From positions 2,482 through 66,481 of the forward strand of contig CAVXHC010000016.1 of NCBI GenBank assembly GCA_963761355.1: a stretch of DNA of 64,000 nucleotides, read 5' to 3'. The translations under genes were made by a program, and so were the position numbers. The notes beneath the pieces were generated by a model. That model was not told where the DNA came from. It saw nothing but the letters and a program-made list of their open reading frames with translations, and did no database searches. The stretch is from an uncultured Solirubrobacteraceae bacterium (GTDB lineage Bacteria; Actinomycetota; Thermoleophilia; Solirubrobacterales; Solirubrobacteraceae). Positions 1 to 64,000 of this stretch are shown here, in pieces. How positions within the stretch are numbered: the first letter of the stretch is position 1; the number at the start of each line of letters is the position of its first letter.

Positions 1-1
1 G

Positions 2-217
2 CTCTGCATCTGCGAAGGCGCGCCCGAGCTCGTCTACGCCGTCGATCGCCTTGCAGCGCTCGAAGAGGACGCCACGGCCCAGAAGGGGGACGGCGTGCCC
101 CTGCGCAGGGGCATCGAGCTGGTCGGCGAAACGCGGCTCAGCCTGGCCCTGAACGTGTCCGAGGAGCTGGCCGTCGAGGCGCTCGCCTACCGGCTCGAGT
201 CACTGCTCAGCCGATAG
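2..217 (+). CDS. 3' end of a gene entering from the left; possibly DNA polymerase III delta' C-terminus
   Basis: Open frame from base 2 to TAG 215-217 ending ...ETRLSLALNVSEELAVEALAYRLESLLSR; resemblance to HolB C-termini is from memory only. Confidence 0.4.
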   Translation, partial: LCICEGAPELVYAVDRLAALEEDATAQKGDGVPLRRGIELVGETRLSLALNVSEELAVEALAYRLESLLSR

Positions 218-1088
218 GCCCGAGGTTCGGCTCAAGGCCGTAGGTGTCGAACGCGAGGAAGCGCGAGAACTGGCGGTTCTCCGGTCCGTGGAAGTCGGCG
301 GAGCCGGTGCTGAGCAGATCGAGCGACGCGCAGCGCGCGACCAGGAGCTCGGTCTGCTCGCGGTCGTGGGTCACGTAGAAGGCCTCCACGCCGTCGATCG
401 ACAGCGCGTCGAAGCGCTCGATCGTCGCGAGCACCTCGGCCGGCTCGGAGATGTCCCAGAAGGGGTGCGCCCACACCGCCACGCCGCCGGCCTCGTGGAT
501 CGCCGCGACGGCCTCGGCGACGGTGGGGGTCTGGCGCAGTCGGAAGGCCGGGCGGCCCTCGATCAGATAGCCCCTGATCAGCGAGCCGACGTCATCGATG
601 CCCTCGTCCTTCAGCCGGTCGGCGTTGGCGGGGCCGGCGAGAACGGCTTCGGCCAGATGCGGGCGGCCGATCGGCGCCCCGGCCGCGCGCCGCTCGGCGA
701 GCTCGCGCTGGTCGAGCTCGAGGCCCAGCTCTTCAAGCGCCGCAGCCATGCGCATCGTGCGCTGCTCGCGGTCTGACAGGAACTGGCTCAGGCGCTCGCA
801 CAGGAGCGGGCCGGCGTGGTCGATGAGATAGCCGAGGATGTGCAGTTCGCGGGCCGCTCCGGCGCCGGCGGCGCCGTCATCGACGGCTGAGATCTCGACC
901 GCGGAGACGACGCGCACGCCCTCGCGCTCACCCGCGGCGAGCGCCTCGGAGACGCCGCTGACGGTGTCGTGGTCTGACAGCGCCAACAGCTCCACGCCCG
1001 CCTCGGCGGCGCGGCGCACGACCTCGGCCGGCTCGAGCGCGCCGTCGGAGTGGGTGGAGTGCGACTGCAGGTCAAAGCGCGGGTGCAC
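207..1088 (-). CDS. PHP-domain phosphoesterase (YciV/TrpH-like)
   Basis: DLQSHSTHSDG, LSDHDT, AHP and GSADFHG motifs; TAGCGT 7 nt before the GTG start. Confidence 0.9.
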   Translation of the reverse strand: MHPRFDLQSHSTHSDGALEPAEVVRRAAEAGVELLALSDHDTVSGVSEALAAGEREGVRVVSAVEISAVDDGAAGAGAARELHILGYLIDHAGPLLCERLSQFLSDREQRTMRMAAALEELGLELDQRELAERRAAGAPIGRPHLAEAVLAGPANADRLKDEGIDDVGSLIRGYLIEGRPAFRLRQTPTVAEAVAAIHEAGGVAVWAHPFWDISEPAEVLATIERFDALSIDGVEAFYVTHDREQTELLVARCASLDLLSTGSADFHGPENRQFSRFLAFDTYGLEPNLGPIG

Positions 1089-1106
1089 GCGCGGGACGCT
1101 ATGCGA

Positions 1107-1490
1107 TCAGATCAGCTGCTGGTCGTGCGCATGCTCATCGCAGGGGACCGCGAGCAGTCCGGCGACGCGAGCCGCGAGGTGGCTGCGGAAGCTCTGCACG
1201 GCGGCGTGGTAGCCGCGGGCCTTGCCCGACAGGGCGCGTTCTGCGCGCGCGTCGATCGCATCGAGCTCGGCGTGCGCGGCTTCGGTCTCGGCGGCGCGCT
1301 GGGATGCCTCGATCCACAGCACCTCCAGGTAGGCCATGGCGGCGCCCAGCTGCTCCTGGGGGAGGGAGTCGCGCTGTTCGAGCTCGAGCACCACCGGCAT
1401 CACCTCGTGGTTCAGCCAGCTGTGCTCGGCATGGGCGCGCAACAGCAGGCAGACGTCGGATAGGGGGGAGGGATGGGAGTGGTCTGTCAT
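1107..1490 (-). CDS. hypothetical helical protein
   Basis: 127-aa ORF with plausible composition, co-oriented with the PHP gene. Confidence 0.65.
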   Translation of the reverse strand: MTDHSHPSPLSDVCLLLRAHAEHSWLNHEVMPVVLELEQRDSLPQEQLGAAMAYLEVLWIEASQRAAETEAAHAELDAIDARAERALSGKARGYHAAVQSFRSHLAARVAGLLAVPCDEHAHDQQLI

Positions 1491-1655
1491 GCGGAGCGTC
1501 CGTGCTCTGAGGGCGATGCGGCTAGTTCTGGCTTCGACGTGGCGCCCGCGCGGCTTTAGAAGTCGGGGTCACTTTCCACGCTTCTCCTGCACCCCGCCGT
1601 GGGCGATCTCGCGCGTGCTCAAGAAATGCTCCCCTATGTACCGATGAGGGGAGTG

Positions 1656-2366
1656 ATGCGCACCGCCGACCCGACCGGCCGCACGGCCGGACAGTATGCG
1701 CGCAGGACCGTTCTGCGCCTGCGCATGCGCACGCTCGTCACGCTCGGAGTGCTCGCCGTGGCGACCGCCATGCTCGGGCGCGCGTTCGGGCTGCACGACG
1801 CGCGCTTCCTCGGCTCGGAGATCGCGCTGCTCATAACGATCTTCGTGATCTCCCGCTACGTGCTGCCGCTGGTCGAGCGCCAGGACCGCGGCGCGGCCGG
1901 CGAGGAGCAGGTGGGGGGCCTGTTGGAGGTGCTGGCGGAGGAAGGCTGGCGCGTGATCCACGACGCGACCTTCGGCCACGGCAACGTCGACCACATCCTG
2001 ATCGGGCCGGCCGGCGTCTTCACGGTCGAGACCAAGAGCCATCCCGGGCCGGTGCGGGTCGGGCGCGTGCACGGGCGCACGCTCAGCCAGGCCCAGGCCC
2101 AGCGCAAGGCCATCGAAGCCGTGACCGGCGTCAGCGTGGAGCCGCTGATCGTCTACAGCCGCGCCTGGGTCGACAGGCCGCTGACGCGGCGCAAGGGCGT
2201 GCGGGTGGTGCCGGCGCGGATGCTGATCGGATACCTGACCAGACACCGCGCCACGCTCGCGCCGGCGGACATCGAGCGCGTGCAGGATCTGCTCGACGAG
2301 GGCCTCACCGAGTATGAGACCCAGCGTCGCGCCGGCGGCTCCCCGCTCGCCCGCCTGATCGCCTAG
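1656..2366 (+). CDS. NERD nuclease-related domain protein with N-terminal TM helices
   Basis: GAAGEE...VIHD...NVDHILIGPAGVFTVETKS; GAGGGGAG RBS before the ATG. Confidence 0.85.
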   Translation: MRTADPTGRTAGQYARRTVLRLRMRTLVTLGVLAVATAMLGRAFGLHDARFLGSEIALLITIFVISRYVLPLVERQDRGAAGEEQVGGLLEVLAEEGWRVIHDATFGHGNVDHILIGPAGVFTVETKSHPGPVRVGRVHGRTLSQAQAQRKAIEAVTGVSVEPLIVYSRAWVDRPLTRRKGVRVVPARMLIGYLTRHRATLAPADIERVQDLLDEGLTEYETQRRAGGSPLARLIA

Positions 2367-2389
2367 CCGAAGGGGGTAGGTTGTAGGGC

Positions 2390-3799
2390 ATGGCGACGAC
2401 GGCTCCCGCCGCGGCGGTGCAAGGGCTCGACACGGGCGAGCCGGCGCTCGGCGCGACGCCGGCGCCGGAGCTTCCGCCGGGCCCGCGGGCGCCCGCGATC
2501 GTGCAGACGCTGGCGTGGGCGCTGGCGCCCACGTGGGTGATGGACCGCTGTGCGGAAAGGCTGGGCGAGGCGTTCACGCTGACGTTCGCCCCGAGCGGCA
2601 TGAAACTCGTGATGGTCTCGGATCCCGAGGCGGTCAAGACGGTGTTCACGGCGCCGCCCGAGGTTGCTCCCTCGGCGGCGGGCTCCTCGCCGGTCGCGCC
2701 CGTGATGGGGCCGAGCTCGGTGATCACGCTGACCGGGCCCGAGCACATGCGCCAGCGAAAGCTCCTGCTGCCGCCCTTCCACGGCGAGCGCATGCGCGAG
2801 TACGAGGACGTGATCGTGGAGGCGACGAGCAGGGACATGGCCGGCTGGCCGATGGGGCAGCCGATGCGCCTGCAGGAGCGCACGCGCAAGATCACCCTCG
2901 AGGTGATCCTGCGGGCGGTGTTCGGGGTTGAGGCCGAGCGCATGGGGGAGCTTCGGCATGCGATCGGGGGGCTGCTCGCGCCGGTGCATCCGCTGGCGAT
3001 CATGCTCTTCTCGCTGCGCCGGCCGACGGTCGAGCGTCCCACGGGCGCGCTCGGGCGGGCGCTCGACCACCTCGACGCGGTCGTCTACTCCGAGCTACGC
3101 CGCCGCCGCGAGCAGGAGGATCTGGCGGAGCGCAACGACATCCTCTCGCTGCTCATGCAGGCGCGCGACGAGGACGGGCAGGCGATGACCGACTCAGAGC
3201 TGCGCGATGAGCTCGTGACGCTGCTCTTGGCCGGGCACGAGACGACGGCGACGTCGGTCGCGTGGGCGATCGAGCGGCTGGTGCGCCATCCTGAGAAGCT
3301 GAGGCGCCTGCAGGCTGAGATCGACGCTCTCGCCGAGGGCGGCTCGGAGGAGTACATGACGGCGGTCGTCAACGAGACGCTGCGCGTTCGACCGGTGGTG
3401 CCGATTGTGGCGAGGATGCTCGAAGAGGAGCTCGAGGTGGGCGGCTATCGGCTGGCCAAGGGCACGCGCGTGGTGCCGTCGATCTATCTCACCAACCGCA
3501 ACCCGCGCTCCTACGAGCAGGCCGAGGAGTTCCGTCCCGAGCGCTTCCTCGAGGGCGGACCGGAGACCTTCTCGTGGATCCCCTTCGGCGGGGGGATACG
3601 CCGCTGCATCGGCGCCTCCTTCGCGCTGCTCGAGATGAAGCTGATCCTGCGCACGGTGCTCAGAGAGCTCGAGCCGAGCCTGCCCGCGCGCACACGCCGC
3701 TGGCGAAACGGCGAGTGGAACCGCCGGCGGGCGATCACGCTCGTGCCGGCCGCGGGCGCGCGCGTGGTGTGGAGCAGAAGAGGCTCCCTGAGCCGTTGA
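2390..3799 (+). CDS. cytochrome P450
   Basis: AGHETT, ETLR and FGGGIRRCIG heme motif. Confidence 0.95.
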   Translation: MATTAPAAAVQGLDTGEPALGATPAPELPPGPRAPAIVQTLAWALAPTWVMDRCAERLGEAFTLTFAPSGMKLVMVSDPEAVKTVFTAPPEVAPSAAGSSPVAPVMGPSSVITLTGPEHMRQRKLLLPPFHGERMREYEDVIVEATSRDMAGWPMGQPMRLQERTRKITLEVILRAVFGVEAERMGELRHAIGGLLAPVHPLAIMLFSLRRPTVERPTGALGRALDHLDAVVYSELRRRREQEDLAERNDILSLLMQARDEDGQAMTDSELRDELVTLLLAGHETTATSVAWAIERLVRHPEKLRRLQAEIDALAEGGSEEYMTAVVNETLRVRPVVPIVARMLEEELEVGGYRLAKGTRVVPSIYLTNRNPRSYEQAEEFRPERFLEGGPETFSWIPFGGGIRRCIGASFALLEMKLILRTVLRELEPSLPARTRRWRNGEWNRRRAITLVPAAGARVVWSRRGSLSR

Positions 3800-3908
3800 T
3801 GAGGGGCCGCCCGGCGGGCGGCCCGGGCGGGCGTGCGGGCTGGGGCTGCTGGCGCGTGGGCACTGAAGGCGGCCGGTCCCGGCCGGGGCGGTGAGTAGCG
3901 TGGGGGCG

Positions 3909-5744
3909 ATGGACACGACCCTGCAGACGCCTCCGGCGGCCGGCGAGGACGCGCCGGCGGCGGCGCCCGAGGCGCTGCTCGCGCGGTTCGGTCTCGAGGC
4001 CTTCAGGCCGGGGCAGCGCGAGGCGGTGCAGGCGGCGCTCGACGGGCGCGACAGCCTCGTGGTGATGCCGACCGGGGGCGGCAAGTCGCTGTGCTACCAG
4101 CTGCCGGCGCTGGCGGCCGATGGCGATCCGAGCCACCCTCTGGTGGTCGTCGTGAGCCCCCTGATCGCGCTCATGTCAGACCAGCTGCGCCGCCTCGAGC
4201 AGGCGGGCGTGAGGGCGAGCATGCTGGCATCGGGGATGCAGGAGGGCCACAACTCGCAGGCTCTGCGGGACATCTCGGCGGGGGACACCCAGCTCGTGCT
4301 GGCGGCGCCCGAGCGCTTCGCCTCGGGCGCCTTCCGCGAGGCCCTGGCGCGCCGGCGGGTGTCGCTGTTCGTCGTGGACGAGGCGCACTGCGTGGCCGAG
4401 TGGGGGCACGACTTCAGGCCCGACTACCTGCGCCTGGGGGATGCGATCTCCTCGTTGGGGCGCCCGGCGGTGATGGCGGCCACGGCCACGGCCACGCCGC
4501 GGGTGGCCGAGGAGATAGCGGCGCGGCTGGGCCTGCGCGAGTGGGTCTCGATCCGCTCCGGCTTCGACCGCCCCAACCTCGCCTTCGACGTGTTCGGCGT
4601 GGAGGGCAAGGGCGCGGTCGCGCGCAAGCGCGCGGCGCTCGTGCACGTCCTCAGCGACGCGCGCTCGAGACCGGCGATCGTGTACTGCGGCACGCGCCGG
4701 GACACCGACGAGGTGGCGGCGATGATCGCGCAGCGCGGGATCGAGACGGTGGCCTACCACGCGGGCATGAGCCCGCAGGCGCGCCGCGACAGCCAGCAGG
4801 CGTTCATGCAGGATCGCGCCGAGGTCGTGGTGGCGACGAACGCATTCGGCATGGGCGTGGACAAGACGGATGTGCGGACGGTCGCGCACTGGGCGCTGCC
4901 GACGAGCCTCGAGGCCTACTACCAGGAGGCGGGCAGGGGCGGGCGCGACGGCGAGCCGGCGCGCGCGCTGCTGTTGGCGGCGAGGATGGATCTGGGGCGG
5001 CTGATCAGGTTCATCAACGAGCGCGACACGAGCGTCGCGGACGTCAAGGCCTATGTCGCGGCCCTGCGCAGCCGCAGCGAGCAGGGCGTGGTGGTGATCG
5101 GCCACGGAGCCCTCGCCGAGCGCGAACGGGTGCTTTTGTCGATCGCCGAGCGCGCGGGTGCGGTCGAGCTCGAGCCGGGCGGCCGCGACGGCCTGCTGGT
5201 GACGGTCACCGGCCGCGGCAGCCCGCGCGCGGCGTATGCGGCGATCAGGGCAGCCAAGGACCGCGGGTGGGAGTCCTACCGCTCGATCGAGCGCTTCATC
5301 ACCGGCAAGGAGACCTGCAGAAGGCGCCAGATCCTCGACCACTTCGGAGACGCGGCGGAGGGGGCCCCGAGCGGGCGCTGCTGCGACGTATGCGACCCCG
5401 ACGTGGAGCTCGAGCAGGCGGCCACGGCGCGTGCGGGGAGGGCGCGACCGGTCAGGGGGGCGCGAGCCACGGTGACTGGGGGAGCAGAGCGGGCGGGGGC
5501 CTCGGCCGATGAGCAGGAACAGGGCGAGCCGGTGGACGAGCAGGAGTTCGAGCGGCTGAGGACATGGCGCTGGGAGCGGGCCGAGGGCAAGCCGGCGTTC
5601 ACGGTGGCCGCCAACGCGGTGCTCGAGGAGGTGCTGCGCAGACGCCCGCGCAGCATCGAGGAGCTGATCGAGATCCGCGGGATCGGGCCGGCCTTCTGCG
5701 AGAAGCACGGCGAGTCCCTGCTCGCGGCACTCGGCTCCTCTTAG
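3909..5744 (+). CDS. recQ: RecQ-family ATP-dependent DNA helicase with HRDC domain
   Basis: MPTGGGKSLCYQ, DEAHC, EAYYQEAGRGGRDG, Zn-binding CRR...CCDVC and C-terminal HRDC. Confidence 0.95.
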   Translation: MDTTLQTPPAAGEDAPAAAPEALLARFGLEAFRPGQREAVQAALDGRDSLVVMPTGGGKSLCYQLPALAADGDPSHPLVVVVSPLIALMSDQLRRLEQAGVRASMLASGMQEGHNSQALRDISAGDTQLVLAAPERFASGAFREALARRRVSLFVVDEAHCVAEWGHDFRPDYLRLGDAISSLGRPAVMAATATATPRVAEEIAARLGLREWVSIRSGFDRPNLAFDVFGVEGKGAVARKRAALVHVLSDARSRPAIVYCGTRRDTDEVAAMIAQRGIETVAYHAGMSPQARRDSQQAFMQDRAEVVVATNAFGMGVDKTDVRTVAHWALPTSLEAYYQEAGRGGRDGEPARALLLAARMDLGRLIRFINERDTSVADVKAYVAALRSRSEQGVVVIGHGALAERERVLLSIAERAGAVELEPGGRDGLLVTVTGRGSPRAAYAAIRAAKDRGWESYRSIERFITGKETCRRRQILDHFGDAAEGAPSGRCCDVCDPDVELEQAATARAGRARPVRGARATVTGGAERAGASADEQEQGEPVDEQEFERLRTWRWERAEGKPAFTVAANAVLEEVLRRRPRSIEELIEIRGIGPAFCEKHGESLLAALGSS

Positions 5745-5771
5745 GCGGTCGGTCGCGCTCAGGGCGTCAGC

Positions 5772-6257
5772 TCAGGCGACCATGGCCGCGCGCGCCTCGC
5801 GCAGGAGACGCACGGCGGCTTGCGGCTGGCCGCGGTAGGCGGGGCCGCTCCCGTCGGTCAAGAGGCGCTTGAGCATCGCCATCCCCGCCGCGCGGAGCGG
5901 CTCGCCACCGCGCAGCAGCTCGGCCAGCTCGCGCAGCTCAGCGGCGTTCGCGAGCAGGGGGCTGTGCGGTGAGACCGCCCACCAGCGGCGCTGATGCCCG
6001 CGCGCGGCGAGCAGCGAGCGCTCGAGCCCGGCGGCCAGCTGGGTTCTCGTGCGCCGTGAGGTGAGCGTCGCTGCGCGCGCGGCCAACGCCGGCGAGGAGA
6101 GGGGATCGACGCCGGCGATCAGCTGCCGCTCGAGCGAGCTCGCGTGCAGGTGCGAGGCGATGCGGGCGAACACGTCGGGCCTGAGCGAGGCGGCCCTGCG
6201 CTCGTGGGCGACGAGGAAACTGTGACCTGCTGAAGCGGCGGTTCGTTGCGATATCAT
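5772..6257 (-). CDS. hypothetical protein
   Basis: 161-aa ORF ending LLTDGSGPAY..., divergent from the CGNR gene. Confidence 0.6.
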   Translation of the reverse strand: MISQRTAASAGHSFLVAHERRAASLRPDVFARIASHLHASSLERQLIAGVDPLSSPALAARAATLTSRRTRTQLAAGLERSLLAARGHQRRWWAVSPHSPLLANAAELRELAELLRGGEPLRAAGMAMLKRLLTDGSGPAYRGQPQAAVRLLREARAAMVA

Positions 6258-6308
6258 GGAAACCTCCGTACTCGTTTAGCCGGTGTCGTAACCTACCATA
6301 GCAAAACG

Positions 6309-6875
6309 ATGGTGTCAACAGACAGCGAGCCGCAGGCTCCTCACTCCCTCGACCTGGTGATCGAGTTCGTCAACACGCTCGACATGGACGAGGGCACGGA
6401 CTCGATCGAGCGACCGGAGACGCTGGCCACGTGGTTGCGCGAGCGAGAGCTGCTGAAGGCGGGCGAGGCGCTCAGCGAGGGCGATCACGCGCACGCGATC
6501 AGGCTGCGCGAGGCCCTGCGGGCGCTGATGCTCGCGAACAACGGCGAGCCCGGCGACGATCGCGCCGGGCGCGAGCTCGAGCGCGCCGCCAGGCGCGGCG
6601 AGCTCGGCGTCCACTTCGACCCCGACGCGGCGGTGTCTCTGCGCCCGCGCGCGGGCGGCGGCGACGGCGCTCTGGCGCAACTGCTCGTGCCGGTCGCGAG
6701 CGCTTTCGCCGACGGCTCCTGGCGGCGCGCCAAGGCCTGCCGCGCGCCGGACTGCCGCTGGGCGTTCTATGATCGCTCACGGAACCGCTCGGGCGTGTGG
6801 TGTGAGATGGCCGTGTGCGGCAACCGCACGAAGGTCCGCACCTATCGCGCGCAGGCATCGCGCGAGCGCCGCTAG
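6309..6875 (+). CDS. CGNR zinc-finger (ABATE) domain protein
   Basis: FVNT near the N-terminus; KACRAPDCRWAFYDRSRNRSGVWCEMAVCGNRTKV. Confidence 0.92.
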   Translation: MVSTDSEPQAPHSLDLVIEFVNTLDMDEGTDSIERPETLATWLRERELLKAGEALSEGDHAHAIRLREALRALMLANNGEPGDDRAGRELERAARRGELGVHFDPDAAVSLRPRAGGGDGALAQLLVPVASAFADGSWRRAKACRAPDCRWAFYDRSRNRSGVWCEMAVCGNRTKVRTYRAQASRERR

Positions 6876-6899
6876 CGCGGACGGCGGGGCGATGCCCGG

Positions 6900-7247
6900 C
6901 TACGGCACGTCTCTGAGGATGTCCAGCAGCTCCGCGCGGTCATAGCCGCTCTCGCGGCCGAGCTTCACGAGCTCGATCGCCTTGGCGAGCAGCGCGCCGC
7001 GCTGTGGAGTCCCGCTGACACGGATCCCATGGCCGGGGCGCAGTTCGAGTAGGCCTTCGTCGCGAAGCAGCCTCAGGGCGCGCAGGACGGTGTTGGTGTT
7101 GACGTGCATGACGGCGGCGAGGTGGCGCGCCGGCGGGAGGCGTTCGCCGGGCTGTGCCTCGCCGTCGGCGATCGCGCGACGGATCTGCGCGGCGACCTGG
7201 TCGTGGAGGAGGGCCGGGTCATCGCGGTCAACCTTGACGTCGAGCAT
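6900..7247 (-). CDS. GntR/YtrA-family transcriptional regulator
   Basis: GERLPPARHLA...VNTNTVLRAL...GLLELRPGHG. Confidence 0.9.
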   Translation of the reverse strand: MLDVKVDRDDPALLHDQVAAQIRRAIADGEAQPGERLPPARHLAAVMHVNTNTVLRALRLLRDEGLLELRPGHGIRVSGTPQRGALLAKAIELVKLGRESGYDRAELLDILRDVP

Positions 7248-7297
7248 TGTGCTATTGATAATAGCTCAGAGCTGCTCGGCCGCAGTGCTGACATCCG

Positions 7298-8140
7298 ATG
7301 AGCGTCACCCTCAAGCCACCGCCCACGGAGACACCCGACGCGGGCGTCATCGAGGAGGCGCGGGCGCGCCAGCGCCGTCACCGCGGCGTGGCGGCCGCCG
7401 CGGTGATCGCCGCCGCAGTCGCCGCAGTGCTCCTGCTGGGATTCGCGGGCGGCGGCGGGGGATCGCACCCCGGCAGCACCGCGGTGCCGGCGGGACGGCT
7501 GCCGTCGAAGACCGCTCGATCCTCGCCCGCGGCCTGCGGCCACGGCGGGGCCCTGCAGGGGGCGCCGAACAGGTCGCTGCTGTCGATCCTCGGCGTGCTG
7601 CGCCGGCCGGCGACGACCGCCGACGCCCGCAGCGGCATCGCGGCGGGAGGGTTCATCAGCGGCGTCTTCGTCCACTACATACGCCTCGCGCGTGTCGTCT
7701 ACGGCAGCCCCTACTACGTCTACCCGGGCGTCGTCGGAGGCTGCGGAACCGGGGAAACGCCACATCAGGGCATCATGGAGCTCGCCAGGAACGTCGACCT
7801 CGGCCACGGGCTGATGGGCGGCACGGGGGGCGGCGGCGCGACCGCGGCGAAAATCGAGCGAGGGCAGGACGCGAGCAGTGGCCCGCCAGGCTCCAGCACG
7901 AGCTCGACGATCACGATGGTCGTGCCCGACGGCGTGGCGAAGGTCACGCTCGACTACCCCGCCGGCCGTGCGAGCGGCTACAGCCCAAAGATCTCGCCCG
8001 CGTTCACGATCACGACCGCTCCGGTGGGGAACCTGGTCGTGGTGACGCTCCCGCGCAGCAACCCGCTGCAACAGGGCACGATCATCTGGCGCTCCGCCGA
8101 CGGGCGCGTGATCAGGAGGTTCCACGGGCTCGGGACATGA
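7298..8140 (+). CDS. hypothetical membrane-anchored protein
   Basis: IEEARARQRRHR followed by a hydrophobic helix and a Gly-rich extracellular part. Confidence 0.7.
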   Translation: MSVTLKPPPTETPDAGVIEEARARQRRHRGVAAAAVIAAAVAAVLLLGFAGGGGGSHPGSTAVPAGRLPSKTARSSPAACGHGGALQGAPNRSLLSILGVLRRPATTADARSGIAAGGFISGVFVHYIRLARVVYGSPYYVYPGVVGGCGTGETPHQGIMELARNVDLGHGLMGGTGGGGATAAKIERGQDASSGPPGSSTSSTITMVVPDGVAKVTLDYPAGRASGYSPKISPAFTITTAPVGNLVVVTLPRSNPLQQGTIIWRSADGRVIRRFHGLGT

Positions 8141-8161
8141 GGTCCGAGCGCCGGGCGGGAC

Positions 8162-9301
8162 TCATCGATCGAAGGGGTGCGACGGCCTGTAGTGCGAGGG
8201 CTGCAGGGGTGGCGGTGTGACGGTCTCGAGCGTGCACGGGAGGGTCGCCGAGCAGCCCGGGTCCTGCTCGCTGGTGGGCCTCTGCGCCACGAGCCCGTAG
8301 GTGGTCGCGCCGTCGCGGGCGAGCTCGACGATCGGCACAGAGGCTGTGCCAAGACGGCGGTTTCCTTCGCGGTACTGAAACAGGGCCGCGGTGAAGGTCG
8401 TGTAGCAGCCCCCGCGCTCGAGCTCGGGGAAGAGGGCGGCCGAGCCCGACAGCACGGGCGGCGCAGGCCATTCCTCTTCGACGGGGTCTTCCTCGCCGTC
8501 CGTGCAGGACTCGCCGCCGATCGGGGCCCCGGCCAGCACACCGCGGCGGTTGGCGAGCGAGTCGACGCGCTCTTCCCAGGCTCCGTCGATGTCGACGCCT
8601 GGGCCCTCCGGCTTCCAGACGAAGGCGACGATCTGCGCGTCGATGGACAGGGCCTGGACTTCTCCGCCCGCCGGGAATTCGCCACAGCCCTGCCTGTGCG
8701 GGCACCCTTCGGGAACGGCGCCGTGCGCCAGCGTCACCAAGCGCGAGGGATGAGCGGCCGGGGAGAGCATGATCTGCGAGACGCGGCCGTGGGCCGCGGT
8801 CTTGCGCGCGAAGACGAGCGTTCCGCGCCACATCGCGGGCGTCGTGTCAGAGACCCGGCGGGGCTCCGGCACCGGCGGTGAGCGTTCCCTTCCGCTCTCC
8901 AGCTCGAGCACCCGCAGCCGGCAGCCGGCGCCCGTGTTGGGCTGCGCCAGTGTTCCCGTGCCCTTCACGTACAGGCCGGCGTCTTCCATCGCGGGCGTGA
9001 CCCGGCAGCGCGAGTAGGTGACGACGGGAGCGCCGGCGGCGTCGGTGCCCACCTGGGCGTCGAACGGCTGCGGCCGCCTGGCGACGGGCAGGGTCGCGAG
9101 CCGGCCTTCGTGAAAGCCCTCGAGCGACCACCCGCCGGCGCTGCGGACACTCCACACGAGCCATCCATGGCCCGCCGAGATCGGGGTCTCGGCGCTAAGG
9201 CTCGCGATCACCGTGGAGTTCGCCCGTGCCGCTGCGGGCGCCAGCAACGCGCCGAAGACCGCCGCCGCACCCAGCATCCGCCTGCCTGCGATCGCCCCCA
9301 T
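8162..9301 (-). CDS. hypothetical secreted protein
   Basis: Signal peptide ending APAAARA; paired cysteines; beta-rich. Confidence 0.7.
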   Translation of the reverse strand: MGAIAGRRMLGAAAVFGALLAPAAARANSTVIASLSAETPISAGHGWLVWSVRSAGGWSLEGFHEGRLATLPVARRPQPFDAQVGTDAAGAPVVTYSRCRVTPAMEDAGLYVKGTGTLAQPNTGAGCRLRVLELESGRERSPPVPEPRRVSDTTPAMWRGTLVFARKTAAHGRVSQIMLSPAAHPSRLVTLAHGAVPEGCPHRQGCGEFPAGGEVQALSIDAQIVAFVWKPEGPGVDIDGAWEERVDSLANRRGVLAGAPIGGESCTDGEEDPVEEEWPAPPVLSGSAALFPELERGGCYTTFTAALFQYREGNRRLGTASVPIVELARDGATTYGLVAQRPTSEQDPGCSATLPCTLETVTPPPLQPSHYRPSHPFDR

Positions 9302-9389
9302 GCTCTGGAAACCCCGCAGGTCACCGCGAAGTTGCGTGGCGGCTCTCGCCCTAGCTCAGGTGAGCGAGCGGCGCTAGCATCACCTGCGC

Positions 9390-9428
9390 GCCGACGTAGC
9401 TCAGCTGGTAGAGCACTTCACTCGTAAT
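9390..9428 (+). other. 5' half of tRNA-Thr(CGT); attL-like end of island 1
   Basis: Identical to 22499-22537, then diverges after the anticodon loop; GAGCACTTCA/TCCAGTGCTC imperfect inverted repeat flanks CTCGTAA. Confidence 0.92.
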
Positions 9429-9523
9429 CCAGTGCTCATCGCCACAGCCGCCGCCCATATCACGCCGGTCAAGAGCGTTTTCAGACGTGGCCAGACGTTC
9501 TCGCACGGTTGCGAACGTCCCGC

Positions 9524-9546
9524 GTGGGCCCACAGGTGGGCCTATG
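9524..9546. repeat. tandem 12-bp-period repeat GTGGGCCCAYRG, putative arm-type site (left)
   Basis: gtgggcccacag-gtgggcctatg; matches 22425-22448. Confidence 0.65.
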
Positions 9547-9711
9547 CGTGAGCCCTTCACTCCTCGGCCCCGGCGCAAGCGAACGGCCGTCCTTCTGCTT
9601 GGCCTTCTGTCCGCCGCCGGGCCCAACATGATGCCGGGTTCAACGTGCGACCCAAAGGGGCCGGGCCAGTCGAGCCTACTGTCGTAGCCCCGGAAATCGG
9701 AGGGACGATTC

Positions 9712-9840
9712 GTGCCCGTAAAGGCAAAACCGAGGCCTCGGAAAGCAGCCGTGAAAAAGAGCGCGGTCAAATCGAAACCGAAGACAGCCGCCAAAGCAGC
9801 AACGAAGCGCACAACGAAACGCGCGGCAAAACGCAAATAG
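9712..9840 (+). CDS. 42-aa Lys/Ala-rich histone-H1-like basic peptide
   Basis: GGAGGG RBS then GTG; MPVKAKPRPRKAAVKKSAVKSKPKTAAKAATKRTTKRAAKRK; followed by a terminator. Confidence 0.75.
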   Translation: MPVKAKPRPRKAAVKKSAVKSKPKTAAKAATKRTTKRAAKRK

Positions 9841-9848
9841 CATCCTGC

Positions 9849-9900
9849 GCAAAGAGACGTCGCCGCAGGCTATCTGGCGGCGTCTCTTTGCCGCTTTTGT
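9849..9900. terminator. intrinsic terminator hairpin
   Basis: GCAAAGAGACGTCGCC/GGCGGCGTCTCTTTGC stem followed by cgcttttgt; lies between convergent genes. Confidence 0.8.
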
Positions 9901-9943
9901 CGGTCCTTCCGTTCGCTCCGGACGGAACCTCCCTACCCCGCGA

Positions 9944-10225
9944 CTACCGCACACGGCCGTCTGAAGGGCCAAGGAAGGCTTCAATGGCCGCCCAGGCGGC
10001 ACCGTGGGTCAACGGACCGAGGCGCAGGGTCCATCCGTCGGCCAACTCCTGGCGGACGGAGGCCTGGAGGTGGGCGATCTCAAGGTGTCGTCGTTGCGCC
10101 TCGGCGCGCTCAAAGCCCGTGGCACCCTGGTAGGTGCCATCGACGCCGTAGCGGCCACCCTCGATTGGCCACACCGACAGCCGGTCGGGAGCGAGCAGGG
10201 GTCCTGTTTCTGCCGGTAGAGCCAC
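9944..10225 (-). CDS. hypothetical protein
   Basis: 93-aa ORF converging on the terminator. Confidence 0.5.
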   Translation of the reverse strand: MALPAETGPLLAPDRLSVWPIEGGRYGVDGTYQGATGFERAEAQRRHLEIAHLQASVRQELADGWTLRLGPLTHGAAWAAIEAFLGPSDGRVR

Positions 10226-10291
10226 AAGCAGCTCATCGGCACGCGGACGCGTTGGAATGAGCGAGAACGGCGCTGTGTCGAACGAAGAGAC

Positions 10292-10338
10292 CAGGGCTGG
10301 GGACCCGGCGGTCGCCGATTCACATCCTGTCTCCCCGA
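10292..10338 (+). other. degenerate 3' fragment of tRNA-Pro(GGG); relic att site
   Basis: CAGGG-CTGGGGA-CCCGG...GGTCGCCGATTCACATCCTGTCTCCCCGA resembles a tRNA-Pro anticodon arm, T arm and acceptor 3' strand. Confidence 0.6.
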
Positions 10339-11056
10339 TGGTGCAACGGGACCGGACTTACGGGCCTTTTGTGCGTTTTGAGGCGGATATAGTCGGACCG
10401 TTGGGGTCCAATTCGGGGGGATGCTGGGGCTTCGTCTCTCCCCAAGTGGGGGATACGGCCTAGGTTGATCCCGCACGCGCTTTGGAGGGCGTACCTTTGC
10501 GAAATCTGAGGCGCGGCCGTGGCAGGGGCGGGAGTGCCGGTGGAATGGCCCGGTGCTCCTGTCCTGCTGCATGAGATCGGCATGCACTTCGAGCAAGCGA
10601 TGAACCACATCGCCAAGGAGGGGAATGATCTTCCCGGGACTCGCGGTTGGGGGCGTCTCCCTAGATAGCTGGCAGGCCGGAGACGCCCCCGGAATCAGCG
10701 AACAGCGAGCAACTTATCGGGCGGCGAGGATGCTTTCCCGTCCGGTCTCGGCGAGATCATGCTCGACGAACGGTGCCCCCACGCCCTGGCAGGCCGGGAC
10801 ACACAACAGCGAATAACGGAGCACATATGCATTTTGAGGTCGTAACCAAGAAGACCACTAACGGCACGCACTACCACGCGCGCATACGTGGCGGCAACAA
10901 CGAGATCATCTTCTCGACCCAGCTCTACACGGCGAAGGAGAGCGCGTGACCGCGGCCACGAGAAACTCCCCACTGGTGGCCACTTAATTCCCCACCCGTC
11001 CGGTTCGGGCTCGACGGTGCGGTGCTCGTGCACCGTCGAGCATCGAAAGGACGCCC

Positions 11057-12550
11057 ATGAAGAGCGGAAGGACGCAGGTGGAGATCATCGCCTTGTATGA
11101 GGAGCTGGGGAGCTATCGCGCGGTGGGTTCGCTCTTGGGCTGCGATCACAAGACGGTCAAGCGCTATGTGCAGGCGGCCGGGGATGCGGGCCAGCTCGCG
11201 CCGGCGTTGGCGCGAGCGCGGGTGACCGACGACTTCTCCGAGCTGATCTCAGAACGCGTGCAGCAGAGCGCAGGGAGGATCACGGCGCGGCGGTTGATGC
11301 GGATCATTCGCACCGCCGGCTATCAGGGCTCTGAGCGCTCGCTGCGCCGTGCGGTCGCCGAGGCGAAGGCGAAGTGGCGCTCAGAGCAGGCGCTCCACGG
11401 ACGGGTCTTTCGGCCATGGGTCTCTGAGCCGGGTGAGTGGATGCTCTGTGACTGGGGCGCGGCGGGCACCGTCCCGACCCCGGCCGGTCCGCGCAAGCTG
11501 TCGTTCTTCTCCTCGGTGTTGGGCTGGTCTCGCTATCGGACGGTGAGCTTCTCCTGCTCAGAGCGCTTCGGCGCGCTCGCGGTCGGCCTCGCGCACAGCT
11601 TCGAGGCGGTCGGCGGCGTTCCGGCGCGGGTGCTGTTCGACAATCCAAAGACGGTCGCCACCGAGCATCTGGCCGGCGCGGCGGTGCTGAACCCCGACCT
11701 GGTCCGCCTGGCGGCCCACTATCGCTTCTCCCCGCGCACGACCGAGCGCCAGGACCCGCAGTCGAAAGGCAAGGTCGAGGCGCTCGTCCGTTTCACGAAG
11801 TCAGACCTCATCCCCTACGAGGGCTTCTCCTCGCTTGATGAGGCAAACCAGGCGGCCGGCGCGTGGTGTGAGGAGGTCAACGGCGAGGTCCACTATGAGA
11901 CTCGCACGCGACCGCTCGAGCGCCTCGGCATCGAGCAGGCGCTATTCCGGGCGCTGCCGGCACAGCGCCCGGCACTGGCCTGCGGTGAAGAGCGCAAGGT
12001 GGATCGCCTAGCGACGGTGCGCTTTCTCTCAGCGCGCTACTCGGTGCCCCATCGCCTGCTCGGCGAGACCGTGCAGGTCACCGCCTCAGACCGCGACGTC
12101 GTGATCATGCACCTGGGCGTCCCGGTCGCCCAGCATCAGCTGCTCGCGCCCGGGGAGGCGTCGATCGCAGACGCCCACTATCCGACGCCGGCGCCGTCGG
12201 GTGTGCGCCCCTTGCGGCCACGCACGCCTTCAGAGCACGCGTTCCTGGCTCTCGGCTCAGAGGCTGAGGACTACCTGCGCAGTGCCGCGGCGGCCGGCAC
12301 CCCCCGCCTTTACGAGCGCTTGGATGAAGCGCTCGTGCTCGCGCGCACGCGTGGAGAGGACCAGACGCGGGCGGCGCTGTCTCGCGCGAGCAGGTTCTCT
12401 CGCTTTGGAAACGGCGATCTCAGCTCGATCGCCGACGGGCTCGGAGGCGTGGCGCCGGCGAGCGTCTCAGAGGCAGCGCCGCTCAAGCTCGAGGGCCTGC
12501 CGAAGGTGGCGGTCCGCCCTCTGAGCGACTACCGCCGGGCGCGGGCATGA
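11057..12550 (+). CDS. istA: IS21 transposase
   Basis: N-terminal HTH; CDWG...FDNPKT...SKGKVE DDE core; Mu-like C-terminus. Confidence 0.95.
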   Translation: MKSGRTQVEIIALYEELGSYRAVGSLLGCDHKTVKRYVQAAGDAGQLAPALARARVTDDFSELISERVQQSAGRITARRLMRIIRTAGYQGSERSLRRAVAEAKAKWRSEQALHGRVFRPWVSEPGEWMLCDWGAAGTVPTPAGPRKLSFFSSVLGWSRYRTVSFSCSERFGALAVGLAHSFEAVGGVPARVLFDNPKTVATEHLAGAAVLNPDLVRLAAHYRFSPRTTERQDPQSKGKVEALVRFTKSDLIPYEGFSSLDEANQAAGAWCEEVNGEVHYETRTRPLERLGIEQALFRALPAQRPALACGEERKVDRLATVRFLSARYSVPHRLLGETVQVTASDRDVVIMHLGVPVAQHQLLAPGEASIADAHYPTPAPSGVRPLRPRTPSEHAFLALGSEAEDYLRSAAAAGTPRLYERLDEALVLARTRGEDQTRAALSRASRFSRFGNGDLSSIADGLGGVAPASVSEAAPLKLEGLPKVAVRPLSDYRRARA

Positions 12551-13299
12551 GCGAGCTTGATCCCGAGCTCGAGGCCGGGCTTCGCCGACTGCGCCTGCGC
12601 GGCATGCGCGAGGTCGCACCCGATCTGTTGCAGACAGCCAAGACCCAGCGCTGGGCGCCGGGGGAACTGCTCGCGACGCTCGTGCGCGAGGAGATCAGAG
12701 CGCGCGAGGCCTCAAACGAGCGCGCCCGCCTGAAGGCCGCCGGGTTCCCTGCCCAGAAGACGCTCGAGGGCTTTGACATCAAGGTTTCAGAGTTGCCGCG
12801 CGCCACGTTCGACTTCCTCGCCTGCCTGGAGTGGCTTGATCGCAAGGAAAATCTCTGCCTGGCCGGCCCGAGTGGCGTCGGCAAGAGCCATCTCGCCCAG
12901 GGTCTCGGGCGCGCCGCGATCGCCACCGGCAAGAGGGTCCGCTTCTTTCAGGCCGACCAGCTGATCGAGGCGCTCTACCGGGGCCTTGCGGACAACACCG
13001 TGGGCAAGCTGATCGAGCGCTTGCTGCGCAACGACTTCGTCGTGATCGATGACCTTGGCTTCACTGCGCTTGATCGCGTCGCCGCAGACCACCTCTTCCG
13101 CTTCATCGCCGCCGCCTATGAGCAGCGCTCGGTAGCGATCACGACCAACGTCGATTTCGAGCGCTGGACCCAATTCCTGCCCGACGCAGCCACGGCGACA
13201 GCGATCCTCGACCGCTTCCTTCATCACTGCCACGTGGTCACGCTTGAAGGCGAGAGCTTCCGCCTTCGTGAGGCGCGCGAGCTGGTCACGCCGGCATGA
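12547..13299 (+). CDS. istB: IS21 helper ATPase
   Basis: GPSGVGKS Walker A; VVIDDLG Walker B; ATGA overlap with istA. Confidence 0.95.
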   Translation: MSELDPELEAGLRRLRLRGMREVAPDLLQTAKTQRWAPGELLATLVREEIRAREASNERARLKAAGFPAQKTLEGFDIKVSELPRATFDFLACLEWLDRKENLCLAGPSGVGKSHLAQGLGRAAIATGKRVRFFQADQLIEALYRGLADNTVGKLIERLLRNDFVVIDDLGFTALDRVAADHLFRFIAAAYEQRSVAITTNVDFERWTQFLPDAATATAILDRFLHHCHVVTLEGESFRLREARELVTPA

Positions 13300-13562
13300 G
13301 AAGGACAAGAGCAGTGATCCGGATCCGCAGATGTCCCGGAGACCCCCCTTGGCGGCGGCGGCGGCGATCTCTGACTCCACTCGCGCTACGCGCTTCGCTC
13401 CGTGAGAGATCGCCGCAACCCCATGGTCGTGGCTCTATAGGGGTGGGGAATTATCTGGCCACCAGTGGGGATTCTTGTTGGCCCTTGACAAGCGCGAAGC
13501 ACGCTTGCGAAATCGTGAAAGCGCAAGCAGCGAGTTCGCAGATCTACGAAGTGACGGAGTAG

Positions 13563-13763
13563 CTATCCGTCGCTGAGTCGGATCAACTCCACCGGCGGTA
13601 TCTCCGCCGCGTGCTTGAGTACACAGTCCCAGCTACAGAAGTGCAGCGTGCGGCCAGCATCCTCCGTGATCGTCAAAAATGACATTCGCGGACGGGTGCT
13701 GACTGTGCGCGTGTGCGCCTCGCACTCCCGCCAGTCGCAGTAGAAGATGCGCTCGATGCTCAT
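13563..13763 (-). CDS. small putative Zn-binding protein
   Basis: YCDWREC...HFCSWDC; abuts the stop of the YegP-like gene. Confidence 0.6.
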   Translation of the reverse strand: MSIERIFYCDWRECEAHTRTVSTRPRMSFLTITEDAGRTLHFCSWDCVLKHAAEIPPVELIRLSDG

Positions 13764-13770
13764 AGAACCC

Positions 13771-13970
13771 TCATGCGGGGTTCGTCAGACCAGCTGCGCC
13801 TCCTGCTCTGCCGGTCCACCCGTGGTAGTACAGGGCGTGGCCCTCGGGAGTTCGCTTGGAGGCGATGTCGGCGGCTGTTTCGCCGGGCTGTAGCTTCGCG
13901 GCTACCTCGCGCCAGCGGTAGAGCGTCTGCCGGCTGACCCGATCACCTCGGCCAACTGATCGCGCGGCAT
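13771..13970 (-). pseudogene. frameshifted HTH DNA-binding protein
   Basis: MPRDQLAEVIG in one frame continues as VSRQTLYRWRE in another; one base missing at ATCGGGTCAGC. Confidence 0.6.
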
Positions 13971-14042
13971 GCCCACCTTGGCGGAGGGTGTGCGAGTGGC
14001 GTGGCGAAGGAAGGGGGCCTTCCCACTGGCCAGCTTGGTGGC

Positions 14043-15089
14043 TCACTGCGCGGCATCCGCGAAAGCCATGCCGCTGCTGATCGCTATGCGGTTCCATGCA
14101 TTGATCGCTGCGATCGCGAGGATGAGATTGGCAAGCTCCTCTTGGACGAACTCGCTGGCGGCGCGCTGATAGACAGCGTCCGGCACGCCGCGATTGCCGA
14201 TCTGCGTGATCGTGTCGGTGAGTTCAAGCGCCGCGCGCTCGCGCCGCGTGAACAGCGGGCTCTCGCGCCAAGCGGCCAGCGCATAGAGGCGTTGCTCGCT
14301 CTCCCCGAGCTGGCGTGCCGCTTGCGCGTGCAGCTCGATGCAGTACGCGCACCCGTTGAGCATTGAAGTCCGGATCTTGACTAGCTCCCGAATTGCTGGG
14401 TCAAACTCGATTGAGCGGTCGAAGCTTGCCATGGCGCGATAGGCGTCACGCGCGGCATCTCGTACGGCCACTCGTGCGGCAGGGTCAAGTCGCGGAGCAG
14501 GATGAATGCTTGCTCTCGTGCCGCGAGCCGCGGGCACGATGATCTCGCCCAACCGTTCCGCCGCGCCCTCGGTGTGCTCGCGCGCCGTGACGGCGGCCGC
14601 GATGGCGTCGCGCTGGTCCTGATTCAGGCGCTTCGGAACGCATTCCAGGTCTAGGTCCGCGAGGGCTCTGGCAGACCAGCGGGCCCGGCTCTCCTCGCCT
14701 CGCGGACCTGCCCAGCGTGTCCATGAAGCGGTGGGGAACACCTCAATGACCTCCGCGGTGCACCCGTCGAGCGCGTCGTACAGCTGGCGGCCATGCTCGA
14801 CCCATTCGTAGTAGCGATTGCCGCGAGCGCGCGCTTGGTCCGGCGTCCACCGGATGCCGCAGACCTCGTTGTTCACCCGCCGCTCGCATTCGCGAGTCTT
14901 CTCGCCATCCGGCGCGTAGCAGCACGGGCTGTCGATCGCCACGACAGCTGGATGCTCTGCCTCGACGACGCCCAGCACCTGATCGCCAGTCAAATGGCCC
15001 TTGATGTCAATGAGCCGCCGTCGGTCGATCAGGGCCGCGTCGAAGCCCTTCCGTTCCCCACCGACGTCAACGCCCAGCCATGTCGTCAC
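14043..15089 (-). CDS. DUF429 (RNase H-like) domain fused to a carboxymuconolactone decarboxylase/AhpD-like domain
   Basis: WLGVDVGG...VAIDSP...RECER...IEVFP...DAIAAA, then ELVKIRTSMLNGCAYCIELH...AAINAWNRI. Confidence 0.85.
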   Translation of the reverse strand: MTTWLGVDVGGERKGFDAALIDRRRLIDIKGHLTGDQVLGVVEAEHPAVVAIDSPCCYAPDGEKTRECERRVNNEVCGIRWTPDQARARGNRYYEWVEHGRQLYDALDGCTAEVIEVFPTASWTRWAGPRGEESRARWSARALADLDLECVPKRLNQDQRDAIAAAVTAREHTEGAAERLGEIIVPAARGTRASIHPAPRLDPAARVAVRDAARDAYRAMASFDRSIEFDPAIRELVKIRTSMLNGCAYCIELHAQAARQLGESEQRLYALAAWRESPLFTRRERAALELTDTITQIGNRGVPDAVYQRAASEFVQEELANLILAIAAINAWNRIAISSGMAFADAAQ

Positions 15090-15175
15090 CGCTGGGATCA
15101 TGCCCGAAAGGGCTGCTGACCGAGCGCCTCATCCCTCGCTGGGGTGCGCGTTGACCTGCTGGCAACCATCGCGGC

Positions 15176-16282
15176 GTGAGCGTCGTGGAGCAGTGGAGGC
15201 TTGGATTTGCGCTGAGCGCCGTCGGGCCTGCCTGGGACCCGACCAAGGACCCGCATATTCCAGGACACACAGTCACGGAACTCTTAGTCCGTGCGGGGCT
15301 GCACGACCGCGAGCAAAGTGCGCTCGCGATCATCTCGGCAAGCCGGGCGGAGCTGCAAGCAGGGTTCGCGGACCTGAAGGCGAGCGGGAGGCGTTATGCG
15401 TGGGAGTGTCGGCCGTTCGCGTCGGCACCGTTCCTTCGAGTGGCGGACGGCGGCTTGGTCTTGCTTGGCCGCCCGTGGATCCTCAGCTGGCTCGGCGAGG
15501 GCTTTCACTACCGGGCGATGCGAGTCGCACAGACCGAGGACGCGAGTCGATCAGAAGGTCGCGCGAACCACGTTCAGAACTTCACGGCCTACACGGGTCA
15601 GGTCTTCGAGCGGTACTGCCTGAAGCTCGCTCAGGAAGCCTTCCGTCCGCCCGCTGTGGTGCTCGGAGAGCAGCAGTACGGGAAGGGGGGTGGTAGCAAG
15701 ACCAGCGACATAGTGGTCAGTTTCGGCCAGGACCTTGTCCTGTTCGAGGCGAATGCACGCCGAGTGGGCGCGGAGGCGCTTGTAACCGGCGATCCCCTCG
15801 AAGCGACCGAGGAGCTAACCAGGCTGCTCGTCAAGAAGATCAATCAACTCGGAACCTGCATAGCAGCCCTGTTATCCGGCAATGCGGCGATACCCGGTGT
15901 TGACGTGGCCAGGGTGAAGCGAATCTGGCCAATAGTCGTATCTCAGGGGCACGTCTGGCAGACGGCAAACCTGTGGACCTATCTCGACACAGCGCGCGAC
16001 GCCGAGAAGTGCAAGTCGCTTGGAGCCGCGAAGGTGCAACCCTTGCAAGTGATGGACGCCCGCGACTTGGAGAAGTTGTTGGCTCTGGCTGCGCAGGGCA
16101 ACGACCTCTCCCGGCTGTTGCGGCGTAAGGTCGGCGGGCCGTATCAACGGCGTGACCTGGCCGTGTGGCTGCATGAGGATCCACGTGCGCCTAGCGACGA
16201 AGCGCGGCTACCCGCGCTAAAGGCGGTCTGGAACGCGATGACGGAAGAAGTACGAGATGTGTTCGGCCCGGATGAGACGTAG
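15176..16282 (+). CDS. hypothetical protein with PD-(D/E)XK-like nuclease motif
   Basis: GQVFERYC...KTSDIVV...LVLFEANARR. Confidence 0.6.
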   Translation: MSVVEQWRLGFALSAVGPAWDPTKDPHIPGHTVTELLVRAGLHDREQSALAIISASRAELQAGFADLKASGRRYAWECRPFASAPFLRVADGGLVLLGRPWILSWLGEGFHYRAMRVAQTEDASRSEGRANHVQNFTAYTGQVFERYCLKLAQEAFRPPAVVLGEQQYGKGGGSKTSDIVVSFGQDLVLFEANARRVGAEALVTGDPLEATEELTRLLVKKINQLGTCIAALLSGNAAIPGVDVARVKRIWPIVVSQGHVWQTANLWTYLDTARDAEKCKSLGAAKVQPLQVMDARDLEKLLALAAQGNDLSRLLRRKVGGPYQRRDLAVWLHEDPRAPSDEARLPALKAVWNAMTEEVRDVFGPDET

Positions 16283-16438
16283 GCCCAGCGTAGGCGCCGT
16301 GCTTTCCACAAACCGCGCCCGTCGAAGGCAGCGTGCGAGCCCAGCGACCCGTCTGACGGGGTACGCCGGGCTCTGCGGCCCGTTCGTGAGAGACTCGGTC
16401 TTTCACCCGCACGAGCCGCATGAGGGGAGCAGATTGGC

Positions 16439-18322
16439 TCAGATGGCGAGAGGGTCGTCGTCCCAGAACAGGGCGTCGGGCGCCGACTCGCCGCCTTTGA
16501 GCCGTGCGCGGACGTCAGAGATGCGGCGAGCCCGGGCTAGGAAGTAATCAACGAGGTCCTTACCGAGGAGTCGCCCCTGTACACACGCTGCGAGCGCTTC
16601 TCCAGCGATGTGTTCGGCGAACGGCGCGACGTTCTCGACGGTCGATAGTGCTAGCGGGCCGCCATGGACGAGTGCGTTCCGCGTACGCAGGCGGCGACGC
16701 TCCAGCCTCTCGCCTCGATCGCGGATCTCGTCCCACCAGGCGAGGGTGGCCTTGCCTGTGGCCGTTTTGTTTTTCAGTTCCAGGAGGGCTCGCTCGCCGT
16801 TGCCGCCCGGCGGGAGCCGGTCGAGTAGCCACGGCGTCTCCGTGAGAACGGCGCGAAGGTCGATCGCTCGGCGTTCTCCCCCCATTGCGAGTGCCAGCGG
16901 CGGATGCCGGAAGATTTCGAGCCAGCGTTCCCGGTTCGGAGAGCCTTCCGGGGCAGCGGAGAACGCGGGGTCGCCCCAGACGGCGGTGAACCCGGTCTGC
17001 ATGATGGTGCGACGAATCTCGTTGTACGCCCACCAGGGAATTAAGTCGGAGCGGACGAACCTCGGTCGTGAGCTGACGCCGGCCCAGCCGCAGATCGCCT
17101 CGACGATCCGGTCAAACAGAACAAGTCGCAGTGGTGCGGGCGATGTCCGGGCGTCCCGGAGCCAACCCAGGAGAGTCGCCGCCGCGTGCACCGCTGGGTC
17201 CCTTACTGGCAGGTGCGCACCGAGTCGCTCGGCTACTTCTTGGAGGCCCTCGCTCGTGCGGTCCTCCGCGACGTCGATCCGCTCTTGCACTGTCGGGCCC
17301 TCGACGACGGGAGGTGCGTACGACCCACCTCCTTCACCGTCCACGAAATATACGTAGCTCTCGTCGAGTCTCCAGACCGTCGGCTCGGCCCCGTAGAGTC
17401 CGCCGAGTGACGCGATGGTCTGCGCGGTGTCGCGTGCGATCCGGACGGCTTGGGACGTGAGCTCCTTCCCGACATCTATTCGCACGTATGCAATGGGACG
17501 ATCCTGTTCGTCGGTTTGCTCGCCGCTCGGCTCGCAAAATTCCTTCAGGTCTTCGCTCATCGCGTCTGGGGGCAGGTTGTGGTGTGGAGCCGGCGCCGCG
17601 AGCGCTGAGCGAAGCCATTCTCCGCGGTAGATACGGACCGAGTCCCCGATGTCGATCCACGCGTCGAGGAGTCGCGCGAAGATGTAGCGCAGCCACACGA
17701 CCACATCAGCGCGGCTGGGTGGCTCCCGGAGCACTGTTTCGGCGGCCGTGAGGCGATCGGCCGCTGGTCGGGGATCTTCTTCCTTCTGTCTGGCTTCGGC
17801 GTCAATCAGCTGCATGCTCAGCATCCCGCGCAAACGGTTTGCGTCGTGACCTATCCACTGACCCAGCGCAAGGAGTTGACGTGCAGCCTGCTCCGCTGGG
17901 CCGGGGTGCGCAGCGGAATGGGTGAGATCACGCCATGTAGCGACCAGCGTCTCGACGTCTTGACAGCCATCTCGAATCGCGGTGACGAGATGCCTCAGGC
18001 GCTGTCGAAGCGCGAAGTCGTGGCGCGTCTCGGCCCTGTTGAGGTGCCCGCGGCACTCTTCGAGCTGATCGCATAGCGCGCTCGATCCCACTGTCTGCTG
18101 CGTCTGCTTGCCCAGTGCATTCAGGGCGCCCGTCACGTCGTCGATCAGCGACGCCCAATTCACTCCTGGCGCGCCGTACCACTGGCGCTCATCCTCCAGC
18201 CAGATCGACAGCTCCTCGACGGCGTCCGGTAGTCGCAGACGCTCGGCGCCCGGCTGTTCTCGCTGTGCGGTCTGCAGCGCGGCTTCAACGCCGCGGATGA
18301 CGTCCTCAGGTTCGGGCGGCAC
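16439..18322 (-). CDS. large protein with C-terminal HEPN motif (ApeA-like)
   Basis: 627 aa; RLRTRNALVHGG contains Rx4H; TAGGAT 6 nt before the GTG. Confidence 0.65.
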   Translation of the reverse strand: MPPEPEDVIRGVEAALQTAQREQPGAERLRLPDAVEELSIWLEDERQWYGAPGVNWASLIDDVTGALNALGKQTQQTVGSSALCDQLEECRGHLNRAETRHDFALRQRLRHLVTAIRDGCQDVETLVATWRDLTHSAAHPGPAEQAARQLLALGQWIGHDANRLRGMLSMQLIDAEARQKEEDPRPAADRLTAAETVLREPPSRADVVVWLRYIFARLLDAWIDIGDSVRIYRGEWLRSALAAPAPHHNLPPDAMSEDLKEFCEPSGEQTDEQDRPIAYVRIDVGKELTSQAVRIARDTAQTIASLGGLYGAEPTVWRLDESYVYFVDGEGGGSYAPPVVEGPTVQERIDVAEDRTSEGLQEVAERLGAHLPVRDPAVHAAATLLGWLRDARTSPAPLRLVLFDRIVEAICGWAGVSSRPRFVRSDLIPWWAYNEIRRTIMQTGFTAVWGDPAFSAAPEGSPNRERWLEIFRHPPLALAMGGERRAIDLRAVLTETPWLLDRLPPGGNGERALLELKNKTATGKATLAWWDEIRDRGERLERRRLRTRNALVHGGPLALSTVENVAPFAEHIAGEALAACVQGRLLGKDLVDYFLARARRISDVRARLKGGESAPDALFWDDDPLAI

Positions 18323-18423
18323 GCTGGGATCCTACGCGCCTCTAGGTCCCCAATAACTCGGCTGGATAGTGCACCGCGGCCGGCTGGAGCCAGCCGCGGG
18401 TTCAACGTGAACACCCAACTCCT

Positions 18424-20991
18424 TCATCTCCGTCTTGTCTGTTTCTCAAATGCTTGAAGCTTGGCGAGGTCCGCCGCAAGCTCTGCGCGTCCGGGCAGGC
18501 TCGTACCAGAGCCGGGCGGAGCGTCGTGGATGAAGGCGGAGCAGCGGGCCATGCCGGCCGTGATCTGCTCGACGAGTTCGGGTGTCACCGTGACGTCCTC
18601 GAGCGCGAGCGTCTTGACCTGGCGCTGGAACCGCTGGACAACTCCTCGGAAAAGCCGCTCCTCTACCGCCCGCTCCCACGTCTTGCGCGCCTGCTCATAG
18701 AAGTTACACACACGGCGCCAGGCCTCATCGAGGTCTGCTGGTGGCTCCTGCTTGTCCCACTCCGCGACCTGCTGGTCGAGGACGCTCACCCGTTGGCGCA
18801 GCTTCAGAGTGGTGAACGGCGGATGGTCGTCGACGCGTCCGACTTCGTTGCCCATTCGCCAGACGCCCTGGACCGATGGCACGATCCCGTTGGCCTCGGC
18901 TTGGTCCGTGAGATCGAGCAGGAAGGGAAGGTCGTGTGTGAACACGATCACCTGACGGTGCTTCGCCTCAGCGACGAGGCGCTCGGCGATATATGCGCGC
19001 CGCGTGTCGTCCAGAGACGACACCGGATCGTCGACGATGATCCCCCCATCCTCCTCGAACATGCCGACCTCCGCGAGGAAGAACGCGAGCGAGAGCGCGC
19101 GCTGCTCCCCCTCGGAGAGGATCTCGGAGACCTGGGGTGCTCCGTGTGCACCCGCCAGACGCAGCCGCACCTGCGTCTTCCCGACGGTCGCATGGGGTTC
19201 TAGGTCAACCGCCAGGTGCTCGCAGTGCAGCCTGCGCACCTCTCCGCGCAGCTCGGCGGCGAGCGTCTCGCTGACCAGCGCTTCTGCGAGCTGGCGCTGT
19301 AGGGAGGTGATGCGGTTGGTGGCAAGGGCGCTATGCGCGTTGCGCAGTGCCGCGATGCGCCGAAGAACGCCGACCCAAGCATCTATCTCCTCAATTCGGG
19401 CCTGCAGCTTCTCCCGTGCGTCGAGCTCACCTAGCTCCACGCGCAGCTCCGCCTCGTGCTTAGGGTCCTGCGCCGCCAGCAACGCTTGAGCGTGCTCGCC
19501 TCGCGCCTTGGCCCATGTCTCGAGACGCTCCGCAGGGTCGTCCAGCAGCGGCGGGAGCTGCGCGCCAGTAGGGTCGCTTCGAAGGTCATTCATACGACGG
19601 CTGACTCCGTCGAGATACCGCCCGACGGAACCTGCCAGCTCCGCGTCTCGCTGTTGAAGGGCCTGCAGGAATTCGGTACGGCAGGCGCGGACGTGCCGGT
19701 CGTCGATCGTGTCCAGTGCCTCGCTGAACGCCTGGCGCGCTCGCGTCGCCTGCTGATTGATTGCGCTCTGCACATGCTTCTGCAAGTGCGCCATTCGTGC
19801 GGCCGCGTCAGCGTCGAGCTGTTGTAGACAGAGTGGGCAGTGGTCGCTCGCACGCGGTGGAAACGTCTCCTGGTCTTGTTCGCTGAACTCGCGTGCGGCG
19901 CGCCACAACCGCTCCCACGGCTCGCTGCCAACGCTGGCGACTGGCAGCGCAGCGAACTCAGCGGTGGCGAGCTCGACGGCCGCCTTGGCCTCGGCGTCGT
20001 CGGTTGCCCTGCTGCGAAGCGTCTCGATCGCTGGCTCGGCCACGCGCGCTGCGAGGTCGCGCAGCTTCTGTGCGAGCGCGAGCGCTTGCGTGGCGTCGCT
20101 TTCTGCGGCCTGCGCGTCGGCGCGTGCCGTCTTCGCTTCGGCGGCGGCGACCACCGCTCGCAGCGCGATCAGGCGTGTCCGCTCAGTCTGCTCCAGCGCG
20201 GCGAAATGTGCCAGCTCCTCAAGATCAGTCCCCGCTGAGAGGCCCTCTATGCGAGCCTTCGCACGCGTGGAGTTAGTCAGCTCGCTGAAAACGGGACATC
20301 CGCCTTCAAGCGCCGCGATCTGCGTCGTGATGTCGTGACGCATGCGGTCCTGGGTGGAGGCAAGACGAGTGAGGACGAGCAGGGCCGACGGCACGTAGGC
20401 GACGGCGTTTTCAGCGTCGACGTACAGCTCGGCGCAGCGGGCATCGAACACGGAGATGGCCTGCAGGCCGAGGTCAGCAGGCTCATTGAGGTTGACCTGT
20501 TGAGCGTGTCGCTCCCCACGGACGAGCAGCTCGACCTTCGCGCTGGGAGGCTCACCCGCCGGCGGACCCGAAAACACGTTGCCCTGCACCTCGGCGTCGC
20601 GATCGACGGTCCGGCAGACCCGCTTGAGGCCCCGTACGTATGTGGTCTTGCCGACGGCGTTCGGTCCGTAGATGAGCGTCAGCCCATTCGGCTCGAACGT
20701 CAGTTCCTGGTTCGCGGCAACGGCCCCGACGCCGCGCATACTGCCGAACCCGACCAACCGCGGGGGCTCCCCCGAGGAGGTCCCTGTGGGCAGGTCGTCG
20801 AGTGCGATCGCCTGCGGCGCTGGCGCCGACTCGCCCTCGGCGAGCGCACTGAACGCCCGCTGCACCATGCACAGGGCGTTGTCGTACTCGTCGCCCACGA
20901 GCTGCGTGTGGGCGACAAGGCGTCGCGCCAGATCCTGTTGCCACAGCGGCTGGGCCGTCAGCCACGTGTAGAGCTCGTCTTGAACGGCCAT
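18424..20991 (-). CDS. SMC/Rad50-type ABC ATPase with zinc hook and putative C-terminal HEPN (RloC-like)
   Basis: GPNAVGKT, CPLC, LSEGEQ, VDDPVSSLD and FTHD motifs, plus ~170 extra residues with RKTWERAVEE and RCSAFIHD. Confidence 0.8.
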   Translation of the reverse strand: MAVQDELYTWLTAQPLWQQDLARRLVAHTQLVGDEYDNALCMVQRAFSALAEGESAPAPQAIALDDLPTGTSSGEPPRLVGFGSMRGVGAVAANQELTFEPNGLTLIYGPNAVGKTTYVRGLKRVCRTVDRDAEVQGNVFSGPPAGEPPSAKVELLVRGERHAQQVNLNEPADLGLQAISVFDARCAELYVDAENAVAYVPSALLVLTRLASTQDRMRHDITTQIAALEGGCPVFSELTNSTRAKARIEGLSAGTDLEELAHFAALEQTERTRLIALRAVVAAAEAKTARADAQAAESDATQALALAQKLRDLAARVAEPAIETLRSRATDDAEAKAAVELATAEFAALPVASVGSEPWERLWRAAREFSEQDQETFPPRASDHCPLCLQQLDADAAARMAHLQKHVQSAINQQATRARQAFSEALDTIDDRHVRACRTEFLQALQQRDAELAGSVGRYLDGVSRRMNDLRSDPTGAQLPPLLDDPAERLETWAKARGEHAQALLAAQDPKHEAELRVELGELDAREKLQARIEEIDAWVGVLRRIAALRNAHSALATNRITSLQRQLAEALVSETLAAELRGEVRRLHCEHLAVDLEPHATVGKTQVRLRLAGAHGAPQVSEILSEGEQRALSLAFFLAEVGMFEEDGGIIVDDPVSSLDDTRRAYIAERLVAEAKHRQVIVFTHDLPFLLDLTDQAEANGIVPSVQGVWRMGNEVGRVDDHPPFTTLKLRQRVSVLDQQVAEWDKQEPPADLDEAWRRVCNFYEQARKTWERAVEERLFRGVVQRFQRQVKTLALEDVTVTPELVEQITAGMARCSAFIHDAPPGSGTSLPGRAELAADLAKLQAFEKQTRRR

Positions 20992-21083
20992 GTCGAGCAA
21001 TGGTGACGCACGGGACGACGTGAGCGCCCGCGCCGCCGACTCAAGCCATAGCACCATCCCAAGCGCCTGGTACACCAGACGAC

Positions 21084-21452
21084 GTGTCCCCCCATGTCGT
21101 CCCGCTCGCCTCCTCCGGCCCGCTCGCGGGCGTGATCGGCGTGCTCGGCTTTCTCGCGGTGGTCGCGTGGGTCGGCTGGCGCTTCGGACCGACGCTGACC
21201 CGCGTCACCGGCTGGTGCTCGTGGTGGGTAGCATGGGCGTGTGGTAGCCAAGGAGGCTATGGCTACTGTGCTGCGTTCCTCGTCCTCGGGACGCTGGCAT
21301 GGGGAGGCGGGACGGTCTGGTATGCCAGGCGTCGCGGGCGCTGGCCGTCGGCACTCTCGGCGAGGCTGTTCGCGCGTCTGCTCGGTAAGCGCAACCCGGT
21401 CACCTACGTCGCGCTCCCCGCCACCGTCATCGTTCAACGCCACCGTCGATAG
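21084..21452 (+). CDS. hypothetical membrane protein
   Basis: Several hydrophobic Trp/Gly-rich helices and a basic tail. Confidence 0.55.
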   Translation: MSPHVVPLASSGPLAGVIGVLGFLAVVAWVGWRFGPTLTRVTGWCSWWVAWACGSQGGYGYCAAFLVLGTLAWGGGTVWYARRRGRWPSALSARLFARLLGKRNPVTYVALPATVIVQRHRR

Positions 21453-21550
21453 CGCCTAGCAACACTCGAGCGCAGCGACTCTCGCCGCGCGCGCGCCATG
21501 CACCTACCGGCGCACCAGCATCCATGTCTCAGCCGTCCTGGCCGTCCGCG

Positions 21551-21640
21551 AAGGCATCCCTGCCGCTCAGCGTCGCTGCGCTCCGCTTCGCTTCGCAGCA
21601 AGGCATCCCTGCCGCTCAGCGTCGCTGCGCTCCGCTTCGC
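21551..21640. repeat. 41-bp perfect tandem direct repeat (period 49)
   Basis: aaggcatccctgccgctcagcgtcgctgcgctccgcttcgc at 21551 and 21600. Confidence 0.9.
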
Positions 21641-21843
21641 AGCACACAGTTGCACCGCGGTGCAGAGCCGCTCTGTTCTGCCCGGGCGCGGACCAGGCGA
21701 GCGTATGGTCTGTAAGGGATTCATGGCTGCTGAGTGGCGAGTCAGCAGCCCGCCTCTGCGACGCCTTCGATGAGTGTGGCGGAAACGTCGATGGGGTGGC
21801 GCGGGAGTGGCGTTCAGCGGCTGGGCGGGCTAACGTATTGAGC

Positions 21844-22074
21844 ATGAGCGGAACGCTGCGTTTGACGATCGTCTATGAGGATGGCGGGGATGGCTGGATC
21901 GTCGCGTCGATCCCGGAGGTCCCCGGCGCACACAGCCAGGGCCACACCCGCGAGGAGGCTCGCGAGAACGTGATCGACGCGCTACAAGGCATCCTCGAGC
22001 TGCGCTTCGGTGAGCACGCGCTCACAGAGCCCGCTTCTGACAGCGAGCCGTTGCAGCTGACGATCGCCGCGTGA
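21844..22074 (+). CDS. hicB: HicB-family antitoxin
   Basis: WIVASIPEVPGAHSQGHTREEARENVIDAL; TAACGT 7 nt before the ATG. Confidence 0.9.
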   Translation: MSGTLRLTIVYEDGGDGWIVASIPEVPGAHSQGHTREEARENVIDALQGILELRFGEHALTEPASDSEPLQLTIAA

Positions 22075-22310
22075 AGCGCCGCGACCTCGAACGCCACTTG
22101 CGCGAGCACGGCGCCAGGCCGCTGCGCGAGGGTGGACGTCACAGTTACTGGGGCTTTGACCCGGAGCGCTCCACCGCCCTGCCTCGCCACCGCGAGATCG
22201 GCTGGCATCTCGCGCGCCAGATCTGCAAACAGCTCGGTCCCGCCACCCACCGGGCCACGCTAAGAGAACAGCGGCATGCCGCTCTGGACCCCGCACCTAC
22301 GGGCGCGTGA
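22071..22310 (+). CDS. hicA: HicA-family mRNA interferase toxin (tail possibly frameshifted)
   Basis: KRRDLERHL...EGGRH...LPRHREI...ICKQLG; GTGA overlap with hicB. Confidence 0.85.
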   Translation: MKRRDLERHLREHGARPLREGGRHSYWGFDPERSTALPRHREIGWHLARQICKQLGPATHRATLREQRHAALDPAPTGA

Positions 22311-22424
22311 TCCGCAGGGACGAGGGCACCCCGCCTATCGACCTCGCTGAGCAGCTGCAGACAGCTAAGGTTCAGGCCATATCGCTGCTTTCAGTCCCGC
22401 CTTCGACCTCCGCGCCAGCGCAGG

Positions 22425-22448
22425 GCGGGCCCATAGGTGGGCCCACGG
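22425..22448. repeat. putative arm-type site of island 1 (right)
   Basis: gcgggcccatag-gtgggcccacgg; same motif as 9524-9546. Confidence 0.65.
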
Positions 22449-22498
22449 TTGCCTGTTGCCCGTGAAGAGTCGAGAAAGGGCCGCTTAGCAGGGCATAC

Positions 22499-22571
22499 GC
22501 CGACGTAGCTCAGCTGGTAGAGCACTTCACTCGTAATGAAGGGGTCCGGGGTTCGAGTCCCCGCGTCGGCT
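22499..22571 (+). tRNA. tRNA-Thr(CGT)
   Basis: Full cloverleaf: GCCGACG/CGTCGGC acceptor, CTTCA-CTCGTAA-TGAAG anticodon arm, CGGGG-TTCGAGT-CCCCG T arm. Confidence 0.97.
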
Positions 22572-22633
22572 CTGGAAAGGCCCAGCAAATCGAGATTTTT
22601 GGCCTTGGGCGTTTTCGCGCCAGGTTTCGAATA

Positions 22634-22674
22634 TGTCCCGAATATGTCCCAAGATGGCGGTAGCTTCGGGACAT
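22634..22674. repeat. integrase arm-type sites, left (TGTCCCGAA, TGTCCCAAG and one inverted copy over the int ATG)
   Basis: atatgtcccgaatatgtcccaag...ttcgggacATG. Confidence 0.75.
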
Positions 22675-23875
22675 GGCCGCACCAGCCCGGCTCCCTCAGA
22701 GCGCCCCCTCAGGGCACGTCTTCCGGGTCGTGCGACAGCGCGGTCCGGTCTGGTATGCGAAGTACCGGCTGCCGGACGGCCGGCAGGTCCAGCGCAAGAT
22801 CGGTCCGGCCTGGTCGGCGCGCACGCGGCCTCCGTCGGGCTACTTCACCAAGCGTCAGGCCGAGGAGTGGCTGCGCGACACCCTGGAGCAGGCGCGGCGG
22901 GGCACGCTGCCCGGCCTCGTTCGCACGGGCGCCACGGTGGCGGACGCGGCGGCCGAGTACCTGCGCTACATCGAGCAGGACCGCGAACGCAAGCCCTCTA
23001 CCGTGGAGGGCTACCGCTGGATCATCGACGCTCAGATCCTGCCTGCGTTCGGAGGCATGGCTCTCGAGCAGGTGACGAGCGAGCACGTCGAGCACTGGCT
23101 GTCCGGGATGGGGCGCAAGGCGAGTACGCGGAGCAAGGCGCTGGTGTTGCTCCGCGGGATCTTCCAGCGCGCGCGCAAGGTGTACGGGCTCACCACCAAC
23201 CCGGCGAGTGACGTCGAGCGCCCGTCGCTGAGCCGCAGCGGTGACATCGAGGTGTTCTCTCCGGAGGAAGTGTGGGCGCTCGCGCGGGCGGCGAGCTCAG
23301 AGCAGGACGCGGCGATCTTCCTGACGGCGGCGTTCACGGGTTTGCGGGCCGGCGAACTGCTTGCGCTGCGCTGGCGCGACGTCGACTTCGCCGGCTCTCT
23401 CGTGCGCGTGAGGGCGAGCTATGCGGGAGGGTCGCTGACGACACCCAAGTCCGGCAAGGTCCGCTCGGTGCCGCTGGCGCCGGAAGTCGCGACAGCGCTT
23501 GCGAAGCTCTCCCAGCGCGAGCCGTTCACCGGCGATGACGAGCTGGTGTTCGCAGGCGCGGCCGGCTCGTTCCTCGACGGCTCGGCGCTGCGTCGCCGCT
23601 ACAAGGCCGCGTTGCAGCGGGCCAAGCTGCGACCGCTGCGCTTCCACGATCTGCGCCACACCTTCGGCACGCGCATGATCGCCAAGGCGGACATCCGCCG
23701 AGTGCAGGAGTGGATGGGCCACGCCGACATCCAGACGACGATGCGCTACCTGCACTATGCGCCCCGCGCGGAGGACGCGCGGCTTGTGGCGGAGGCGTTT
23801 CAGGTTGAGGCTGCCGAACCGTCTGGGAAGCAGAGCGCCGGCGACACGGCGAGCGCGCTTGAGGCCCCGGAGTAA
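22673..23875 (+). CDS. tyrosine recombinase/integrase
   Basis: TGLRAGEL, TPKSGK, FHDLRHT and MGHADIQTTMRYLH catalytic motifs; N-terminal arm-binding region. Confidence 0.97.
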   Translation: MAAPARLPQSAPSGHVFRVVRQRGPVWYAKYRLPDGRQVQRKIGPAWSARTRPPSGYFTKRQAEEWLRDTLEQARRGTLPGLVRTGATVADAAAEYLRYIEQDRERKPSTVEGYRWIIDAQILPAFGGMALEQVTSEHVEHWLSGMGRKASTRSKALVLLRGIFQRARKVYGLTTNPASDVERPSLSRSGDIEVFSPEEVWALARAASSEQDAAIFLTAAFTGLRAGELLALRWRDVDFAGSLVRVRASYAGGSLTTPKSGKVRSVPLAPEVATALAKLSQREPFTGDDELVFAGAAGSFLDGSALRRRYKAALQRAKLRPLRFHDLRHTFGTRMIAKADIRRVQEWMGHADIQTTMRYLHYAPRAEDARLVAEAFQVEAAEPSGKQSAGDTASALEAPE

Positions 23876-24138
23876 TGCCGCGGATCAGCTACTTCTATGG
23901 GATCAAGATTGCGATGTACTTGAACGAGCGCGACCACCCGGTCCCACATTTCCACGCCGAGTACGGTGAGCACTTGGCGTCGATCGCGTTCGACGGGTCT
24001 TGGCCGGGCGGGACGCTCCCGCCGCGGGCGCTGAGAATGGTCCGGGAGTGGGCCCGCCTCCACCACGACGAGCTGCTTGCCGATTGGGAACGAGCCCGAC
24101 GGCGGGAGTCGCTCGATCCGATCGAGCCGCTGCCCTAA
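23875..24138 (+). CDS. DUF4160-family toxin-like protein
   Basis: MPRISYFYGIKIAMY...HPVPHFHAEYG...LP. Confidence 0.9.
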   Translation: MPRISYFYGIKIAMYLNERDHPVPHFHAEYGEHLASIAFDGSWPGGTLPPRALRMVREWARLHHDELLADWERARRRESLDPIEPLP

Positions 24139-24148
24139 GATCGAGCGT

Positions 24149-24427
24149 ATGACGGACATTCCCTCACTGGTTCACGTCACTCGGGCAGAGGTCATCGGGG
24201 ACCACTCGGTGCGTCTCACGTTCGAGGATGGGACGATCGGCGACGTCACCTTCGACGAGAGCTACTGGACGGGCGTATTCGAGCCGCTGCGCGATCCACG
24301 GCGCTTCGCGAGGGTCTCGGTCGAAGGCGGCACGATCACATGGCCCGAGGACGGCCTGGACATGGCGCCGGAGCCGCTTTACGCCGAGGCTCGCGAGCGG
24401 CGCGTGTCAGCCGCCCCAACCCGATAG
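24149..24427 (+). CDS. DUF2442-family antitoxin-like protein
   Basis: VRLTFEDG...FEPLRDP...GTITWP..GLDMAPEPLY. Confidence 0.9.
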   Translation: MTDIPSLVHVTRAEVIGDHSVRLTFEDGTIGDVTFDESYWTGVFEPLRDPRRFARVSVEGGTITWPEDGLDMAPEPLYAEARERRVSAAPTR

Positions 24428-24838
24428 TCGGCGTGTAGCGGCGCATCCTGCGCCAGACTGTGATCGGGCAGCGAGACCCGGCCAAGGTGCGTCGCGGCCC
24501 GTCGCGAAGCTGTCGGGCGGCGCGCCAGGATTGCGACAACTCCGCGTCACGGTCCCGCGCCTGGTTTTGGCTCCGCAGAGCGCTTGGCCTGCTCCAGGAG
24601 GCCAAGCGGGCGAGTGCGGTCGGTCATCGACCACCCCCCTCTCAGCTTTGCTTTCGATGGTGGTGGTCCGGCTCACGCAGCCCTGACTCGGACGCTCGCT
24701 CGCTCGCGAGCGCAGCACTCCCCTTTGGCTCCAGTCCGCGGTCTCTGACATCGCCGGGTGGTGCCGTGCCGGAGGAGAAGCAGTGGTGCAGGCAACGTGC
24801 GCGTCCCTGACGAGGTCATCGATTATGGTCGAGACGTC

Positions 24839-25207
24839 ATGGTCGAAGAGTGCCGGACACCCGCCGAGGTATCACACCGCTTCGCGGAGGCGATCAACGT
24901 TGGCGACCTCGAGGGTGCCCTCGAGTGCTGGTCGCCCGCCGCCGTCATCGCTACGCCCGATGGCTCAGAGGTCCGAGGGCACCCCGCGCTGACCGAGCGC
25001 TTCAGTGGGCTCATCGCCGTCGGGGCGCAGCTGCAGATCTCCGTCTCGGACGAGGTCTGTACCGAGCTTGGAGCCACCGCAACCACCCGGATGACCATGA
25101 CTGTGCGTACAAAGGACAAAACGAGGGTGATCGAAGTCGCCGCAGTCGTTGCGTACGTACCCGGACCAAGTGGGTTGCAGATACTCATCGATCACCTCAA
25201 CACGTAG
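24839..25207 (+). CDS. SnoaL/DUF4440-like NTF2-fold protein
   Basis: FAEAINVGDLEGALECW...EVRGHPAL...ILIDH; start uncertain (24797 possible). Confidence 0.75.
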   Translation: MVEECRTPAEVSHRFAEAINVGDLEGALECWSPAAVIATPDGSEVRGHPALTERFSGLIAVGAQLQISVSDEVCTELGATATTRMTMTVRTKDKTRVIEVAAVVAYVPGPSGLQILIDHLNT

Positions 25208-25456
25208 TCCGCCTGAATCGCGGACTGCCCGCGGGGCCGGGGGGAGCTCGACGGCAGCCGATCGATCCTAGCTGCGAGCGGACCAGTCGAAATGGGCATA
25301 CGGCGACGCGCTAACACCAGAACTGGACGCGGGAATGTCCAGAACTGGGTGGCCGAGGCCACCGTGAGCGTAGACACTTACCGCGTGAGTAGCGTGACAA
25401 ATCAGCGTCTGGCACCGATGTGTGCCACGACGCTCTAGCGGCATGGAGGTGGCGTG

Positions 25457-26626
25457 ATGGGAGGGTTCAAGGCGCTACGGGGCGTAGGTATAGCCGCGTG
25501 TTTGGCTTGCGGTCTGCTCGCGAACGGTGCGATGGCCACGGGACTCAAGTTGTGCGTGCCCGAGAAGCACAACCAGGACATCATGACCCCGAAGGCCAAC
25601 GGGCTATGCGAAGCAAAATACACGTTGACTGAACTGGGAGCCGAAGGTCCGGCGGGCGAAAAAGGCGCGGCGGGCAAAACGGGAGCAACCGGCCGGACCG
25701 GGGCAACCGGACCGACCGGACCAGTCGGAAGCCAAGGCACAGCGGGCGAAAAGGGCGCAACCGGACCAAGCGGCGGAGCAGGCGCAACTGGTTCAGCAGG
25801 AGCAACCGGCGCGACAGGCGCAATCGGTGCACCAGGAGCAACCGGAGGAGCGGGAGTAACCGGCCCAGCAGGAGCGACAGGAGCAGTCGGTGTATCGGGA
25901 GCGACCGTAACAAGCGGCCTCACGTGTCTAATTAATGACGTTAGTAGCGGTACGCTCTGGACAACTCTACGCGCAGCCGTCAACGTCGCGAAAGACGGAG
26001 ACACGCTGGACGTGACGGGCATCTGCGAAGGTAGCGCGGTAATCCACTCCAACCGGTACCTGGTGATCCAGGGTTTGGGCTCGGCCGTCCTCAGCGGCGA
26101 TTCCACTGCCGGGCCGCTCTTGGAGGTCGAAAATAGTGCCTCGCTCACAGTCACCGGTATCACGCTCACCGGCGGCGGCACCAACACGTCATCCGAAGGT
26201 GGCGGGATTCAAAACGAGGGCGCACTTACACTCAATGACTCGACGGTCAAGGGCAATACGGGCGAGCTAGGTGGCGGGATCGGGAACGGCGGCACGCTGA
26301 CACTGAACAATTCGACCGTCAGCGGCAATACCGCCTTCCTCGGTGGAGGGATCAGCAACTCCGGGACGCTCATACTCGACGACTCGACCGTCAGTGGCAA
26401 TACGGCTGAAAAGGGTGGCGGGATCGACAACGGAGTGTTCGAAGGCATCGACGCTGCCTCACTCACGCTGAGCGGATCATCCTCGGTCACCAAAAATAAA
26501 GCGTCTATCGTTGGCAGCGGCGGCGGGATCTACAACCTGGAAAACGACGGAGCCAAAATCATCGAAGAACTCGGATGGAGCGGAACCGTGAGCGAAAACG
26601 AACCGGACAACAGAGTCAACGCGTAG
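25457..26626 (+). CDS. secreted collagen-like protein with right-handed beta-helix
   Basis: Signal peptide; 30 uninterrupted G-X-Y triplets; repeated GGGIxNxGTLTLxxSTVSGN. Confidence 0.9.
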
Positions 26627-26717
26627 CCTGAGCACACGCCCGGTCTTAGGATCGAATCTCTACGCGACGCAAGCCGACGTGGTGGTCTGTGCTCGGCGCG
26701 AGCCACCACTCGGTGAG

Positions 26718-26759
26718 CTAGTGAGTTCCGGGTACGCGGGTCGTGGACTCCTCAGACAT
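26718..26759 (-). pseudogene. 5' stub of a type-A SnoaL gene (MSEESTTRVPGTH*)
   Basis: First 21 nt match the 34871 gene start (ATG for GTG); same gtcctgGATACT promoter upstream. Confidence 0.7.
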
Positions 26760-26775
26760 CGTGCGGTGAAGTATC

Positions 26776-27000
26776 CAGGACCGCTTCGCGGCTAAAGCGA
26801 GCGTCCGCGCTCAGCCGAGCAGACGCCCCCTTCGGACGACCTACGAGCGTCTCGCCGGGCGCTGCCGAGACTGCTCCTTAGCCATGGCGAAGCAGGCGTC
26901 TAGGGGTCGTCGGCCAGCACTGTCGCGAATCGTCCCAAGCGAGCGTCGGCGCGGTCCCTGCTCGGACGCTTGCTCGTCCCGCGAAAGCAGTAGCGCGGGT
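26776..27000. repeat. array of palindromic repeat sites
   Basis: cgcttcgcggctaaagcgagcgtc; ttagccatggcgaagcaggcgtc; tcgtcccaagcgagcgtc; cccgcgaaagcagtagc. Confidence 0.8.
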
Positions 27001-27288
27001 CTTTTGCGTGAAGTCTTTGCGTCGGTGAGTGCCGTACCTACCGGGCGACGATGAGCGCGTCAATTGCGCTTACCGCGACAGTAAGAGTAGTCATCGGTTT
27101 GCACGCCCCGCTGTTCTCGTGCGCAAGTATGGAACGAAGCGCAGGGCGCGCTTGCGCGCCAGCCGCAGTGTGGCAGGTCTGCCCGGTGCATGCCTGGAAT
27201 TCATCGAGTACCGGCACGACGGGCCCGTGCGTCCCACGGGCCCGCCTTCAGGTCGGTGTCCCAGCGTTGCCGCGTCCTTTAGAAGCGG

Positions 27289-28311
27289 CTACGCGCTAGC
27301 GAACTCGCGCTCCGAGGCATCGATGACACCAGCCCGGTTCTTGTGTGAACACTCGTAGGAGCGCACGCGCTTGGCACGCTCCTCGTCGCCCTCATCGAGC
27401 ACAGAGCGGATCTCGTCCACGCTGAGCTCGTCATATCCCGGCCAAGGCTCGTCGCCGCGCAGGCTGGTGATCCGGCTGAGAATGGTCTTTCGGTTTTCGT
27501 TCTTTCGCTCGTAGGAGTCGATCTTCGCGAGGTCGACCTGCGAGAGATGTGTGAGCTTTTCGACAATCTCCGCAGCGGTGAGCTTCCTGTAACCGGTGAT
27601 TGCCAGGTCGCCTTCACTGGCCAGCACGCCCTTGACCTGACCCTCGGCCTGCGCCACCCCGGGTACCTTGCGTGCTTTGCGGGCGGTACGTTTTGCGCTC
27701 GATGTCGCGTCACGAGCAGTCTCCTTCACGCTCTCCGACGCCGAGCGGGCCGCGTCGGCAGCACCTGTCTTGCTGATGTCGTATGAAGGGTTCCCGCGGA
27801 TCTCCGAGCGCACCATGGCCTCGGTCAGCTTTGGGATCTCCCTCAAGATTCGGTCGAGCATCTTCTGCTCATCGGCCCGGATGGAGTCGGCGAGGGCCCG
27901 TGTGACCTTGTCGCCGACGGAGCTCGCCAGACGCTCGATCGCGGTGTAGGTGGCGATCTCCAACGCCTCGGTCGCACACGCGTCCTTGGCGTTCTTGAGG
28001 ACTTTCTCCTCTCCTCCCGTGCCGCGGAGGAGGTCGAGTGGTGTCTTCCCCAGGGCCAGTCCCTGCCCGACGACGCTCTGGACGAGCCCAACGCCGGCTT
28101 GTATCGGGCTGGTCCCCTGTCCGAGCTCGTCTAGACGGCGCTGCACGCGAGTCGCGTGCTCGCGCGTCTCGCGCAGGTGGGATTCGAGACCGTCGAGATA
28201 GCTCCCGCCCGGGGTCATCGCAATCTGCGACTGCAGCACGGTGACGAGTGACTGCTCCATAGCGTACGCCTCACTCAGGTACTGCACGATCTTCTGTTCA
28301 GCCTTGTCCAT
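27289..28311 (-). CDS. DUF892 ferritin-like protein with two C-terminal helical repeats
   Basis: YLSEAYAMEQ...HLRETREHA...EALEIATY...DEQKM; tail repeats GY(RK/DE)L...ERK/ECS..NR. Confidence 0.85.
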   Translation of the reverse strand: MDKAEQKIVQYLSEAYAMEQSLVTVLQSQIAMTPGGSYLDGLESHLRETREHATRVQRRLDELGQGTSPIQAGVGLVQSVVGQGLALGKTPLDLLRGTGGEEKVLKNAKDACATEALEIATYTAIERLASSVGDKVTRALADSIRADEQKMLDRILREIPKLTEAMVRSEIRGNPSYDISKTGAADAARSASESVKETARDATSSAKRTARKARKVPGVAQAEGQVKGVLASEGDLAITGYRKLTAAEIVEKLTHLSQVDLAKIDSYERKNENRKTILSRITSLRGDEPWPGYDELSVDEIRSVLDEGDEERAKRVRSYECSHKNRAGVIDASEREFASA

Positions 28312-28370
28312 TGGTCTCCAGCTTTCTGTAGTCAGTGTGTAGTGACGTGCACACGTGCACGAGCGCTCGG

Positions 28371-28769
28371 TCAGTCAGTGCGCTCATTGATCGCCAGCGC
28401 CTCGTCGTGGCCGCTGTCGCTCGCATCCGGGTCGATCGCACGCGCCTGCGCGTGCTGATCGCGGGCAGACTCAGTCAGATGCTCAGCCTCAACCGCCCGT
28501 CGCTCCGCGGCCGCACGTCCCTGCCTCGCCTGAGCGGCGCGTTCCTCGGCCTCAGCCTCAGCACGCTTGGCTTCGGCGGCCTGCTCATCGGCCGAGGCGC
28601 GCGCGGATTCGGCTTGGATCGAATGGCTTCTGGCCTGCTGGCGAAGCTCGCCCGCCTGCTCACGACGACGTTCGTCACGCCTGCGGCTCGCGGCGCGAGC
28701 GACGAGGGCGATGAGCAGTAGCACCACCACGGCGCCAACAGCAATTGCGATGATCGTTCCGGTGTTCAC
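28371..28769 (-). CDS. hypothetical protein, single N-terminal TM and Ala/Glu/Arg coiled coil
   Basis: MNTGTIIAIAVGAVVVLLLIALV; AAGGAGG RBS upstream. Confidence 0.75.
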   Translation of the reverse strand: MNTGTIIAIAVGAVVVLLLIALVARAASRRRDERRREQAGELRQQARSHSIQAESARASADEQAAEAKRAEAEAEERAAQARQGRAAAERRAVEAEHLTESARDQHAQARAIDPDASDSGHDEALAINERTD

Positions 28770-28779
28770 GGTTTCCTCC

Positions 28780-28959
28780 TTAGCTAGCTTTTGTTTGGGT
28801 TCCGCGCGCCCCTGTGGCCGAGGCGAAGACGTCTAGCCGGGGCAGCCGCGCCGTGCGTCCTGGTGCCGCTGGAGCTTGGTGCCGCGGCGTCCGCGGCGTC
28901 TGAAGCCCGCCACCCGCAAGCACCAGGGTGAGGACGATGACGAGAAGGATCGTGAGCAT
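28780..28959 (-). CDS. small membrane peptide, 3' part possibly degenerate
   Basis: GGAGG RBS; MLTILLVIVLTLVLAGGG. Confidence 0.35.
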   Translation of the reverse strand: MLTILLVIVLTLVLAGGGLQTPRTPRHQAPAAPGRTARLPRLDVFASATGARGTQTKAS

Positions 28960-28999
28960 GTTCACCTCCAAACGCTCGATCGACTCGGCGAGCTGACGG

Positions 29000-29176
29000 C
29001 TACCCGCGCTCGTGCTTCTCGCCCTTTACCGTCTCGGCGACCCGGTCTACAGCTTTCTTCAGTGACCCCTTCGCCTGGTCGGCGTGTCCGTCGTTCTTCA
29101 GCCCTCGATCTCCGGTCAAGGCGCCGGCAGCCTCCTTGACGCGCCCCTTCGCTTGATCGATGTTCTTGTCGGTCAT
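29000..29176 (-). CDS. csbD: CsbD-family general stress protein
   Basis: DQAKGRVKEAAGALTGD..LKNDGHADQAKG; AGGAGG RBS. Confidence 0.88.
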   Translation of the reverse strand: MTDKNIDQAKGRVKEAAGALTGDRGLKNDGHADQAKGSLKKAVDRVAETVKGEKHERG

Positions 29177-29329
29177 AGGCCCTCCTGGTTTGAGTTGTTG
29201 CCGGGCAGGCCGCCGCGATGAGCGCAGCTGAGTAGCCACCACGATCAGTGCGCCGACGGGCGGATAGATGACGGCTTCGGCGACGGCCCTCCCCCTGCGG
29301 CGCAGCCCGCAGGGGGAGTCACTACGACG

Positions 29330-29536
29330 CTAGAGGCGCCGTTCTTCGTATGGTCCGCCCACTACTCGCCGTCGAGCGGTGGCCGTATTGAACAGCGACA
29401 GCACCACACCGACGATGCCGGCGATGATGAGGATCAGGCCGATCGTTGGCCGCGACACGCCCGACACGTGAAATGTGACGGCATAGCGGATGATCGCGCC
29501 GACAGCGATGAGGAAAATCGATGTTCCGAGGGTCAT
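29330..29536 (-). CDS. small membrane protein (DUF6458-like)
   Basis: MTLGTSIFLIAVGAIIRYAV...GLILIIAGIVG. Confidence 0.75.
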   Translation of the reverse strand: MTLGTSIFLIAVGAIIRYAVTFHVSGVSRPTIGLILIIAGIVGVVLSLFNTATARRRVVGGPYEERRL

Positions 29537-29538
29537 AG

Positions 29539-29694
29539 CTAGACCCGCCCGCCTCTGCGATAGCCGAATCCGCCGCCCGTGAAGAAGACCACGAGGGCTA
29601 CCACCAGGAGCAGCCAAAGCAACGGGCTTACGCCGATCCCGCCCGCGACGGCTGCGATTACTAGGACAATCAAAAGCAGCTCTATGAGCCCCAT
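29539..29694 (-). CDS. 51-aa membrane peptide (not in the ORF track)
   Basis: AAGGAGG RBS; MGLIELLLIVLVIAAVAGGIGVSPLLWLLLVVALVVFFTGGGFGYRRGGRV; stop 2 nt from the next ATG. Confidence 0.75.
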   Translation of the reverse strand: MGLIELLLIVLVIAAVAGGIGVSPLLWLLLVVALVVFFTGGGFGYRRGGRV

Positions 29695-29766
29695 AGGACC
29701 CTCCTTTCCGTTGAATGCTCCTCGGCAAAACCGTTCAAGCGAGGAGAGAGAACACTCTTTCTACCA

Positions 29767-29786
29767 TAGAGAGAGCGCTCTTTCTA
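29767..29786. promoter_or_regulatory. palindromic operator candidate for the TetR regulator
   Basis: TAGAGAGAGC/GCTCTTTCTA (9/10) in the divergent promoter region. Confidence 0.55.
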
Positions 29787-29804
29787 GTGCTACCCTCCTA
29801 AGGC

Positions 29805-30392
29805 ATGCTTGAAACCCACCGCCAACCGGCCGAGCCGCGGGCCAGCGCCCGCGAGCGGATTCTGGATGCCGCCTACGAGCTGTTCTCGCGACGCGGCATC
29901 CAAGCAGTTGGGGTCAACGAGGTGACTGAGCGCGCCGGCGTCGCGACCGCAACGCTGTACCGGCACTTCCCCTCCAAGGACAAGCTCGTGCTCGCATTCC
30001 TCGACCTCCGCGAACAGCGCTGGACCAAAGACCTCATTGAGGCCGAGGCCATCCGTCGCGGCTCGAACGCCGAGGAGCGACTACTCGCCATCTTCGATGT
30101 ACTCGACGAGTGGTTCCATCGCGACGACTTCGAGGCGGGCTCGTTCATCAAGGTACTGCTCGAACTCGGCCCCAACCATCCCGCAGGCGGCGCCAGCGTT
30201 CGGCATCTCGAGCAGATCCGCGCGATCGTACGCCGCTTAGCCGAGGAAGCCGGCCTGCGCCACACCGATTCGTTCGCGCACTCGTGGCACATCCTCATGG
30301 AGGGCTCGATCGTCGTAGCAGCCGAGGGCGATGCGCAAGCCGCGCGGCGAGGCAAGTCGATGGCACGCCAGCTCATCGATCAGTATCGATAG
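29805..30392 (+). CDS. TetR/AcrR-family regulator
   Basis: RERILDAAYELF...AGVATATLYRHFPSKDKLV. Confidence 0.93.
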   Translation: MLETHRQPAEPRASARERILDAAYELFSRRGIQAVGVNEVTERAGVATATLYRHFPSKDKLVLAFLDLREQRWTKDLIEAEAIRRGSNAEERLLAIFDVLDEWFHRDDFEAGSFIKVLLELGPNHPAGGASVRHLEQIRAIVRRLAEEAGLRHTDSFAHSWHILMEGSIVVAAEGDAQAARRGKSMARQLIDQYR

Positions 30393-30424
30393 CGATTTCC
30401 CCGCTCGAGTGGAATGATCGCGGA

Positions 30425-30748
30425 GTGGATGATCAACGCAAGCGCCGTATGGCGCAGAACGAGGCCCTGGCACGGCGCATAAACGACAGGATCGAGTATC
30501 AGCGTCCACGCAACGGAGAGTCGGCCGACACCTTCATGTGCGAGTGCGTCCGCGTGGATTGCGGCGGGGTACTGGACCTCTCGATCGGAGAGTACGCGCG
30601 CGTGCGATCCCATCCGCGCCGGTTCGTCGTGTTCCCTGGGCATGAGGAAGCGGCCGTCGAGTCGACCGTCGAGGTCTACCCCGGTTATGTCGTGGTCGAA
30701 AAGCGCGGCGAGGCAGGACGGATTGCGGAAGCCGAGGGGGGCGGCTAG
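30425..30748 (+). CDS. conserved hypothetical protein with CEC...C...H motif
   Basis: AQNEALARRIN...FMCECVRVDC...FVVFPGHE. Confidence 0.7.
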   Translation: MDDQRKRRMAQNEALARRINDRIEYQRPRNGESADTFMCECVRVDCGGVLDLSIGEYARVRSHPRRFVVFPGHEEAAVESTVEVYPGYVVVEKRGEAGRIAEAEGGG

Positions 30749-30907
30749 CCATAGCTCGCGCTCGTGGCATGCGAGAGTTCAGAACTGGCGGAGTCGGGCA
30801 CCCACCGCCGCTCAGGACGGACGGCCCAGTGTGTTGGGCCCTAAACGACACGCCTGCTAGCTGAGCATCGCGACAGCCGACCAGCCCCAAGGCCGGGCTT
30901 GCGCTCA

Positions 30908-31010
30908 GGACGAGCCGCGAGCGTCTCGTCAGGCACTCGCGAGGCGCCTGCCTTACGATGGCGAAAGCAGTAGCCGGTGGCGCGGACGCGCCGACTGCTG
31001 TTGGTCGTCC
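30908..31010. repeat. 103-bp dispersed repeat, copy 1
   Basis: 99/103 identical to 46818-46920. Confidence 0.95.
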
Positions 31011-31067
31011 GAAGCGACGGCACGAGGTGAGACCCCCCGGATGCTCGGTCAGCTAGGGAAGCAGGCG

Positions 31068-31574
31068 TCAAGGCGCCCAGCGCGCACTCGCTGAGGCCCT
31101 TGAGGGTGGCTTCGCACGCGCGGCGGGAAGGGTTGTGCCCACCAGGCCGCGGATCATCGCGGCCGTGAAGTTCAGCCAGTCAAAGTAGTCGCGCCAGACC
31201 ACGATCTGTGCATCACGGACATCGAAGCGCCCGCAGACCCAAAGCTGAACGCTCAGCCGCCCGAGCTTCAGGACGTCCGTGCGCTCGGTCAGAACCGTTG
31301 GCCCGTCCGCCGCGATGGCGTGGACGTAGACGTCGAACCCGCCGCCCGCTCGACCGAGCGTGCGCTGGAAGAACTGACGAACGCGCTTGCGCCCGTGCAA
31401 GGTGGGCAGCGAAACGTTCGTGTACTCGACGTCCACGTCCAAGAGCTCAGCTGCTGCGTCGATGTCGCCAGCGCGAAGGTGGTCCAAGAAACGCTCCACC
31501 ACCAGCGTGGGCGTGGATCCGTCCGCCGGTTGGTTGAGCTGCTCTGCGGTGACCTCGCTCGCAGGCTCAGGCAT
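31068..31574 (-). CDS. limonene-1,2-epoxide hydrolase family (NTF2 fold)
   Basis: YTNVSLP...VLTERTD...VCGRFDV...WRDYFD; TATGCT 7 nt before the ATG. Confidence 0.88.
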   Translation of the reverse strand: MPEPASEVTAEQLNQPADGSTPTLVVERFLDHLRAGDIDAAAELLDVDVEYTNVSLPTLHGRKRVRQFFQRTLGRAGGGFDVYVHAIAADGPTVLTERTDVLKLGRLSVQLWVCGRFDVRDAQIVVWRDYFDWLNFTAAMIRGLVGTTLPAARAKPPSRASASARWAP

Positions 31575-31774
31575 AACCGCAAGCATACGGCTACTCAGCC
31601 TGAGGGACGGCGCCCGATTCGCCTCTCTACTCTCACGCAAGCGAGCGCGCGGAGGACCCAGCTCGGCATGCTCACTTGGACGATCTGGAGCACGTCGTGC
31701 GAGGACAACCAGATGCCGGCTTGCGTGCCCGAATGCAGAAACGTCCGAGATGAGGAAAGGCCGATAATGAAGGG

Positions 31775-32416
31775 ATTGCCGGCGAAGAGTGGACGACCGC
31801 CGAGCATGTCCTTCGCTATCTCGACCGGGCCGATGGGTATCCGCGCCGTGCGGAGGGAGAGAGCGTCCTATTCGAGCATGTTCCTCGCGACGCCCGTCGC
31901 ATCCTGGACCTCGGGACGGGCGACGGACGCCTGCTCGACCTTTTCCTGATCGATCGCCGCGAGATCCTCGGTGTGGGCCTGGACTTCTCCGAGCTCATGC
32001 TCGGGGCGGCACAAGCGCGCTTCGCCAACGACGAGCGCATCGAGCTCGTCAAACATGACCTGGCGGAGCCTCTGCCGGCCCTGGGGCGCTTCGATGCTGT
32101 CGTCTCGTCCTTCGCCATCCACCGCCTCGAGCACGAGCGAAAGCGGTCGCTCTATCGCGAGATCTTCGATCTGCTCGAACCCGGCGGAGTGTTCGCGAAC
32201 TTCGAGCACGTGGCGTCTGCGACCTATCGCCTTCATCTCGCTTTCTTCGAGGCGATCGGCGAGCCGCTCGAGGATGAGGATCCGTCCGACCATCTGCTCG
32301 ACGTGGAGAGTCAGCTGGGGTGGCTACGCGCACTCGGCTTCGACGATGTCGACTGCTACTGGAAGTGGCTTGAGATGGCGCTCCTCGTCGGCATCAAGCC
32401 TGCCGAGATCGGTTAG
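31775..32416 (+). CDS. class I SAM-dependent methyltransferase (frame opens at ATT)
   Basis: ILDLGTGDG...GLDFS...FDAVVSSFAIH...LLEPGG; no canonical start after the in-frame TGA at 31751. Confidence 0.85.
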   Translation: MAGEEWTTAEHVLRYLDRADGYPRRAEGESVLFEHVPRDARRILDLGTGDGRLLDLFLIDRREILGVGLDFSELMLGAAQARFANDERIELVKHDLAEPLPALGRFDAVVSSFAIHRLEHERKRSLYREIFDLLEPGGVFANFEHVASATYRLHLAFFEAIGEPLEDEDPSDHLLDVESQLGWLRALGFDDVDCYWKWLEMALLVGIKPAEIG

Positions 32417-32513
32417 CCGCCGGCGAGTAGCGAGCCCTCAGCCCAACACCTGCCGCTGCTGCTTTCGGACGGCTGCAAGCTTCTCCAACTCCACCTGGCA
32501 GGCTCTCGCTCCC

Positions 32514-32615
32514 GGACGAGCCGCGAGCGTCTCGCCCGGCACTCGCGAGACGTCTGCTTCGCCGTGGCGAAAGCAGTAGCCGGTGGCGCGCAGGCGCGGA
32601 CTGTGTTGGTCATCC
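32514..32615. repeat. 103-bp dispersed repeat, copy 2
   Basis: About 90% identical to the other two copies; central ctgcttcgccgtggcgaaagcag. Confidence 0.9.
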
Positions 32616-32775
32616 GCAGCTAGCGTCAGCGAGGACTAAGTTCAGACGCTCGCTCAGCCGCGAGAGCCGGCGCGGCGCGGCGCCTCCGCTTGGCGAATTG
32701 CTAGACGGTTGCCGTCGACGAGGCGGGCTCATTTTGGTCCTCGCGCGGCGCGTGGCAGTCGACGAGAGCCCATGG

Positions 32776-33813
32776 GTGGACATAAGCGCTGCCGGCGTTC
32801 AGGATCCCCTTTGGAGAGCGATGTCCAAGTACGCAACCCATGCTCCAACAGCCCCCTTCGAGGCGGCCCAGCGGCGGCTGTTTGACGCATGTGCGATGCA
32901 GATTGTCAGCCGATGCGTCCGCTTAGCTGACCCGCCGCTTGCTGTTCGTGTGCTTGAAGCGGGCGATGGTCCGCCGCTCCTGCTCGTGCACGGCAGCGGC
33001 ATGAGCGCGTCGACGTGGGCGCCGTTGTTGCCCCACCTCCCCGACCACCGGCTGATCGCCCTCGACCTGCCGGGCTTCGGACTCAGCGACATGTTTGACT
33101 ACGCGGGGCGATCGCTGCGCGAGCACGCGGTCGCGCAGCTCACGTCGCTGCTCGACGCGCTCGACCTCCAACGGGTCCCTGTCATCGGCACCTCGCTCGG
33201 CGGCATGTGGGCGCTCTGCCTGGCCGTCGAATCGCCGGAGCGGATCACCGCGCTGGCCGCGCTCGGGGTTCCTGCCGTCGCACTGCCCGGCATGCACGGC
33301 GATGCCTTCTTCACCGCCCTCTCCACGCCCGGGGTGCGTCACTTGGTCGCGCGGATCGGCTCGCCGAGTGTCGCTGTCACCCGCCGATCCTTGGCCCGCG
33401 GCGCGATCGGGTCCCGTGCCGCCGAGCTTGCGCCCGAAGGGTTCTTCGATGTCGTCCATGAGGGCATGCGACAGCCGGGCTTCCGTACGGCGATGTTGAG
33501 CCACATGTGGCTTGCCATGCGATTCGGACGACCCCGTCCGGAGAACTTCCTCTCCGACGCTGAACTTCAACACGTCGCGGCGCCCGTGCTCATGATCTGG
33601 GGGGACGAGGACCCCTATGGCGGCCCGGAGATCGGCCGGCGGGCCACAGCGCTGATCCCCAACGCGCACCTCGAGGTCATGTCAGGGCGCCACGCCCCGT
33701 TCCTGGACGACCCCCAGCGGTGCGGCGCCTTGATCGACCAGCTGCTCCGCCGAGCAGCTGCCACAGAAGACCGTCCGCGAAGCGACGAAGCAACACGCAG
33801 CGGGCCCGAATAG
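32776..33813 (+). CDS. alpha/beta hydrolase
   Basis: LLVHG, DLPGFG, GTSLGG nucleophile elbow, WGDED, HAPF; start uncertain. Confidence 0.88.
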   Translation: MDISAAGVQDPLWRAMSKYATHAPTAPFEAAQRRLFDACAMQIVSRCVRLADPPLAVRVLEAGDGPPLLLVHGSGMSASTWAPLLPHLPDHRLIALDLPGFGLSDMFDYAGRSLREHAVAQLTSLLDALDLQRVPVIGTSLGGMWALCLAVESPERITALAALGVPAVALPGMHGDAFFTALSTPGVRHLVARIGSPSVAVTRRSLARGAIGSRAAELAPEGFFDVVHEGMRQPGFRTAMLSHMWLAMRFGRPRPENFLSDAELQHVAAPVLMIWGDEDPYGGPEIGRRATALIPNAHLEVMSGRHAPFLDDPQRCGALIDQLLRRAAATEDRPRSDEATRSGPE

Positions 33814-33848
33814 CGCAACCCCGCGTTCGTCGGCCGCCCGGCCGACGT

Positions 33849-34577
33849 TCAGCGCACGTGCTCGTCGAAGAAGGCAAGCATCCGCCGCCAGCCGTCCTCG
33901 GCCGCCTGCTCGTCGTGGCCGACCGCCATCGGCGTCGGCACACGCGCGAGCCAGCCCTGCCAGCCGTCGACTCGCGAGAAGAACGAATGTCCGGCGCCAT
34001 CGTAGGTCTTGACGTCGTGAGGTACGCCGAGCGCGCTCAGGTGGCGCTCGAGCCGCTCGGCCATGTGTCGCCCGACTACACGGTCCTTGGCGCCGTAGCT
34101 CGCGACGACCGGACACACGCCGTCCAGCTTCGATCGGTCGGCCGGCACCGTCCCGTAGTTGACCGCGGCGGCCTGGAAGCCGGGCCGCGTGCCGGCGACC
34201 AGCGCGAAGCCGCCACCCTGGCAGAACCCGGCGACGGCGATGCGCTGGGCGTCTACCTCGACCCTTGCGGCCAGCGCCTCGCGAGCCGCGTGGATGTCGG
34301 CGATCTCGCGGGCGACGCCGCCGCTCAGCATGTCGACTATCACGCGGCTGAGGCACACGATCCGCCTGCCATGCGAGTAGAGGTCGGGGGCGAGTGCCGC
34401 ATATCCCGCATCGGCGAAGCGGGCGGCGATGCGGCGGATGTCGCCGTTGAGGCCGAAGGACTCGTGCAGCACGACGACGCCAGGATGCGGGCCCTTGTCC
34501 GCGGGCACGAAGAACTCGGCGCGGAGGCTCGAGCCCTCAAGAGTTCCCACCTGCAGCTGCTCAGCGCTCCCCGGCAT
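33849..34577 (-). CDS. dienelactone hydrolase family protein
   Basis: VVLHESFGL, GFCQGG and YDGAGHSF; start trimmed from the ORF track. Confidence 0.9.
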   Translation of the reverse strand: MPGSAEQLQVGTLEGSSLRAEFFVPADKGPHPGVVVLHESFGLNGDIRRIAARFADAGYAALAPDLYSHGRRIVCLSRVIVDMLSGGVAREIADIHAAREALAARVEVDAQRIAVAGFCQGGGFALVAGTRPGFQAAAVNYGTVPADRSKLDGVCPVVASYGAKDRVVGRHMAERLERHLSALGVPHDVKTYDGAGHSFFSRVDGWQGWLARVPTPMAVGHDEQAAEDGWRRMLAFFDEHVR

Positions 34578-34679
34578 CGCCCCCGGACGATAACGAGCGT
34601 ACCCAGGTCTAACGACGGCCGCCATGCGAGCGGAGTTCTCCCTTGCACCGAAAGCGAGCGCCTCGATCGTCGAGCCCCG

Positions 34680-34865
34680 CGCTGTCGCTTGGGACGACAA
34701 ACGCTCGTCCGAGCACCGACTCTCGAGACTACTGCTTCGCCATGGGCTGAGCGAGCGTCTCGCGCGTCGCGGAGCGGACGCGCGAGTTTCGTCCCAAGCG
34801 ACAGCACTGAGCCAAGCTCGGCGCGCGCTCGCTCGCCCGCCGAAAGCAGCAGTCCTGGATACTCC
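34680..34865. repeat. array of palindromic repeat sites ending at the SnoaL promoter
   Basis: ctgtcgcttgggacgac; ctactgcttcgccatgggctgagcgagcgtctcg; tcgtcccaagcgacagc; cgaaagcagcagtcctgGATACT. Confidence 0.8.
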
Positions 34866-34870
34866 CTGCC

Positions 34871-35293
34871 GTGTCTGAGGAGTCCACGACCCCCGACCTG
34901 GTCGAGCTTTCCTATCGACGATTCGAGGCCATAAACAGACGGGACCTGGAGGCGGTGGTGAGCTTCTTCGCCGCTGACGCCATCTGGGACATGTCGCCAG
35001 TCGACATGGGCATCGTCGAGGGCCGCGGCGCAATACGCAATGCGCTCAAAACCTGGTGGGAGATGTTCCCAGGGATCGTGTCTGAGCTTGACGAGGTTCT
35101 CGACCTCGGCAACGGCGTTGTGCTCCAGGTTGTCACCCAGCGAGGTCACCCGGCCGGCAGCTCGGGCGAACTTCGCCAGCGTTCTGGCCGCGTTTCCATC
35201 GTGGTCGATGGCCTGATCGAGGCCCTGACGTCCTACAACGACATCGACGAGGCCCGCGCTGCTGCCGAACGCCTCGCCGAGTCGAGGGGGTAA
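34871..35293 (+). CDS. SnoaL-like NTF2 protein, type A (MSEESTTPDLVEL...ERLAESRG)
   Basis: FEAINRRDLEAV..FAADAIWD; GATACT 7 nt before the start. Confidence 0.88.
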   Translation: MSEESTTPDLVELSYRRFEAINRRDLEAVVSFFAADAIWDMSPVDMGIVEGRGAIRNALKTWWEMFPGIVSELDEVLDLGNGVVLQVVTQRGHPAGSSGELRQRSGRVSIVVDGLIEALTSYNDIDEARAAAERLAESRG

Positions 35294-35388
35294 GCGTTGT
35301 CGGAGGAGAGCTCATGACGCCCTGGACGTCACCCGCGACGGATGAAATGGGCGAGACTTGGCCCGCGAACCGAGGAGGATGAGCGCTT

Positions 35389-35781
35389 ATTTCTAAGCAG
35401 AACGTGGAGATCGTGCGCCAAGCGTGGGAAGCCTTTGCGCGCCACGACAATGAGTCGGCCCTGCGCCTCTACGACCCCGAGGTTGAGATACATGTCGGGT
35501 TCCTCGGCGGCGAGGTCTACCGCGGTCTTGCGGGTGTCCGAGATTTCTTTCGTGACTGGTTGGCGGTCTGGGACGAGTACGGATCGACGGTGGAGGAGTG
35601 GATCGACGCCGGGGATGATGTGGTAGCGGTGATACGTATATGGGGTCGCGGAAGAGCGAGCGGGGTCGGGGTCGAGGAACGTCAATCGCATGTCTGGACC
35701 TTGCGGGACGGCAGGCTCTGGCAGTTGCAGCGCTATGAGACGAAAGCTGACGCGCTCAAAGCCGTGGGGCTGACGGAGTAG
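35389..35781 (+). CDS. SnoaL-like NTF2 protein, type B (ATT at the homologous start; GTG 35404 is an alternative)
   Basis: (I)SKQNVEIVRQAWEAF...ALKAVGLTE. Confidence 0.82.
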   Translation: MSKQNVEIVRQAWEAFARHDNESALRLYDPEVEIHVGFLGGEVYRGLAGVRDFFRDWLAVWDEYGSTVEEWIDAGDDVVAVIRIWGRGRASGVGVEERQSHVWTLRDGRLWQLQRYETKADALKAVGLTE

Positions 35782-35784
35782 GCG

Positions 35785-36189
35785 ATGTCGCAGGCGAACG
35801 TGGAGATCGCGAAGCGCGTGATCGACGCTTTCAACGGGCGGGATGTCGATTCCATCTTCAAGTGCGTGAACTCGGATATCGAATGGTTCCCTGCGCTTCC
35901 CGGAGTCGTGGAGGGCGACGGCTACCGTGGCCGCGAGGGCATTGAAATGTACTTCGAGGAAATCTCGAACACGTGGGAGGAGTACAGCGTGGTGGGGCAG
36001 GACTTTCGCGATCTCGGCAACGACCGAGTTCTTGTTCTCAGCCGGGTAAAGGGACGTGGTAGAGGCAGTGGCGTCCAGGTCGATTCGCCGATTGGTGTCA
36101 TCTATGACTTTCGCGACGGCAAGATGTCGCGCGTCCGCGCCTATCTCAATCACGGCGAGGCGTTGCGGGCGGCGGGCGTCTCCGACTAG
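35785..36189 (+). CDS. SnoaL-like NTF2 protein, type B
   Basis: MSQANVEIAKRVIDAFN...EALRAAGVSD. Confidence 0.88.
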   Translation: MSQANVEIAKRVIDAFNGRDVDSIFKCVNSDIEWFPALPGVVEGDGYRGREGIEMYFEEISNTWEEYSVVGQDFRDLGNDRVLVLSRVKGRGRGSGVQVDSPIGVIYDFRDGKMSRVRAYLNHGEALRAAGVSD

Positions 36190-36192
36190 CAG

Positions 36193-36230
36193 TCAGGTGC
36201 CGGTGTCCGGCGTGAGGCCGAGGTCGACCG
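36193..36230 (-). pseudogene. orphan 3' tail of a type-C SnoaL gene (...DLGLTPDTGT*)
   Basis: Matches the 3' end of the gene at 45325. Confidence 0.6.
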
Positions 36231-36279
36231 ACACGGTGCTTCCTCGTGATGCGAGCGCGACGTCGCACGCGGTCCCGGC

Positions 36280-36450
36280 TCCTGGTCTGGACGACGACCG
36301 CTCGTCCGTGCTCCGACGCACGAGACGCTCGCTTAGCTCCCGCGACAGCCGTCTGAGCTCGGGCGGTATGAGCCGTCGAGCGTCGTCCCGAGCGCACGCG
36401 TGACGTAAAGGCGCTGAGAGACTCGCAGTGCTCGGGAAGCAGGCGTGAGA
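36280..36450. repeat. array of palindromic repeat sites
   Basis: ggacgacgaccgctcgtccgtgctccgacgcacgagacgctcgcttagc (cf. 52420-52475); cgggaagcaggcgt. Confidence 0.7.
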
Positions 36451-36671
36451 CGCCCCCGCTCGCCGAGTCGACTGTACCGCTGGCTACGTTGGAATAGCCG
36501 CCGCTCACCGAGGCGCCCGTACTGCTGGCCGGTTGTTTCACCACCGCTCACCGATCCACCGTTGCTCGTGGCTTTGCTAGTGAGACCGCCGCTCCTGTGC
36601 TCGCCGGGCTCGGACTACGTCCCCGGCCAGCTGCTCGGGGTCAGCGACGGGCTCGCCGTCGGAATGGCAGG

Positions 36672-37934
36672 CTAGGCGCCGCCGGCCGGCCGCTGGCCCT
36701 CGCGCGGCCCCGGCGTGAAGCTCACCGGGAGAGAGGTGATCATGTTCGCCCAGTTCGAGACTAGACGCTGAGGCTCCCCGGCACTGCCAATGTCGGGCAT
36801 GCGACGCGCGAGCTCCTCGAACAGGACGCGCAGCTCCAGCCGCGCGAGGCCGGCTCCGAGACAGAAGTGGCGGCCGCCTCCCCCGAACGCGTCGTGGTCG
36901 GGCTTGGCGCGGCGGATGTCGAACCGCTCCGGCTCGTCAAAGACATCCTGGTCGCGCGACGCCGACGAGTACCACATTACGACCCTATCGCCCTCGGCGA
37001 TCGCGTGTCCGTCGATCTCGGTGTCCCTGAGCGCGGTGCGCGCGAACCACTGCACCACCGACGTCCAGCGCAGGATCTCCTCTACCGCGCCCGCGATCAG
37101 CGACGGGTCGGCGACCAGCTCAGCGAGCTGGTCGGGGTGCTCGAGCAGCGCGCACATGCCGCCGGCGGCCGTGTTGCGCGTGGTGTCGTTGCCGGCGAAG
37201 ACAAGCAGCCCGAAGAACACGAGGATCTCGCTGTCATCCAGCTGCTGGCCGTCGACCTGCGCATTGCGCAGCCGCATCACGAGGCTCTCGTCGTCTCCGG
37301 CGGCGGCCTGCTTCGCTATCTGTTCATGCAGGTAGCCGGCCATCTCCACGAACACCTCAGTCGCCGCGGCCGGCTCGGGTGAGCGCTGCGCCTCCTCGAT
37401 CTGGTCAGTCCATGCATGCAGGCGAGGAATGTCCTGGTCGAGGCAGCCCATCAGATCGACAAGAACGCCGAGCGGCACGGGAACCGCGATGTCGCGAGCG
37501 AAGTCGCACGCGCCCAGCTCAATCACGGCATCGAGAACGCGGGTTATGCGCCCGCGAACTGCGTCCTCGAGCTTTGCGACGGTATGCGGGGTGAACGCGG
37601 TCTGCAGGATCGCGCGGTACTTGGTGTGCTCCGGCGGGTCCTTGTACAGCAGCAGATTCCGGGTCAGGTCGAGCGGCACGACCTGGTCAGGCTCTAGGAA
37701 GATGCCCCGCTTCCAGGATGAGAATGTCGCAAAGTTGCGGCTGACTGCAGCGATGTCGGCGTGGCGCGTTAGCGACCAGAAGCCAGATCCATCGGGGAGC
37801 GTGTTCCAGCGGACCGGCGTCTCGGCCCGCATGCGTTCGAACAGCTCGTGCGGCGGGCCATCCTGGAACCAGACCGGGTCCATCAAGTCGACCTCTGCGA
37901 GATCGACTCCGTCAACTGAGCCTTTGGTCACCAT
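36672..37934 (-). CDS. cytochrome P450 (CYP124/125/142-like)
   Basis: FAGNDTT, EEILR and FGGGGRHFCLGA; start trimmed to MVTKG. Confidence 0.93.
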   Translation of the reverse strand: MVTKGSVDGVDLAEVDLMDPVWFQDGPPHELFERMRAETPVRWNTLPDGSGFWSLTRHADIAAVSRNFATFSSWKRGIFLEPDQVVPLDLTRNLLLYKDPPEHTKYRAILQTAFTPHTVAKLEDAVRGRITRVLDAVIELGACDFARDIAVPVPLGVLVDLMGCLDQDIPRLHAWTDQIEEAQRSPEPAAATEVFVEMAGYLHEQIAKQAAAGDDESLVMRLRNAQVDGQQLDDSEILVFFGLLVFAGNDTTRNTAAGGMCALLEHPDQLAELVADPSLIAGAVEEILRWTSVVQWFARTALRDTEIDGHAIAEGDRVVMWYSSASRDQDVFDEPERFDIRRAKPDHDAFGGGGRHFCLGAGLARLELRVLFEELARRMPDIGSAGEPQRLVSNWANMITSLPVSFTPGPREGQRPAGGA

Positions 37935-37978
37935 CCCTACCCCTCTCCCAGCCAAAACATGTAAGCCTCCGACACCGC

Positions 37979-38404
37979 CTACCCCCGTTCCTTGGCGAGG
38001 CGTTCGGCGGCGACACGGGCCTGGTCGATGTCGAGGTAGGTCGTAACCCGCTCGACCAGGATCCCCCGCCACAGGTAGACGAGTGCCTGCCGAGATTGAA
38101 CGTGACCGGCACTGCCAACGGGGCGGGCGTTCTGGCGCGCGACGGCAAGGGCAACTCCGCTACCAAGGTCCTGAGCCTGCTCCACAGCGAGCTCAAGCTT
38201 TTCATAAGCGTCGACCCACTCCTGCCACAAGCCACGCATGGCTGCATGATTCTCGAAGGTGCCCAAGCCCAAGGGCGAGAAGTCCCAGACGGCATCGGGA
38301 GCGAAGTGGCTCAGGATCGCATCCCAGTCGCCACGCTCAGCAGACGCCCAGAAACCGCGCACGAGCTCGACCAGGTCGGGGGTAGTGGACTCCTCGCACA
38401 TCAC
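37979..38404 (-). CDS. SnoaL-like NTF2 protein, type A
   Basis: MMCEESTTPDLVEL...AAERLAKERG; GATACT 7 nt before the start. Confidence 0.88.
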   Translation of the reverse strand: MMCEESTTPDLVELVRGFWASAERGDWDAILSHFAPDAVWDFSPLGLGTFENHAAMRGLWQEWVDAYEKLELAVEQAQDLGSGVALAVARQNARPVGSAGHVQSRQALVYLWRGILVERVTTYLDIDQARVAAERLAKERG

Positions 38405-38438
38405 GCAGTGGAGTATCCCGGACCGCTGCTTTCGCGGC

Positions 38439-40024
38439 GAGGCTGTTTCGTAAACATTCGCGCGTCCGTCAGCGCGGGCGTTCGCGGTGGGTTTCGCGCT
38501 CTGAGGGGCGTGGTGGTCTTGGCAGCGGTGAGACAGATGGGCCCGACCGGGCGTTCCCGGGCCCCTTTCAGGCCCCGGCGGTCGCTATTTGGCGGCTGTG
38601 GAGCTTCAGCAGATTGTGCGTAGCGGTGATTAGTCGCCATTCCGACCTGGCGGCGGCTCTGCCACGGCGTTGGAAGCGATCCATCCGGCGGTTGAACTTC
38701 GTATGTCCGAACACCGGCTCGATCATCGCCTGGCGTTTTCGGTAGAGCGCGTGTCCGAGCTCGGTGGAGAGCACTCGTCGCATGTGTGCGTAGGCGCCGC
38801 CATCCCACCCTGGACGGGTGCCCTTGCGGTGGCCGGCGTCGGGCGGGATCAGTACCTGGATCCCACGGTCGATGGCGTTCTCCATTTGCTCCCTGTGCCA
38901 GTAGCCGGCGTCGGCGAGCAGCACCCCCGGCGTCTCTGTGACACCCGCCGCCTGAAGCTCGCTCTGGGTCGCGTCGAGCATCGGCTGCAGATGCCCGAAA
39001 TCTGGTGAGTCGACCGTGACCTCGGCGGCGATCACGACCTGGTTCTCGTTGACGGCGGCTTGGGCGTTGTAGCCCTGAACGTAGCCGCGCGCGACCTTCA
39101 ACATGCGCGAGTCCGGGTCAGTCAGGTTGATCTTCCCCGCGGGAGTCTCGGGTGGTGAGTAGGGGGTTGGTGAGGCCCCGAGGCGGCGACCTCTGCTGTC
39201 CCGTGCATGCACGCGGTAGTGCTCGTAGGCGGCGTTCGCGCGGGACTCCGCCCACAGCTCCTCCTGCAGACGGCGCTTGGCCTCTTTCAAGCGAGCCGGG
39301 CGAGAACGCGGGATCGGCTTGGCTTCCTTGGCGCGTTCCTCATCGAGCTGGCGTTTGGCCTCGCGCAGCCAGCCGCGACGGCCCTGGCTGGTCGAGAGAT
39401 GCTCCGGCAGCTCATCGCCGCGCTTATCGCCATAGAGCTCGTCCTCGGCTGCGTCGACTTCGGCGGCCTCTTTGAGGATCTCCCGCGCGATCTGATCGAA
39501 GTCCGCGTTCTGCTCGCGGCTCGCGTTGGCGTGGACCTTGGTGCCGTCGACGGCGATCGTGCCGACCTTGACCATCCCCGCTCGCGCGCACAGCGTGAGC
39601 ACGCTGGTAAAGAGTCCGGCCAGAGCGTCTGAGTGCTCTGAACGAAAGCGATTGATCGTCACGTGATCGGGCGCGAGGTTCGACGCGATCACCCGGTAGG
39701 CGACGTCCTCCAGGCACGCGCGCTCGATACCTCGCGATGAGCGCTGTCCCTTCGCATAGGCGTAGAGCACGATCGCGACCATCATCGCCGGGTCATAGGC
39801 CGCGCGACCCCAACCGTCCTCGCGATATCGCGCGTAGAACGGCGACAGATCCATGTCCTTGACCGCGTCGATCACAAACCACGCCAGATGGTTCTCCGGC
39901 AGCCACTCGCGCAGCGAGGGCGACATCAACAACAACTGCTCACGATCACATTCGATGAAGTTCTGGGGCATCCCAGAAGTGCTTAACGACACCGGACAGA
40001 CCGGGGGGTTTGCGAAACAGCCTC
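38439..40024 (-). mobile_element. IS1182-family insertion sequence, 1586 bp
   Basis: 17-bp IRs GAGGCTGTTTCG(T/C)AAAC; 5-bp TSD GCGGC at 38434-38438 and 40025-40029. Confidence 0.9.
38568..39971 (-). CDS. IS1182 transposase
   Basis: GRAAYDPAMM...PDHVTINRFR...IAVDGTK...TDPDSR...GYNAQ...LADAGY...YRKRQAMIEPVFG. Confidence 0.93.
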   Translation of the reverse strand: MPQNFIECDREQLLLMSPSLREWLPENHLAWFVIDAVKDMDLSPFYARYREDGWGRAAYDPAMMVAIVLYAYAKGQRSSRGIERACLEDVAYRVIASNLAPDHVTINRFRSEHSDALAGLFTSVLTLCARAGMVKVGTIAVDGTKVHANASREQNADFDQIAREILKEAAEVDAAEDELYGDKRGDELPEHLSTSQGRRGWLREAKRQLDEERAKEAKPIPRSRPARLKEAKRRLQEELWAESRANAAYEHYRVHARDSRGRRLGASPTPYSPPETPAGKINLTDPDSRMLKVARGYVQGYNAQAAVNENQVVIAAEVTVDSPDFGHLQPMLDATQSELQAAGVTETPGVLLADAGYWHREQMENAIDRGIQVLIPPDAGHRKGTRPGWDGGAYAHMRRVLSTELGHALYRKRQAMIEPVFGHTKFNRRMDRFQRRGRAAARSEWRLITATHNLLKLHSRQIATAGA

Positions 40025-40162
40025 GCGGCTAAAGCGAGCGCCCGGCCAGCCCGGGGTCAGCGCTTGGAACGACGAGCACTCGTCAGGACTGCCTCTGCGG
40101 ACGCTTCTGCTTTCCACGGGAGCTGGCGTCCTTTCCACTCCGTCATTGAGCAAGCGGAGAAA

Positions 40163-40250
40163 CGTCCCGAATTGTGTCCCGAACTCGGGCATTTGGTCCG
40201 GCCCACTTCACCGAAGAAGTGGAGAAACGTGTCCCGAAACATGTCCCGAA
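40163..40250. repeat. integrase arm-type sites, right (four YGTCCCGAA)
   Basis: Copies at 40163, 40175, 40230 and 40242. Confidence 0.75.
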
Positions 40251-40332
40251 CTCCGCAAAGCTGAGGCCATCTGAGCCCATTTCGGGTGCCAAAATATGGC
40301 TCACGAAAGCCAATATCGAGGCCTCTCGTGAG

Positions 40333-40388
40333 ACTCGTAATGAAGGGGTCCGGGGTTCGAGTCCCCGCGTCGGCTCTGGAAAGGCCCA
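40333..40388 (+). other. 3' half of tRNA-Thr(CGT) plus 13 bp; attR of island 2
   Basis: Identical to 22529-22584. Confidence 0.93.
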
Positions 40389-40394
40389 ATAGCT

Positions 40395-40441
40395 TTGCCA
40401 TGGTAGGGAAGAGGCCGCCGGTTCGAGTCCGGCGCTGGGCT
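40395..40441 (+). other. 3' fragment of a tRNA-Thr(GGT)-like gene; relic att site
   Basis: ATGGTAG-GGAAG-AGGCC-GCCGG-TTCGAGT-CCGGC-GCTGGGC-T; no 5' half upstream. Confidence 0.7.
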
Positions 40442-40607
40442 TAAAGTCCCTGCAACGCAGCGACTTTGGGCGCACTGCGGCGTCATCTTGAATGGGCAGA
40501 GGTGCTACGCCTAAGTCCACGACGGACGTCGAACTGTCCTGCAAATGGGTCCTTTTCGCGGGCGACGACCCCATTACGCGGCAGTAGGGGTCGCTGCTTA
40601 ACAGCGC

Positions 40608-41249
40608 TCAGCCGACCTGGTACTTGATGTGCGTGACGCCGGGTGCGTCGAGGGCCCGGACCTGCGTAAGCTTGAGAGCCCCGCGCTGGAGACCCTCGAA
40701 CAGGCGCTCGCCGCCGGCCATGATCACCGGCGCGATCGAGATATCAACCTCGTCGACCAAGCCTTCGGCCAGGTATTGGTTTACGACCGACGCGCCGCCG
40801 GCGAGCCAGATGTCTTGCCCCTGAGCGGCGTCCTTGGCCTGCGCGAGTGCCGACGCGATCCCGTCGGTGACGAAGTGGAAGGTGGTGCCGCCCTTCATCT
40901 CAAGCGGCTCGCGCGCGTGGTGCGTGAGCACGAACACCGGATGGTGGTAGGGCGGGTTCTCACCCCACCAGCCTGGCCACGGATCGGCGCCCCAGGGTCC
41001 CGTGCCGCCTCCGAACATGTTGCGTCCCATGATGGTCGCGCCGATGTGTGCGCGGCGCTCCGCTACCACCGCGGAGCTGGCGTTAGTCTCGCCGCCCTGC
41101 TCGCCGTGCATCTCGCGGAACTCCTTGAGCGGGAAGAACCATTTGTGCAACTCCATCCCGCCTACTCCGAGCGGGTTCTTCTCGTTCTGGTCTGGGCCTG
41201 CGACATAGCCGTCCACCGACATCGTGATGCTGAGTCTCAGATTGCTCAT
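40608..41249 (-). CDS. dihydrofolate reductase-like (RibD C-terminal) protein
   Basis: SITMSVDGYVAG...IMGRNMF...IWLAGG...GLVDE. Confidence 0.9.
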   Translation of the reverse strand: MSNLRLSITMSVDGYVAGPDQNEKNPLGVGGMELHKWFFPLKEFREMHGEQGGETNASSAVVAERRAHIGATIMGRNMFGGGTGPWGADPWPGWWGENPPYHHPVFVLTHHAREPLEMKGGTTFHFVTDGIASALAQAKDAAQGQDIWLAGGASVVNQYLAEGLVDEVDISIAPVIMAGGERLFEGLQRGALKLTQVRALDAPGVTHIKYQVG

Positions 41250-41447
41250 ATCCACTCCTGCCTGGGTTTTCGAATTCTGCCGACAAAGACGCCGGAGCGC
41301 GTGAAGCAGGACAACCTGGCGAATGCGATCGCCCAAGAGCGGCGCGATTTCAATGCAGAGACATGCTTATCGCACAGCTGATCCATCGCTTTCCGAGGCA
41401 CAGTGTGGCGCCCTGAGCAGCCGTGTCGGCCCGATGCGGCCGGGGGG

Positions 41448-41855
41448 CTAGACGGGCGCCAGCAGCCGAGCGACAGCGTTCTCGATCGCCACGAGCAGCG
41501 TCCACGTCGAGTTCGCATGGCCGATGTGCTCGCCGAGCGGGATTGTGGCAGCATCCTCGACCAGCTCGGTGAGCGCTGACTCCATCCGTTCAACCAGGCA
41601 GTCGCGAATTGCATCGGTGATTCCGAGCGGCACGTCCGCGACCGGCGGATCTCCGCTCAGCGCATTCGTCAGGTCCCATGCTTCGCGGACCCGCTCGCGG
41701 GACCGCGCCAGGTCGAACTCCCCCGGGCCGCCGTGCCTTCGGTCAGCGGCGTACTTCGCGTTCCACTCATGATCGCGTATCACCGCCGCGGAGTAGACGA
41801 GCGCCCCCACCTGCTCGGGATCAACCGCCAGTCTCACTGTGGCTAGGCTGCGCAT
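41448..41855 (-). CDS. hypothetical protein
   Basis: 135-aa ORF with plausible composition. Confidence 0.45.
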   Translation of the reverse strand: MRSLATVRLAVDPEQVGALVYSAAVIRDHEWNAKYAADRRHGGPGEFDLARSRERVREAWDLTNALSGDPPVADVPLGITDAIRDCLVERMESALTELVEDAATIPLGEHIGHANSTWTLLVAIENAVARLLAPV

Positions 41856-41892
41856 TGTGAGCGCCTCTTCCAGTGGGTTTTGCTTACTGACG

Positions 41893-42210
41893 TCACTCGG
41901 TCGCTGAGAGTGTGCGCGACCCTCGCTCCCTGGTCAGCTCGCCGGCCCTCATCATGTGTGAGATCTCTGCGGCGATTGTGCCGCGGTTGGCGTTCAATCC
42001 CTTGGCCATGTCGCCGGTGGTGCTCTGCGGGTGATCCTTCACGTATTCGAAGATGCGCCCGTCGATGTCGTCCTTGTGCCGTCGCGCTGTGGCGCGACGG
42101 TTACTGGCGCGACGCGCGGTTGCGCGACGCGTGGAGCGCTGCGGCACCAATGCTGCTGTGAGCGCCGACTCTGGCGGGCGGGCTCCGTCCACGATTGGCT
42201 GCGTCTTCAT
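41893..42210 (-). CDS. basic-linker winged-HTH protein, possibly a remnant
   Basis: RRATARRASNRRATARR then IFEYVKDHP.STTGDMAKGL...GEL. Confidence 0.45.
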   Translation of the reverse strand: MKTQPIVDGARPPESALTAALVPQRSTRRATARRASNRRATARRHKDDIDGRIFEYVKDHPQSTTGDMAKGLNANRGTIAAEISHMMRAGELTRERGSRTLSATE

Positions 42211-42541
42211 TGTCGAGAACCTCCTGACCCTCATGGAGGTGCGCGCGAGAGGAGAGGGTACGAGACCCATCACGTAGATAAGCGAGCTGGGCCCCGCGAG
42301 TCTCGATCATGGCCTCAAGCTCCGCGCCTCGGCGCAATCGCACTTCGGTGGCTTTCGGGCTTCTGAGGCTGAAGTCCTGCCCGCAGGGTCAGCTCAACTA
42401 TCCACACTATCCCTTTCCGGGTCGGCGACAGACAACGGGCTTGCTGCCCCGCTCCGGTCCGGCGCTCGCGTGTCGGCGCCGGTGGTCGATTCGGGCTAGG
42501 ATGGAACGCGTCTTCGTCTCTGCACCCCCCTCGATCGCGCG

Positions 42542-42964
42542 ATGAGCTCACAGGACGTCAAGGGCTCAGCACAGACGCACGGCGACGTGCTGACCGCGAT
42601 CTCGGACGGGATGGTCGCGCTGCTGAAGGAGTTCTACGGTCGAGGCCCGACCCGTGCCAAGTCCTACTACGAGGACGACCTGGTGGTGTGCGTGCTGCGC
42701 GGCGGCTTTTCACGCGTCGAGGAGACGCTGCTCGAGGGCGGGCGCGGTCCCGCCGTCATCCAGCAGCGGATGGAGTTTCAGGAGCTCATGCGTGACCGTT
42801 TTGAGGCGGTGATCGAGGGCGCGACCGGCCGCCAGGTGATCGGCTTCATGAGCGGGAACCAGCAGCATCCGGACATGATGTGCGAGGTGTTCATTCTCAC
42901 GCCGACGGATCTCGTAGATGTCGACGAGCTCCAAGCAAGCCGACCGGCGCCGAGCTCACGCTGA
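42542..42964 (+). CDS. DUF2294 domain protein
   Basis: ISDGMVALLKEFYGRGPTRAKSY..DDLVVCVL...CEVF. Confidence 0.88.
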   Translation: MSSQDVKGSAQTHGDVLTAISDGMVALLKEFYGRGPTRAKSYYEDDLVVCVLRGGFSRVEETLLEGGRGPAVIQQRMEFQELMRDRFEAVIEGATGRQVIGFMSGNQQHPDMMCEVFILTPTDLVDVDELQASRPAPSSR

Positions 42965-43106
42965 CGCAACGCGGCGGGAGCCTCGCCCGGCTTCGGCCGC
43001 CGAGCGAGTATGCTGGGTGTTGGAGGGCACACAGCGTGAGGTCGGCTTACAGCGGCGGGCAGCACGGCCTGACTTCCGAGAGTCCAACCTAACTCGGGAG
43101 GTCTTT

Positions 43107-43670
43107 ATGCCCAGCACGCAGCTTCTCACCAATTCGACCGCGCGCTGCGTGGATGCGATGCATCTTCTGCAGGCCGACGCGAACCTCGACCGCATGCCCA
43201 CGCGCGCCGGACATTTCGACAGCGTTCAAACCGGCGCCATCGACACGGCCGAGGCGTCCGCGAAGGCTGCCTCAGAGACATTCATCCACCCCGCCGCCGG
43301 TGAGATAACCGAAAGGTTCGATCCCATCGCCTGCCTTGACGACCGAGTCCGCCACGGGGGCAGACTCGTCGAACCGGTCGAGTCAGGCCGCTACATCCAG
43401 TTACAAGGGCCCAGTCGAACGCTGCTCATCCCGCTCGGCGCCGAGGTGACCCATATCGGTCGCGGTCTTGCGGCCGACCTGCATCTCGACGATAGCTCCG
43501 TGTCGCGACGCCACGCGGTCCTCGTCCCGCGGCCCTCCGGCCAGCGGATTCTCGACGACCGTAGCTCCAACGGCACGTTCGTCAATGGCCGGCGCATCGA
43601 GCAGTTCGATCTGCGCAACGGCGACGTGATCGCGCTCGGCCGAGTCGTGCTGCGGTATCTAGAGCTATAG
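43107..43670 (+). CDS. FHA domain protein
   Basis: HIGR...SVSRRHA...DDRSSNGTFVNG; GGGAGG RBS. Confidence 0.9.
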   Translation: MPSTQLLTNSTARCVDAMHLLQADANLDRMPTRAGHFDSVQTGAIDTAEASAKAASETFIHPAAGEITERFDPIACLDDRVRHGGRLVEPVESGRYIQLQGPSRTLLIPLGAEVTHIGRGLAADLHLDDSSVSRRHAVLVPRPSGQRILDDRSSNGTFVNGRRIEQFDLRNGDVIALGRVVLRYLEL

Positions 43671-43781
43671 GGGCTGGGAGAAGGAAAAGCTCGGGAGCTT
43701 GAGCCCCAGCGGTACGCGACTAGCACCCGACCGCAGAGCTACTGCCTGATCCGGGAGCCTGTCCCAAGGCTATATCCCTAA

Positions 43782-43973
43782 GTGGATCAAGCACAGCGTC
43801 AAGGCATCCTGCACCACATGGCTGAGCATCCGCCAGAATCGGGCGATCAAGTCACGGCGTATGCCTACGCGCTTGCGGGATGCCCGGATGATCTAGCGAT
43901 CTGGCTGGAGACACCGGCCGCACAGGATGCGATCTCGGCGTTGCTGGCGGCCACGGCCGACGCAACGCCTTAG
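43782..43973 (+). CDS. small hypothetical protein
   Basis: 63-aa ORF with TATATC 5 nt before the GTG. Confidence 0.35.
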   Translation: MDQAQRQGILHHMAEHPPESGDQVTAYAYALAGCPDDLAIWLETPAAQDAISALLAATADATP

Positions 43974-43992
43974 ACGCCCAGGGGCGAGGACA

Positions 43993-44211
43993 TCAGTCTC
44001 GCTTCCCAAGCTGTTCGATCTCGTCCGCAAGTTCAAGGATCGCGCGGTGAAGTGCAGAGATGAGCTCGCCGTGCGCTCGGACCTGTTCCTCGACGTCGAC
44101 ATGGTCGGGAAGTTCGCGCGAGCCCCTGGTTGCGATGAAGTGTGCGAGTGCGGGAGCTTCGTACTGATCCGGCTCCCTGATGCGTCCCTCGATGTCGTCG
44201 CGTAATGACAT
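43993..44211 (-). CDS. small hypothetical protein
   Basis: 72-aa helical ORF; GGTGAGG upstream. Confidence 0.5.
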   Translation of the reverse strand: MSLRDDIEGRIREPDQYEAPALAHFIATRGSRELPDHVDVEEQVRAHGELISALHRAILELADEIEQLGKRD

Positions 44212-44399
44212 GCCGACACCTCACCAAAACCGAGGCGTTTACACCGTTTCAGGATGATATCGTCACGCGGACACTGGCCCTGCGGCCATAGCGCCAGGCC
44301 TATGCCCGCCGCCGAAAGTGCCCCAGGCGCAGACGAGGACGTGGAGCGAGGGCGAACAGCGTTCTCGGCGGGGCCAGCGCGTTTGAGGGGGAGGATCAG

Positions 44400-44570
44400 G
44401 GCGCGAGCGTCACGGCAGGCACCTACCGAGGTCCACCGCGCGTACTCCTCCCGAGGCGCTGACGCAGCGTCAGAGGGCTGGCCGGTCGCTGTCGCTGTCG
44501 CTTGGCGCGCGCGTGGGCTCAAGGGACACGCTTGGGCGTCGTCCGCTGCGAAAGCGTCGAACATGTCGCT
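44400..44570. repeat. degenerate array of the same repeat modules
   Basis: gcgagcgtcacggcaggcac (cf. 103-bp repeat); ctgtcgcttgg; gtcgtccgctgcgaaagcg. Confidence 0.55.
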
Positions 44571-44872
44571 GTTTGCGGGAATTTCATGGGCAACAGTGTT
44601 CACCAGCCGTGCCGACCACCGAAATAGGAGTAGCGTCGATGCGGGGCCGTTGTCGGCCGCTTCTGCTCGGATCTCTCGCGCAGGCTCCGGGAGGCGCCAC
44701 CTCCCGCCGACCTCACGGGCTGTTTCGTCCGTAGCGACAGAAACGCCACATAGCCAGCAGGGCTCGTCCTGATTTTGGGGGTTTTGCGCTTACACGCAAG
44801 TCCTCGCGCCCCGGTGTGAACCGTGGCCGAGCGCGCTCGTTGGAGCGGGATGTTCAACCGAGAGAGGAAGCC

Positions 44873-45085
44873 ATGGACCCAATCGCCCACATCACGGTCA
44901 CAGATCACATAGGCACGGTGTTGAAGCGTGTCTCGATCGCAAATCGGGACGTCCAGGATGAGATCGACATGGTGGGCTCGTCCTTTCGCGACAGAGGAGG
45001 GCTCGATCCGTTCCACATGGTCATCCGCAGTTTTGACGATGACCTCGCGAAAGCGATGGAGACAGCCTGGAGCCAGGCCACCTAG
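44873..45085 (+). CDS. small hypothetical protein
   Basis: GAGAGGAAG RBS; 70 aa. Confidence 0.55.
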   Translation: MDPIAHITVTDHIGTVLKRVSIANRDVQDEIDMVGSSFRDRGGLDPFHMVIRSFDDDLAKAMETAWSQAT

Positions 45086-45324
45086 ATCGCATGAGAGGGC
45101 CGCACTTCCTGGCCACCGGCGCCAACCGCGGCATCAACAGATCGCAGCTTGGGGGTCGCCGACACAGCGCCGTTGAAGTCGGATACGTCGATCGTGTCCG
45201 ACATCCGGCTCTGCGCTGTGCCAGTGCCTACGCTCTCCTGTAGGACGAGCACGAGTACAGAGGCGCGCTCCGAGCCTTCGGTGATCACGGCGACGCATTG
45301 CGGGCGGCGGGTCTGGTGTAGGGC

Positions 45325-45729
45325 TCAGGTGCCGGTGTCCGGTGTGAGGGCGAGGTCGGCGAGGGCACGGTCGCGGTCTGTGTAGTTGGTGATCTTGGTG
45401 ACCTTGCCGTCGTGAATATCGAATACCTCAGCGCACCGTCTGGTCACCGGCACGCCGCTTTTCCTGCCGCGCCCGCTCCATCGCGTCAGCAACAGAACAC
45501 GGTCGCCGTCGAACTCCGTGTACTCGTCCACCTCGGCGGAGAAGTCGACGATATCGCTGAAGAGGTTGCGCATAGCTTCCGCGAGCCCCACGAGGCCCGT
45601 GTAGGTGCGCGGCTCAAGCGCGTCGACGACGGCGTACTCGATCTCGGGGTCGGCCCACTCGGCCTTGCTGTAGTCGCCGTGTTCGATGGGCTCCTAGATT
45701 GAGCGCACTAGGTCCAAGTTCGAGGACAC
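45325..45729 (-). pseudogene. SnoaL-like type-C gene with an in-frame amber at codon 12
   Basis: VSSNLDLVRSI*EPIEHGD...LADLALTPDTGT; TAG at 45694-45696; GATAAT 7 nt before the GTG. Confidence 0.8.
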
Positions 45730-45872
45730 GGGAGGGATTATCGCCCACCCGTAGCCGTCCACGGCGGGGCGTGCCGAGAGTGGTGCTTTCGCCCAGAAGC
45801 GAGCGTCTCCGCCGGAGTCGCTGAGGCTGCTGGTCCGGATGAGCCGCGGGCGTCTCGCCCAGCTGAGCGCGC

Positions 45873-46738
45873 TTGTGGACGGCGCCGCTCGTGGACATCG
45901 TCGAGGGGCTTTCCCCCATCGAGACCGAGTCGGCGCGCACCGTCGTGTGGCATGGGATGCACAGCGGCGGGACGATCTTGGCCTACATGACCGCCGTCCG
46001 CATTCACGACGCTGGCGGCCGGCTCGCGGGTACGGCCCTTATCTACAAGCCGGGGACCAGCATGGCGGTGCTCGGTACGGTCGCTGGCGCGGGCGATCTG
46101 CGCCACTTCGAGCGCATGGAGCAGGTGGCGAAAGCGGGCCGGCGGCCGGCAGCCATTCTGTTCGCCGATTTGGAGTCCTCCTCGCTTCTCTCTCGGACGC
46201 TGCCGACGGCCAGCTACTTCGCGCTCGGCAGGCGCATGGCCCGTGCGGCAGACCAGTGCGTGATTGACGCGGGCGGGCTCGTTGGCCGCCACGTCGGAGA
46301 TGGGGCTGTCGCATTCTTCCTGGCAGCGAGCACCGGCTCCGAGTCCGCCTCCTCCCGCGCGTGTATCCAGGCAGCCCGCGCGCTCAGGGAGGCTATGGTC
46401 GCGATCGCGGCTCGCAGCGAACTCGCACCCGACGACCTGGTCATGCGTTTCGGACTGCATTGGGGCTCGACCCTGTATGTCGGGCAGATAGCCACCGGCG
46501 GACGCACAGAGGTGACCGCCCTCGGCGACGAGGTCAACGAGGGGGCACGCATCGAGGCTTGCGCCACCGGAGGGCGAGCGCTTGCCTCAAAGGCGCTGGT
46601 TGAGCGCCTTGACCCCGACGATGCCGTCGCGCTCGACCTCAACCCCGACCGCGTTACCTACACGCGTTGGCGGACCTGCCCACGGCGACGGAGAAGGCGC
46701 GCCGCGACGCCCCAGCGATCGCCGTCTGCGAGGTCTAG
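45873..46738 (+). pseudogene. class III adenylate/guanylate cyclase, 5'-truncated and frameshifted near 46665
   Basis: ILFADLESSS...HVGDG...RFGLHWG...ALGDEVNEGARIE; tail LADLPTATEKARRDA is in another frame. Confidence 0.8.
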
Positions 46739-46817
46739 GCCGAGCCGGCACGCGGCTTCACTTGCGCTCGCCTGTGGATGCGAGCGCCACGGCGGACAAC
46801 ACTCAGACTCCTGGACC

Positions 46818-46920
46818 GGACGAGCCGCGAGCGTCTCGTCAGGCACTCGCGAGGCGCCTGCTTCGCCATGGCGAAAGCAGTAGCCGGTGGCGCGGACGCG
46901 CCGACTGCTGTTGGTCGTCC
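46818..46920. repeat. 103-bp dispersed repeat, copy 3 (outside island 2)
   Basis: Central hairpin CTGCT-TCGCCATGGCGA-A-AGCAG. Confidence 0.95.
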
Positions 46921-46996
46921 ATTCCGATCGTCTCGCGAGCCCCATGGGGACGGCTCCTTCCACGGGAAGGCGAGAGTCCTGCCGTCCGCGCAAGCC

Positions 46997-47062
46997 GGCC
47001 TGCTGCCAATCGGGCAGGGCATCGATGTAGGCGTCAACACGCGGGTCGGCAACGTAGGTCAC
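46997..47062 (-). pseudogene. 5' fragment of a DUF1801/YdhG-like gene
   Basis: MTYVADPRVDAYIDALPDWQQA, then runs into repeat sequence. Confidence 0.65.
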
Positions 47063-47181
47063 GCCGGATCCACCGTAACTTGATGACGTCGTTCAGACCA
47101 CCGAGCGCGCACGTACGTCAGCAGAGCATGTAGCGGCAACCAGCACACCGCCACATGCTCTGCGCGAACGGACTCCGGGGG

Positions 47182-49260
47182 TCAATGTTCGACCGCTGGA
47201 ATGGCGATGGGCGCTTGAATGGCGATGGGCGGAACGGTCTCCGGCCGCTCGCCGATTCGTGCGACGTCGAGGGCGATCAGAGCGAGGTTCGCACCGGCAG
47301 CTGCTCCGATGATCGTGGTGATGACCGCCATGAGCCCGGGTGTTGCGTTGAACCCCAGCAGCGCGCCGACGATGGCGCCCGTCAGCGCGACCCCGAACCC
47401 GATCCTCGTGGCCCTGGGCGACCGGTCGCGATTGACCCAGGCCCAGTAGGTGCCGAGGCCGATCGGCGTGCCGATGGAGAGAACAGCCATGAGCTCGCTG
47501 TCGAGGGGCACTGTCGGCAAAGCCACCAGCACGATTATCAGGCCGAAGCACCATCCGCCGAGGCCGAGCACCAGCAGGTAGACGGAGCGCAGGATCGCGC
47601 TCGCCTTGCGCCCGAAGCCGCCGCGCTTGCGCGCCCGGCGCCACATCAGTAGCAGCGACAGGATCGTGAGGAGTCCGAAGCCGATCAGCGCGCCGGCGAT
47701 GGCCTTGCCGGGCCCGGTCTGTGTGGATTCGGGCGTGAGTTTAACCGCTTGAGGTTTGTACAGCGAGTCGTCGACCTTGCCTGTGTCGAAGTAGGTGTTA
47801 ATCAGGTGCGTGCTCGCCTTGGTCTGTTCGGTCCAGAAGGAGGTTGTGTGGCCGAGGCCGGCGAGGATGACCTGGTGGCCGTTGGGCAGGTAGGGGAGGA
47901 GCTCCTTGGTCGCGTTCTGGGGCGGGGTGGCGAAGTCGAGATTGCCGCCGATCAGGAGCGTCTGCACGTTCGATATCTGGACATGGGTGTATTCGTTGTC
48001 GGTCGGGTTGGCCGGCCATGCGTGCAGGAGGCCTCCGCCGCCGAAGAGGAATTCCGTTCCGGGGTTGCCGATAATCGAGGGGCGGTCGTGTTCGCTTGAC
48101 GAGTAGTAACGCTCGGCAGCTTCGTTGTCAGCCATTCCGACAGCTGCGACGTCGCCCCAGACAAACGCTTCCGGGAAAGCGATCTGGGCGAGGAGCGACT
48201 CGAACCAGAGCCCGCTCGAGTCACCGTGGGCGGCCGAGAGCCAGGCGTCGAGGGTCATCGGTCCGGTGAGCGGCGAGGCATTTTCCGTCGTCTCCATGAG
48301 TCCGAAGAAGCTGGCGATCCGTGCGTTGCCCTTCCTGATCGGAAAGAACAACCAGCGGTTCGGCATGTGCGCGACGGTTTGCTTCAGCGACGCTGCGAGA
48401 TCGCCGGTGCGCTTGTGGCACGTCGCGTCTTGCGCACAGAGGCGGGCGTAGCGTTCGATCTGTTCGTCCGTCGTCTTCGGGTACCAGATGAAGTTGCCGG
48501 GTGGGTTGACGCCGATCATCACCGAACGGTGGATGGCGGTCGGGTAGCGCCAGGAGTAGATCATCGCGGTGCGGGTGCCCGCGCTTTCGCTCAACAGGTC
48601 GATCTGGTGGTAGCCGAGGGCTTTCCGTGCCGCCTCGAGGTCGTCGACCCGTTGGGGGAGTGTGTAGCCGGCGAGATCGACGCCGTTTGCCTGGAGCCGC
48701 TTCGCGCACGAGCGGAGCGCGTTCGAGTAGGCATCGAGGGACTTCTGGCCGAGGAAGTCGGCGGAGTGCTCGAGGGCCGATTCGACCTCCGGGCAGTCGA
48801 GCCGGACGGAGCCGTCGACGCCGCGGTAGCCGACGAGGACGACGTCGTGGTTGGCGGTGAACCGGCTGGCGTCTGCGAACTTCATGTTCGTGACGCCGGG
48901 GCCGCCTTCCAGGCGGAAGATCGGGGCGCCCGGGTGTGCCGAATGCGCACGGATCCGGATGACCGGCAGCGCGATCAGCCGCGAGTGCGGGTCGGCGCGG
49001 TTCTCGGGCACGACGAGCGTTCCGCAGTCGGCGGCGTAGGCGCCCTTTTCGGTGTTGTAGGTACAGTTTTTGACCGTCAGCTGGCCTGCATGCGCGCCGG
49101 CAGGCACCGAGACGGCCGTAGAACTGCCGGCGAAGGCGAGGTAGCCGAGCCCGAGCGTGAGGACGGCGATCAGTGTCAGGCCGGCGATCCGGCCGCGACT
49201 GAAGCGTCTGGTTGTGGGCTCGTGCGCGGTGCTCGTGGTGCTAGCGGTCGTGGTGGTCAT
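47182..49260 (-). CDS. membrane-anchored alpha/beta hydrolase (TAP-like peptidase) with C-terminal TM helices
   Basis: N-terminal TM; LEGGPG, RGVD, SESAGT, DFATP and GLGH; four hydrophobic helices at the end. Confidence 0.88.
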   Translation of the reverse strand: MTTTTASTTSTAHEPTTRRFSRGRIAGLTLIAVLTLGLGYLAFAGSSTAVSVPAGAHAGQLTVKNCTYNTEKGAYAADCGTLVVPENRADPHSRLIALPVIRIRAHSAHPGAPIFRLEGGPGVTNMKFADASRFTANHDVVLVGYRGVDGSVRLDCPEVESALEHSADFLGQKSLDAYSNALRSCAKRLQANGVDLAGYTLPQRVDDLEAARKALGYHQIDLLSESAGTRTAMIYSWRYPTAIHRSVMIGVNPPGNFIWYPKTTDEQIERYARLCAQDATCHKRTGDLAASLKQTVAHMPNRWLFFPIRKGNARIASFFGLMETTENASPLTGPMTLDAWLSAAHGDSSGLWFESLLAQIAFPEAFVWGDVAAVGMADNEAAERYYSSSEHDRPSIIGNPGTEFLFGGGGLLHAWPANPTDNEYTHVQISNVQTLLIGGNLDFATPPQNATKELLPYLPNGHQVILAGLGHTTSFWTEQTKASTHLINTYFDTGKVDDSLYKPQAVKLTPESTQTGPGKAIAGALIGFGLLTILSLLLMWRRARKRGGFGRKASAILRSVYLLVLGLGGWCFGLIIVLVALPTVPLDSELMAVLSIGTPIGLGTYWAWVNRDRSPRATRIGFGVALTGAIVGALLGFNATPGLMAVITTIIGAAAGANLALIALDVARIGERPETVPPIAIQAPIAIPAVEH

Positions 49261-49443
49261 GCTGCATCCTCCTTCGGGCTGGACTTCGGACATGACGACA
49301 AGCTCTCAGTCCAGCGAGGAAGAAACCAGGGTGCTGGCAGGCGTCTGTGACGTCGGGTGGCGGCCCGGAATACGTCGGTTTACCGCCAGCTCGGGGCGGC
49401 CAGCCGTATGGAACCAAGCGCGGCGCTGCGCGACAATCAGGCC

Positions 49444-49800
49444 ATGAGAAAGACTGTCCTGATCGTGGATGATCACCCGAGCTTCCGCGCCAGCGCGAGG
49501 CGCATGCTCGAAGCCAACGGCTACGACGTCCTTGGGGAGCTCGACAACGGTGACGGCGTGGTGGCTGCCGTGGAGAAGCTGAACCCAGAGGTTGTGCTAC
49601 TCGACGTGCACCTACCCGACATCGACGGCTTCGAGGTTACGCGGCGTCTACTCGACGCGAACGGCACTACCCCGCAGATAGTGCTTATCTCGAGCCATGA
49701 CTTCACCGACCTTGACGAGGCGGTAGGCGCCAGTGGCGCGCGCGGGTTCGTCGCCAAGAGCGAGCTGGGCGCGGAGGCGATCTCTTTACTCATCCCCTGA
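49444..49800 (+). CDS. single-domain response regulator
   Basis: VLIVDDH...LLDVHLPD...GFVAKS. Confidence 0.9.
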   Translation: MRKTVLIVDDHPSFRASARRMLEANGYDVLGELDNGDGVVAAVEKLNPEVVLLDVHLPDIDGFEVTRRLLDANGTTPQIVLISSHDFTDLDEAVGASGARGFVAKSELGAEAISLLIP

Positions 49801-49835
49801 CCGCACCGCGACGCACCCTGATCGGTCTCGCCGGC

Positions 49836-51542
49836 TTGGCGTTCCTGATGGGCATCGCCGCGTTCGTGGTCATGCTCAACGGTGAGCACAACGTTCACCG
49901 GGGCGCGTATGCCGGCTTGTTCCTGGCCACCGGCTGGGGGTTCGTGGGAGTCGGGCTATGGGTTTGGAAGCAGCGGTCGGCCGGCAACATAGGTCCGCTC
50001 ATGGTCGCGGTCGGCCTCAGCGCCTTGCTGAAGGGGTTGGCCTTTTCCAACGACAGCGTCGTGTTCGCGATCGCCTCGGTCGGGGAGGTGCTGATCTACG
50101 CGGTGCTCATCCAGCTGCTGCTTTCCTTTCCCTCGGGGAGGCTCGAAACCCGGCTGGATCGTCTCCTGGTCGCCATCGCCTACGTCAACACGACGGTGGT
50201 GCAGCTTGGAGTGTTCCTGTTCACCGACTCAAAGGCGGGCTGCGCCCGCTGTCCCGGTAACCCGCTGCTGATCGCACACTCCGACGCTGCCAAGGTACTC
50301 GAAGCGGCGCAACTGGACACCTCGATCGCGTTGCTGGGTGCCGTGGTCGCGGTCCTCTATCGACGCTGGCGAAGCGGCACCCCAGGGCGAGCGAGGGTGT
50401 TCGCCCCCGTCGTCGCAGTCGGCGGGCTCACGTTTCTGCTGCTGATGGCCGCCCTTGTCGTCGAACAGGCCGGCCTGTCGAGCGACATTTCTGACGCGCA
50501 GACGTTGGCTTTGTTCACGTCCATCGCCTGCCTACCGTTTGCCTTCTTGGTGGGCCTCCTGCGATCCCGGTTCAGCGAAGCCGACGCGATCAGCGAGCTC
50601 TTGGCCCAGCTCGGTGAGGGTGGTGGCCGCGGAGCGTTGCGCAACGCGCTCGCGGACGCGCTCGGAGATTCGACCTTGGAGCTCGCCTATTGGGTACCGG
50701 ACCAGGACGCCTACGTGGACGCCGCCGGTCAGCCGGTTCGGGTCGATCCCGCGCCGGCGGGCAAGGTATCCACCATCATCGAGCACGAGGGCGAACGAAT
50801 CGCTGCGATCGTGCACAGCCCGGGCCTCGCGGAGGAACGCGAACTGGTGCAGACAGCTGGCGCCGCCGCCGGGCTGACGCTCAGAAACGAACGATTGGAC
50901 GCCGAACTACGGGCGAAGGTTGCCGAGCTTCAGGCCTCACGCTCACGCATCGTGCAGGCCGGCTATGAGCAAAGGCGCCGACTCGAGCGGGACCTCCACG
51001 ACGGCGCCCAGCAGCGACTCATGGCCCTCGGCATCGACCTACGAATGGTAAGAGAACGCATCGAGCACGACCCACAAGGGGCGGCGGAGCTCCTCGACGA
51101 ATCACTCCACGAGTTGAGCGAGGCGACCGCGGAGCTGCGCGAGCTCGCACGAGGGATCCACCCGGCCGTGCTCACAAATCGCGGCCTGCACGCAGCACTC
51201 AAAGGCCTCGCCAGCCGCTCCCCGGTTCCTGTGGAACTGCTCCAGACGCCGGCCGACAGGCTCCCGCAGTCGGTCGAGTCGGCGGTCTACTTCGTCGTCG
51301 CCGAGGCCCTTACGAACGCGGCCCGCTACTCGCGCGCGCAAACGGTAACGGTGGGGGTCGTCCGCGACAACGGCCACGTCGACGTCGAGGTGAGGGACGA
51401 CGGCGTCGGGGGCGCCGACGCCGATCAGGGCTCGGGGCTACGAGGGCTTCAAGATCGGGTCGCGGCGCTCGACGGCCGCCTCGAGCTGACGAGTCCGCAG
51501 GGGTTGGGCACCATCCTCAGGGCGACGATCCCGTGCGCGTGA
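49836..51542 (+). CDS. membrane sensor histidine kinase (HisKA_3, NarX/DesK type)
   Basis: RRRLERDLHDGAQQRL; EALTNAARYS; DDGVGG; start may be CTG 49797. Confidence 0.93.
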   Translation: MAFLMGIAAFVVMLNGEHNVHRGAYAGLFLATGWGFVGVGLWVWKQRSAGNIGPLMVAVGLSALLKGLAFSNDSVVFAIASVGEVLIYAVLIQLLLSFPSGRLETRLDRLLVAIAYVNTTVVQLGVFLFTDSKAGCARCPGNPLLIAHSDAAKVLEAAQLDTSIALLGAVVAVLYRRWRSGTPGRARVFAPVVAVGGLTFLLLMAALVVEQAGLSSDISDAQTLALFTSIACLPFAFLVGLLRSRFSEADAISELLAQLGEGGGRGALRNALADALGDSTLELAYWVPDQDAYVDAAGQPVRVDPAPAGKVSTIIEHEGERIAAIVHSPGLAEERELVQTAGAAAGLTLRNERLDAELRAKVAELQASRSRIVQAGYEQRRRLERDLHDGAQQRLMALGIDLRMVRERIEHDPQGAAELLDESLHELSEATAELRELARGIHPAVLTNRGLHAALKGLASRSPVPVELLQTPADRLPQSVESAVYFVVAEALTNAARYSRAQTVTVGVVRDNGHVDVEVRDDGVGGADADQGSGLRGLQDRVAALDGRLELTSPQGLGTILRATIPCA

Positions 51543-52177
51543 TCGTCGCAGAGGATTCCTTGCTGCTGCGGGAAGGCATGGTGCGGCTGCTCGAGGAGGC
51601 GGGGTTCGAGGTAGTCGGTCAGGCCGGGGATGCCGAGGAGCTGCTGCGAAAGGCCAGGGCGCACAAGCCTGACATCGCGATCATCGACATCCGCATGCCG
51701 CCCACCCACACAGACGAGGGGCTGCGTGCGGCGCGGGTGATCCGGGAAGAGATGCCGGACACTGGTGTGCTGGTGCTCTCGCAGTACGTCGAGGAGGCCT
51801 ACGCGCTGGAGCTACTGGGAGACGACGCCGCCGGCGTCGGCTACTTGCTCAAGGACCGCGTCTCGGACCTGGAGCGCTTCGCCGATGCGATCAGAAGAGT
51901 CGCCGAGGGAGGCTCCGCGCTCGATCCCGAGGTCGTCTCAGAGATGCTGGGTCGCAAACGCACAGACGATCCACTGAACGTGCTGACCGTGCGGGAGCGC
52001 GAGGTGCTTGGCCTGATGGCAGAGGGTCGCAGCAATAAGGCAATCGCCGAGATACTCGTGATCACTGAGCGCGCCGTCGAGAGGCACGTCACGAGTATCT
52101 TCGCGAAGCTCAACCTTGCCCCGGCGGCCGAGGACCATCGCCGCGTACGGGCCGTCCTCGTGTTCCTCGGTACGTAA
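51533..52177 (+). CDS. NarL/LuxR-family response regulator
   Basis: IVAEDS...IDIRMP...GYLLKD...LTVREREVL..MAEGRSN. Confidence 0.95.
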   Translation: MRVIVAEDSLLLREGMVRLLEEAGFEVVGQAGDAEELLRKARAHKPDIAIIDIRMPPTHTDEGLRAARVIREEMPDTGVLVLSQYVEEAYALELLGDDAAGVGYLLKDRVSDLERFADAIRRVAEGGSALDPEVVSEMLGRKRTDDPLNVLTVREREVLGLMAEGRSNKAIAEILVITERAVERHVTSIFAKLNLAPAAEDHRRVRAVLVFLGT

Positions 52178-52367
52178 CCCAGTTGCGGCGCGGCAATTCG
52201 TGACGCGTCGCATGACTGGCGTACATGGACCTTAGTGGTCACCACTCCAACCCTCCCAAACCCCTGGAGTCTTTGCTCGAGCCTGCACGCGCGGACGACA
52301 GCTCATGAGTTCTCGGGCGGGCCGGGGGCACACGGGGAGATTTGAGCATGTCGGGCGACGCCGCCGT

Positions 52368-52492
52368 CGCTGCTGCTTTGCGAGACATCCAAGCGTCCCC
52401 GCTGCGACCGGGCTCACGCTCGCTTGGGACGACGAGCACTCATTCGTGCTCCGACACGCGAGACGCTCGCTTCGCCCCGTCCTGGATACTTC
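52368..52492. repeat. array of repeat sites ending at the SnoaL promoter
   Basis: gctgctgctttgcg; cgctcgcttgggacgacgagcactc; cgagacgctcgcttcgc; gtcctgGATACT. Confidence 0.75.
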
Positions 52493-52498
52493 GCCGCA

Positions 52499-52917
52499 TG
52501 ATGTCCGAGGAGTCCAGGACCCCCGATCCGGTTGAGCTTGTGGGCAGGGCGTTTGAGGCTGCGAATCGCGGCGATCTCGACGCGGTGGCCAGCAGCTTCG
52601 CCGAAGATGCGACCTTCGACGGGAGGGGCGTTGGGGGACCCTTCGAGGGACGGGCGGCCATTCGCAGCATGCTTGAGGAGTGGTTTGCCACGTACGAGGA
52701 GTTGGAGTTCGGGCTTGAGGAAGTCCGCGACCTCGGCAATGGCGTTGTGTTCTCCGTGGTCGTTCAGAACGGTCGTCCGGCTGGCAGCGCCGGTCACCTT
52801 CGGCAACGCGAGGGATGGGTCGTCGTCTGCGTACGGGGCTTGATCGCACGCCTTACGACCTCCGAGGTGGATGACGCCCGTGCTGCCGGCGAACGCCTCG
52901 CGCAGGAACGGGGGTAG
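52499..52917 (+). CDS. SnoaL-like NTF2 protein, type A
   Basis: MMSEESRTPDPVEL...AGERLAQERG. Confidence 0.88.
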
Positions 52918-52920
52918 GCG

Positions 52921-53439
52921 ATGCCGCAGGAGAACGCGAGATTGGTTCAGCGCGCGATCGGGGCGATCAACGCGAGGGACATCGAGGGCTATCTCGCCTG
53001 CTGCACCGAGAACGTCAAGTTGGAGACGCCATTAGCCGCCGTTGGAGGGGTGTACGGAGGAATCGACGGCATCAGGCGTTTCTTTACGGACATCGAGGAA
53101 GCCGCACCCGATTTCCGGATCGAGCTTGACGGCGTCGAGGAGGTCGATAGCAAGCGCGTGATCGCGTTCATGCGCACTGGCTCCACGGGCCGCGCCAGCG
53201 GCATTCGCATGGCAGCGCCTACCCAGACCAACGTGTACGACCTGATCGACGGCAAGATCAGTCACGTTCGCATCTTCTTCGACCGTCAGGAGGCCCTCAA
53301 CGCCGCGGGCCTGGAGGAGCAACGGCTTGGAGTATCGATCAGTCGAGGTCGAAGGCGGCCCGGACGGCATTGGCGAGGGCTGTCTCTTGAGGGTCGAGCA
53401 GGATGCCGATCTGTGCTCCCAAAGCGCTCGCGGGGATAG
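52921..53439 (+). CDS. SnoaL-like NTF2 protein, type B; usual stop after AAGLEE lost
   Basis: MPQENARLV...DRQEALNAAGLEE, then read-through antisense into mazF. Confidence 0.8.
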   Translation: MPQENARLVQRAIGAINARDIEGYLACCTENVKLETPLAAVGGVYGGIDGIRRFFTDIEEAAPDFRIELDGVEEVDSKRVIAFMRTGSTGRASGIRMAAPTQTNVYDLIDGKISHVRIFFDRQEALNAAGLEEQRLGVSISRGRRRPGRHWRGLSLEGRAGCRSVLPKRSRG

Positions 53440-53638
53440 TGGTGATGTTGTCGCAGCTCACGACGGAGGGTCCATCAAGACCGTTGGTCGCGTCCAGCGC
53501 TACCTCGGTCGAAAGCCCACGGATCGCCGTGGTGATTGGCGCAACGGTGACCGTCGCTAGATGTGGGCGCACGACGTCGCGTGTGAGGATCAGGACTGGG
53601 CGCGCCTTGTCGAGTTGGGCGACGTGGATCGGGCGCAT
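53339..53638 (-). CDS. mazF: MazF/PemK-family toxin
   Basis: AQLDKARPVLILTR...VTVAPIT...SVVSCDNITTI. Confidence 0.93.
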   Translation of the reverse strand: MRPIHVAQLDKARPVLILTRDVVRPHLATVTVAPITTAIRGLSTEVALDATNGLDGPSVVSCDNITTIPASALGAQIGILLDPQETALANAVRAAFDLD

Positions 53639-53871
53639 CAGGGGAGATCGACGGGCAGGCTGATCACGTGCTCGGCGAGTCCGGCGAGCTCAGGATCCTG
53701 ACCGGTGCTCGCAAGGATCGCGGCGTCGCGCTCGGCGACGATGCGCCGCCGTTCGCGCTCCAATGCCCGCGTGAGGACCGCCGCTCTGCTCCGCGCGGCG
53801 CCGGCGTGGACAACCTCGTCAACGAAGTCGACCAACTCATCCGGGAGACGGACTGCAATCTGCGTGCTCAT
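53638..53871 (-). CDS. mazE: ribbon-helix-helix MazE-type antitoxin
   Basis: MSTQIAVRLPDELV...SRAAVL.RAL; TGATG overlap with the toxin; TACCAT 6 nt before the ATG. Confidence 0.9.
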   Translation of the reverse strand: MSTQIAVRLPDELVDFVDEVVHAGAARSRAAVLTRALERERRRIVAERDAAILASTGQDPELAGLAEHVISLPVDLP

Positions 53872-53895
53872 ACCATAATGGTACCAGATTGGTAT
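53870..53895. promoter_or_regulatory. mazEF operator/promoter palindromes
   Basis: ATACCA...TGGTACCA...TGGTAT. Confidence 0.6.
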
Positions 53896-54003
53896 CAAGA
53901 GGCGCGAAGGTCGATGCCGCCCTGACCCCCGACCTGGGGGATCTTTCACGGCGCTCGGTAGGGAGGATCAATCGCGGCGATGTCGCCGCGCGCGGGCTCA
54001 GGC

Positions 54004-54303
54004 TCAGGCAGGTGCGCAGCGAGCGATGGTGATCTCCCAGTAGCCAACCGCGAGATCCACTACCCCAACAACCAGGAAGAAGGCCGTCCATCCGTACGCG
54101 GCGTACGAGAGTATGAATGCGCCAATGCCGGCCGCGACGATGCCACCGGCAACACGCAAGACCCCAAACACGCGGAGGTGGCGGTACTCCCATGGGATGA
54201 TCAGGCGTTGCAAGCCGGATCGAGGGGGAGACGCCCACCACTCGCGCAGATGTCTCGCGCCGCTGTTGCGCTTGGGTGCGTTCATCGGGGGCGTCCCGCT
54301 CAT
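54004..54303 (-). CDS. small membrane protein
   Basis: IIPWEYRHLRVFG followed by two TM helices; ATGA coupling to the upstream ORF. Confidence 0.7.
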   Translation of the reverse strand: MSGTPPMNAPKRNSGARHLREWWASPPRSGLQRLIIPWEYRHLRVFGVLRVAGGIVAAGIGAFILSYAAYGWTAFFLVVGVVDLAVGYWEITIARCAPA

Positions 54304-54467
54304 GCTCGCTTCAGGAACCTCAAACCGAACGCCGCGAACACCAGGACAATCCCGACGTTCACCATCAGGCGCTCCCAGAACCGATGCCTGAAGAACAAGA
54401 TGTCCACGCCGACCACGACGGCTACCAGCGCGAGCACGTAGAGCACGACGCCTGCCTGCTTTCCCAT
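54300..54467 (-). CDS. 55-aa two-TM protein (not in the ORF track)
   Basis: MGKQAGVVLYVLALVAVVVGVDILFFRHRFWERLMVNVGIVLVFAAFGLRFLKRA. Confidence 0.7.
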   Translation of the reverse strand: MGKQAGVVLYVLALVAVVVGVDILFFRHRFWERLMVNVGIVLVFAAFGLRFLKRA

Positions 54468-54509
54468 CGTTCCACCCTACCGCTCGAGGCTTCTCTCGGT
54501 TTCACACAT

Positions 54510-54662
54510 TCAGCGCCGAATGATCCCACGCATGCTAAGCGCGGCAACGAGCAGGAATACAAGGACCGCGTCCGCTCCAACGCCGATCGCTACTAACACG
54601 ACCGCCAGCAACAGCCCCACGAACACCGCGATGCCGAACACGACGAACAGCAGCAGGATCAC
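54510..54662 (-). CDS. 50-aa hydrophobic peptide (not in the ORF track)
   Basis: TACGAT 6 nt before the GTG; almost entirely hydrophobic, ending IIRR. Confidence 0.55.
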   Translation of the reverse strand: MILLLFVVFGIAVFVGLLLAVVLVAIGVGADAVLVFLLVAALSMRGIIRR

Positions 54663-54734
54663 GACTCAATCGTATCCATCCACGGGAGCCTTGCAAAAGG
54701 GCACGGACCAGGCCCAGCTTCTCGGCCGAGATCC

Positions 54735-55127
54735 TTACCCTCGCTCCTCGGTGAGGCGTTCGGCGACTGCAAGGGCCTCGTCGATGTGGGTGTAGGTCGT
54801 GTTGCGCACGATCAAACCGTCGATCCATTCGACGACCGATGCGTAGCGAAGCTGAACGGAACCGTTGCTCCCGACGATATGCGCCTTCTGCAATATCACG
54901 GCAAACGTGAGGCCGTTGCCGAGATCACGAATCTCCTCGGCCTTCCGCTCAATGTCGGAGTATGAGCTGCGCCAGTCCTCGAAGACGCCCATCCCCCAGG
55001 GCGATGCGTCCCAGACAGCGTCGGGAGCATAGAAGCCGAGGGCTGCCTCGATGTCCTCGCCCGCCTCGATGCTTCTGCGTGTCAGCTCGACCAAGTCGGG
55101 GGTCGTGGACGCGGCAGACATCGTCAA
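54735..55127 (-). CDS. SnoaL-like NTF2 protein, type A (probable internal deletion)
   Basis: SAASTTPDLVEL...AERLTEERG; lacks the GRxAIRxx helix seen in paralogs. Confidence 0.8.
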   Translation of the reverse strand: MTMSAASTTPDLVELTRRSIEAGEDIEAALGFYAPDAVWDASPWGMGVFEDWRSSYSDIERKAEEIRDLGNGLTFAVILQKAHIVGSNGSVQLRYASVVEWIDGLIVRNTTYTHIDEALAVAERLTEERG

Positions 55128-55175
55128 GCCAGTATCCCGTAGGCGCGGTTGGGCGGCCAGCTTGAGGATGTTGGT

Positions 55176-55619
55176 CTAATCGACCAGTTCGACCTGCACC
55201 TCGCGTGGGTCGAGTGTCTTGCCGCAGACAGCACAGACGACCTCGGCGTGAGTGTGCTCTCCGCATGGCCCGTGACGCAGCCGCAGTTGCTCTCCACTGG
55301 TCGGCAGGTGGACGTCGGCCCAGTGCAGCGTCGCGAGGATCGTGCCATAGAGATCGCGCCCTGCATCGGTCAGGACGTACTCGTACCAATCGGGGTCTTT
55401 CCGGTAGCACCGTCGCTCGAGCAATCCATCTTCGACCAGCACCTTGAGTCTCGAGGCCAACACGTTGCGGGCAATTCCCAGGTTGCGGACCATCTCGCCA
55501 TACCGGCGCACGCCGTAGAACGCCTCGCGCAGGACGAGGATCCTCCAGCGGTCGCCGAGCATGTCGGCCGCACGCTCGATCCCATCCGGGCGGCGCGGGG
55601 TGTGGTTCCTGGCGGGCAA
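55176..55619 (-). CDS. HxlR-family winged-HTH regulator
   Basis: LGDRWRILVLRE...IARNVLASRLK...YEYVLTDAG. Confidence 0.9.
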   Translation of the reverse strand: MPARNHTPRRPDGIERAADMLGDRWRILVLREAFYGVRRYGEMVRNLGIARNVLASRLKVLVEDGLLERRCYRKDPDWYEYVLTDAGRDLYGTILATLHWADVHLPTSGEQLRLRHGPCGEHTHAEVVCAVCGKTLDPREVQVELVD

Positions 55620-55649
55620 CTGGTTTTCGCTCTCGAATGGATCTGTTGC

Positions 55650-55661
55650 GCAACTAGTTGC
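55650..55661. promoter_or_regulatory. palindromic operator candidate
   Basis: Perfect GCAACTAGTTGC between the divergent HxlR and hydratase genes. Confidence 0.55.
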
Positions 55662-55681
55662 TCGATGGTACTACTAGCGCC

Positions 55682-56536
55682 ATGATCAACGCCAGCAGCA
55701 CCAAAACTGATTTCGAGTTGCTTCGCTATACGGAGGACGGGCCGATCGCGCGGATAACGCTCGATCGCCCCGAGAAGAGAAACGCGCTCTCAATCGCGCT
55801 GAGCGACGAGCTGATCAGGGCGATCGACCGGGTCCAGGCCTCGACGGCTCTCAAGGTGCTCGTGATCCAGGGGGCTGGAGATACGTTCTGCGCCGGCGAC
55901 GACATCACTGAGATGTTCACATGGGGCGACGCCAACGGCGTCATGCGCCGCGCCCGCCTCTATCAGACCATGGCCAACGCGCTCGAGGAGCTTGACAAGG
56001 TCACCGTGGCGGCGGTCGACGGATTCGCTGTCGGCGGCGGACTTGAGATCACGATGACCTGCGACTTCGTCATCGCCACGCAACGCGCTCGCTGGGGGAT
56101 GCCGGAGGTCGACGTCGGCATCACGCCTGGCTGGGGCGGCACGACACGCCTGGCGCGGCTGATCGGCAGGCGCATGACCAAGGAGGTCAACCTCCTCGGC
56201 GCGCTACACCCGGCGGTCCGCGCGGTGCAGCTCGGACTCTGGAATCGAGTCGTTCCCGACGAGCAGTTGGATGCCGAGGTGGATGCGCTGGTCGAGGTCC
56301 TGCTCTCCAAGAACCAGCAGGCAGTGCGCCAGCTGAAGTTCATCATCAACCGCGGAGTCGAGGCGGATCTGTACACGGCACAGGGTTTCGAGGCACTCTC
56401 GGCCGGACTCACCGGAGCAGTCAGCGGCGGCTGGCACGTGCCCGACGCGGACCAAGGCGCCGGCGTGGTCGGCTTCACCGAGAAGGACTCGCTGTGGCAG
56501 ACACGCCGCGCGCTCGCCAGGGACTTTTGGGTTTAG
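55682..56536 (+). CDS. enoyl-CoA hydratase/isomerase family
   Basis: DRPEKRNAL, FCAGDDI, GFAVGGGLE, MPEV..GITPGWGG. Confidence 0.93.
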   Translation: MINASSTKTDFELLRYTEDGPIARITLDRPEKRNALSIALSDELIRAIDRVQASTALKVLVIQGAGDTFCAGDDITEMFTWGDANGVMRRARLYQTMANALEELDKVTVAAVDGFAVGGGLEITMTCDFVIATQRARWGMPEVDVGITPGWGGTTRLARLIGRRMTKEVNLLGALHPAVRAVQLGLWNRVVPDEQLDAEVDALVEVLLSKNQQAVRQLKFIINRGVEADLYTAQGFEALSAGLTGAVSGGWHVPDADQGAGVVGFTEKDSLWQTRRALARDFWV

Positions 56537-56588
56537 GGGCCGATCGCCAGAGCTCTCTCAGCGGATGAGTCAGTCGCTACAGGCCGTC

Positions 56589-57143
56589 TTACACGCGTCC
56601 GTAGCGAAGGTAGACGACGCGAGAGCCAAACGTGCGTGTCTCGATCAGCTCGAGGCGGATCTTGTTCTCCGAGCGAGGGAAGTAGGGCGTGCCGCCGCCG
56701 AGTAGGACAGGACTGACGAACAACCGCCACTCGTCGATCAGCCCGAGCTTCATACACGCGCCCGCCAGACCGGCGCCGCCGACCGCGATGTCCTTTCCGG
56801 GCTGCTCCTTGAGCCGGGAGACCTCCTCGCCGAGACCGTCCCTGGCCAGGGTGGTGTTACCGACCACGCTCTCCAGCGTCGTGGAGAACACGACCTTCGG
56901 CAGGGCCTTCCAGATTTGGGCGAACCTGACCTGCTCCGCGGCAAGCGGACTCTCCTCAGCGGTCTCCCAGTAGACCATCGCTTCGTACAGCCGCCGTCCA
57001 CAGAGATGCACGCCGGTCTCCTGTACCTGCTCGGTGTGGAACACAAACAGTTCCTCGTCGGGCACCGTCCAGTCGATCGCGCGATCGGGTCCGGCGATGT
57101 AGCCGTCCAGCGACACGGTCATCGAGTAGATCAGCTTGCGCAT
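56589..57143 (-). CDS. dihydrofolate reductase-like (RibD C-terminal) protein
   Basis: YSMTVSLDGYIAG...GRRLY...GGAGLA...LIDE. Confidence 0.9.
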   Translation of the reverse strand: MRKLIYSMTVSLDGYIAGPDRAIDWTVPDEELFVFHTEQVQETGVHLCGRRLYEAMVYWETAEESPLAAEQVRFAQIWKALPKVVFSTTLESVVGNTTLARDGLGEEVSRLKEQPGKDIAVGGAGLAGACMKLGLIDEWRLFVSPVLLGGGTPYFPRSENKIRLELIETRTFGSRVVYLRYGRV

Positions 57144-57178
57144 CAAGACCTCGTTCGTCGTTGCTCTCACGCAGCAAC

Positions 57179-57616
57179 CTACGGTCGTTCGACGAGCGCT
57201 TTGAAGTTGTGGAGAGCTTCTTCGAGACTCTTGGCGTTCAAGCGCTTAACGATGAGCGCGTCAGCGATCCTGCCGAACACGCCGCCCCGCAGCGCGTAAT
57301 CGAACGTCGTGGTGAGGCGTGTTCCATCGCCTTCCGGGGTGAGCTCCCAGCGAGCTCGCCCCGACATCATGCCGTCCATTTGGAGAAGCTGCAGCTTGCC
57401 CGGCTGGTACTCGAGAACCGTCTCAGTGATCGGCAGGGATATGCCCGCCGACTTCACCTTGAAGACCACCTTGCCTCCCTCGTCGGGGAAGGGAGCGGCG
57501 ATGTCGATCTCAGTCATGCCCGGATACCAGTCCGGCCAGCGACTGGCATCGCTCAAGAGCGCCATGGTCTCCAGCGGCGAGGCCTTGATCTGGACATTGC
57601 CTTGGACGATCGCCAT
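57179..57616 (-). CDS. SRPBCC/polyketide cyclase-like protein
   Basis: IKASP...WPDWYPG...WELTPEGDGTRLT...YAL. Confidence 0.85.
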   Translation of the reverse strand: MAIVQGNVQIKASPLETMALLSDASRWPDWYPGMTEIDIAAPFPDEGGKVVFKVKSAGISLPITETVLEYQPGKLQLLQMDGMMSGRARWELTPEGDGTRLTTTFDYALRGGVFGRIADALIVKRLNAKSLEEALHNFKALVERP

Positions 57617-57769
57617 CGTGTATCTCCCCGCTCTCGTTGTGTGTCGTTGTGCCTCCGCGACGCGGCTGCGGGAATGGGCTGTGGCCGAACCGGATAGATC
57701 CAGCGTCAAGCCGCCACGCTCCCCCGAGCCGGCGAGGCTCGCACCGTTTCTTCTCCAGTTGTCTGCGGC

Positions 57770-58294
57770 TCAGCCGCCGCTGTCGCGACCACGGCGTTGC
57801 GCCGTCACGATCGAGAAGCCGGCACCCATCAGGAGTAGGCCGATGCCGACCGTCCAGCGGAGGTCCAGGCCCGTGAACGGCAGCGTGGTCGCTTTTGTGG
57901 CCGGCGTGGTGGCGGTAGGGGTGGTCGAGGTAGTGCTGGTTTTCGCAGGCGCGGTTGTGCTCGTCGACTTCGGCTTGCTGCTTTCTTTCGACGGCAACGT
58001 GCCGGTTGCGGGTGTCGGCGTCGTTGCGGCAGGCGTCGTTGCGGCAGGCGTCGTTGCCGCCGGCGTCGTCGTCGTGGTCGTGGTCGTCGTGGTCGGCGTG
58101 TTCGGCGTCTGGCCATAGCCCGCCGTACCTTCGGCGGCGAGAGCTGCCGTGGGCATCACGAGCGCCATCGTCAGGGCCAGAACGGCCGACACCGACAAGA
58201 TCAAGCTGCCCATCGCGCTGGACGAGCCTCTCTTCATCGGCGCTGCGTCTGCTGTCTGGGGCCTACTCGAGGCCAAGACATCATTCCGAGTCAT
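57770..58294 (-). CDS. Thr/Pro/Ala-rich LPxTG cell-wall-anchored protein
   Basis: Signal peptide; TTPAA repeats; LPFTG followed by a TM helix and RRGR; start may be 58237. Confidence 0.8.
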   Translation of the reverse strand: MTRNDVLASSRPQTADAAPMKRGSSSAMGSLILSVSAVLALTMALVMPTAALAAEGTAGYGQTPNTPTTTTTTTTTTPAATTPAATTPAATTPTPATGTLPSKESSKPKSTSTTAPAKTSTTSTTPTATTPATKATTLPFTGLDLRWTVGIGLLLMGAGFSIVTAQRRGRDSGG

Positions 58295-58731
58295 GCCAAC
58301 CTCCCTTGATGATGTGGTGATCGCTTCAGTCCTCGCTTAGAAGCCTGCGTGACAGCATCGTACAGAGCAGCCGAGGGCAGCCGTGCGCCGAGCCTACCCG
58401 TCTCCTCAGGGCTTAGACCGACTTTCCGCGAAAGACTACGAGCAACCACGCCGTAGGGCTACTGAATCGAGACGTTTTGGCGCCTTCGCGAGACGGCCTC
58501 ATAGGACTCGTCGAGCGGCTCGAGCAGGGACGCTCTGGACCACGGTCACGCGCACCGTCGGCTCGCGACATCCAGAGCCGAGGAGAGGCAGCCAGGCGCG
58601 GCCGCAATCACCGCAGCGTGACAGGACTGACACCAAGCGACGGTCAAGCTACGGGCGCAGTCGGTCGATGAACGCCTAAAGCTGCGCAAAGCGAAAGCAG
58701 GATCAGCAGGCATGAATCGCGTGAGCCGTCG

Positions 58732-60588
58732 ATGAGACGGTTGCTGGCGTCACCGAAGCGCAGCGTTGTCGTGTTGACCCTGGTCGCACTGGGCGCGATC
58801 GCCCTGTTGGCCGTCGGCAGCATCGTCGTCGCGTCCCACGAGCAGACCAGCGTCGTCGACAAGCAGGTGCGAACGACGACGGCGGTCAGCTCGGTGGTCA
58901 TCGGCCAGCAGACGTCGAATCTGGTGGCCCTGGTTGAGAGCTACGCGAGTCGTCCGTCACTTACCAGCGCCGTCGCCCCCCGCAAGGGTGGCGCCGCGGA
59001 GGTCGAGGCCGCTCTCGCTGGTCTCGCGCACGCTGTCCCGGGCATCTCCGCCTCGTTTGTCACCGACCAGCACGGCACGTCGCTCAGCACCTATCCCCCC
59101 GAGCCCGCGGTCTATGGCACGAACTTCGCCTACCGAGACTGGTTCAAAGGGCTGGTCGCTTCGGGTCGTCCCTTCGTCGCAAACGCCATCCAAACCAAGG
59201 AGGCAAGTCACGCGCTCGCGATTACCGTGACGGACTACATCCGGGCACCGGACGGCCATCCGATCGGCGTCCTCGGCGTGAACTACAGCCTCGAATCGAT
59301 TGGCGCGTTCGCCGCCGGCGTGGGCAGAGCTCAGGGCATCACGCTGAACGTCACCGACAGGGCCGGGACCTCGTTGACCGCAGGAGGCCGGCATGGCCTC
59401 GTCTCGCTTGCGAGGGACCCCGGCGTGCAGGCGGCTCTCGCGGGGCGCAGTGGTCTGCTCGACTACTCGCCGCTCTTGGCCGACGGGCGCCACGGAGCCG
59501 AGGTGTTGTCGGCTTACGGACCGGTTCCCGCAACGGGCTGGACGGTGACGGCCTCAGTCAACAAGAGCGTCGCGCTTTCCGCGCTGGCCAGGCTCAGAGA
59601 CGCGGTTCTCGCGATCACGGCGCTGCTCGTCCTCATCCTGCTCGCGACGATTCGTATCGTGACCCGCTCCGACGGGCGCCGGCGCGATTCCGAGCGGGAG
59701 ACCGCCAACAGAGATCGAGAGCTGGCCCGAGTTCTGGAATCGACCAGCGAGGCGTTCCTCTCAACCGATGGCGCAGAAGTGATCACCGCATGGAGCGATC
59801 AGGCCGAGAAGCTGTTTGGCTGGGCCGCGGACGAAGTACTGGGGCGGAAGCTTGCCGACACGGTGATCCCGGCGGCGGAGCGTGACGAGAACGCTGGAGC
59901 TGAGGCCCGCCACCGCGCCGGGGCAAACTCGGCCGTTTTCGGGACGCGTATTGAGGCTACAGGGCTCCACCGTGACGGCCATGAGATTCCTGTGGAGATG
60001 AGCTCGTGGCCACACGAAGACGGCGACGGGCTGAGTGCGTTCGCCCACGACATCACCGAGCGCGTGACCGTTCGCGCAGAACGCAGGGAGCTGCAGGCCA
60101 GCCTGAGACGGCTCGCTGACCATGATCCCCTGACCGGCCTCTGGAACCGGCGGCGCTTCGAGGAGGAGCTCCAGCGCGAGGCTGCGCGATGCAAGCGCTA
60201 CGCCGAGCAGTCCGCGGTGCTGATGATCGACCTTGACGACTTCAAGAACGTCAACGACAGCCACGGCCACCAGGCCGGTGACGACCTGCTCGAGCTGGTC
60301 GCGAGCCGGATTCGCGCGACCCTGCGCGAGACCGACTCGGTGGCACGAATCGGCGGCGACGAGTTCGCGGCCATCCTGCCCAACATCGGTCCCGAGGCCG
60401 TCAACCAGGTGACGGACAAGCTGCGCAAGGCCATCCTCGCGAGCCGCATCACCGTCGACGGCACAACGATTGGCGTCGGTGCCAGCATCGGCAGCCAAAC
60501 TCTCGACGAGAACACCCCGGACCAGCAGGTGGCCATGGCCAAGGCCGACGCCGCGATGTATCAGATCAAGGCCGCCGCGCGCAGATGA
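58732..60588 (+). CDS. diguanylate cyclase (Cache-like, TM, PAS, GGDEF)
   Basis: HDPLTGLWNRR, IDLDDFK.VND..GH..GD and intact GGDEF. Confidence 0.95.
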   Translation: MRRLLASPKRSVVVLTLVALGAIALLAVGSIVVASHEQTSVVDKQVRTTTAVSSVVIGQQTSNLVALVESYASRPSLTSAVAPRKGGAAEVEAALAGLAHAVPGISASFVTDQHGTSLSTYPPEPAVYGTNFAYRDWFKGLVASGRPFVANAIQTKEASHALAITVTDYIRAPDGHPIGVLGVNYSLESIGAFAAGVGRAQGITLNVTDRAGTSLTAGGRHGLVSLARDPGVQAALAGRSGLLDYSPLLADGRHGAEVLSAYGPVPATGWTVTASVNKSVALSALARLRDAVLAITALLVLILLATIRIVTRSDGRRRDSERETANRDRELARVLESTSEAFLSTDGAEVITAWSDQAEKLFGWAADEVLGRKLADTVIPAAERDENAGAEARHRAGANSAVFGTRIEATGLHRDGHEIPVEMSSWPHEDGDGLSAFAHDITERVTVRAERRELQASLRRLADHDPLTGLWNRRRFEEELQREAARCKRYAEQSAVLMIDLDDFKNVNDSHGHQAGDDLLELVASRIRATLRETDSVARIGGDEFAAILPNIGPEAVNQVTDKLRKAILASRITVDGTTIGVGASIGSQTLDENTPDQQVAMAKADAAMYQIKAAARR

Positions 60589-60589
60589 C

Positions 60590-60797
60590 CTACCCCCGTT
60601 CCTGCGCGAGGCGTTCGGCGCCAGCGCGAGCCTCTGGCGTGTCACCGGAGGACACGACATGGGAAATCAGGCCCCGCTCCCACACGAACACGCAGCATCG
60701 CCTGGGCGCGATGGCGAGGCTCTCATGTCAACGGCGAGAAGGCGGATTTCGACTGCCGGAGGGGTCGGTCCGCGCTCTGCACACTCCTTTCAGACAG
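60590..60797 (-). pseudogene. internally deleted type-A SnoaL gene
   Basis: Starts CTG TCT GAA after the type-B stop; ends VFVWERGLISHV...EARAGAERLAQERG*. Confidence 0.7.
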
Positions 60798-60800
60798 CGC

Positions 60801-61202
60801 CTACTGCTCAAGCCCGACGGCCTCGAGGGCCTCAGACCAAGTCGGAAACGAGCGAACCTCGCGGAACGTCCCGTCGACGAAGCCCGAAATCACAAATCCG
60901 CGTCGTTGACTGACCTCAGCCTCCGAGCGCCTGATACGTCCAACCATGTCAACGAGCGCGACAACCCGATCTTGCGCGTCGCGGATGTCGTGGACCTCAT
61001 ATCGGAAGTCATCGAAGTTCTCGGAAAAGCCCGCCGCGAGCCTTCGCATGCCGTCATGCCCATGGTATGCCGACTCGTCCAACCAACGATCGATCGGGTA
61101 CCAGACGACGTCGCGCGAGAAGAATGAGAGCGAAGCGTCGATTCCTTCCTCGCTAAAGGTCTGGAACGCGTTTCGCACGATCTCCACGTTCTGCTGCGGC
61201 AT
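60801..61202 (-). CDS. SnoaL-like NTF2 protein, type B
   Basis: MPQQNVEIVRNAF...EALEAVGLEQ. Confidence 0.88.
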   Translation of the reverse strand: MPQQNVEIVRNAFQTFSEEGIDASLSFFSRDVVWYPIDRWLDESAYHGHDGMRRLAAGFSENFDDFRYEVHDIRDAQDRVVALVDMVGRIRRSEAEVSQRRGFVISGFVDGTFREVRSFPTWSEALEAVGLEQ

Positions 61203-61205
61203 CGC

Positions 61206-61286
61206 CTACCCGCGCTCCCACGCGAGGTGTTCGCCCGCAGCACGCGCGAGCTCGACCAGGTCAGGGGTTGTCGACTCCTCTACCAT
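61206..61286 (-). pseudogene. collapsed type-A SnoaL minigene, 26 aa
   Basis: MVEESTTPDLVEL fused directly to ARAAGEHLAWERG*; GATACT promoter retained. Confidence 0.85.
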
Positions 61287-61423
61287 CACTGGGCCAGTAT
61301 CTCGCAGCGGGCGCTTGGCTCTATAGCCCGAGCCAACCGCTACCGGATGGCAGGATCCCCAGCCGGCCAGGCCGACGCGGTTGTCTCAGGCCTCGTGCTC
61401 GTGTCGCCGTGCAGCCTTCGGAC

Positions 61424-62002
61424 TCAGGTCGCAGGGCGCGCCGTGAGCTCGCGATCCACTTCCCGACCAAGCCCGTGTAGCTCCCAGCCGGCACCCATCA
61501 GGAGGGCGCCGCGGAAGATCAGCACGATCCCGATTATCACGGCAAGCGTGGCCAGACTCGGGCCTGGCCAGGAGAGGATCACGATGCCGGCCAAGATGTC
61601 AAGGACCGCGACGGCGATGTTCCCACCCCGACCTTCAGGCTCGCCAAGGGCCGCAACGAAGCGCACCACTCCGGCGACGATGAACCACACGCCGAAGATC
61701 AGAACGAAGACAACGAGCGTCCCAAACGGTTTCTTGATCAGCACCAGACCGGCGATCGCGCTGAGCACACCGATCAGCGCGAGCAGGCCGCGGCCTTCAC
61801 CCCCGCCGAAGACAGAGCCGACGATGGCAAGGACGCCATCAACAAGCAAGAAGATCCCGCCGATCACCGTGAACGTGCTCAGGGTTTCGTGAGGCGAGGC
61901 AACGAAGAAGATTCCCACGCCGAGCACCGCCACGCCGAACAAGACGACCAACCACCATAGGCTCGCGAACCGGTGCAGTTCCTCATCAGCGAACATCGAC
62001 AT
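61424..62002 (-). CDS. HdeD/DUF308 membrane protein
   Basis: Six TM helices; WWLVVLFG...G.WFIVAGV. Confidence 0.88.
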   Translation of the reverse strand: MSMFADEELHRFASLWWLVVLFGVAVLGVGIFFVASPHETLSTFTVIGGIFLLVDGVLAIVGSVFGGGEGRGLLALIGVLSAIAGLVLIKKPFGTLVVFVLIFGVWFIVAGVVRFVAALGEPEGRGGNIAVAVLDILAGIVILSWPGPSLATLAVIIGIVLIFRGALLMGAGWELHGLGREVDRELTARPAT

Positions 62003-62357
62003 CTAGGCCTCCTTTGTAGCAATTGGCGCAAATGATTACACCTTCACGGGCTGCGTGTTACACGCGCGCACGACGAGCCAAGCCCGCTTTCAACGGGGAT
62101 GCTGAACTTGACAGACCCACCCGCGCGTTAGCCCTTTGCCTCGCTCGGGTAGGCTCGCAGCGTGAGCAATCCGATCCATGACGTGATGCTGCTTGTGGTT
62201 CTCGCGACCGCTGGTCCTGCTCGGGGCGCTGCTGCTCCCGAGAAGCCGTCGAGTCCTCTAGCGGGCGACTCACGAAACCAAGGACCCTGCGGTCCTCAGC
62301 TCGTCCCGGCGGCGGTAGCGACATGGCCGTGCATGCCGCTACCGCTCGTTCACCGCG

Positions 62358-62972
62358 CTAGCGGCTGTGTGGATCGACGTAGACGCCGTCGATCGCCCAA
62401 GTTCCACCCCGCTGAGCTTCAAACATCGAGCCCTGAGCGGATTCGAACACGAGCTTGACGCTGAGCGTGCTGCCGGGCATCCACAGCGGCAGGATGGTCG
62501 CCAGCTTCAGAATCGGGCTGATCGACCACGCCGCGCCGGGTTGAAGCGAGCTCACGAGGATGCTGTGGCTGAACCCAAACGCGTCCGTCCAGCGCAGGCT
62601 CACGTTCAATGCCCCTCCGCCGCTGATCTTGTGCGTGAGGAAGCGGAACGTGGGGTATTCACTGCTGACGCAGAACGCCGGCGAAACCGCGACGCCCTGG
62701 GGCTGTATCACGAGCGAGTGTCCGCTCGGACTGCTGCTTTCTTCGACAACCGCAGCGTTCGTCAACGACCAGCCGGCGGCGCCGGATTCGAAGTTTCCAC
62801 CCTGCACGAGAACGTAGGATGCATTGTCGTTGTACTGGGCGAATACATTTGATGACGGGTTTGAGGGGCAGGCGGCGCTGGCCGCCGCCGGCACTGCGCC
62901 GATGAGCAGCGCGGTGCTGGACAGGGCTGCGACGATCTTGCGGAACTGTCGGAAATCAATTACGTGAAGCAT
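62358..62972 (-). CDS. secreted jelly-roll/CBM-like protein, paralog 1
   Basis: Signal peptide; GGNFESGAAGW...SPAFC...WAIDGVYVDPHSR; GGAGG RBS. Confidence 0.8.
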   Translation of the reverse strand: MLHVIDFRQFRKIVAALSSTALLIGAVPAAASAACPSNPSSNVFAQYNDNASYVLVQGGNFESGAAGWSLTNAAVVEESSSPSGHSLVIQPQGVAVSPAFCVSSEYPTFRFLTHKISGGGALNVSLRWTDAFGFSHSILVSSLQPGAAWSISPILKLATILPLWMPGSTLSVKLVFESAQGSMFEAQRGGTWAIDGVYVDPHSR

Positions 62973-63017
62973 CTCAGGACCTCCATGTCATGTCGCGATA
63001 GACGCGACGCCTTGGTT

Positions 63018-63096
63018 GAGGTCGGCAGCCGGGCGGTCTCGGAGAGATCCCTGACTTTGCGTCCCCGCCTCGCGACGGGTTTGCCCTGAGCGACTC
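63018..63096 (-). promoter_or_regulatory. c-di-GMP-I (GEMM) riboswitch
   Basis: CAGGGCAAACCCGTC-GCGA-GGCGGGGACGCAAAGTCAGGGATCT...AGACCGCCCGGCTGCCGA. Confidence 0.9.
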
Positions 63097-63121
63097 TTGT
63101 TCTGAAGCGGATCTACCGGCC

Positions 63122-63772
63122 CTAGCGACGCATGCGCGGGTCGATGTAGACGTCGTCGATACGCGCGACGCCACTGGTGGCAGTGAAGCGGAGCGCCACG
63201 TGAATGGAACCTTCGGACAGCAGGGCCCCGATCAGCACGCCCGTGTGGAACGCAGCAGTGGGCTCCCAGCTGCTCGTCGTCGCGGCGCTTCCGACGGGAA
63301 GGGCTATTTCTCCGAGGTAGGTCTGATAGACGACCGACACGCGCACAGCGCCTTCTTTACCTTCGCTTCGTGCGAACAGCCGGAGAGTGCGATCGTTCGG
63401 TTCGACGCAGGTGAACGGTGACTGCGCACTTGAGCCTTGCGGGAGATCCAGGGACGATTTGCCCAGCTTTCCCGTAACCGCGTACGTCTCGCTACCGGAC
63501 GCGACGGTTGCGCCGCCCGACAGCGTCCACGGGGTTTCCCCGGCCTCGAAGCCGCCACCGGCTACGAGCTGGTAGTAGTTCGAGTCAGCCCACTTCACGA
63601 AGGGCTGTACCAGCGTGGGTTCGGGGCAGGTTTTTGCCGTGGCGGCCTCGGCGGCCACGGGCAGAACGGCGGACACACCGGCAAGAGCCAGTCCCGCCAC
63701 GGTTCCTGCGAGCACGGCGAATGAGCCACCCGCTTTGCGAGATGGCTTGATGTGCGACCAAATTGGGACCAT
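63122..63772 (-). CDS. secreted jelly-roll/CBM-like protein, paralog 2
   Basis: Signal peptide; GGGFEAGETPW...SPFTC...ARIDDVYIDPRMRR; GGAGG RBS. Confidence 0.8.
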   Translation of the reverse strand: MVPIWSHIKPSRKAGGSFAVLAGTVAGLALAGVSAVLPVAAEAATAKTCPEPTLVQPFVKWADSNYYQLVAGGGFEAGETPWTLSGGATVASGSETYAVTGKLGKSSLDLPQGSSAQSPFTCVEPNDRTLRLFARSEGKEGAVRVSVVYQTYLGEIALPVGSAATTSSWEPTAAFHTGVLIGALLSEGSIHVALRFTATSGVARIDDVYIDPRMRR

Positions 63773-63790
63773 TGGAAGCCTCCAGGCTTT

Positions 63791-63866
63791 CAGTGGTAGC
63801 CGAGCTATCTCGATCGAGACCTCTAGCTTTGCGTCCTCGCCTCACGACGAGTTTGCCCTTTTCAGG
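63791..63866 (-). promoter_or_regulatory. c-di-GMP-I (GEMM) riboswitch
   Basis: AAGGGCAAACTCGTC-GTGA-GGCGAGGACGCAAAGCTAGAGGTCT...AGATAGCTCGGCTACC. Confidence 0.88.
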
Positions 63867-64000
63867 TTGGTTGGTTACGCGAGGAGGTTCGGCCTCCAGC
63901 GCCCGCAGCTTGATGGCGTCCAGGCCCATCTGGACGAAAAGGCCGACACGCTTGTAGTCCTTTGAGGACGACACGCCCGTCCCTCTGGAACGACAGGGAC

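Follow-up and report, generated by a model that had tools for sequence, protein, structure and literature searches.

An RloC-family gene and a gene of an unnamed protein family adjoin in a Solirubrobacterales genomic island as two separate candidate defense genes

INTRODUCTION

When two genes with nuclease-type motifs adjoin on the same strand of a genomic island, do they form one defense system, or are they separate units that happen to be neighbors? This question is raised by a 64,000-nucleotide stretch of DNA (hereafter the window) from an uncultured Solirubrobacteraceae bacterium (GCA_963761355.1 CAVXHC010000016.1:2482-66481). The segment under study, positions 16439 to 20991, consists of two open reading frames (ORFs) on the minus strand, here called gene A and gene B. 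A sequence-only reading had interpreted gene A as an RloC-like ATPase and gene B as an ApeA-like HEPN protein, and had proposed that together they make up a paired two-RNase module. ApeA is reportedly a single-protein HEPN tRNA anticodon nuclease (Gao et al. 2020; Juozapaitis et al. 2026 preprint). The characterized RloC proteins are those of Geobacillus kaustophilus and Acinetobacter baylyi (Davidov & Kaufmann 2008; Klaiman et al. 2012, 2014).

RESULTS

Organization of the locus

Both ORFs, and the motifs RCSAFIH, CPLC and RNALVH within them, were found on the minus strand where the sequence-only reading had placed them (Table 1). The gap between the two genes is 101 bp. They are part of the cargo of a 13-kb genomic island at tRNA-Thr, bounded by two identical 40-nt direct copies of the tRNA gene's 5' half (9389-9428 and 22498-22537). 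The remaining cargo comprises IS21 istAB, a DUF429-CMD fusion and unknown ORFs (Pfam was used for IS21 and others).

TABLE 1 Coordinates of the features of the locus, counted from the first letter of the window; gene A residues are numbered from GTG 21075
Feature	Position	Strand	Basis or remark
Genomic island 1	9389..22537	+	Bounded by tRNA-Thr repeat, exact matches confirmed
Gene B	16439..18322	-	627 aa, unnamed family
Gene B C domain, helical (340-627)	16442-17305	-	AlphaFold model
RRLRTRNALVHGGP (R543-P556), HEPN-type R-N-x3-H motif	16655..16696	-	Translation; end of helix 523-553
Gene B middle domain, alpha/beta (about 201-339)	17306-17722	-	AlphaFold model
Gene B N domain, helical (1-200)	17723-18322	-	AlphaFold model
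GC-rich hairpin	18374..18400	-	~25 nt past gene A stop; intergenic RNA folding
3.2-kb cassette	18375..21656	-	blastn, 93.5% nucleotide identity with genome L099
Gene A	18424..20991	-	RloC-family/PDC-S06 Rad50-like ABC ATPase with C-terminal anticodon-nuclease-type domain, predicted
Gene A C-terminal nuclease-type domain (residues ~730-883)	18427..18888	-	Triad conservation, RloC motif
RCSAFIH motif	18526-18546	-	Translation
Gene A triad R797 / E801 / H850	18685-18687 / 18673-18675 / 18526-18528	-	Alignment
H-loop THD (713-715)	18931-18939	-	Alignment
ABC signature LSEGEQ (653-658) and Walker B/D-loop IIVDDPVSSLD (679-689)	19009..19119	-	Alignment
Zinc-hook motif CPLC (C413-C416)	19828..19839	-	Translation; both Cys 81/81
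Walker A/P-loop GPNAVGKT (G137-T144)	20644..20667	-	Translation; G137, K143 81/81
tRNA-Thr(CGT)	22499-22572		

Gene A and the RloC family

The open frame of gene A reaches a first GTG (18424..21075, 883 aa), from which residues are numbered here instead of from ATG 20991. The start at ATG 20991, which gives a protein of 855 aa, is backed by the PADLOC model and by the homologues, which are ~853-858 aa long and start at the equivalent of M29. PADLOC PDC-S06 (PDLC04891) matched the protein over its full length (residues 29-882, E 9.7e-193), and Pfam AAA_13 scored 71.4 bits on it, well over the cutoff of 36; PADLOC PrrC gave a weak match in the signature region (E 1e-5). The best relatives by sequence in the PDB were Rad50 (top), RecF and AriA. 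The family is spread across phyla, in at least 560 species genomes, and no conserved neighbor was found at the 80 loci collected by an alignment-based scan.

Conservation was counted in a cross-phylum alignment of 81 relatives. The ABC motifs that RloC shares with PrrC, namely Walker A, the signature, Walker B/D-loop and the switch His, are all found in gene A, with S654, D682 and D683 each present in 81/81 sequences and H714 in 80/81. Between Walker A (137) and the ABC signature (654) lies the CPLC motif, which corresponds to the CxxC zinc hook of RloC and sits, by prediction, in a coiled-coil insert within the ATPase domain. One relative (P0097) has a match to the Pfam Rad50 zinc hook.

The nuclease of RloC is defined by Arg-X3-Glu-X36-52-His, often with a Ser ahead of the His (PMC2610378). 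Gene A fits this definition with R797-x3-E801-x48-H850, and it also has the Ser ahead of the His. R797 and H850 are conserved in all 81 relatives, E801 in 80/81 and S846 in 69/81, and this family-wide table settles the triad Arg and Glu for this clade. R802 and E806, taken as the Arg and Glu from a 23-sequence alignment, were rejected, given that the invariant pair in the 81-sequence alignment is R797/E801. The result also bears on RCSAFIH, the motif that had been singled out in this domain: its His is the invariant H850, but its Arg (R844) is K or R in 72/81 sequences only, so that the invariant residues of catalytic type are R797, E801 and H850. As a HEPN-superfamily motif, [K/R]844-x5-H850 is likewise present in 72/81.

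Gene A therefore resembles RloC in its ABC motifs, in the long insert with its invariant CxxC and in the C-terminal Arg-x3-Glu-x48-His with a preceding Ser. It is also similar in being a stand-alone gene of ~855 aa, unlinked to a restriction-modification locus. It differs in its host, a high-GC Solirubrobacterales bacterium, and the likeness is one of motifs: the AAA_13 alignment ends at residue 727, short of the C-terminal domain, and it is solely the motif and its spacing that connect this domain with RloC. PrrC, the EcoprrI-linked anticodon nuclease of E. coli, has the same logic of an ABC ATPase joined to a C-terminal Arg/Glu/His nuclease. It lacks the coiled-coil zinc hook, however, and always lies inside a type I restriction-modification locus, whereas gene A has the hook and no hsd genes were found among its neighbors in the window, which argues against its being a PrrC. 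As far as its sequence tells, gene A is an ordinary member of the RloC/PADLOC PDC-S06 family. Its earlier description as an RloC-like ATPase was thus borne out by every sequence-level hallmark of RloC and by the full-length PDC-S06 match.

Boundary of the gene A cassette

The cassette common to the window and genome L099 contains gene A and a divergent 122-aa ORF at 21084-21452 (+), and leaves gene B outside. Gene A of L099 is 94% identical to that of the window. The identity with the L099 cassette stops 50 nt past the stop codon of gene A, inside a hairpin. The 69-nt intergenic RNA downstream of gene A folds with -33.5 kcal/mol (z -2.6), and the hairpin is likely to be a transcription stop. 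The mobile gene A cassette ends here, a boundary that shows gene A to have moved in independently.

Gene B belongs to a family outside the libraries searched

Of the two genes, only gene B is new. No family match was obtained when it was scanned against Pfam, PADLOC, NCBIfam and PHROGs, and a Pfam scan of 55 of its relatives gave no family and no HEPN model, the sole hit being a faint match to HEPN_Swt1 (E 0.033). A search of PDB sequences with the gene B profile (hmmsearch) returned noise only. The same profile collected 833 cluster representatives at E<=1e-3 (clusters taken at 50% identity). Within the Solirubrobacterales about 3% of the genomes carry the gene, which is rare elsewhere.

No conserved neighbor was found at 18 gene B loci. 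Products of the genes seen near gene B copies include transposases, an SMC-like ATPase, a GajB-like helicase, a STAND NTPase and a DpdB-like protein. IS elements or frameshifts frequently disrupt copies of gene B, as would be expected of a costly gene. A fragment of the gene is present in a genome of the same genus (G116); a search for island synteny around this fragment gave a match of 278 bp only, at 68% identity, too little to be informative.

Among the 55 relatives, which share ~19-43% identity, invariance of polar residues is limited to R548 and H553 of the RNxxxH motif; at N549, G554, G555, P556, R543 and R546 conservation reaches at least 90%. Judged by these alignments, the motif features of gene A and gene B alike are conserved and not the product of chance. 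The motif (R548-N-A-L-V-H553) agrees with the Rx4-6H pattern of the HEPN superfamily, in which the Arg is followed by a polar residue, and is placed by the model in a helical domain. The AF2 model of the full-length protein has a pLDDT of 86 and a pTM of 0.71, and that of the C domain a pLDDT of 84 and a pTM of 0.81. Foldseek searches of the PDB with the full model and the C domain gave best E values of 0.04 and 0.86, respectively, with no HEPN entry, and no match in the PDB or BFVD fell below E 0.04. A four-helix core like that of solved HEPN structures was therefore not recognized in the models by Foldseek.

These results have to be weighed against the possibility that gene B is not a nuclease, and that RNxxxHGGP serves ligand binding or structure in an unrelated protein carried on mobile DNA. 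This would be in line with the lack of any fold or profile link to a nuclease in our searches, and some HEPN-like domains are non-catalytic binders (Anantharaman et al.). We consider it unlikely, given that the sole polar residues left invariant at ~20% identity are the Arg and His of the canonical R-[N]-x3-H, and that a sporadic, pseudogene-rich and IS-adjacent family is typical of toxic or defense genes.

Comparison of gene B with ApeA and other HEPN proteins

The domains of ApeA (N, Mid and a split HEPN) are reported to follow the order helical / alpha-beta / helical, with an alpha-catenin-like N domain (10.64898/2026.01.26.701840). Gene B is likewise a single large protein, the modeled secondary-structure layout of which follows this published description, and it shares with ApeA the R-N-x3-H near the C-terminus and a sporadic occurrence in variable regions. 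It differs in having no HMM or significant profile-profile similarity to ApeA, and in being ~100-170 aa longer than the actinobacterial ApeA proteins, which open with a conserved GxWWLP segment. The HEPN_Apea (PF18739) and PADLOC ApeA models gave no match to gene B at E<=1 and matched 0/55 relatives; PF18739 was positive in 9/301 Actinomycetota genomes and found nothing in that of the window. With hhalign, the alignment of the gene B and ApeA families was confined to 24 columns at the RN..H motif (E 0.025, probability 1.9%).

It is accordingly quite improbable that gene B is a highly diverged true ApeA, that is, a ligand-activated HEPN tRNA anticodon nuclease forming ring oligomers. The three domains do have the same order and similar sizes, RNxxxH lies ~80 residues from the C-terminus, the best hhalign match falls exactly on both catalytic motifs, and the highest-ranking, non-significant Foldseek matches of the whole model include helical proteins of vinculin type, to be compared with the alpha-catenin-like N domain of ApeA. 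Set against this are the silence of the Pfam and PADLOC ApeA models on gene B and its relatives, the very low hhalign probability and the missing GxWWLP segment. The earlier label "ApeA-like HEPN" is thus weakly supported, by the invariant RNxxxH and the ApeA-like layout; the ApeA and HEPN models returned no match for gene B, the hhalign alignment was limited to the motif, and Foldseek gave no HEPN structure.

DARNA/PD-T7-3, AbiF/AbiD and HepT resemble gene B in carrying an Rx4H motif in an all-helical domain, and their abortive-infection logic can be likened to its putative role. No homology to gene B was detectable in any of them. HepT and AbiF differ in being much smaller or in having antitoxin partners. 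DARNA, whose HEPN domain sits at the N-terminus, was rejected as a relative for that reason.

Gene A and gene B in other genomes

Relatives of gene B were found at 0/80 gene A loci. A relative of gene A was present at one of the 18 gene B loci (L003), as a partial, non-adjacent copy lying ~5 kb downstream and encoded on the opposite strand. In a set of 401 genomes from the order, 16 have gene A and 12 have gene B, and their co-occurrence is at chance level. Only two of the 401 genomes hold both: that of the window and G019, in which they are 115 kb apart. In other genomes the two genes therefore travel separately, which indicates two stand-alone genes and not a paired system. No similarity was detected by hhalign between the C domain of gene B and the gene A family, showing that the two nuclease-type domains are not paralogues.

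The same-strand adjacency with its 101-bp gap may allow read-through co-transcription in the genome of the window. That the genes form a local, co-transcribed two-gene system of this lineage, with gene B as second effector, sensor or regulator of the RloC-like protein, is nevertheless very improbable: the shared strand, short gap and common island, the nuclease-type motifs in both genes and the precedent of multi-pronged defense loci in which HEPN proteins are joined by other modules (Anantharaman et al.) are outweighed by an adjacency unique to this genome, a strong hairpin that ends the gene A cassette ahead of gene B, a different downstream gene (MUG113/T5orf172) in the closest gene A relative, and a GTG start of gene B preceded by its own AGGA ribosome-binding site. 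The proposed two-RNase module is thus not supported: the adjacency was seen once, and each gene occurs alone elsewhere.

DISCUSSION

Our preferred reading, to which we assign a probability of roughly 0.72, is that two independent single-gene units lie side by side in the island, gene A being of RloC type and gene B probably a HEPN-type RNase. Domain and motif content, conservation, independent distribution and the cassette boundary were observed directly; what we infer from them is that gene A acts as a tRNase, that gene B may have RNase activity and that either gene may serve in defense.

In gene A, the Rad50-like ABC ATPase with its zinc-hook coiled coil is predicted to restrain the C-terminal Arg/Glu/His anticodon nuclease. 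By analogy with characterized RloC, this nuclease would be freed on DNA damage or phage attack, and its putative tRNase activity would cut tRNA and halt translation. The gene came into the island with a 3.2-kb cassette of its own.

Gene B is most likely a stand-alone, metal-independent HEPN-type RNase with N-terminal and middle sensor domains in an ApeA-like layout. Through this putative RNase activity it would most likely act as a toxic or abortive-infection effector, and any defense role of either gene is meant in this predictive sense. We further suggest, tentatively, that gene B founds an undescribed family of large single-protein HEPN-type RNases, with ~830 clusters centered on the Solirubrobacterales. 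This family would then stand to ApeA as a sister or a distant structural analogue; it would have its own sensor domains and function as an autonomous abortive-infection tRNase or mRNase.

The adjoining of two nuclease-like genes in an island is, in this case, no sign of a system. Gene A adds little, being one more RloC/PDC-S06 gene. Gene B is worth following, as a member of a well-folding 620-aa family that lies outside all family libraries searched and in which inactivation by IS elements is frequent. Should gene B indeed be an RNase effector, it would extend single-protein HEPN defenses into soil Actinomycetota, with new sensor domains.

Organization of the tRNA-Thr locus

The GC content of the window is high, about 72% over the first 9 kb or so and 62 to 69% in the remainder. 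The minus strand carries two long open reading frames in head-to-tail order, one encoding an RloC-like protein (gene A) and the other a protein with an RNxxxH motif (gene B). Both were found, with the peptides quoted for them in the sequence-only reading, at the coordinates in the table, which confirms that observation. Homologues of gene A are 853 to 858 aa long and, like the PADLOC model, begin at the equivalent of M29, so the ATG at 20991 is its likely start, in agreement with the 5' coordinate proposed earlier. Gene B is equipped with a separate AGGA ribosome-binding site and GTG start.

Features of the window and of the products of genes A and B (gene A residues counted from the GTG at 21075; fractions, conservation among 81 sequences)
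Feature	Position	Strand	Remark
Gene A ORF	18424..21075	-	from first GTG, 883 aa
RCSAFIH (gene A)	18526-18546		located in translation
CPLC (gene A)	19828-19839		located in translation
GPNAVGKT (gene A)	20644-20667		located in translation
Gene B ORF	16439..18322	-	627 aa
RRLRTRNALVHGGP (gene B)	16655-16696		located in translation
tRNA-Thr(CGT)	22499-22572
tRNA-Thr 5'-half repeat	9389-9428, 22498-22537		40 nt, identical
tRNA-Thr 3'-end repeat	22548-22571, 40352-40375
Tyrosine integrase	22673-23875
DUF429-CMD ORF	14043-15101	-
390-aa ORF	25454-26626	+
122-aa ORF	21084-21452	+
41-nt duplication	21551-21591, 21600-21640		49-bp spacing
Gene A Walker A	G137, K143		81/81
Gene A zinc hook	C413, C416		81/81
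Gene A ABC signature	S654		81/81
Gene A Walker B	D682, D683		81/81
Gene A triad Arg	R797		81/81
Gene A triad Glu	E801		80/81
Gene A Ser before His	S846		69/81
Gene A triad His	H850		81/81
Gene B helical N domain	residues 1-200		AlphaFold model
Gene B alpha/beta middle domain	residues 204-334		AlphaFold model
Gene B helical C domain	residues 345-618		AlphaFold model

As had been proposed, the two genes are at a tRNA locus, with tRNA-Thr(CGT) at the edge of the island that holds them. This 13.1-kb island is bounded by a perfect direct repeat, 40 nt long, of the tRNA 5' half that extends through the anticodon loop. Besides genes B and A, it contains IS21 istA/istB, a DUF429-CMD fusion, and several ORFs that match no family, but it lacks an integrase. 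In such repeats the 3' half of a tRNA is more commonly duplicated than the 5' half. A copy of the 3' end of the same tRNA occurs 17.8 kb downstream, and the tRNA is adjoined by a tyrosine integrase; a second island therefore occupies the 3' side, which places tRNA-Thr between two islands. In the DUF429-CMD ORF, DUF429 (residues 10-184) is joined to a carboxymuconolactone decarboxylase/AhpD-like CMD domain (232-296), and the 390-aa ORF of the second island has collagen triple-helix repeats (Pfam Collagen, E 1.7e-11).

Gene A belongs to the RloC family by sequence

RloC was defined as a distant PrrC homologue carrying ABC motifs, a CxxC zinc hook on a coiled-coil insert, and a C-proximal Arg-X3-Glu-X36-52-His triad with the His often preceded by Ser (PMC2610378). 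Gene A matches Pfam AAA_13 with 71.4 bits (cutoff 36; alignment ending at residue 727), with lesser matches to SMC_N, AAA_21, and AAA_23, and matches PADLOC PDC-S06 (PDLC04891) end to end (E 9.7e-193, residues 29-882 on model positions 1-855 of 858). PDC-S06 is a PADLOC candidate single-gene system. The closest solved proteins by sequence are Rad50, RecF, and AriA, whose matches cover the ABC signature and Walker B.

Conservation was followed in an alignment of gene A and 80 relatives, drawn from species genomes spread over many phyla; the alignment identifies the triad as R797-x3-E801-x48-H850. RCSAFIH is present, but its Arg (R844) is not invariant, being K or R in 72 of the 81 sequences. 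This pattern agrees with the Rx4-6H reading of the PrrC/RloC HEPN domain by Anantharaman et al. With AAA_13 above cutoff, PDC-S06 matched throughout, and hook and triad kept family-wide, the earlier description as an RloC-like ATPase holds. Since it has the ABC motifs, the CxxC hook, and the Arg/Glu/His triad with preceding Ser of the published RloC definition, gene A appears to be an RloC-family protein by every criterion that sequence can address, and an ordinary family member. Characterized RloCs are reportedly activated by DNA breaks and excise the wobble nucleotide; by analogy, both properties may be predicted for gene A.

Gene B represents an undescribed family with a HEPN-type motif

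Searches of Pfam, PADLOC, NCBIfam, and PHROGs gave no model that matches gene B. A word-indexed search gave just 19 relatives, every one metagenomic, and an exhaustive profile search gave 833 cluster representatives at E≤1e-3 (264 at E≤1e-30), mostly of 610 to 660 aa. All 18 loci in species genomes are in Solirubrobacterales or Thermoleophilia MAGs, and the family was found in 12 of the 401 genomes of the order and 2 of 301 sampled across the phylum. Among 55 relatives, down to ~19% identity, only W210, W317, R548, and H553 are invariant, while N549, G554, G555, P556, R543, and R546 are kept in at least 90%; the R-N-x3-H stretch among them is a canonical HEPN-type signature. Apart from a single faint HEPN_Swt1 hit (E 0.033), the 55 relatives had no Pfam family match, and the family is undescribed.

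The AlphaFold model of gene B, a confident one (pLDDT 86, pTM 0.71), places the motif at the end of helix 523-553; the C domain modelled separately gave pLDDT 84 and pTM 0.81. The cryo-EM structure of ApeA is reported to comprise a helical N domain (1-198), a Mid domain (199-309), and a split HEPN domain (335-583) with catalytic R502 (10.64898/2026.01.26.701840). Judged from this description, the predicted helical N, middle, and helical C order of gene B resembles that of ApeA. Foldseek searches with the full model and the C domain returned neither a HEPN structure nor any other significant match from BFVD or from a PDB set that contained no ApeA structure. Pfam HEPN_Apea detected ApeA in 9 of 301 Actinomycetota genomes and matched nothing in the genome of the window. 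With hhalign, only RTRNALVHGG of the gene B family aligned with STRNYFIHYD of actinobacterial ApeA (E 0.025, probability 1.9%), and the gene B C domain showed no profile similarity to gene A. Of the proposed "ApeA-like HEPN" assignment, the conserved motif and similar layout stand, and homology, as sought by HMM, hhalign, and Foldseek, does not. Because these tests of relationship failed or gave no clear answer, gene B is a HEPN-motif-bearing protein of ApeA-like layout and not a demonstrable ApeA member.

Genes A and B are not a conserved pair

No relative of gene B was found at 80 gene A loci, and only one of the 18 gene B loci has a gene A-like sequence, a partial match on the other strand, ~5 kb downstream. 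Across these loci gene A has no conserved neighbour in more than 6, and gene B none beyond four near-identical loci.

The closest relative of gene A (P0023, locus L099; 94% protein identity) lies in a 3.2-kb stretch common to both loci (window 21591..18375, 93.5% nucleotide identity) that contains gene A and the divergent 122-aa ORF. The similarity ends ~50 nt past the gene A stop codon, within a GC-rich hairpin; the RNA fold of the intergenic region between genes A and B has -33.5 kcal/mol (z -2.6). In L099 the gene A homologue is followed by a 210-aa MUG113/T5orf172 protein, with a TrwC relaxase upstream. The 122-aa ORF, which has no family match, is kept in the L099 cassette and is not a conserved neighbour in the wider PDC-S06 family. 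The 41-nt duplication coincides exactly with the cassette's upstream edge, and its sequence is single copy in L099.

Gene A is present in 16 and gene B in 12 of the order's 401 genomes. The two are together only in the genome of the window and in one other (G019, with 115 kb between them), versus ~0.4 shared genomes expected by chance with the window's genome excluded; co-occurrence, suggested as a check, thus gives no backing to a pair. All four independent tests of pairing were negative, and the two-RNase module suggested earlier is unsupported, with loci, cassette boundary, and order-wide co-occurrence all against it.

Distribution and decay of gene B

Neighbours of gene B relatives include IS66, Mutator, and DDE transposases, an NB-ARC/TPR STAND protein, an HNH protein, a GajB-like UvrD helicase, a DpdB-like protein, and an SMC-like ATPase with HATPase and receiver/TCAD9 genes. 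In locus L016 (1623-5771), a split gene B homologue is immediately preceded by genes for an SMC/AAA_21-like ATPase, a HATPase_c protein, and a receiver/TCAD9/APH-like protein; this three-gene cluster resembles "ternary complex" conflict systems.

The pseudogene fraction of the family is high, because homologues in two other genomes are interrupted by a Mutator-family IS (L006, 3246-4478) or an IS1595-family element (L018, 6192-7244) and others are split or frameshifted (L007, L016, G001, G310, and G450); G116 keeps only a remnant. This sporadic, IS-associated, and often inactivated spread is consistent with a costly toxic or defence gene and is not proof of one. Genes A and B are most likely two autonomous single-gene candidate abortive-infection nucleases that sit together in a tRNA-linked island.

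Follow-up and report, generated by a model that had tools for sequence, protein, structure and literature searches.

Mosaic palindromic repeats, probably of REP/BIME kind, in island DNA of uncultured Solirubrobacteraceae

REP and BIME elements, for which we used Di Nocera et al. 2013 (PMC3733652) and Nunvar et al. 2010 (PMC2817692) as sources of comparison, are the closest described systems to the repeats reported here. Among them, CGTC-tagged REPs have no dedicated transposase, form heterodimers and are sometimes found inside long palindromes (PMC3733652). The DNA analysed here, hereafter the window, is a stretch of 64,000 nucleotides from an uncultured Solirubrobacteraceae bacterium (contig CAVXHC010000016.1). 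A sequence-only reading had described ten intergenic stretches built from palindromic sites, and proposed that they belong to a family, either of recombination sites or BIME-like, by which accessory genes are assembled. That observation was partly confirmed and holds in substance, as the site arrays are a genuine repeat family: one modular palindromic repeat builds the stretches at 26.8, 30.9, 32.5, 34.7, 36.3, 38.4/40.0, 45.8, 46.8 and 52.4 kb, whereas the stretch at 44.4 kb holds only a degenerate remnant. The BIME-like half of the proposal was supported, with mosaic, re-paired intergenic units in one lineage that serve as IS landing sites, but the recombination-site and cassette half was not. 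On balance, the arrays are probably non-coding repeats of the REP/BIME kind, forming a mosaic palindromic family confined to one lineage.

The motifs of an element follow in the order CTGCTTTCG, AAGCGAGCG, GGACGA, a 103-nt core, TCGTCC, CGCTCGCTT and CGAAAGCAG, and some copies continue into GGATACT, a -10-like box that belongs to a leaderless SnoaL gene. The core consists of two ~50-nt arms that meet head to head at CCATGG, and is usually enclosed by a larger outer palindrome; the short palindrome CTGCTTTCG..CGAAAGCAG is the site originally described. Hairpin-forming units are ~45-50 nt long, the arm having the form GGACGA-N~27-GAGAC-NN-CTGCTTCGCC and the hairpin unit of the element being AAGCGAGCG..CGCTCGCTT, and the elements are mosaics of several such unit types in alternating orientation. 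When 11 core copies were compared, the GGACGA/TCGTCC ends were invariant, the centre was conserved, the length was 100-103 nt and the arms were variable.

We searched the window with the site pattern as first given, (CTGCTT|TCGCTT)N7-11(AAGCAG|AAGCGA), using first-order Markov resamples of the window as background. The site form is enriched over these resamples, but its literal pattern matches only twice (32554 and 46858; 0.08 expected). With at most one mismatch, 13 matches were observed against 2.75 ± 2.0 expected, 10 of them within the elements, and with at most two mismatches 80 were observed against 47 expected, 18 of them inside the 1.6 kb of element DNA that makes up 2.5% of the window. 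The junction said to be shared by SnoaL genes, AAGCAGCAGTCCTGGATACT, was found at 34844-34863 and as its reverse complement at 38413-38432, with shortened forms at 26771 and 52479; likewise, CTGCTTTCG was present at 32457, and the sites lack the GTT/AAC signature. The spacing had been given as 45-60 bp; M sites are instead 93-97 bp apart, or about nine helical turns, and GGACGA/TCGTCC motifs lie roughly halfway between them.

This geometry bears on a possibility to which we give some weight while considering it rather improbable, namely that the repeats are arrays of cis-regulatory operators. A dimeric regulator would bind the quasi-palindromes of 20-23 bp (CTGCTT-N-AAGCAG), with sites ~94 bp apart on one helix face controlling divergent leaderless SnoaL-A operons and their neighbours, and the repeats would have spread via regulon duplication; CTGCTTCGCCATGGCGAAGCAG would then be the candidate regulator-binding site. 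The central site, a near-perfect 22-bp palindrome kept across arm types and species, fits this idea together with the M-site spacing, and in five SnoaL-A promoters the distance from the outer site to the downstream GGATAC is always 13 nt. Moreover, genomes G000 and G036 share, without a single difference, a 45-nt run that includes the -10 box as well as CTGCTTTCG and AAGCGAGCG, while their alignment as a whole has a mean identity of 73%. However, many cores have convergent 3' ends on their two sides or adjoin non-SnoaL genes (30.9, 32.5, 36.3 and 46.8 kb), cores occur without SnoaL-A in nine genomes and SnoaL-A without cores in ten, element-free SnoaL-A genes with the same -10 box exist, and no candidate regulator is consistently linked.

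Within the window (strand given where assigned), a full composite element at 26771-26990 carries the reversed -10 box AGTATCC for a minus-strand SnoaL-A stub, and comprises site M (26781-26800), a core (26834-26935) with its central site at 26874-26895, the hairpin AAGCGAGCG..GACGCTTGCT and, at about 26975, CGAAAGCAG. B-C cores are found in three elements. The first (30897-31027, plus strand), with its core at 30908-31010 and weak outer arms, lies between the 3' ends of a TetR-side ORF and a LEH gene; the second (32454-32667, plus strand), with CTGCTTTCG at 32457, its core at 32514-32615 and GACGCTCGCT at about 32645, has a methyltransferase fragment on one side and an alpha/beta hydrolase gene on the other; the third (46775-46935, plus strand), with its core at 46818-46920 and an outer arm on the left only, lies between convergent genes. 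An element at 36240-36399 (plus strand) has a core with an A-type arm (36289-36388) and is located between convergent SnoaL-C and P450 genes. Incomplete copies comprise an outer arm (GTGCTTTCG, AAGCGAGCGTC) with merely the first ~29 nt of a B arm (45775-45865, plus strand), and a partial element (52370-52490, plus strand) with CTGCTTTGCG, the hairpin CCAAGCG..CGCTCGCTTGG and a lone A-type arm (52427-52478) fused directly to GTCCTGGATACT and a SnoaL-A gene (52498-52917). The degenerate remnant (44470-44560), recognised by inspection only, retains GTCGCTTGG, TCGTCC and GCGAAAGCG.

The element at 34639-34863 forms a long, almost perfect palindrome in which M sites at 34639, 34732 and 34829 accompany a D-F core (34692-34794); its GGATACT (34857-34863) is 7 nt ahead of the GTG start (34871) of a SnoaL-A gene, and a divergent dienelactone hydrolase gene lies to its left. 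The fold of 34670-34815 reached -84.6/-92.7 kcal/mol (z -7.5/-7.0). Such strong folding in some copies, the conserved length and ends of the core, and the position of several copies downstream of genes (30.9, 36.3 and 46.8 kb) would suit a post-transcriptional role of the 103-nt core, be it as small RNA, as terminator or as a 3' hairpin that stabilises mRNA; such action is known from REPs (PMC3733652). We nevertheless regard a structured RNA as hardly likely at all, given that no Rfam family matched even at E<=1, that the consensus fold was weak (-7.6 kcal/mol, covariation term +0.16), that the median z-score of 47 folds was -1.5 with only 30% below -2, and that cores occur in both orientations relative to flanking genes and lack a U tract.

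The remaining element is split by an insertion sequence. Its promoter-proximal end (38405-38438), upstream of a minus-strand SnoaL-A gene (37979-38404), is severed by IS-A (38439-40024, minus strand; DUF772 + DDE_Tnp_1 transposase at 38568-39992) from its other half (40025-40125), which contains GCTAAAGCGAGCG, a GGAACGA arm and the CTGCTTTCC centre and adjoins the island end. IS-A ends in the inverted repeats GAGGCTGTTTCG, has duplicated its target GCGGC and entered the element hairpin at CTGCTTTCGCG^GC; the IS-less allele was seen in run X5 (joint 38435->40028). Three of the five IS-A insertions are in the CTGCTTTCG-AAGCGAGCG interval, and IS-B is inserted at TCGTC^C in both G000 and G060. 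The elements are preferred landing sites for two IS families, with fixed insertion positions, and make up an IS hot spot.

The island itself is bounded by tRNA-Thr (22499-22572), which is followed by a tyrosine integrase (22673-23875; together 22499-23875, plus strand), and by a 56-nt exact repeat of the tRNA-Thr 3' end (40333-40388). Elements occur both inside and outside these att bounds, in agreement with the sequence-only reading. On the other hand, both TA-like modules (DUF4160/DUF2442, 23875-24427; MazF, 53339-53638) flank the arrays and are not interspersed in them as it had claimed. In G000 and G014, element clusters have integrase and tRNA pairs 2-7 kb away, and in G060 the distance is 1.5 kb; the G005 cluster has an integrase 6 kb away, and no tRNA was found nearby. 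A search for a linked tyrosine recombinase or RAYT/HUH transposase had been suggested; the Y1/RAYT gene looked for was absent, the nearby tyrosine integrases are ordinary-looking tRNA-island integrases at different tRNAs, and neither a linked recombinase nor any dedicated mobilising enzyme emerged.

Sixty-four distinct cores from several species resolved into recurrent arm types that are differently paired (B-C six times, A-B and D-F three times each, E-G twice), and the type A arm has B, H, K, L, M, N, Y and four unclustered arms as partners. The B-C cores at 30.9, 32.5 and 46.8 kb are 84-96% identical over exactly 103 nt (96% for 30908-31010 versus 46818-46920), and the same core is found twice in G014 and once in OY969935. 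The flanks of these copies are all unrelated and none shows a target duplication. The B-C arm pair appears to move whole, as 103 nt, from one set of flanks to another. In addition, the elements at 34.7 kb and at C16:131k share 86% identity, while the adjacent SnoaL-A proteins are only about 42% identical. In some copies, single arms terminate at or near the core centre.

Arm re-pairing around a conserved centre and such single arms would also be expected of structured site-specific recombination sites (attC/pdif analogues), at which a recombinase swaps gene modules to give cassette arrays in islands; we judge this unlikely. There is one element per intergenic gap in the G000 and G036 arrays, most clusters have tyrosine integrases nearby, and the elements are IS targets, as attC is for the IS1111 group. 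A metagenome contig 94% identical to 30054-30913 diverges exactly at GGACGA, and several contigs begin at the right core boundary (32613), but breakpoints of short-read contigs at repeat boundaries are expected of any repeat. The R''/R' boxes are absent, the orientation of cores towards genes varies (G014 has its two B-C cores in opposite directions), and the intervals between elements hold 1-4 genes on both strands. The same B-C core lies between unrelated genes on either side, and therefore the arms do not travel with genes. Gene gain and loss boundaries, predicted to fall at the sites, ignored them in LEH, the single gene family tested, whose orthologues from 11 relatives had no core within 1.5 kb and no shared flanks. 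Gene-sized paralogous patches in the window likewise had no elements at their ends, and gene stubs, said to end near the sites, are not generally cut there. No result here demonstrates element-driven cassette assembly.

About 20 core loci are present in the genome. A SnoaL-like gene is found at most 5 kb from 18 of them (chance expectation 9%), and 19 are at most 50 kb from a contig end (chance expectation 34%). Since the matches are not evenly distributed, the even spread among core genes that had been named as evidence against the cassette proposal was not seen. In the genus, cores were found in 19 of 61 genomes and were clustered within carriers. A family-specific pattern of 26 specified bases matched 17 stretches among 185,579 species genomes, 14 of them labelled Solirubrobacteraceae; the matches are almost all in uncultured Solirubrobacteraceae MAGs, and the family is restricted to one lineage. 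The proximity to SnoaL-like genes, a greatly expanded family with at least 53 loci in the genome, raises the very unlikely alternative that the repeats are passive by-products without an identity of their own, that is, upstream regions of SnoaL-A paralogues copied during family expansion, some made palindromic by inverted duplication. Eight of the 20 cores are within 500 nt of a SnoaL-like gene (1.8% at random), and the outer arm, promoter and N-terminal codons form a single conserved block. This account is opposed by B-C cores adjoining unrelated genes, by arm shuffling independent of flanks, and by G005 and G060, which carry cores and no SnoaL-A at E<=1e-15.

If the family is of the REP/BIME kind, as we favour, its units would belong to the pool of accessory genes carried on islands in a single uncultured Solirubrobacteraceae genus. 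The analysis establishes its anatomy, modular make-up, clustering, taxonomic range, targeting by ISs and lack of RAYT; how the units move, and any effect on transcription, we infer as follows. Units would spread and re-pair at the DNA level, either through a trans-acting enzyme and hairpin-dependent transposition without target duplication, or through recombination and gene conversion at short conserved motifs. The elements may act as intergenic punctuation, with strong hairpins between convergent genes, and may provide the DNA directly upstream of the -10 box in leaderless SnoaL-A operons. For none of the cores did we find a filled/empty pair of alleles, and therefore mobility rests on identical units in unrelated flanks, which gene conversion between pre-existing elements could also produce. 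A selected protein-binding function would fit the 45-nt run identical in two species and the M-site spacing equally well. Also against this assignment, about 20 copies per genome is far below classical REPs (>100), and the copies are clustered and not genome-wide, with units longer than REPs.

Compared with known systems, the family shares with REP/BIME elements short hairpin units that lie between genes, are of several types and alternate in orientation, homo- and heterodimers able to fold as one large stem-loop, and use as IS targets; with CGTC-tagged REPs it shares a CGTC-containing end (here TCGTCC), dimers within longer palindromes and the lack of a dedicated transposase. However, its units are about 50 nt long versus 20-40 nt, break the stem/loop rules of CGTC REP families 1-4, are grouped at about 20 loci in island DNA near one gene family and not chromosome-wide, and have no RAYT whatsoever. 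Similar to MITEs with outward promoters (Neisseria Correia/NEMIS) and ERIC/IRU, these are 100-260 bp palindromic intergenic elements with terminal inverted repeats; they occur whatever the orientation of the surrounding genes, and some copies adjoin the promoter of a neighbouring gene. Unlike such MITEs, they lack a target-site duplication and an autonomous IS whose ends match theirs (IS-A and IS-B have inverted repeats unlike the ends of the elements), and the -10 box belongs to the SnoaL-A gene and not to the element, because it is also found without the element. Integron attC sites are, like the elements here, imperfect palindromes of ~60-140 nt, conserved at the ends and variable in between, that punctuate small accessory genes, have toxin-antitoxin genes nearby and are targeted by specialised ISs; here, in contrast, RYYYAAC/GTTRRRY boxes and a shared orientation with genes are absent, intervals are multi-gene and on both strands, elements are also singly scattered, and no integron-type integrase stands beside the array start. 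The Xer-dependent pdif modules of Acinetobacter plasmids similarly have short palindromic sites in both orientations flanking small accessory modules, but are 28-bp XerC-6-XerD sites, whereas those here are GC-rich 6-N7-11-6 palindromes within 100-260-nt structures. Our verdict is that the family is a new REP/BIME-like variant.

The sequence-only reading had proposed that intergenic DNA in the window is built from sites of the form (CTGCTT or TCGCTT)-N7-11-(AAGCAG or AAGCGA), making up a cassette-assembly or BIME-like family. Taken literally, this pattern has only two matches in the window (0.08 expected from Markov resamples of the window), and a mismatch-tolerant scan against such resamples was used in place of the exact expression. 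The enrichment itself stood: 13 sites with at most one mismatch were observed against 2.75 ± 2.0 expected, 10 of them in the stretches singled out by that reading, and 80 sites with at most two mismatches were observed against 47 expected, 18 of them inside 1.6 kb of element DNA. The stretches are related to one another and to other places in the genome, as examined by repeat finding and nhmmer, and the quoted junction sequences were found where they had been placed. The proposed spacing of about 45-60 bp was, on the other hand, incorrect; the step from one site to the next is 93-97 bp (26781/26874; 34639/34732/34829), and GGACGA or TCGTCC occurs about halfway between the two. A regulatory role of these phased palindromes is the main alternative to the classification favored below, and we consider it unlikely.

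A motif map of all copies gave a single motif order. In this order CTGCTTTCG comes first, followed after about 10 nt by AAGCGAGCG(T/C)C and after about 38 nt more by GGACGA and the core, a unit of two arms of about 50 nt placed head to head at CCATGG; the core is followed by TCGTCC, 7 nt, AAGCGA and CGCTCGCTT, and then by 17 nt, AAGCAG, 13 nt and GGATAC(T). The core is 100-103 nt long with invariant ends, the terminal inverted repeats GGACGA...TCGTCC being unchanged in all 11 seed copies, and its conserved center reads GAGAC-NN-CTGCTTCGCCATGGCGAAGCAG-NN-GTCTC. The outer ends of the element are CTGCTTTCG...CGAAAGCAG. Directly outside several elements, a palindromic motif, GTGGCCTGTGCC...GGCACGGGCCAC, recurs (C2:216600-216630, C1:23630-23665, C14:16055-16085 and C14:426590-426610 in the contigs of the genome under study), and it may be a further unit type of the mosaic. 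The distance from the GGATACT box to the start codon of SnoaL-A genes, a subfamily with the N-terminus M-x-EESTTPDLVEL, is 6-10 nt, and the box would fit the -10 box of a leaderless SnoaL-A mRNA. Element-free SnoaL-A genes are preceded by the box as well, which assigns it to the gene.

To define the basic unit, 64 distinct cores from this genome, its relatives and public MAGs were each cut at the center and the halves were clustered. The halves fell into recurrent arm types of about 50 nt, common to several species and combined in varying pairings (B-C six times, A-B three times, D-F three times and E-G twice); type A arms were paired with B, H, K, L, M, N, Y and four unclustered arms. Solitary arms also exist, such as that at 52427-52478, which is fused straight to a SnoaL-A promoter. 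We considered that single arms are broken cores cut near CCATGG, and rejected this on the arm analysis, which identifies the arm as the basic unit. Paired and solitary arms are the architecture of BIMEs and REP heterodimers. The re-pairing of arms, together with arrays that have one element per intergenic gap, also counts in favor of recombination sites exchanging gene modules, a cassette reading that we regard as improbable on the evidence below.

No single fold is common to the cores. The copy at 34.7 kb folds almost perfectly into one hairpin of about 130 nt (-85/-93 kcal/mol, z about -7), whereas the remaining cores give three-way junctions or weak folds, with a median z-score of -1.5 over 47 folds. 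A single consensus hairpin was thus rejected, both on the RNAalifold result (-7.6 kcal/mol, covariation signal absent) and on the variation of individual folds between long hairpin and three-way junction. In Rfam 15, the elements matched no covariance model at the gathering score, and no match at E<=1 was obtained over 26500-53000.

Genome-wide mapping, which the sequence-only reading had put forward as a check of its proposal, showed that core loci are clustered at contig ends and near SnoaL-like genes. An nhmmer model built from three B-C copies found only 6 loci, and a broader 8-copy model found 20, with 6 full cores in the window. Of these 20 loci, 18 have a SnoaL-like gene at a distance of up to 5 kb (9% at random), and for 8 the distance is at most 500 nt (1.8% at random); a contig end is no more than 50 kb away from 19 of them (34% at random). 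A covariance model located the core in 19 of the 61 genomes examined from the genus, clustered there too, with 0 to about 16 loci per genome in the relatives. In G036, about 12 copies are spread over 23-89 kb of contig C14, some 1.1-1.5 kb apart, and the genes between them encode a flavodoxin-like reductase, a SnoaL pair, an MTHFR-like protein, a nitronate monooxygenase and a DsrE-like protein; G014 has three copies at 117-122 kb of contig C2. A pattern of 26 specified bases matched 17 stretches among 185,579 species genomes, namely 14 labeled Solirubrobacteraceae, 2 labeled "Actinobacteria bacterium" and 1 on a 4.8-kb contig binned as Gemmatimonadetes, in agreement with the range in Thermoleophilia that had been guessed. 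Cores and SnoaL-A genes occur together in 10 genomes, cores only in 9, SnoaL-A only in 10 and neither in 32, indicating co-occurrence that is above chance yet separable (Fisher p = 0.04; Spearman 0.43).

Sequence comparisons pointed to spread of the cores independently of their neighbors. The B-C core at 30908-31010 shares 96% identity with that at 46818-46920 and 84-90% with that at 32514-32615; the match begins at GGACGA and ends at TCGTCC, and the flanks and neighboring genes are unrelated. Two further copies of the B-C core, oppositely oriented, are present in G014 and one in OY969935, with differing flanks and no direct repeat. Similarly, the element at 34.7 kb is 86% identical to one at 131 kb of the same contig, the adjoining SnoaL-A proteins being only about 42% identical. 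Contig C1 of the genome under study and G036 agree in 89 of 100 aligned columns over a stretch that takes in the SnoaL-A N-terminus, the -10 box and the outer arm and includes a 45-nt identical run; their alignment averages 73% overall. No filled/empty allele pair for the cores was found among LEH (limonene-epoxide-hydrolase-like) orthologues, JGI metagenomes and metagenome contigs, so that transposition is indistinguishable from gene conversion between existing elements. Specifically, an empty-site pattern of the 46.8 kb core had no match in JGI metagenomes; short Logan contigs of metagenome runs showed no 103-nt skip, and their joints were mostly paralogues or other organisms. Exact-protein look-ups of SnoaL-A and LEH for strain-level contexts had nothing on record, and the LEH flanks were non-syntenic in all three relatives compared.

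These contexts bear directly on the cassette reading. In its favor, the point at which a related metagenome contig departs from the window is exactly GGACGA (30913), and 32613, the right core edge, is where several other metagenome contigs start; however, breakpoints of short-read contigs at repeat edges are expected of any repeat. Against it, one and the same core type is flanked by unrelated genes on both sides, and the arms therefore do not travel with genes. Core orientation relative to genes is not fixed, with the B-C cores of G014 lying in both orientations, and between one element and the next lie 1-4 genes, encoded on both strands. In 11 relatives, a search at a threshold as loose as E<=1 found no core within 1.5 kb of the LEH orthologues (57-71% identical), whose homology stops at gene borders where no element is present.

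The setting of the elements is accessory DNA. The window is C16:2482-66481 of a genome that measures 4.03 Mb in 21 contigs with a G+C content of roughly 68%; G+C-rich core DNA makes up the initial 9 kb of the window, and the remainder is lower in G+C. A tRNA-Thr gene (22499-22572), a tyrosine integrase gene beside it (22673-23875) and a 56-nt exact copy of the tRNA-Thr 3' end (40333-40388) together delimit an island, the tRNA gene and the copy marking its boundaries. Note that a tRNA-Thr 5' fragment (9389-9437) precedes the intact gene by 13 kb, that a second tRNA-like 3' fragment lies directly past attR (40403-40430), and that two 41-nt exact direct repeats, 49 nt apart, lie at 21551-21640; the fragments and repeats suggest that several islands are stacked at the tRNA-Thr locus. 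Genes at 24-57 kb encode small accessory enzymes and regulators (a two-component system and, as HTH proteins adjoining the arrays, TetR at 29805, HxlR at 55176 and a LuxR-type protein at 51533), with many SnoaL_2/NTF2-like proteins, an LEH protein, alpha/beta and dienelactone hydrolases, a P450 and an enoyl-CoA hydratase. At the array edges, a DUF4160/DUF2442 pair (23875-24427) and a MazF/PemK toxin gene preceded by a small ORF (53339-53949) are probable toxin-antitoxin modules. The ORF at 25454-26626 contains three tandem 72-nt coding repeats (26197-26412, 67-71% identical to the reference copy) and has matches to collagen triple-helix repeats as well; an ORF resembling it, likewise collagen-like, adjoins the element cluster in G014 (14521-16743 of L027, a stretch of its contig C2). 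Two c-di-GMP-I-GGC riboswitch aptamers are on the minus strand at 63020-63094 and 63791-63866, and both exceed the Rfam gathering score, with 62.6 and 68.9 bits.

This genome has a greatly expanded SnoaL_2/NTF2-like family: its 4 Mb contain 53 or more SnoaL-like loci, often arranged in tandem sets of the A, B and C subfamilies. Those in the window are at 24758-25207, 34871-36189, 37979-38404, 45325-45591, 52498-53439, 54735-55127 and 60590-61300. The ends of SnoaL-A genes (about 40 nt at the 5' side and 70-100 nt at the 3' side) are 75-93% identical among some 20 copies, as compared with about 65-70% for the gene bodies, and the 3' block includes the stop/start junction GGGGGTAGGCGATG. SnoaL-A is patchy in the genus: 20 of 61 genomes carry it, a few of them in 15-23 copies. 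Patches the size of a single gene at 53920-54489 (92%), 41449-41891 (89%), 29292-29717 (81%) and 52856-53323 match contigs C10, C3 and C14 at 81-92% identity, and their homology stops near gene borders. Such accessory genes seem to be copied singly, without a visible site, and the lack of elements at the ends of the patches is a further point against the cassette reading.

Tyrosine integrases lie 1.5-7 kb from element clusters in four genomes (the one under study, G014, G005 and G060), a proximity that would suit cassette exchange; those of the first, G014 and G060 adjoin tRNA-Thr or tRNA-Leu genes, as island integrases do. A linked RAYT, one of the enzymes considered in the sequence-only reading, was not detected, with no Y1_Tnp (PF01797) match at E<=0.001 in any of the six element-bearing genomes and positive results in control genomes. 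Insertion sequences target the elements, which could likewise be counted for the cassette reading. IS-A (DUF772 and DDE_Tnp_1) has five nearly identical copies with 5-bp duplications, and it is inserted three times in the CTGCTTTCG-AAGCGAGCG interval directly upstream of SnoaL-A, including the copy at 38439-40024; an allele free of IS-A is present in a metagenome contig. IS-B, with ends GTGGGTGTCGCG, is inserted at TCGTC^C with a CGTC duplication in the genome under study, and occupies the identical position in G060. In addition, an IS110-family element in G014 (12373-13527 of L027) is inserted precisely where SnoaL-A joins the start of the following SnoaL gene, a conserved junction, and both copies in the genome under study (C7:370019-370360 and C19:43449-43790) border on SnoaL arrays. 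This IS may be site-specific, with the repeated SnoaL coding junction as its target. The elements and the adjoining SnoaL gene junction explain the insertion sites of the three IS families observed.

Taken together, the repeat family is real and apparently undescribed; a full-text literature search returned no paper on palindromic repeats of this lineage. The repeats are best filed as a REP/BIME kind that is RAYT-less, low-copy, island-confined, tied to the SnoaL-A pool and a hot spot for ISs. There is a slim chance that the center CTGCTTCGCCATGGCGAAGCAG and GGACGA/TCGTCC are crossover points of a structure-specific recombinase, which would drive arm re-pairing and some exchange of gene modules. 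If so, this would be integron-independent, attC-like cassette exchange in Actinomycetota, in tRNA islands of Solirubrobacteraceae, and recombination, if shown, would be a new route for accessory-gene shuffling in the phylum. The elements are in any case markers of accessory DNA and of assembly breakpoints in abundant soil Solirubrobacteraceae MAGs, and draw attention to a SnoaL/NTF2-like family of unusual size, which has conserved gene ends and may be worth studying.

Compared with known systems, the sites seem to differ from the 28-bp XerC-spacer-XerD sites of pdif/Xer modules in their 6-N7-11-6 layout, as judged by inspection. The attC sites of integrons carry R'' (RYYYAAC) and R' (GTTRRRY) boxes, whereas the ends here are GGACGA/TCGTCC or CTGCTTTCG/CGAAAGCAG, a dissimilarity that also speaks against the cassette reading. 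Furthermore, integron arrays consist of co-oriented sites and mostly single, co-oriented, promoterless ORFs, and the arrays here are not of this kind. An integron array is headed by attI and an IntI-type integrase; the tyrosine integrases here are 1.5-7 kb from the clusters. Terminal inverted repeats are shared with MITEs, but no target-site duplication of the MITE type was found, as no direct repeat flanks the 11 cores of this genome and 3 foreign B-C cores examined, whose flanks are inverted complements or unrelated. An autonomous IS with element-type ends was not found either; the ends of IS-A (GAGGCTGTTTCG) and IS-B differ, and derivation of a MITE from IS-A was rejected since the likeness of its terminal repeat to the CTGCTTTCG half-site is loose and too weak to claim. 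CGTC-tagged REPs form head-to-head heterodimers and dimers within longer palindromes and have no dedicated transposase (Di Nocera et al., PMC3733652). Their units have a CGTC tag on an 8-9-bp stem with a 4-5-nt loop and A/T at the first stem positions (PMC3733652); here CGTC is part of the invariant TCGTCC end, and the units are longer and seem to fall outside these stem/loop rules, the sole CGTC-like small hairpin being GGACGA-N7-TCGTCC in A-type arms (6-bp stem, 7-nt loop, no A/T start). REPIN systems have a cognate RAYT, which is missing from the six carrier genomes, and REP/BIME sequences usually number more than 100 copies chromosome-wide, as against 20 clustered loci here. Short palindromic units, alternating orientation and mosaics of several unit types are nonetheless common to REP/BIME and the present repeats, which would extend the known range of REP/BIME sequences by an actinobacterial example that is RAYT-less, low in copy number and restricted to islands.

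Follow-up and report, generated by a model that had tools for sequence, protein, structure and literature searches.

A palindromic intergenic repeat of about 103 bp, probably of REP/BIME or MITE type, in a genus of uncultured Solirubrobacteraceae

REP and BIME repeats of Enterobacteria and Pseudomonas, which are mobilised by RAYT Y1 transposases, are short imperfect palindromes that occur only between genes (convergent or tandem ones included), form mosaics with other short motifs and repeatedly serve insertion sequences (IS) as insertion sites. The repeat analyzed here resembles them in being such a palindrome, in its intergenic mosaics and position and in its use by IS; it was found in a window of 64,000 nucleotides, the whole stretch of DNA that was studied, from an uncultured member of the Solirubrobacteraceae. 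A REP, however, comprises 20–40 nt, begins with 5' GTAG and is present in hundreds of copies, whereas our unit has about 103 nt, starts with GGACGA and occupies at most about 24 loci per genome, clustered in near-tRNA islands. Its genome also has no RAYT/Y1 transposase (PF01797), which we found in only 4 of the 121 species of the genus compared to 35 of 121 for the unit, with a single species possessing both. Several MITEs, such as Correia/NEMIS of Neisseria, ERIC of Enterobacteria (about 127 bp) and RUP and BOX of Streptococcus, are similar in their length of about 100 bp, their non-coding nature, their terminal inverted repeats and internal hairpins, their occurrence as discrete units in unrelated flanks, and their subfamilies and patchy species distribution, and BOX elements are moreover modular like the unit. 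Unlike them, the unit shows no target-site duplication in 37 copies, its perfect terminal inverted repeat is confined to 6 bp and no autonomous partner was found in this genome; MITEs furthermore insert into arbitrary short targets, whereas the unit always sits in a conserved palindromic frame. Integron attC sites and CALINs are the third point of comparison, as they share with the unit a similar length, the form of an imperfect palindrome with conserved ends and a position between small accessory genes (many of them SnoaL-like) in variable arrays. In contrast to these systems there is no integron integrase in the genome (the best match to TIGR02249 reaches 75.7 bits against a cut-off of 265) and there are no RYYYAAC/GTTRRRY core sites in the unit, whose ends (GGACGAGCC and GTTGGTCGTCC) lack paired AAC/GTT cores. 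Its centre is conserved and not variable, and the units are separated by one to four genes of mixed orientation, several with leaderless promoters of their own.

From this comparison and the results below we regard the 103-bp repeat as probably being the best-preserved subfamily of a new family of small non-coding repeats of the REP/BIME or MITE kind. If this is true, it would be the first such family described in the Solirubrobacteraceae, which are abundant soil Actinomycetota and of which the genus studied here has no cultured members; our literature search for palindromic intergenic repeats in Solirubrobacter found no paper. The family would be unusual in its very sharp boundaries, the absence of a target duplication and the absence of a known partner enzyme. 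Its occurrence is for the most part limited to a single genus of uncultured Solirubrobacteraceae, where full-length matches were obtained in 35 of 121 species with 1 to about 24 loci each; elsewhere in the order, only 2 of about 100 genomes had such matches. Species distribution is patchy and copy number varies widely; subfamilies are common to several species and one genome can hold several of them. The genome studied here has about 30 related loci, 11 of which are full matches to the family model. Plasmid and phage collections gave no match to the unit.

The first-pass annotation of this DNA had described a repeat in three copies, and all three (c1, c2 and c3, Table 1) were recovered. They are not the whole family though, as the window also contains divergent and degenerate members and a half unit. 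A repeat search and direct reading both showed that c1, c2 and c3 end in GGACGA...TCGTCC. The best match to the family model is c3, whose central hairpin is intact, and c2 is about 90% identical to it (BLAST) and has the ancestral state CTTCGCC in its centre. Among the divergent members, e26 has the termini and the centre of the family but a different right half, and e34 lies 76 nt from the start of a leaderless SnoaL-like gene at 34871. The degenerate e36 scores below the threshold of the family model, and e40 is located just within the right end of island 2. The half unit is found directly upstream of another leaderless SnoaL-like gene with a start near 52501. Both c1 and c3 are located between convergent gene ends and c2 between tandem genes.

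Table 1: Coordinates of repeat units, surrounding palindromic structures and island features in the window.
Feature	Position	Strand	Description	Score or basis
Unit copy c1	30908-31010	+	103 nt, alpha subfamily	family model 108 bits
Unit copy c2	32514-32615	+	102 nt, one base deleted	family model 103.6 bits
Unit copy c3	46818-46920	+	103 nt	family model 118.7 bits
Divergent member e26	26834-26935	+	102 nt	family model 94.8 bits
Divergent member e34	34692-34794	-	103 nt	family model 53.7 bits
Degenerate member e36	~36289-36388	+	GGACGA...TCGTCC ends	BLAST and pattern only
Degenerate member e40	~40067-40167	+	GAACGA...ACGTCC ends	
Half unit with flanking hairpin module	~52420-52477	-	right half only	
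Larger imperfect palindrome around c1	30855-31067		outer arms CCTGCTAGCTGAGCATC / GATGCTCGGTCAGCTAGGGAAGCAGG	
Hairpin-module mosaic around c3	46750-46996		right end ...TCCGCGCAAGCC	
tRNA-Thr	22499-22571	+	left side of island 2	
Tyrosine integrase of island 2	22673-23875	+		
Left attachment repeat of island 2	22529-22584		56 nt, perfect direct repeat	
Right attachment repeat of island 2	40333-40388	+	56 nt, identical to 22529-22584	
IS1182-type insertion sequence	38439-40024	-	DDE transposase 38568-39992	

With GGACGA and TCGTCC as its boundaries, the unit stands out as a discrete element some 103 bp long. It forms an imperfect palindrome of 101–104 bp, and the distance from GGACGA to TCGTCC stays within 99–110 nt (mostly 102–103) even at about 60% identity. 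In an alignment of 37 copies the termini are near-invariant, with GGACGA and TCGTCC pairing in 97.7% of cells. Identity within subfamilies is 0.88–0.90 in the core and falls to 0.56–0.62 in the 100 nt on each side, compared to 0.58 for random DNA, a sharp drop that four independent subfamilies show, whether the copies compared come from this genome or from different species. The earlier suggestion that the unit moves independently of the island integrase is thereby supported in so far as the unit behaves as a discrete entity that is not tied to the island as a whole, and the comparison of flanks likewise revealed near-identical units in unrelated surroundings within the genome and across species. 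Segmental duplication therefore cannot explain the copies. This bears on an alternative which we consider possible but rather unlikely, namely a cis-acting DNA element under selection in the SnoaL-gene islands. In this role the unit might be an upstream operator array or an insulator, or it might block transcription in both directions between gene ends and leaderless promoters; its spread would be due solely to the duplication of island segments, with selection keeping the copies alike. Two aspects of conservation agree with such an element, since motifs are kept at fixed positions even in copies that are just 60% alike, and units are about 90% identical between species, equal to protein-coding genes. 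Against it stand the unrelated flanks of near-identical units and the 86 of 121 species of the genus in which the unit was not matched. Target-site duplications did not exceed chance in the 37 copies, direct repeats of 2, 3, 4, 5 and 6 bp being present at the edges of 1, 0, 1, 0 and 0 of them. An ordinary MITE, which the first-pass annotation had named as the alternative to its own proposal, agrees with the 6-bp terminal inverted repeat but not with the absent duplication, and no autonomous partner was found in this genome.

Every unit is nested mid-way in a looser mosaic of hairpin modules. These modules have the form GCGAGCGTC-N-GACGCTCGC followed by CGAAAGCAG, and on either side of the unit they occur together with the CTGCTTTCG/CGAAAGCAG motif, within a conserved frame CGC-NNN-[unit]-NNN-GCG. 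This genome has about 19 copies of the flanking module, and no convincing hairpin-module frame without a unit was found. The mosaics fill intergenic spacers, mostly in near-tRNA islands that are rich in SnoaL-like genes, and often lie some 75 nt ahead of a leaderless SnoaL-like gene. The larger palindrome around c1 stops at the stop codon of a limonene-epoxide-hydrolase-like gene (31068-31640, minus strand), and the right end of the c3 mosaic abuts a truncated DUF1801-like gene with intact orthologues in three other species. In about 10 of the 37 copies, roughly a quarter, a leaderless SnoaL-like gene starts 70–85 nt from the edge of the unit, sometimes on both sides, and these genes have a conserved GATACT -10 box 6–10 nt before the start codon. 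Because of the constant frame and this proximity, a selected regulatory or structural role also fits the data. Most copies, however, have no adjacent SnoaL-like gene, as is the case for the convergent and tandem settings of c1 to c3, and about half of the promoters leading SnoaL arrays have no upstream module, which argues against the cis-acting element. Nor is the unit a classical terminator, since direct reading of c1 to c3 revealed no run of at least three T after any of its hairpins on either strand.

Exactly four positions distinguish c1 from c3 (30952, 30954, 30955 and 30957; CCTTACG in c1 versus CTTCGCC in c3), the other 99 bases being identical, and the probability that four random differences fall within 7 nt of a 103-nt unit is about 4.5e-4. 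The first-pass annotation had placed these differences at the hairpin centre and had taken this centre as a recombination overlap that is swapped on crossover. Their clustering is real, and geometrically they fall near the middle of the unit, yet not at the hairpin axis: the central hairpin reads CTGCTTCGCC-AT-GGCGAAAGCAG and the changes of c1 sit in its 5' arm, 3–9 nt from the dyad axis, where they destroy the pairing without compensation. The c1 state is the derived one, as that of c3 is also present in c2 and in copies from other species, and the tree assigned all change to the c1 branch. A search for the c1 variant elsewhere in the genome and within 1 kb on either side, as a direct or inverted template, found none, and public genomes gave just two chance matches from unrelated phyla; as it is found nowhere else, there is no partner site to swap with. 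In five other close copies the central hairpin holds 3 of 23 variable columns, and over the whole set of 37 family members the centre ranks with the better-conserved parts and variation is greatest in the right-hand hairpin, an outcome that the annotation itself had named in advance as contradicting its proposal. The idea of an overlap region, attractive as it was, is unsupported, and the result opens no long-standing question.

A site for a site-specific recombinase, in which the central 7 bp would be exchanged at crossover and either the unit or neighbouring genes would be moved, is consequently a highly improbable explanation. In its favour one can name the significant clustering near the middle, the many tyrosine recombinases of this genome and the existence of half units joined near the centre to other sequence. 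These points are opposed by the uncompensated changes within one arm, by the uniqueness of the c1 state at positions where the other copies are invariant, and by the lack of an integron integrase and of an attC-type core-site pattern. A tyrosine-recombinase core of this kind would vary in a spacer of 6–8 bp between inverted binding arms, but the changes are in the arm and the centre is conserved. The four differences appear instead to be a private lesion of several bases in the hairpin arm of c1, or an assembly error, and to be unrelated to any crossover region, with c1 and c3 probably representing a recent copy pair. Hairpins within multi-copy repeats commonly suffer from systematic errors and mis-assigned reads. 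An error of this kind in the assembly or consensus of the repeated palindrome, which would explain the variation only, agrees with a private variant whose donor sequence was found nowhere, with its position in a hairpin of a multi-copy repeat and with a source genome that is a metagenome bin of 21 contigs; the match of the remaining 99 bases of c1 to c3 indicates that the locus is otherwise cleanly assembled. We consider such an error possible but rather unlikely.

In order to look at structure we folded the units and their surroundings of 230–260 nt. The unit can form three internal hairpins within a closing stem, along with alternative stems that exclude one another, as one would expect from a structured non-coding RNA gene or an RNA regulatory element, and in a few cases a change restores a pair, for example in the G014 and G024 copies. 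In single-stranded DNA folding the stability was nevertheless not significantly better than that of shuffled sequences (z of -0.5 to -1.9). RNAalifold and three hand-made structures on the 37-copy alignment showed that the pairing mostly stems from conserved sequence with little covariation, paired cells amounting to 77.9% versus 75.6% in column shuffles. The stems have as many G:T (or G:U) as A:C mismatches (20/18, 28/25 and 14/16), and thus neither strand is favoured. The family model also matches the reverse strand, the orientation to neighbouring genes is inconsistent, and Rfam gave no match at the repeats, either at the gathering threshold or at E values up to 1. The unit is symmetric at the DNA level and has no RNA signal, making an RNA function very unlikely.

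For the REP/BIME- or MITE-like family that we favour, we propose that the unit would be a copy-and-paste entity spreading as a non-autonomous element. Its hairpins or its short terminal inverted repeat would be recognised by a trans-acting enzyme, which would insert the unit into CGC-NNN | NNN-GCG, a palindromic frame that is preferred, with no duplication of the target; the islands may in addition carry it between species. Several observations speak against this reading: no target duplication and no partner transposase or RAYT in the genome, no filled and empty orthologous pair, a copy number that is low for a REP or MITE family, and a hairpin stability not significantly above that of shuffled sequence. 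When we searched this genome for a longer element with unit-like ends 0.4–6 kb apart, only matches at chance level were obtained. The genomes available for filled/empty comparisons belong to different species with rearranged neighbourhoods. At the c3 locus, compared through orthologues of a 703-aa hydrolase, no clean pair was found, homology ending at about 46997 in the truncated DUF1801-like gene while the left sides all differ, and for the c1–c2 interval no empty site was seen, its two genes occurring separately elsewhere with at most 81% identity. A more speculative explanation, which we think doubtful, is that an unrecognised mobilisation system, directed at hairpins or palindromes, uses the unit as its substrate. 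Such a system would cut and paste precisely at GGACGA/TCGTCC and land at the apex of a palindrome, leaving no duplication, and could build nested mosaics that separate and reshuffle SnoaL-like arrays in near-tRNA islands.

As for the genomic setting, clusters of the unit are located within about 20 kb of tRNA genes. Island 2, reported in the first-pass annotation, is real, having a tRNA, a tyrosine integrase and perfect 56-nt direct repeats at both ends, and it was correctly said to contain c1 and c2, with c3 lying outside of it, 6.4 kb past its right end. Since the repeat is a marker of variable regions in islands, of synteny breakpoints and of sites where IS prefer to land, it could be useful for the annotation of metagenome-assembled genomes and for tracing the exchange of islands. 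One flanking hairpin module of the window, located between e40 and a SnoaL promoter, has been invaded by an IS1182-type element, which has GAGGCTGTTTCG as inverted ends and GCGGC as its 5-bp duplication. Other insertion sequences are found inside units or modules as well, with ordinary duplications, and the units were thus intact targets at the time of insertion.

The first-pass annotation had described a palindromic unit in three copies (c1, c2 and c3), with c1 and c3 differing only near the centre. Direct reading together with a repeat finder recovered all three copies, each bounded by GGACGA and TCGTCC, and the tRNA-Thr, the tyrosine integrase and the identical 56-nt repeats bear out island 2, with c1 and c2 inside it and c3 outside (Table). 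The mismatches between c1 and c3 are confined to 30952, 30954, 30955 and 30957 (CCTTACG versus CTTCGCC), and their clustering is real, since random placement would bring four differences into 7 nt of the 103-nt unit with P ~4.5e-4. Island 2 also carries a gene (25454-26626) whose 390-aa product has collagen-like triple-helix repeats and which contains three tandem 72-nt DNA repeats (26197-26412).

Coordinates of the repeat units, island 2 and further unit clusters of the same genome (C, contig)
Feature	Position	Length or evidence	Neighbours
c1	30908-31010	103 nt; sequence reading and repeat finder	end of TetR-family gene region / stop of limonene-epoxide-hydrolase-like gene
c2	32514-32615	102 nt, one base shorter; 90% by BLAST	methyltransferase fragment / alpha/beta hydrolase
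c3	46818-46920	103 nt; sequence reading and repeat finder	gene ending probably near 46749 / truncated DUF1801-like gene
tRNA-Thr, island 2	22499-22571		
Tyrosine integrase, island 2	22673-23875		
Identical 56-nt repeats, island 2	22529-22584 and 40333-40388	repeat finder	
Unit-family clusters	C14:2.6-16 kb, C17:19-31 kb, C1:18-24 kb		
Further unit-family clusters	C2:23-31 kb and 214-217 kb, C15:107-110 kb, C16:131 kb		

The unit centre is a hairpin, CTGCTTCGCC-AT-GGCGAAAGCAG, whose 5' arm holds all changes of c1, at 3-9 nt from the axis; they abolish the pairing and leave the other arm unchanged. As the c3 state is found in c2 and in all close copies from other species, as essentially all change falls on the c1 branch of the tree (0.088 versus 0.0013) and as the c1 variant has no second occurrence in this genome, none within 1 kb in either orientation, and only two chance matches in public genomes, both in unrelated phyla, the four-base change would be, judged by sequence comparison, a private, derived, multi-base lesion of c1. 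Alternatively, the metagenome assembly could have a consensus error here. The earlier idea that the centre is a recombination overlap region exchanged at crossover did not survive the comparison of more copies. Among five other close copies variable sites occur throughout the unit, only 3 of the 23 variable columns being in the central hairpin, and in the 37 family members conservation is highest at the termini, in columns 36-44 and at the centre, and lowest in the right-hand hairpin (columns 78-90). Such a spread is the outcome the annotation itself had named as refuting its model, which we regard as highly improbable.

The genome holding the window is a 21-contig metagenome bin (4.04 Mb, 68% G+C) whose relatives are named uncultured Solirubrobacteraceae. 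Sensitive BLAST found about 30 related loci in it, clustered in the window and at the further sites of the Table, with a GGACGA-to-TCGTCC distance of 99-110 nt, mostly 102-103, even at ~60% identity. In a cross-species census with a covariance model, full-length matches were present in 35 of the 121 species of the genus (1 to ~24 loci per genome) and absent from the other 86; outside the genus the model found the unit in only 2 of ~100 genomes of the order, and plasmid and phage collections gave no match. The subfamily alpha, to which c1-c3 belong, has close members (~90% identity) in G014 and OY969935.1, two further genomes of the Solirubrobacteraceae. The unit tree is star-like, several subfamilies being common to different species and one genome holding several of them. 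A second subfamily (loci L052, L054, L055 and L061 in genomes G128, G090, G121 and G060) shows the same pattern as c1-c3: its members in four species are 83-95% identical, and their four contexts are unrelated.

Within four subfamilies the core identity is 0.80-0.90, whereas the 100-nt flanks on either side reach 0.55-0.62 and random 100-mers of this DNA 0.58; therefore identity begins and ends at GGACGA/TCGTCC, both in this genome (c1 versus c3) and between species. This pattern of sequence identity argues that the unit is copied by itself and not within a larger duplicated segment. No target-site duplication was found at the unit edges. The three bases adjoining each end are variable, followed by a conserved frame, CGC-NNN-[unit]-NNN-GCG, running on into hairpin modules GCGAGCGTC-N-GACGCTCGC and then CGAAAGCAG, with CTGCTTTCG as left mirror. 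Thus, a nested, degenerate palindrome some 200-250 bp long has the unit as its core. About 19 hairpin modules are detectable in this genome, and among the further forms are half units and truncated mosaics.

The unit is non-coding, as its lengths differ by one or two bases. That it is an RNA gene, as its stems might suggest, is very unlikely: Rfam gave no match, single-strand folding was not significantly more stable than that of shuffled sequence, and in a structure-independent alignment 74-82% of cells in the proposed stems are paired, versus 71-80% in column shuffles, so the pairing reflects conserved inverted motifs and not covariation. Moreover, G:T and A:C mismatches are equally frequent in the stems (20/18, 28/25, 14/16) and the covariance model also matches the reverse strand, which shows no favoured strand, as expected for a DNA palindrome. 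An attC-like site is likewise poorly supported; an integron integrase is absent from this genome (best match 75.7 bits versus a cut-off of 265). A Y1/RAYT transposase is absent as well and occurs in only 4 of the 121 species, just one of which also has the unit, and no longer element with unit-like ends was found in this genome.

We favour, as the probable reading, that these small palindromic intergenic repeats form a new family. REP/BIME mosaics and MITEs such as Correia, ERIC or BOX are the closest kinds, but strict membership in either failed because target duplications are absent and neither RAYT nor an autonomous partner was found in this genome. The boundaries are sharp, the termini conserved, subfamilies exist, the distribution is patchy and the flanks are unrelated; from these features we infer a copying mechanism by which the unit would spread in copy-and-paste fashion, in addition to transport by islands. 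It would be a tidy new repeat family of an uncultured lineage.

The distance from unit clusters to tRNA genes is at most ~20 kb, and integrases adjoin some of them; the family is therefore carried as cargo by genomic islands. The main rival, which is possible though rather unlikely, is a selected upstream or barrier element of SnoaL arrays: in about 10 of 37 copies a leaderless SnoaL-like gene starts 70-85 nt from the unit edge, sometimes on both sides, in the order unit, hairpin module, GATACT -10 box and gene; an upstream module is missing, however, from about half of the SnoaL promoters that lead arrays in this genome. Some 63 SnoaL-like gene segments form arrays across this genome; the array-leading genes have the GATACT box 6-10 nt before the leaderless start (MSEESTTPDLVEL...), and the paralogues are conserved at the DNA level at gene start and end.

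At c3, a long ORF (45873-46883) seems to enter the unit and lacks coding signal from near 46690, and another frame with high third-position G+C stops at a TAG near 46747-46749. Together these signs point to a frameshift or sequencing error in the ORF, and c3 is therefore intergenic. Orthologues of the 703-aa hydrolase at this locus are 90-94% identical, DNA is common with the window only down to ~46997, and the DUF1801-like gene is intact at the counterpart in three species. In genome G119 a similar mosaic end, ...CCGCGCAAGCC, is joined 75 nt deeper into this gene; therefore the mosaic marks a synteny breakpoint. The orthologous-locus comparison gave no clean empty site for the unit. The window retains a DUF1801/YdhG-like remnant (46997-47180, minus strand), broken off after ~60 codons by the repeat mosaic, with a different neighbourhood in nearly every compared genome.

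An alpha-subfamily unit in genome G024 is split by an IS3-family element (L027, CAWGER010000014.1, G024:C14, ~4470-4620; also L023); the ends of the IS read TGGAGTTGCCCC, its duplication is GCG (3 bp), and it lies in the third hairpin of the unit. An IS1182-type element (38439-40024; DDE transposase 38568-39992; inverted ends GAGGCTGTTTCG, 5-bp duplication GCGGC) has inserted into the hairpin module that separates a SnoaL promoter from e40, a degenerate unit just within the right end of island 2. This IS seems to prefer the repeat mosaic, since its ends also adjoin modules at C4:18.2 kb, C14:10.18 kb and C15:109.9 kb. Farther along the window, two c-di-GMP-I-GGC riboswitch aptamers (Rfam RF03167, above gathering score) are located on the minus strand at 63020-63094 and 63791-63866.
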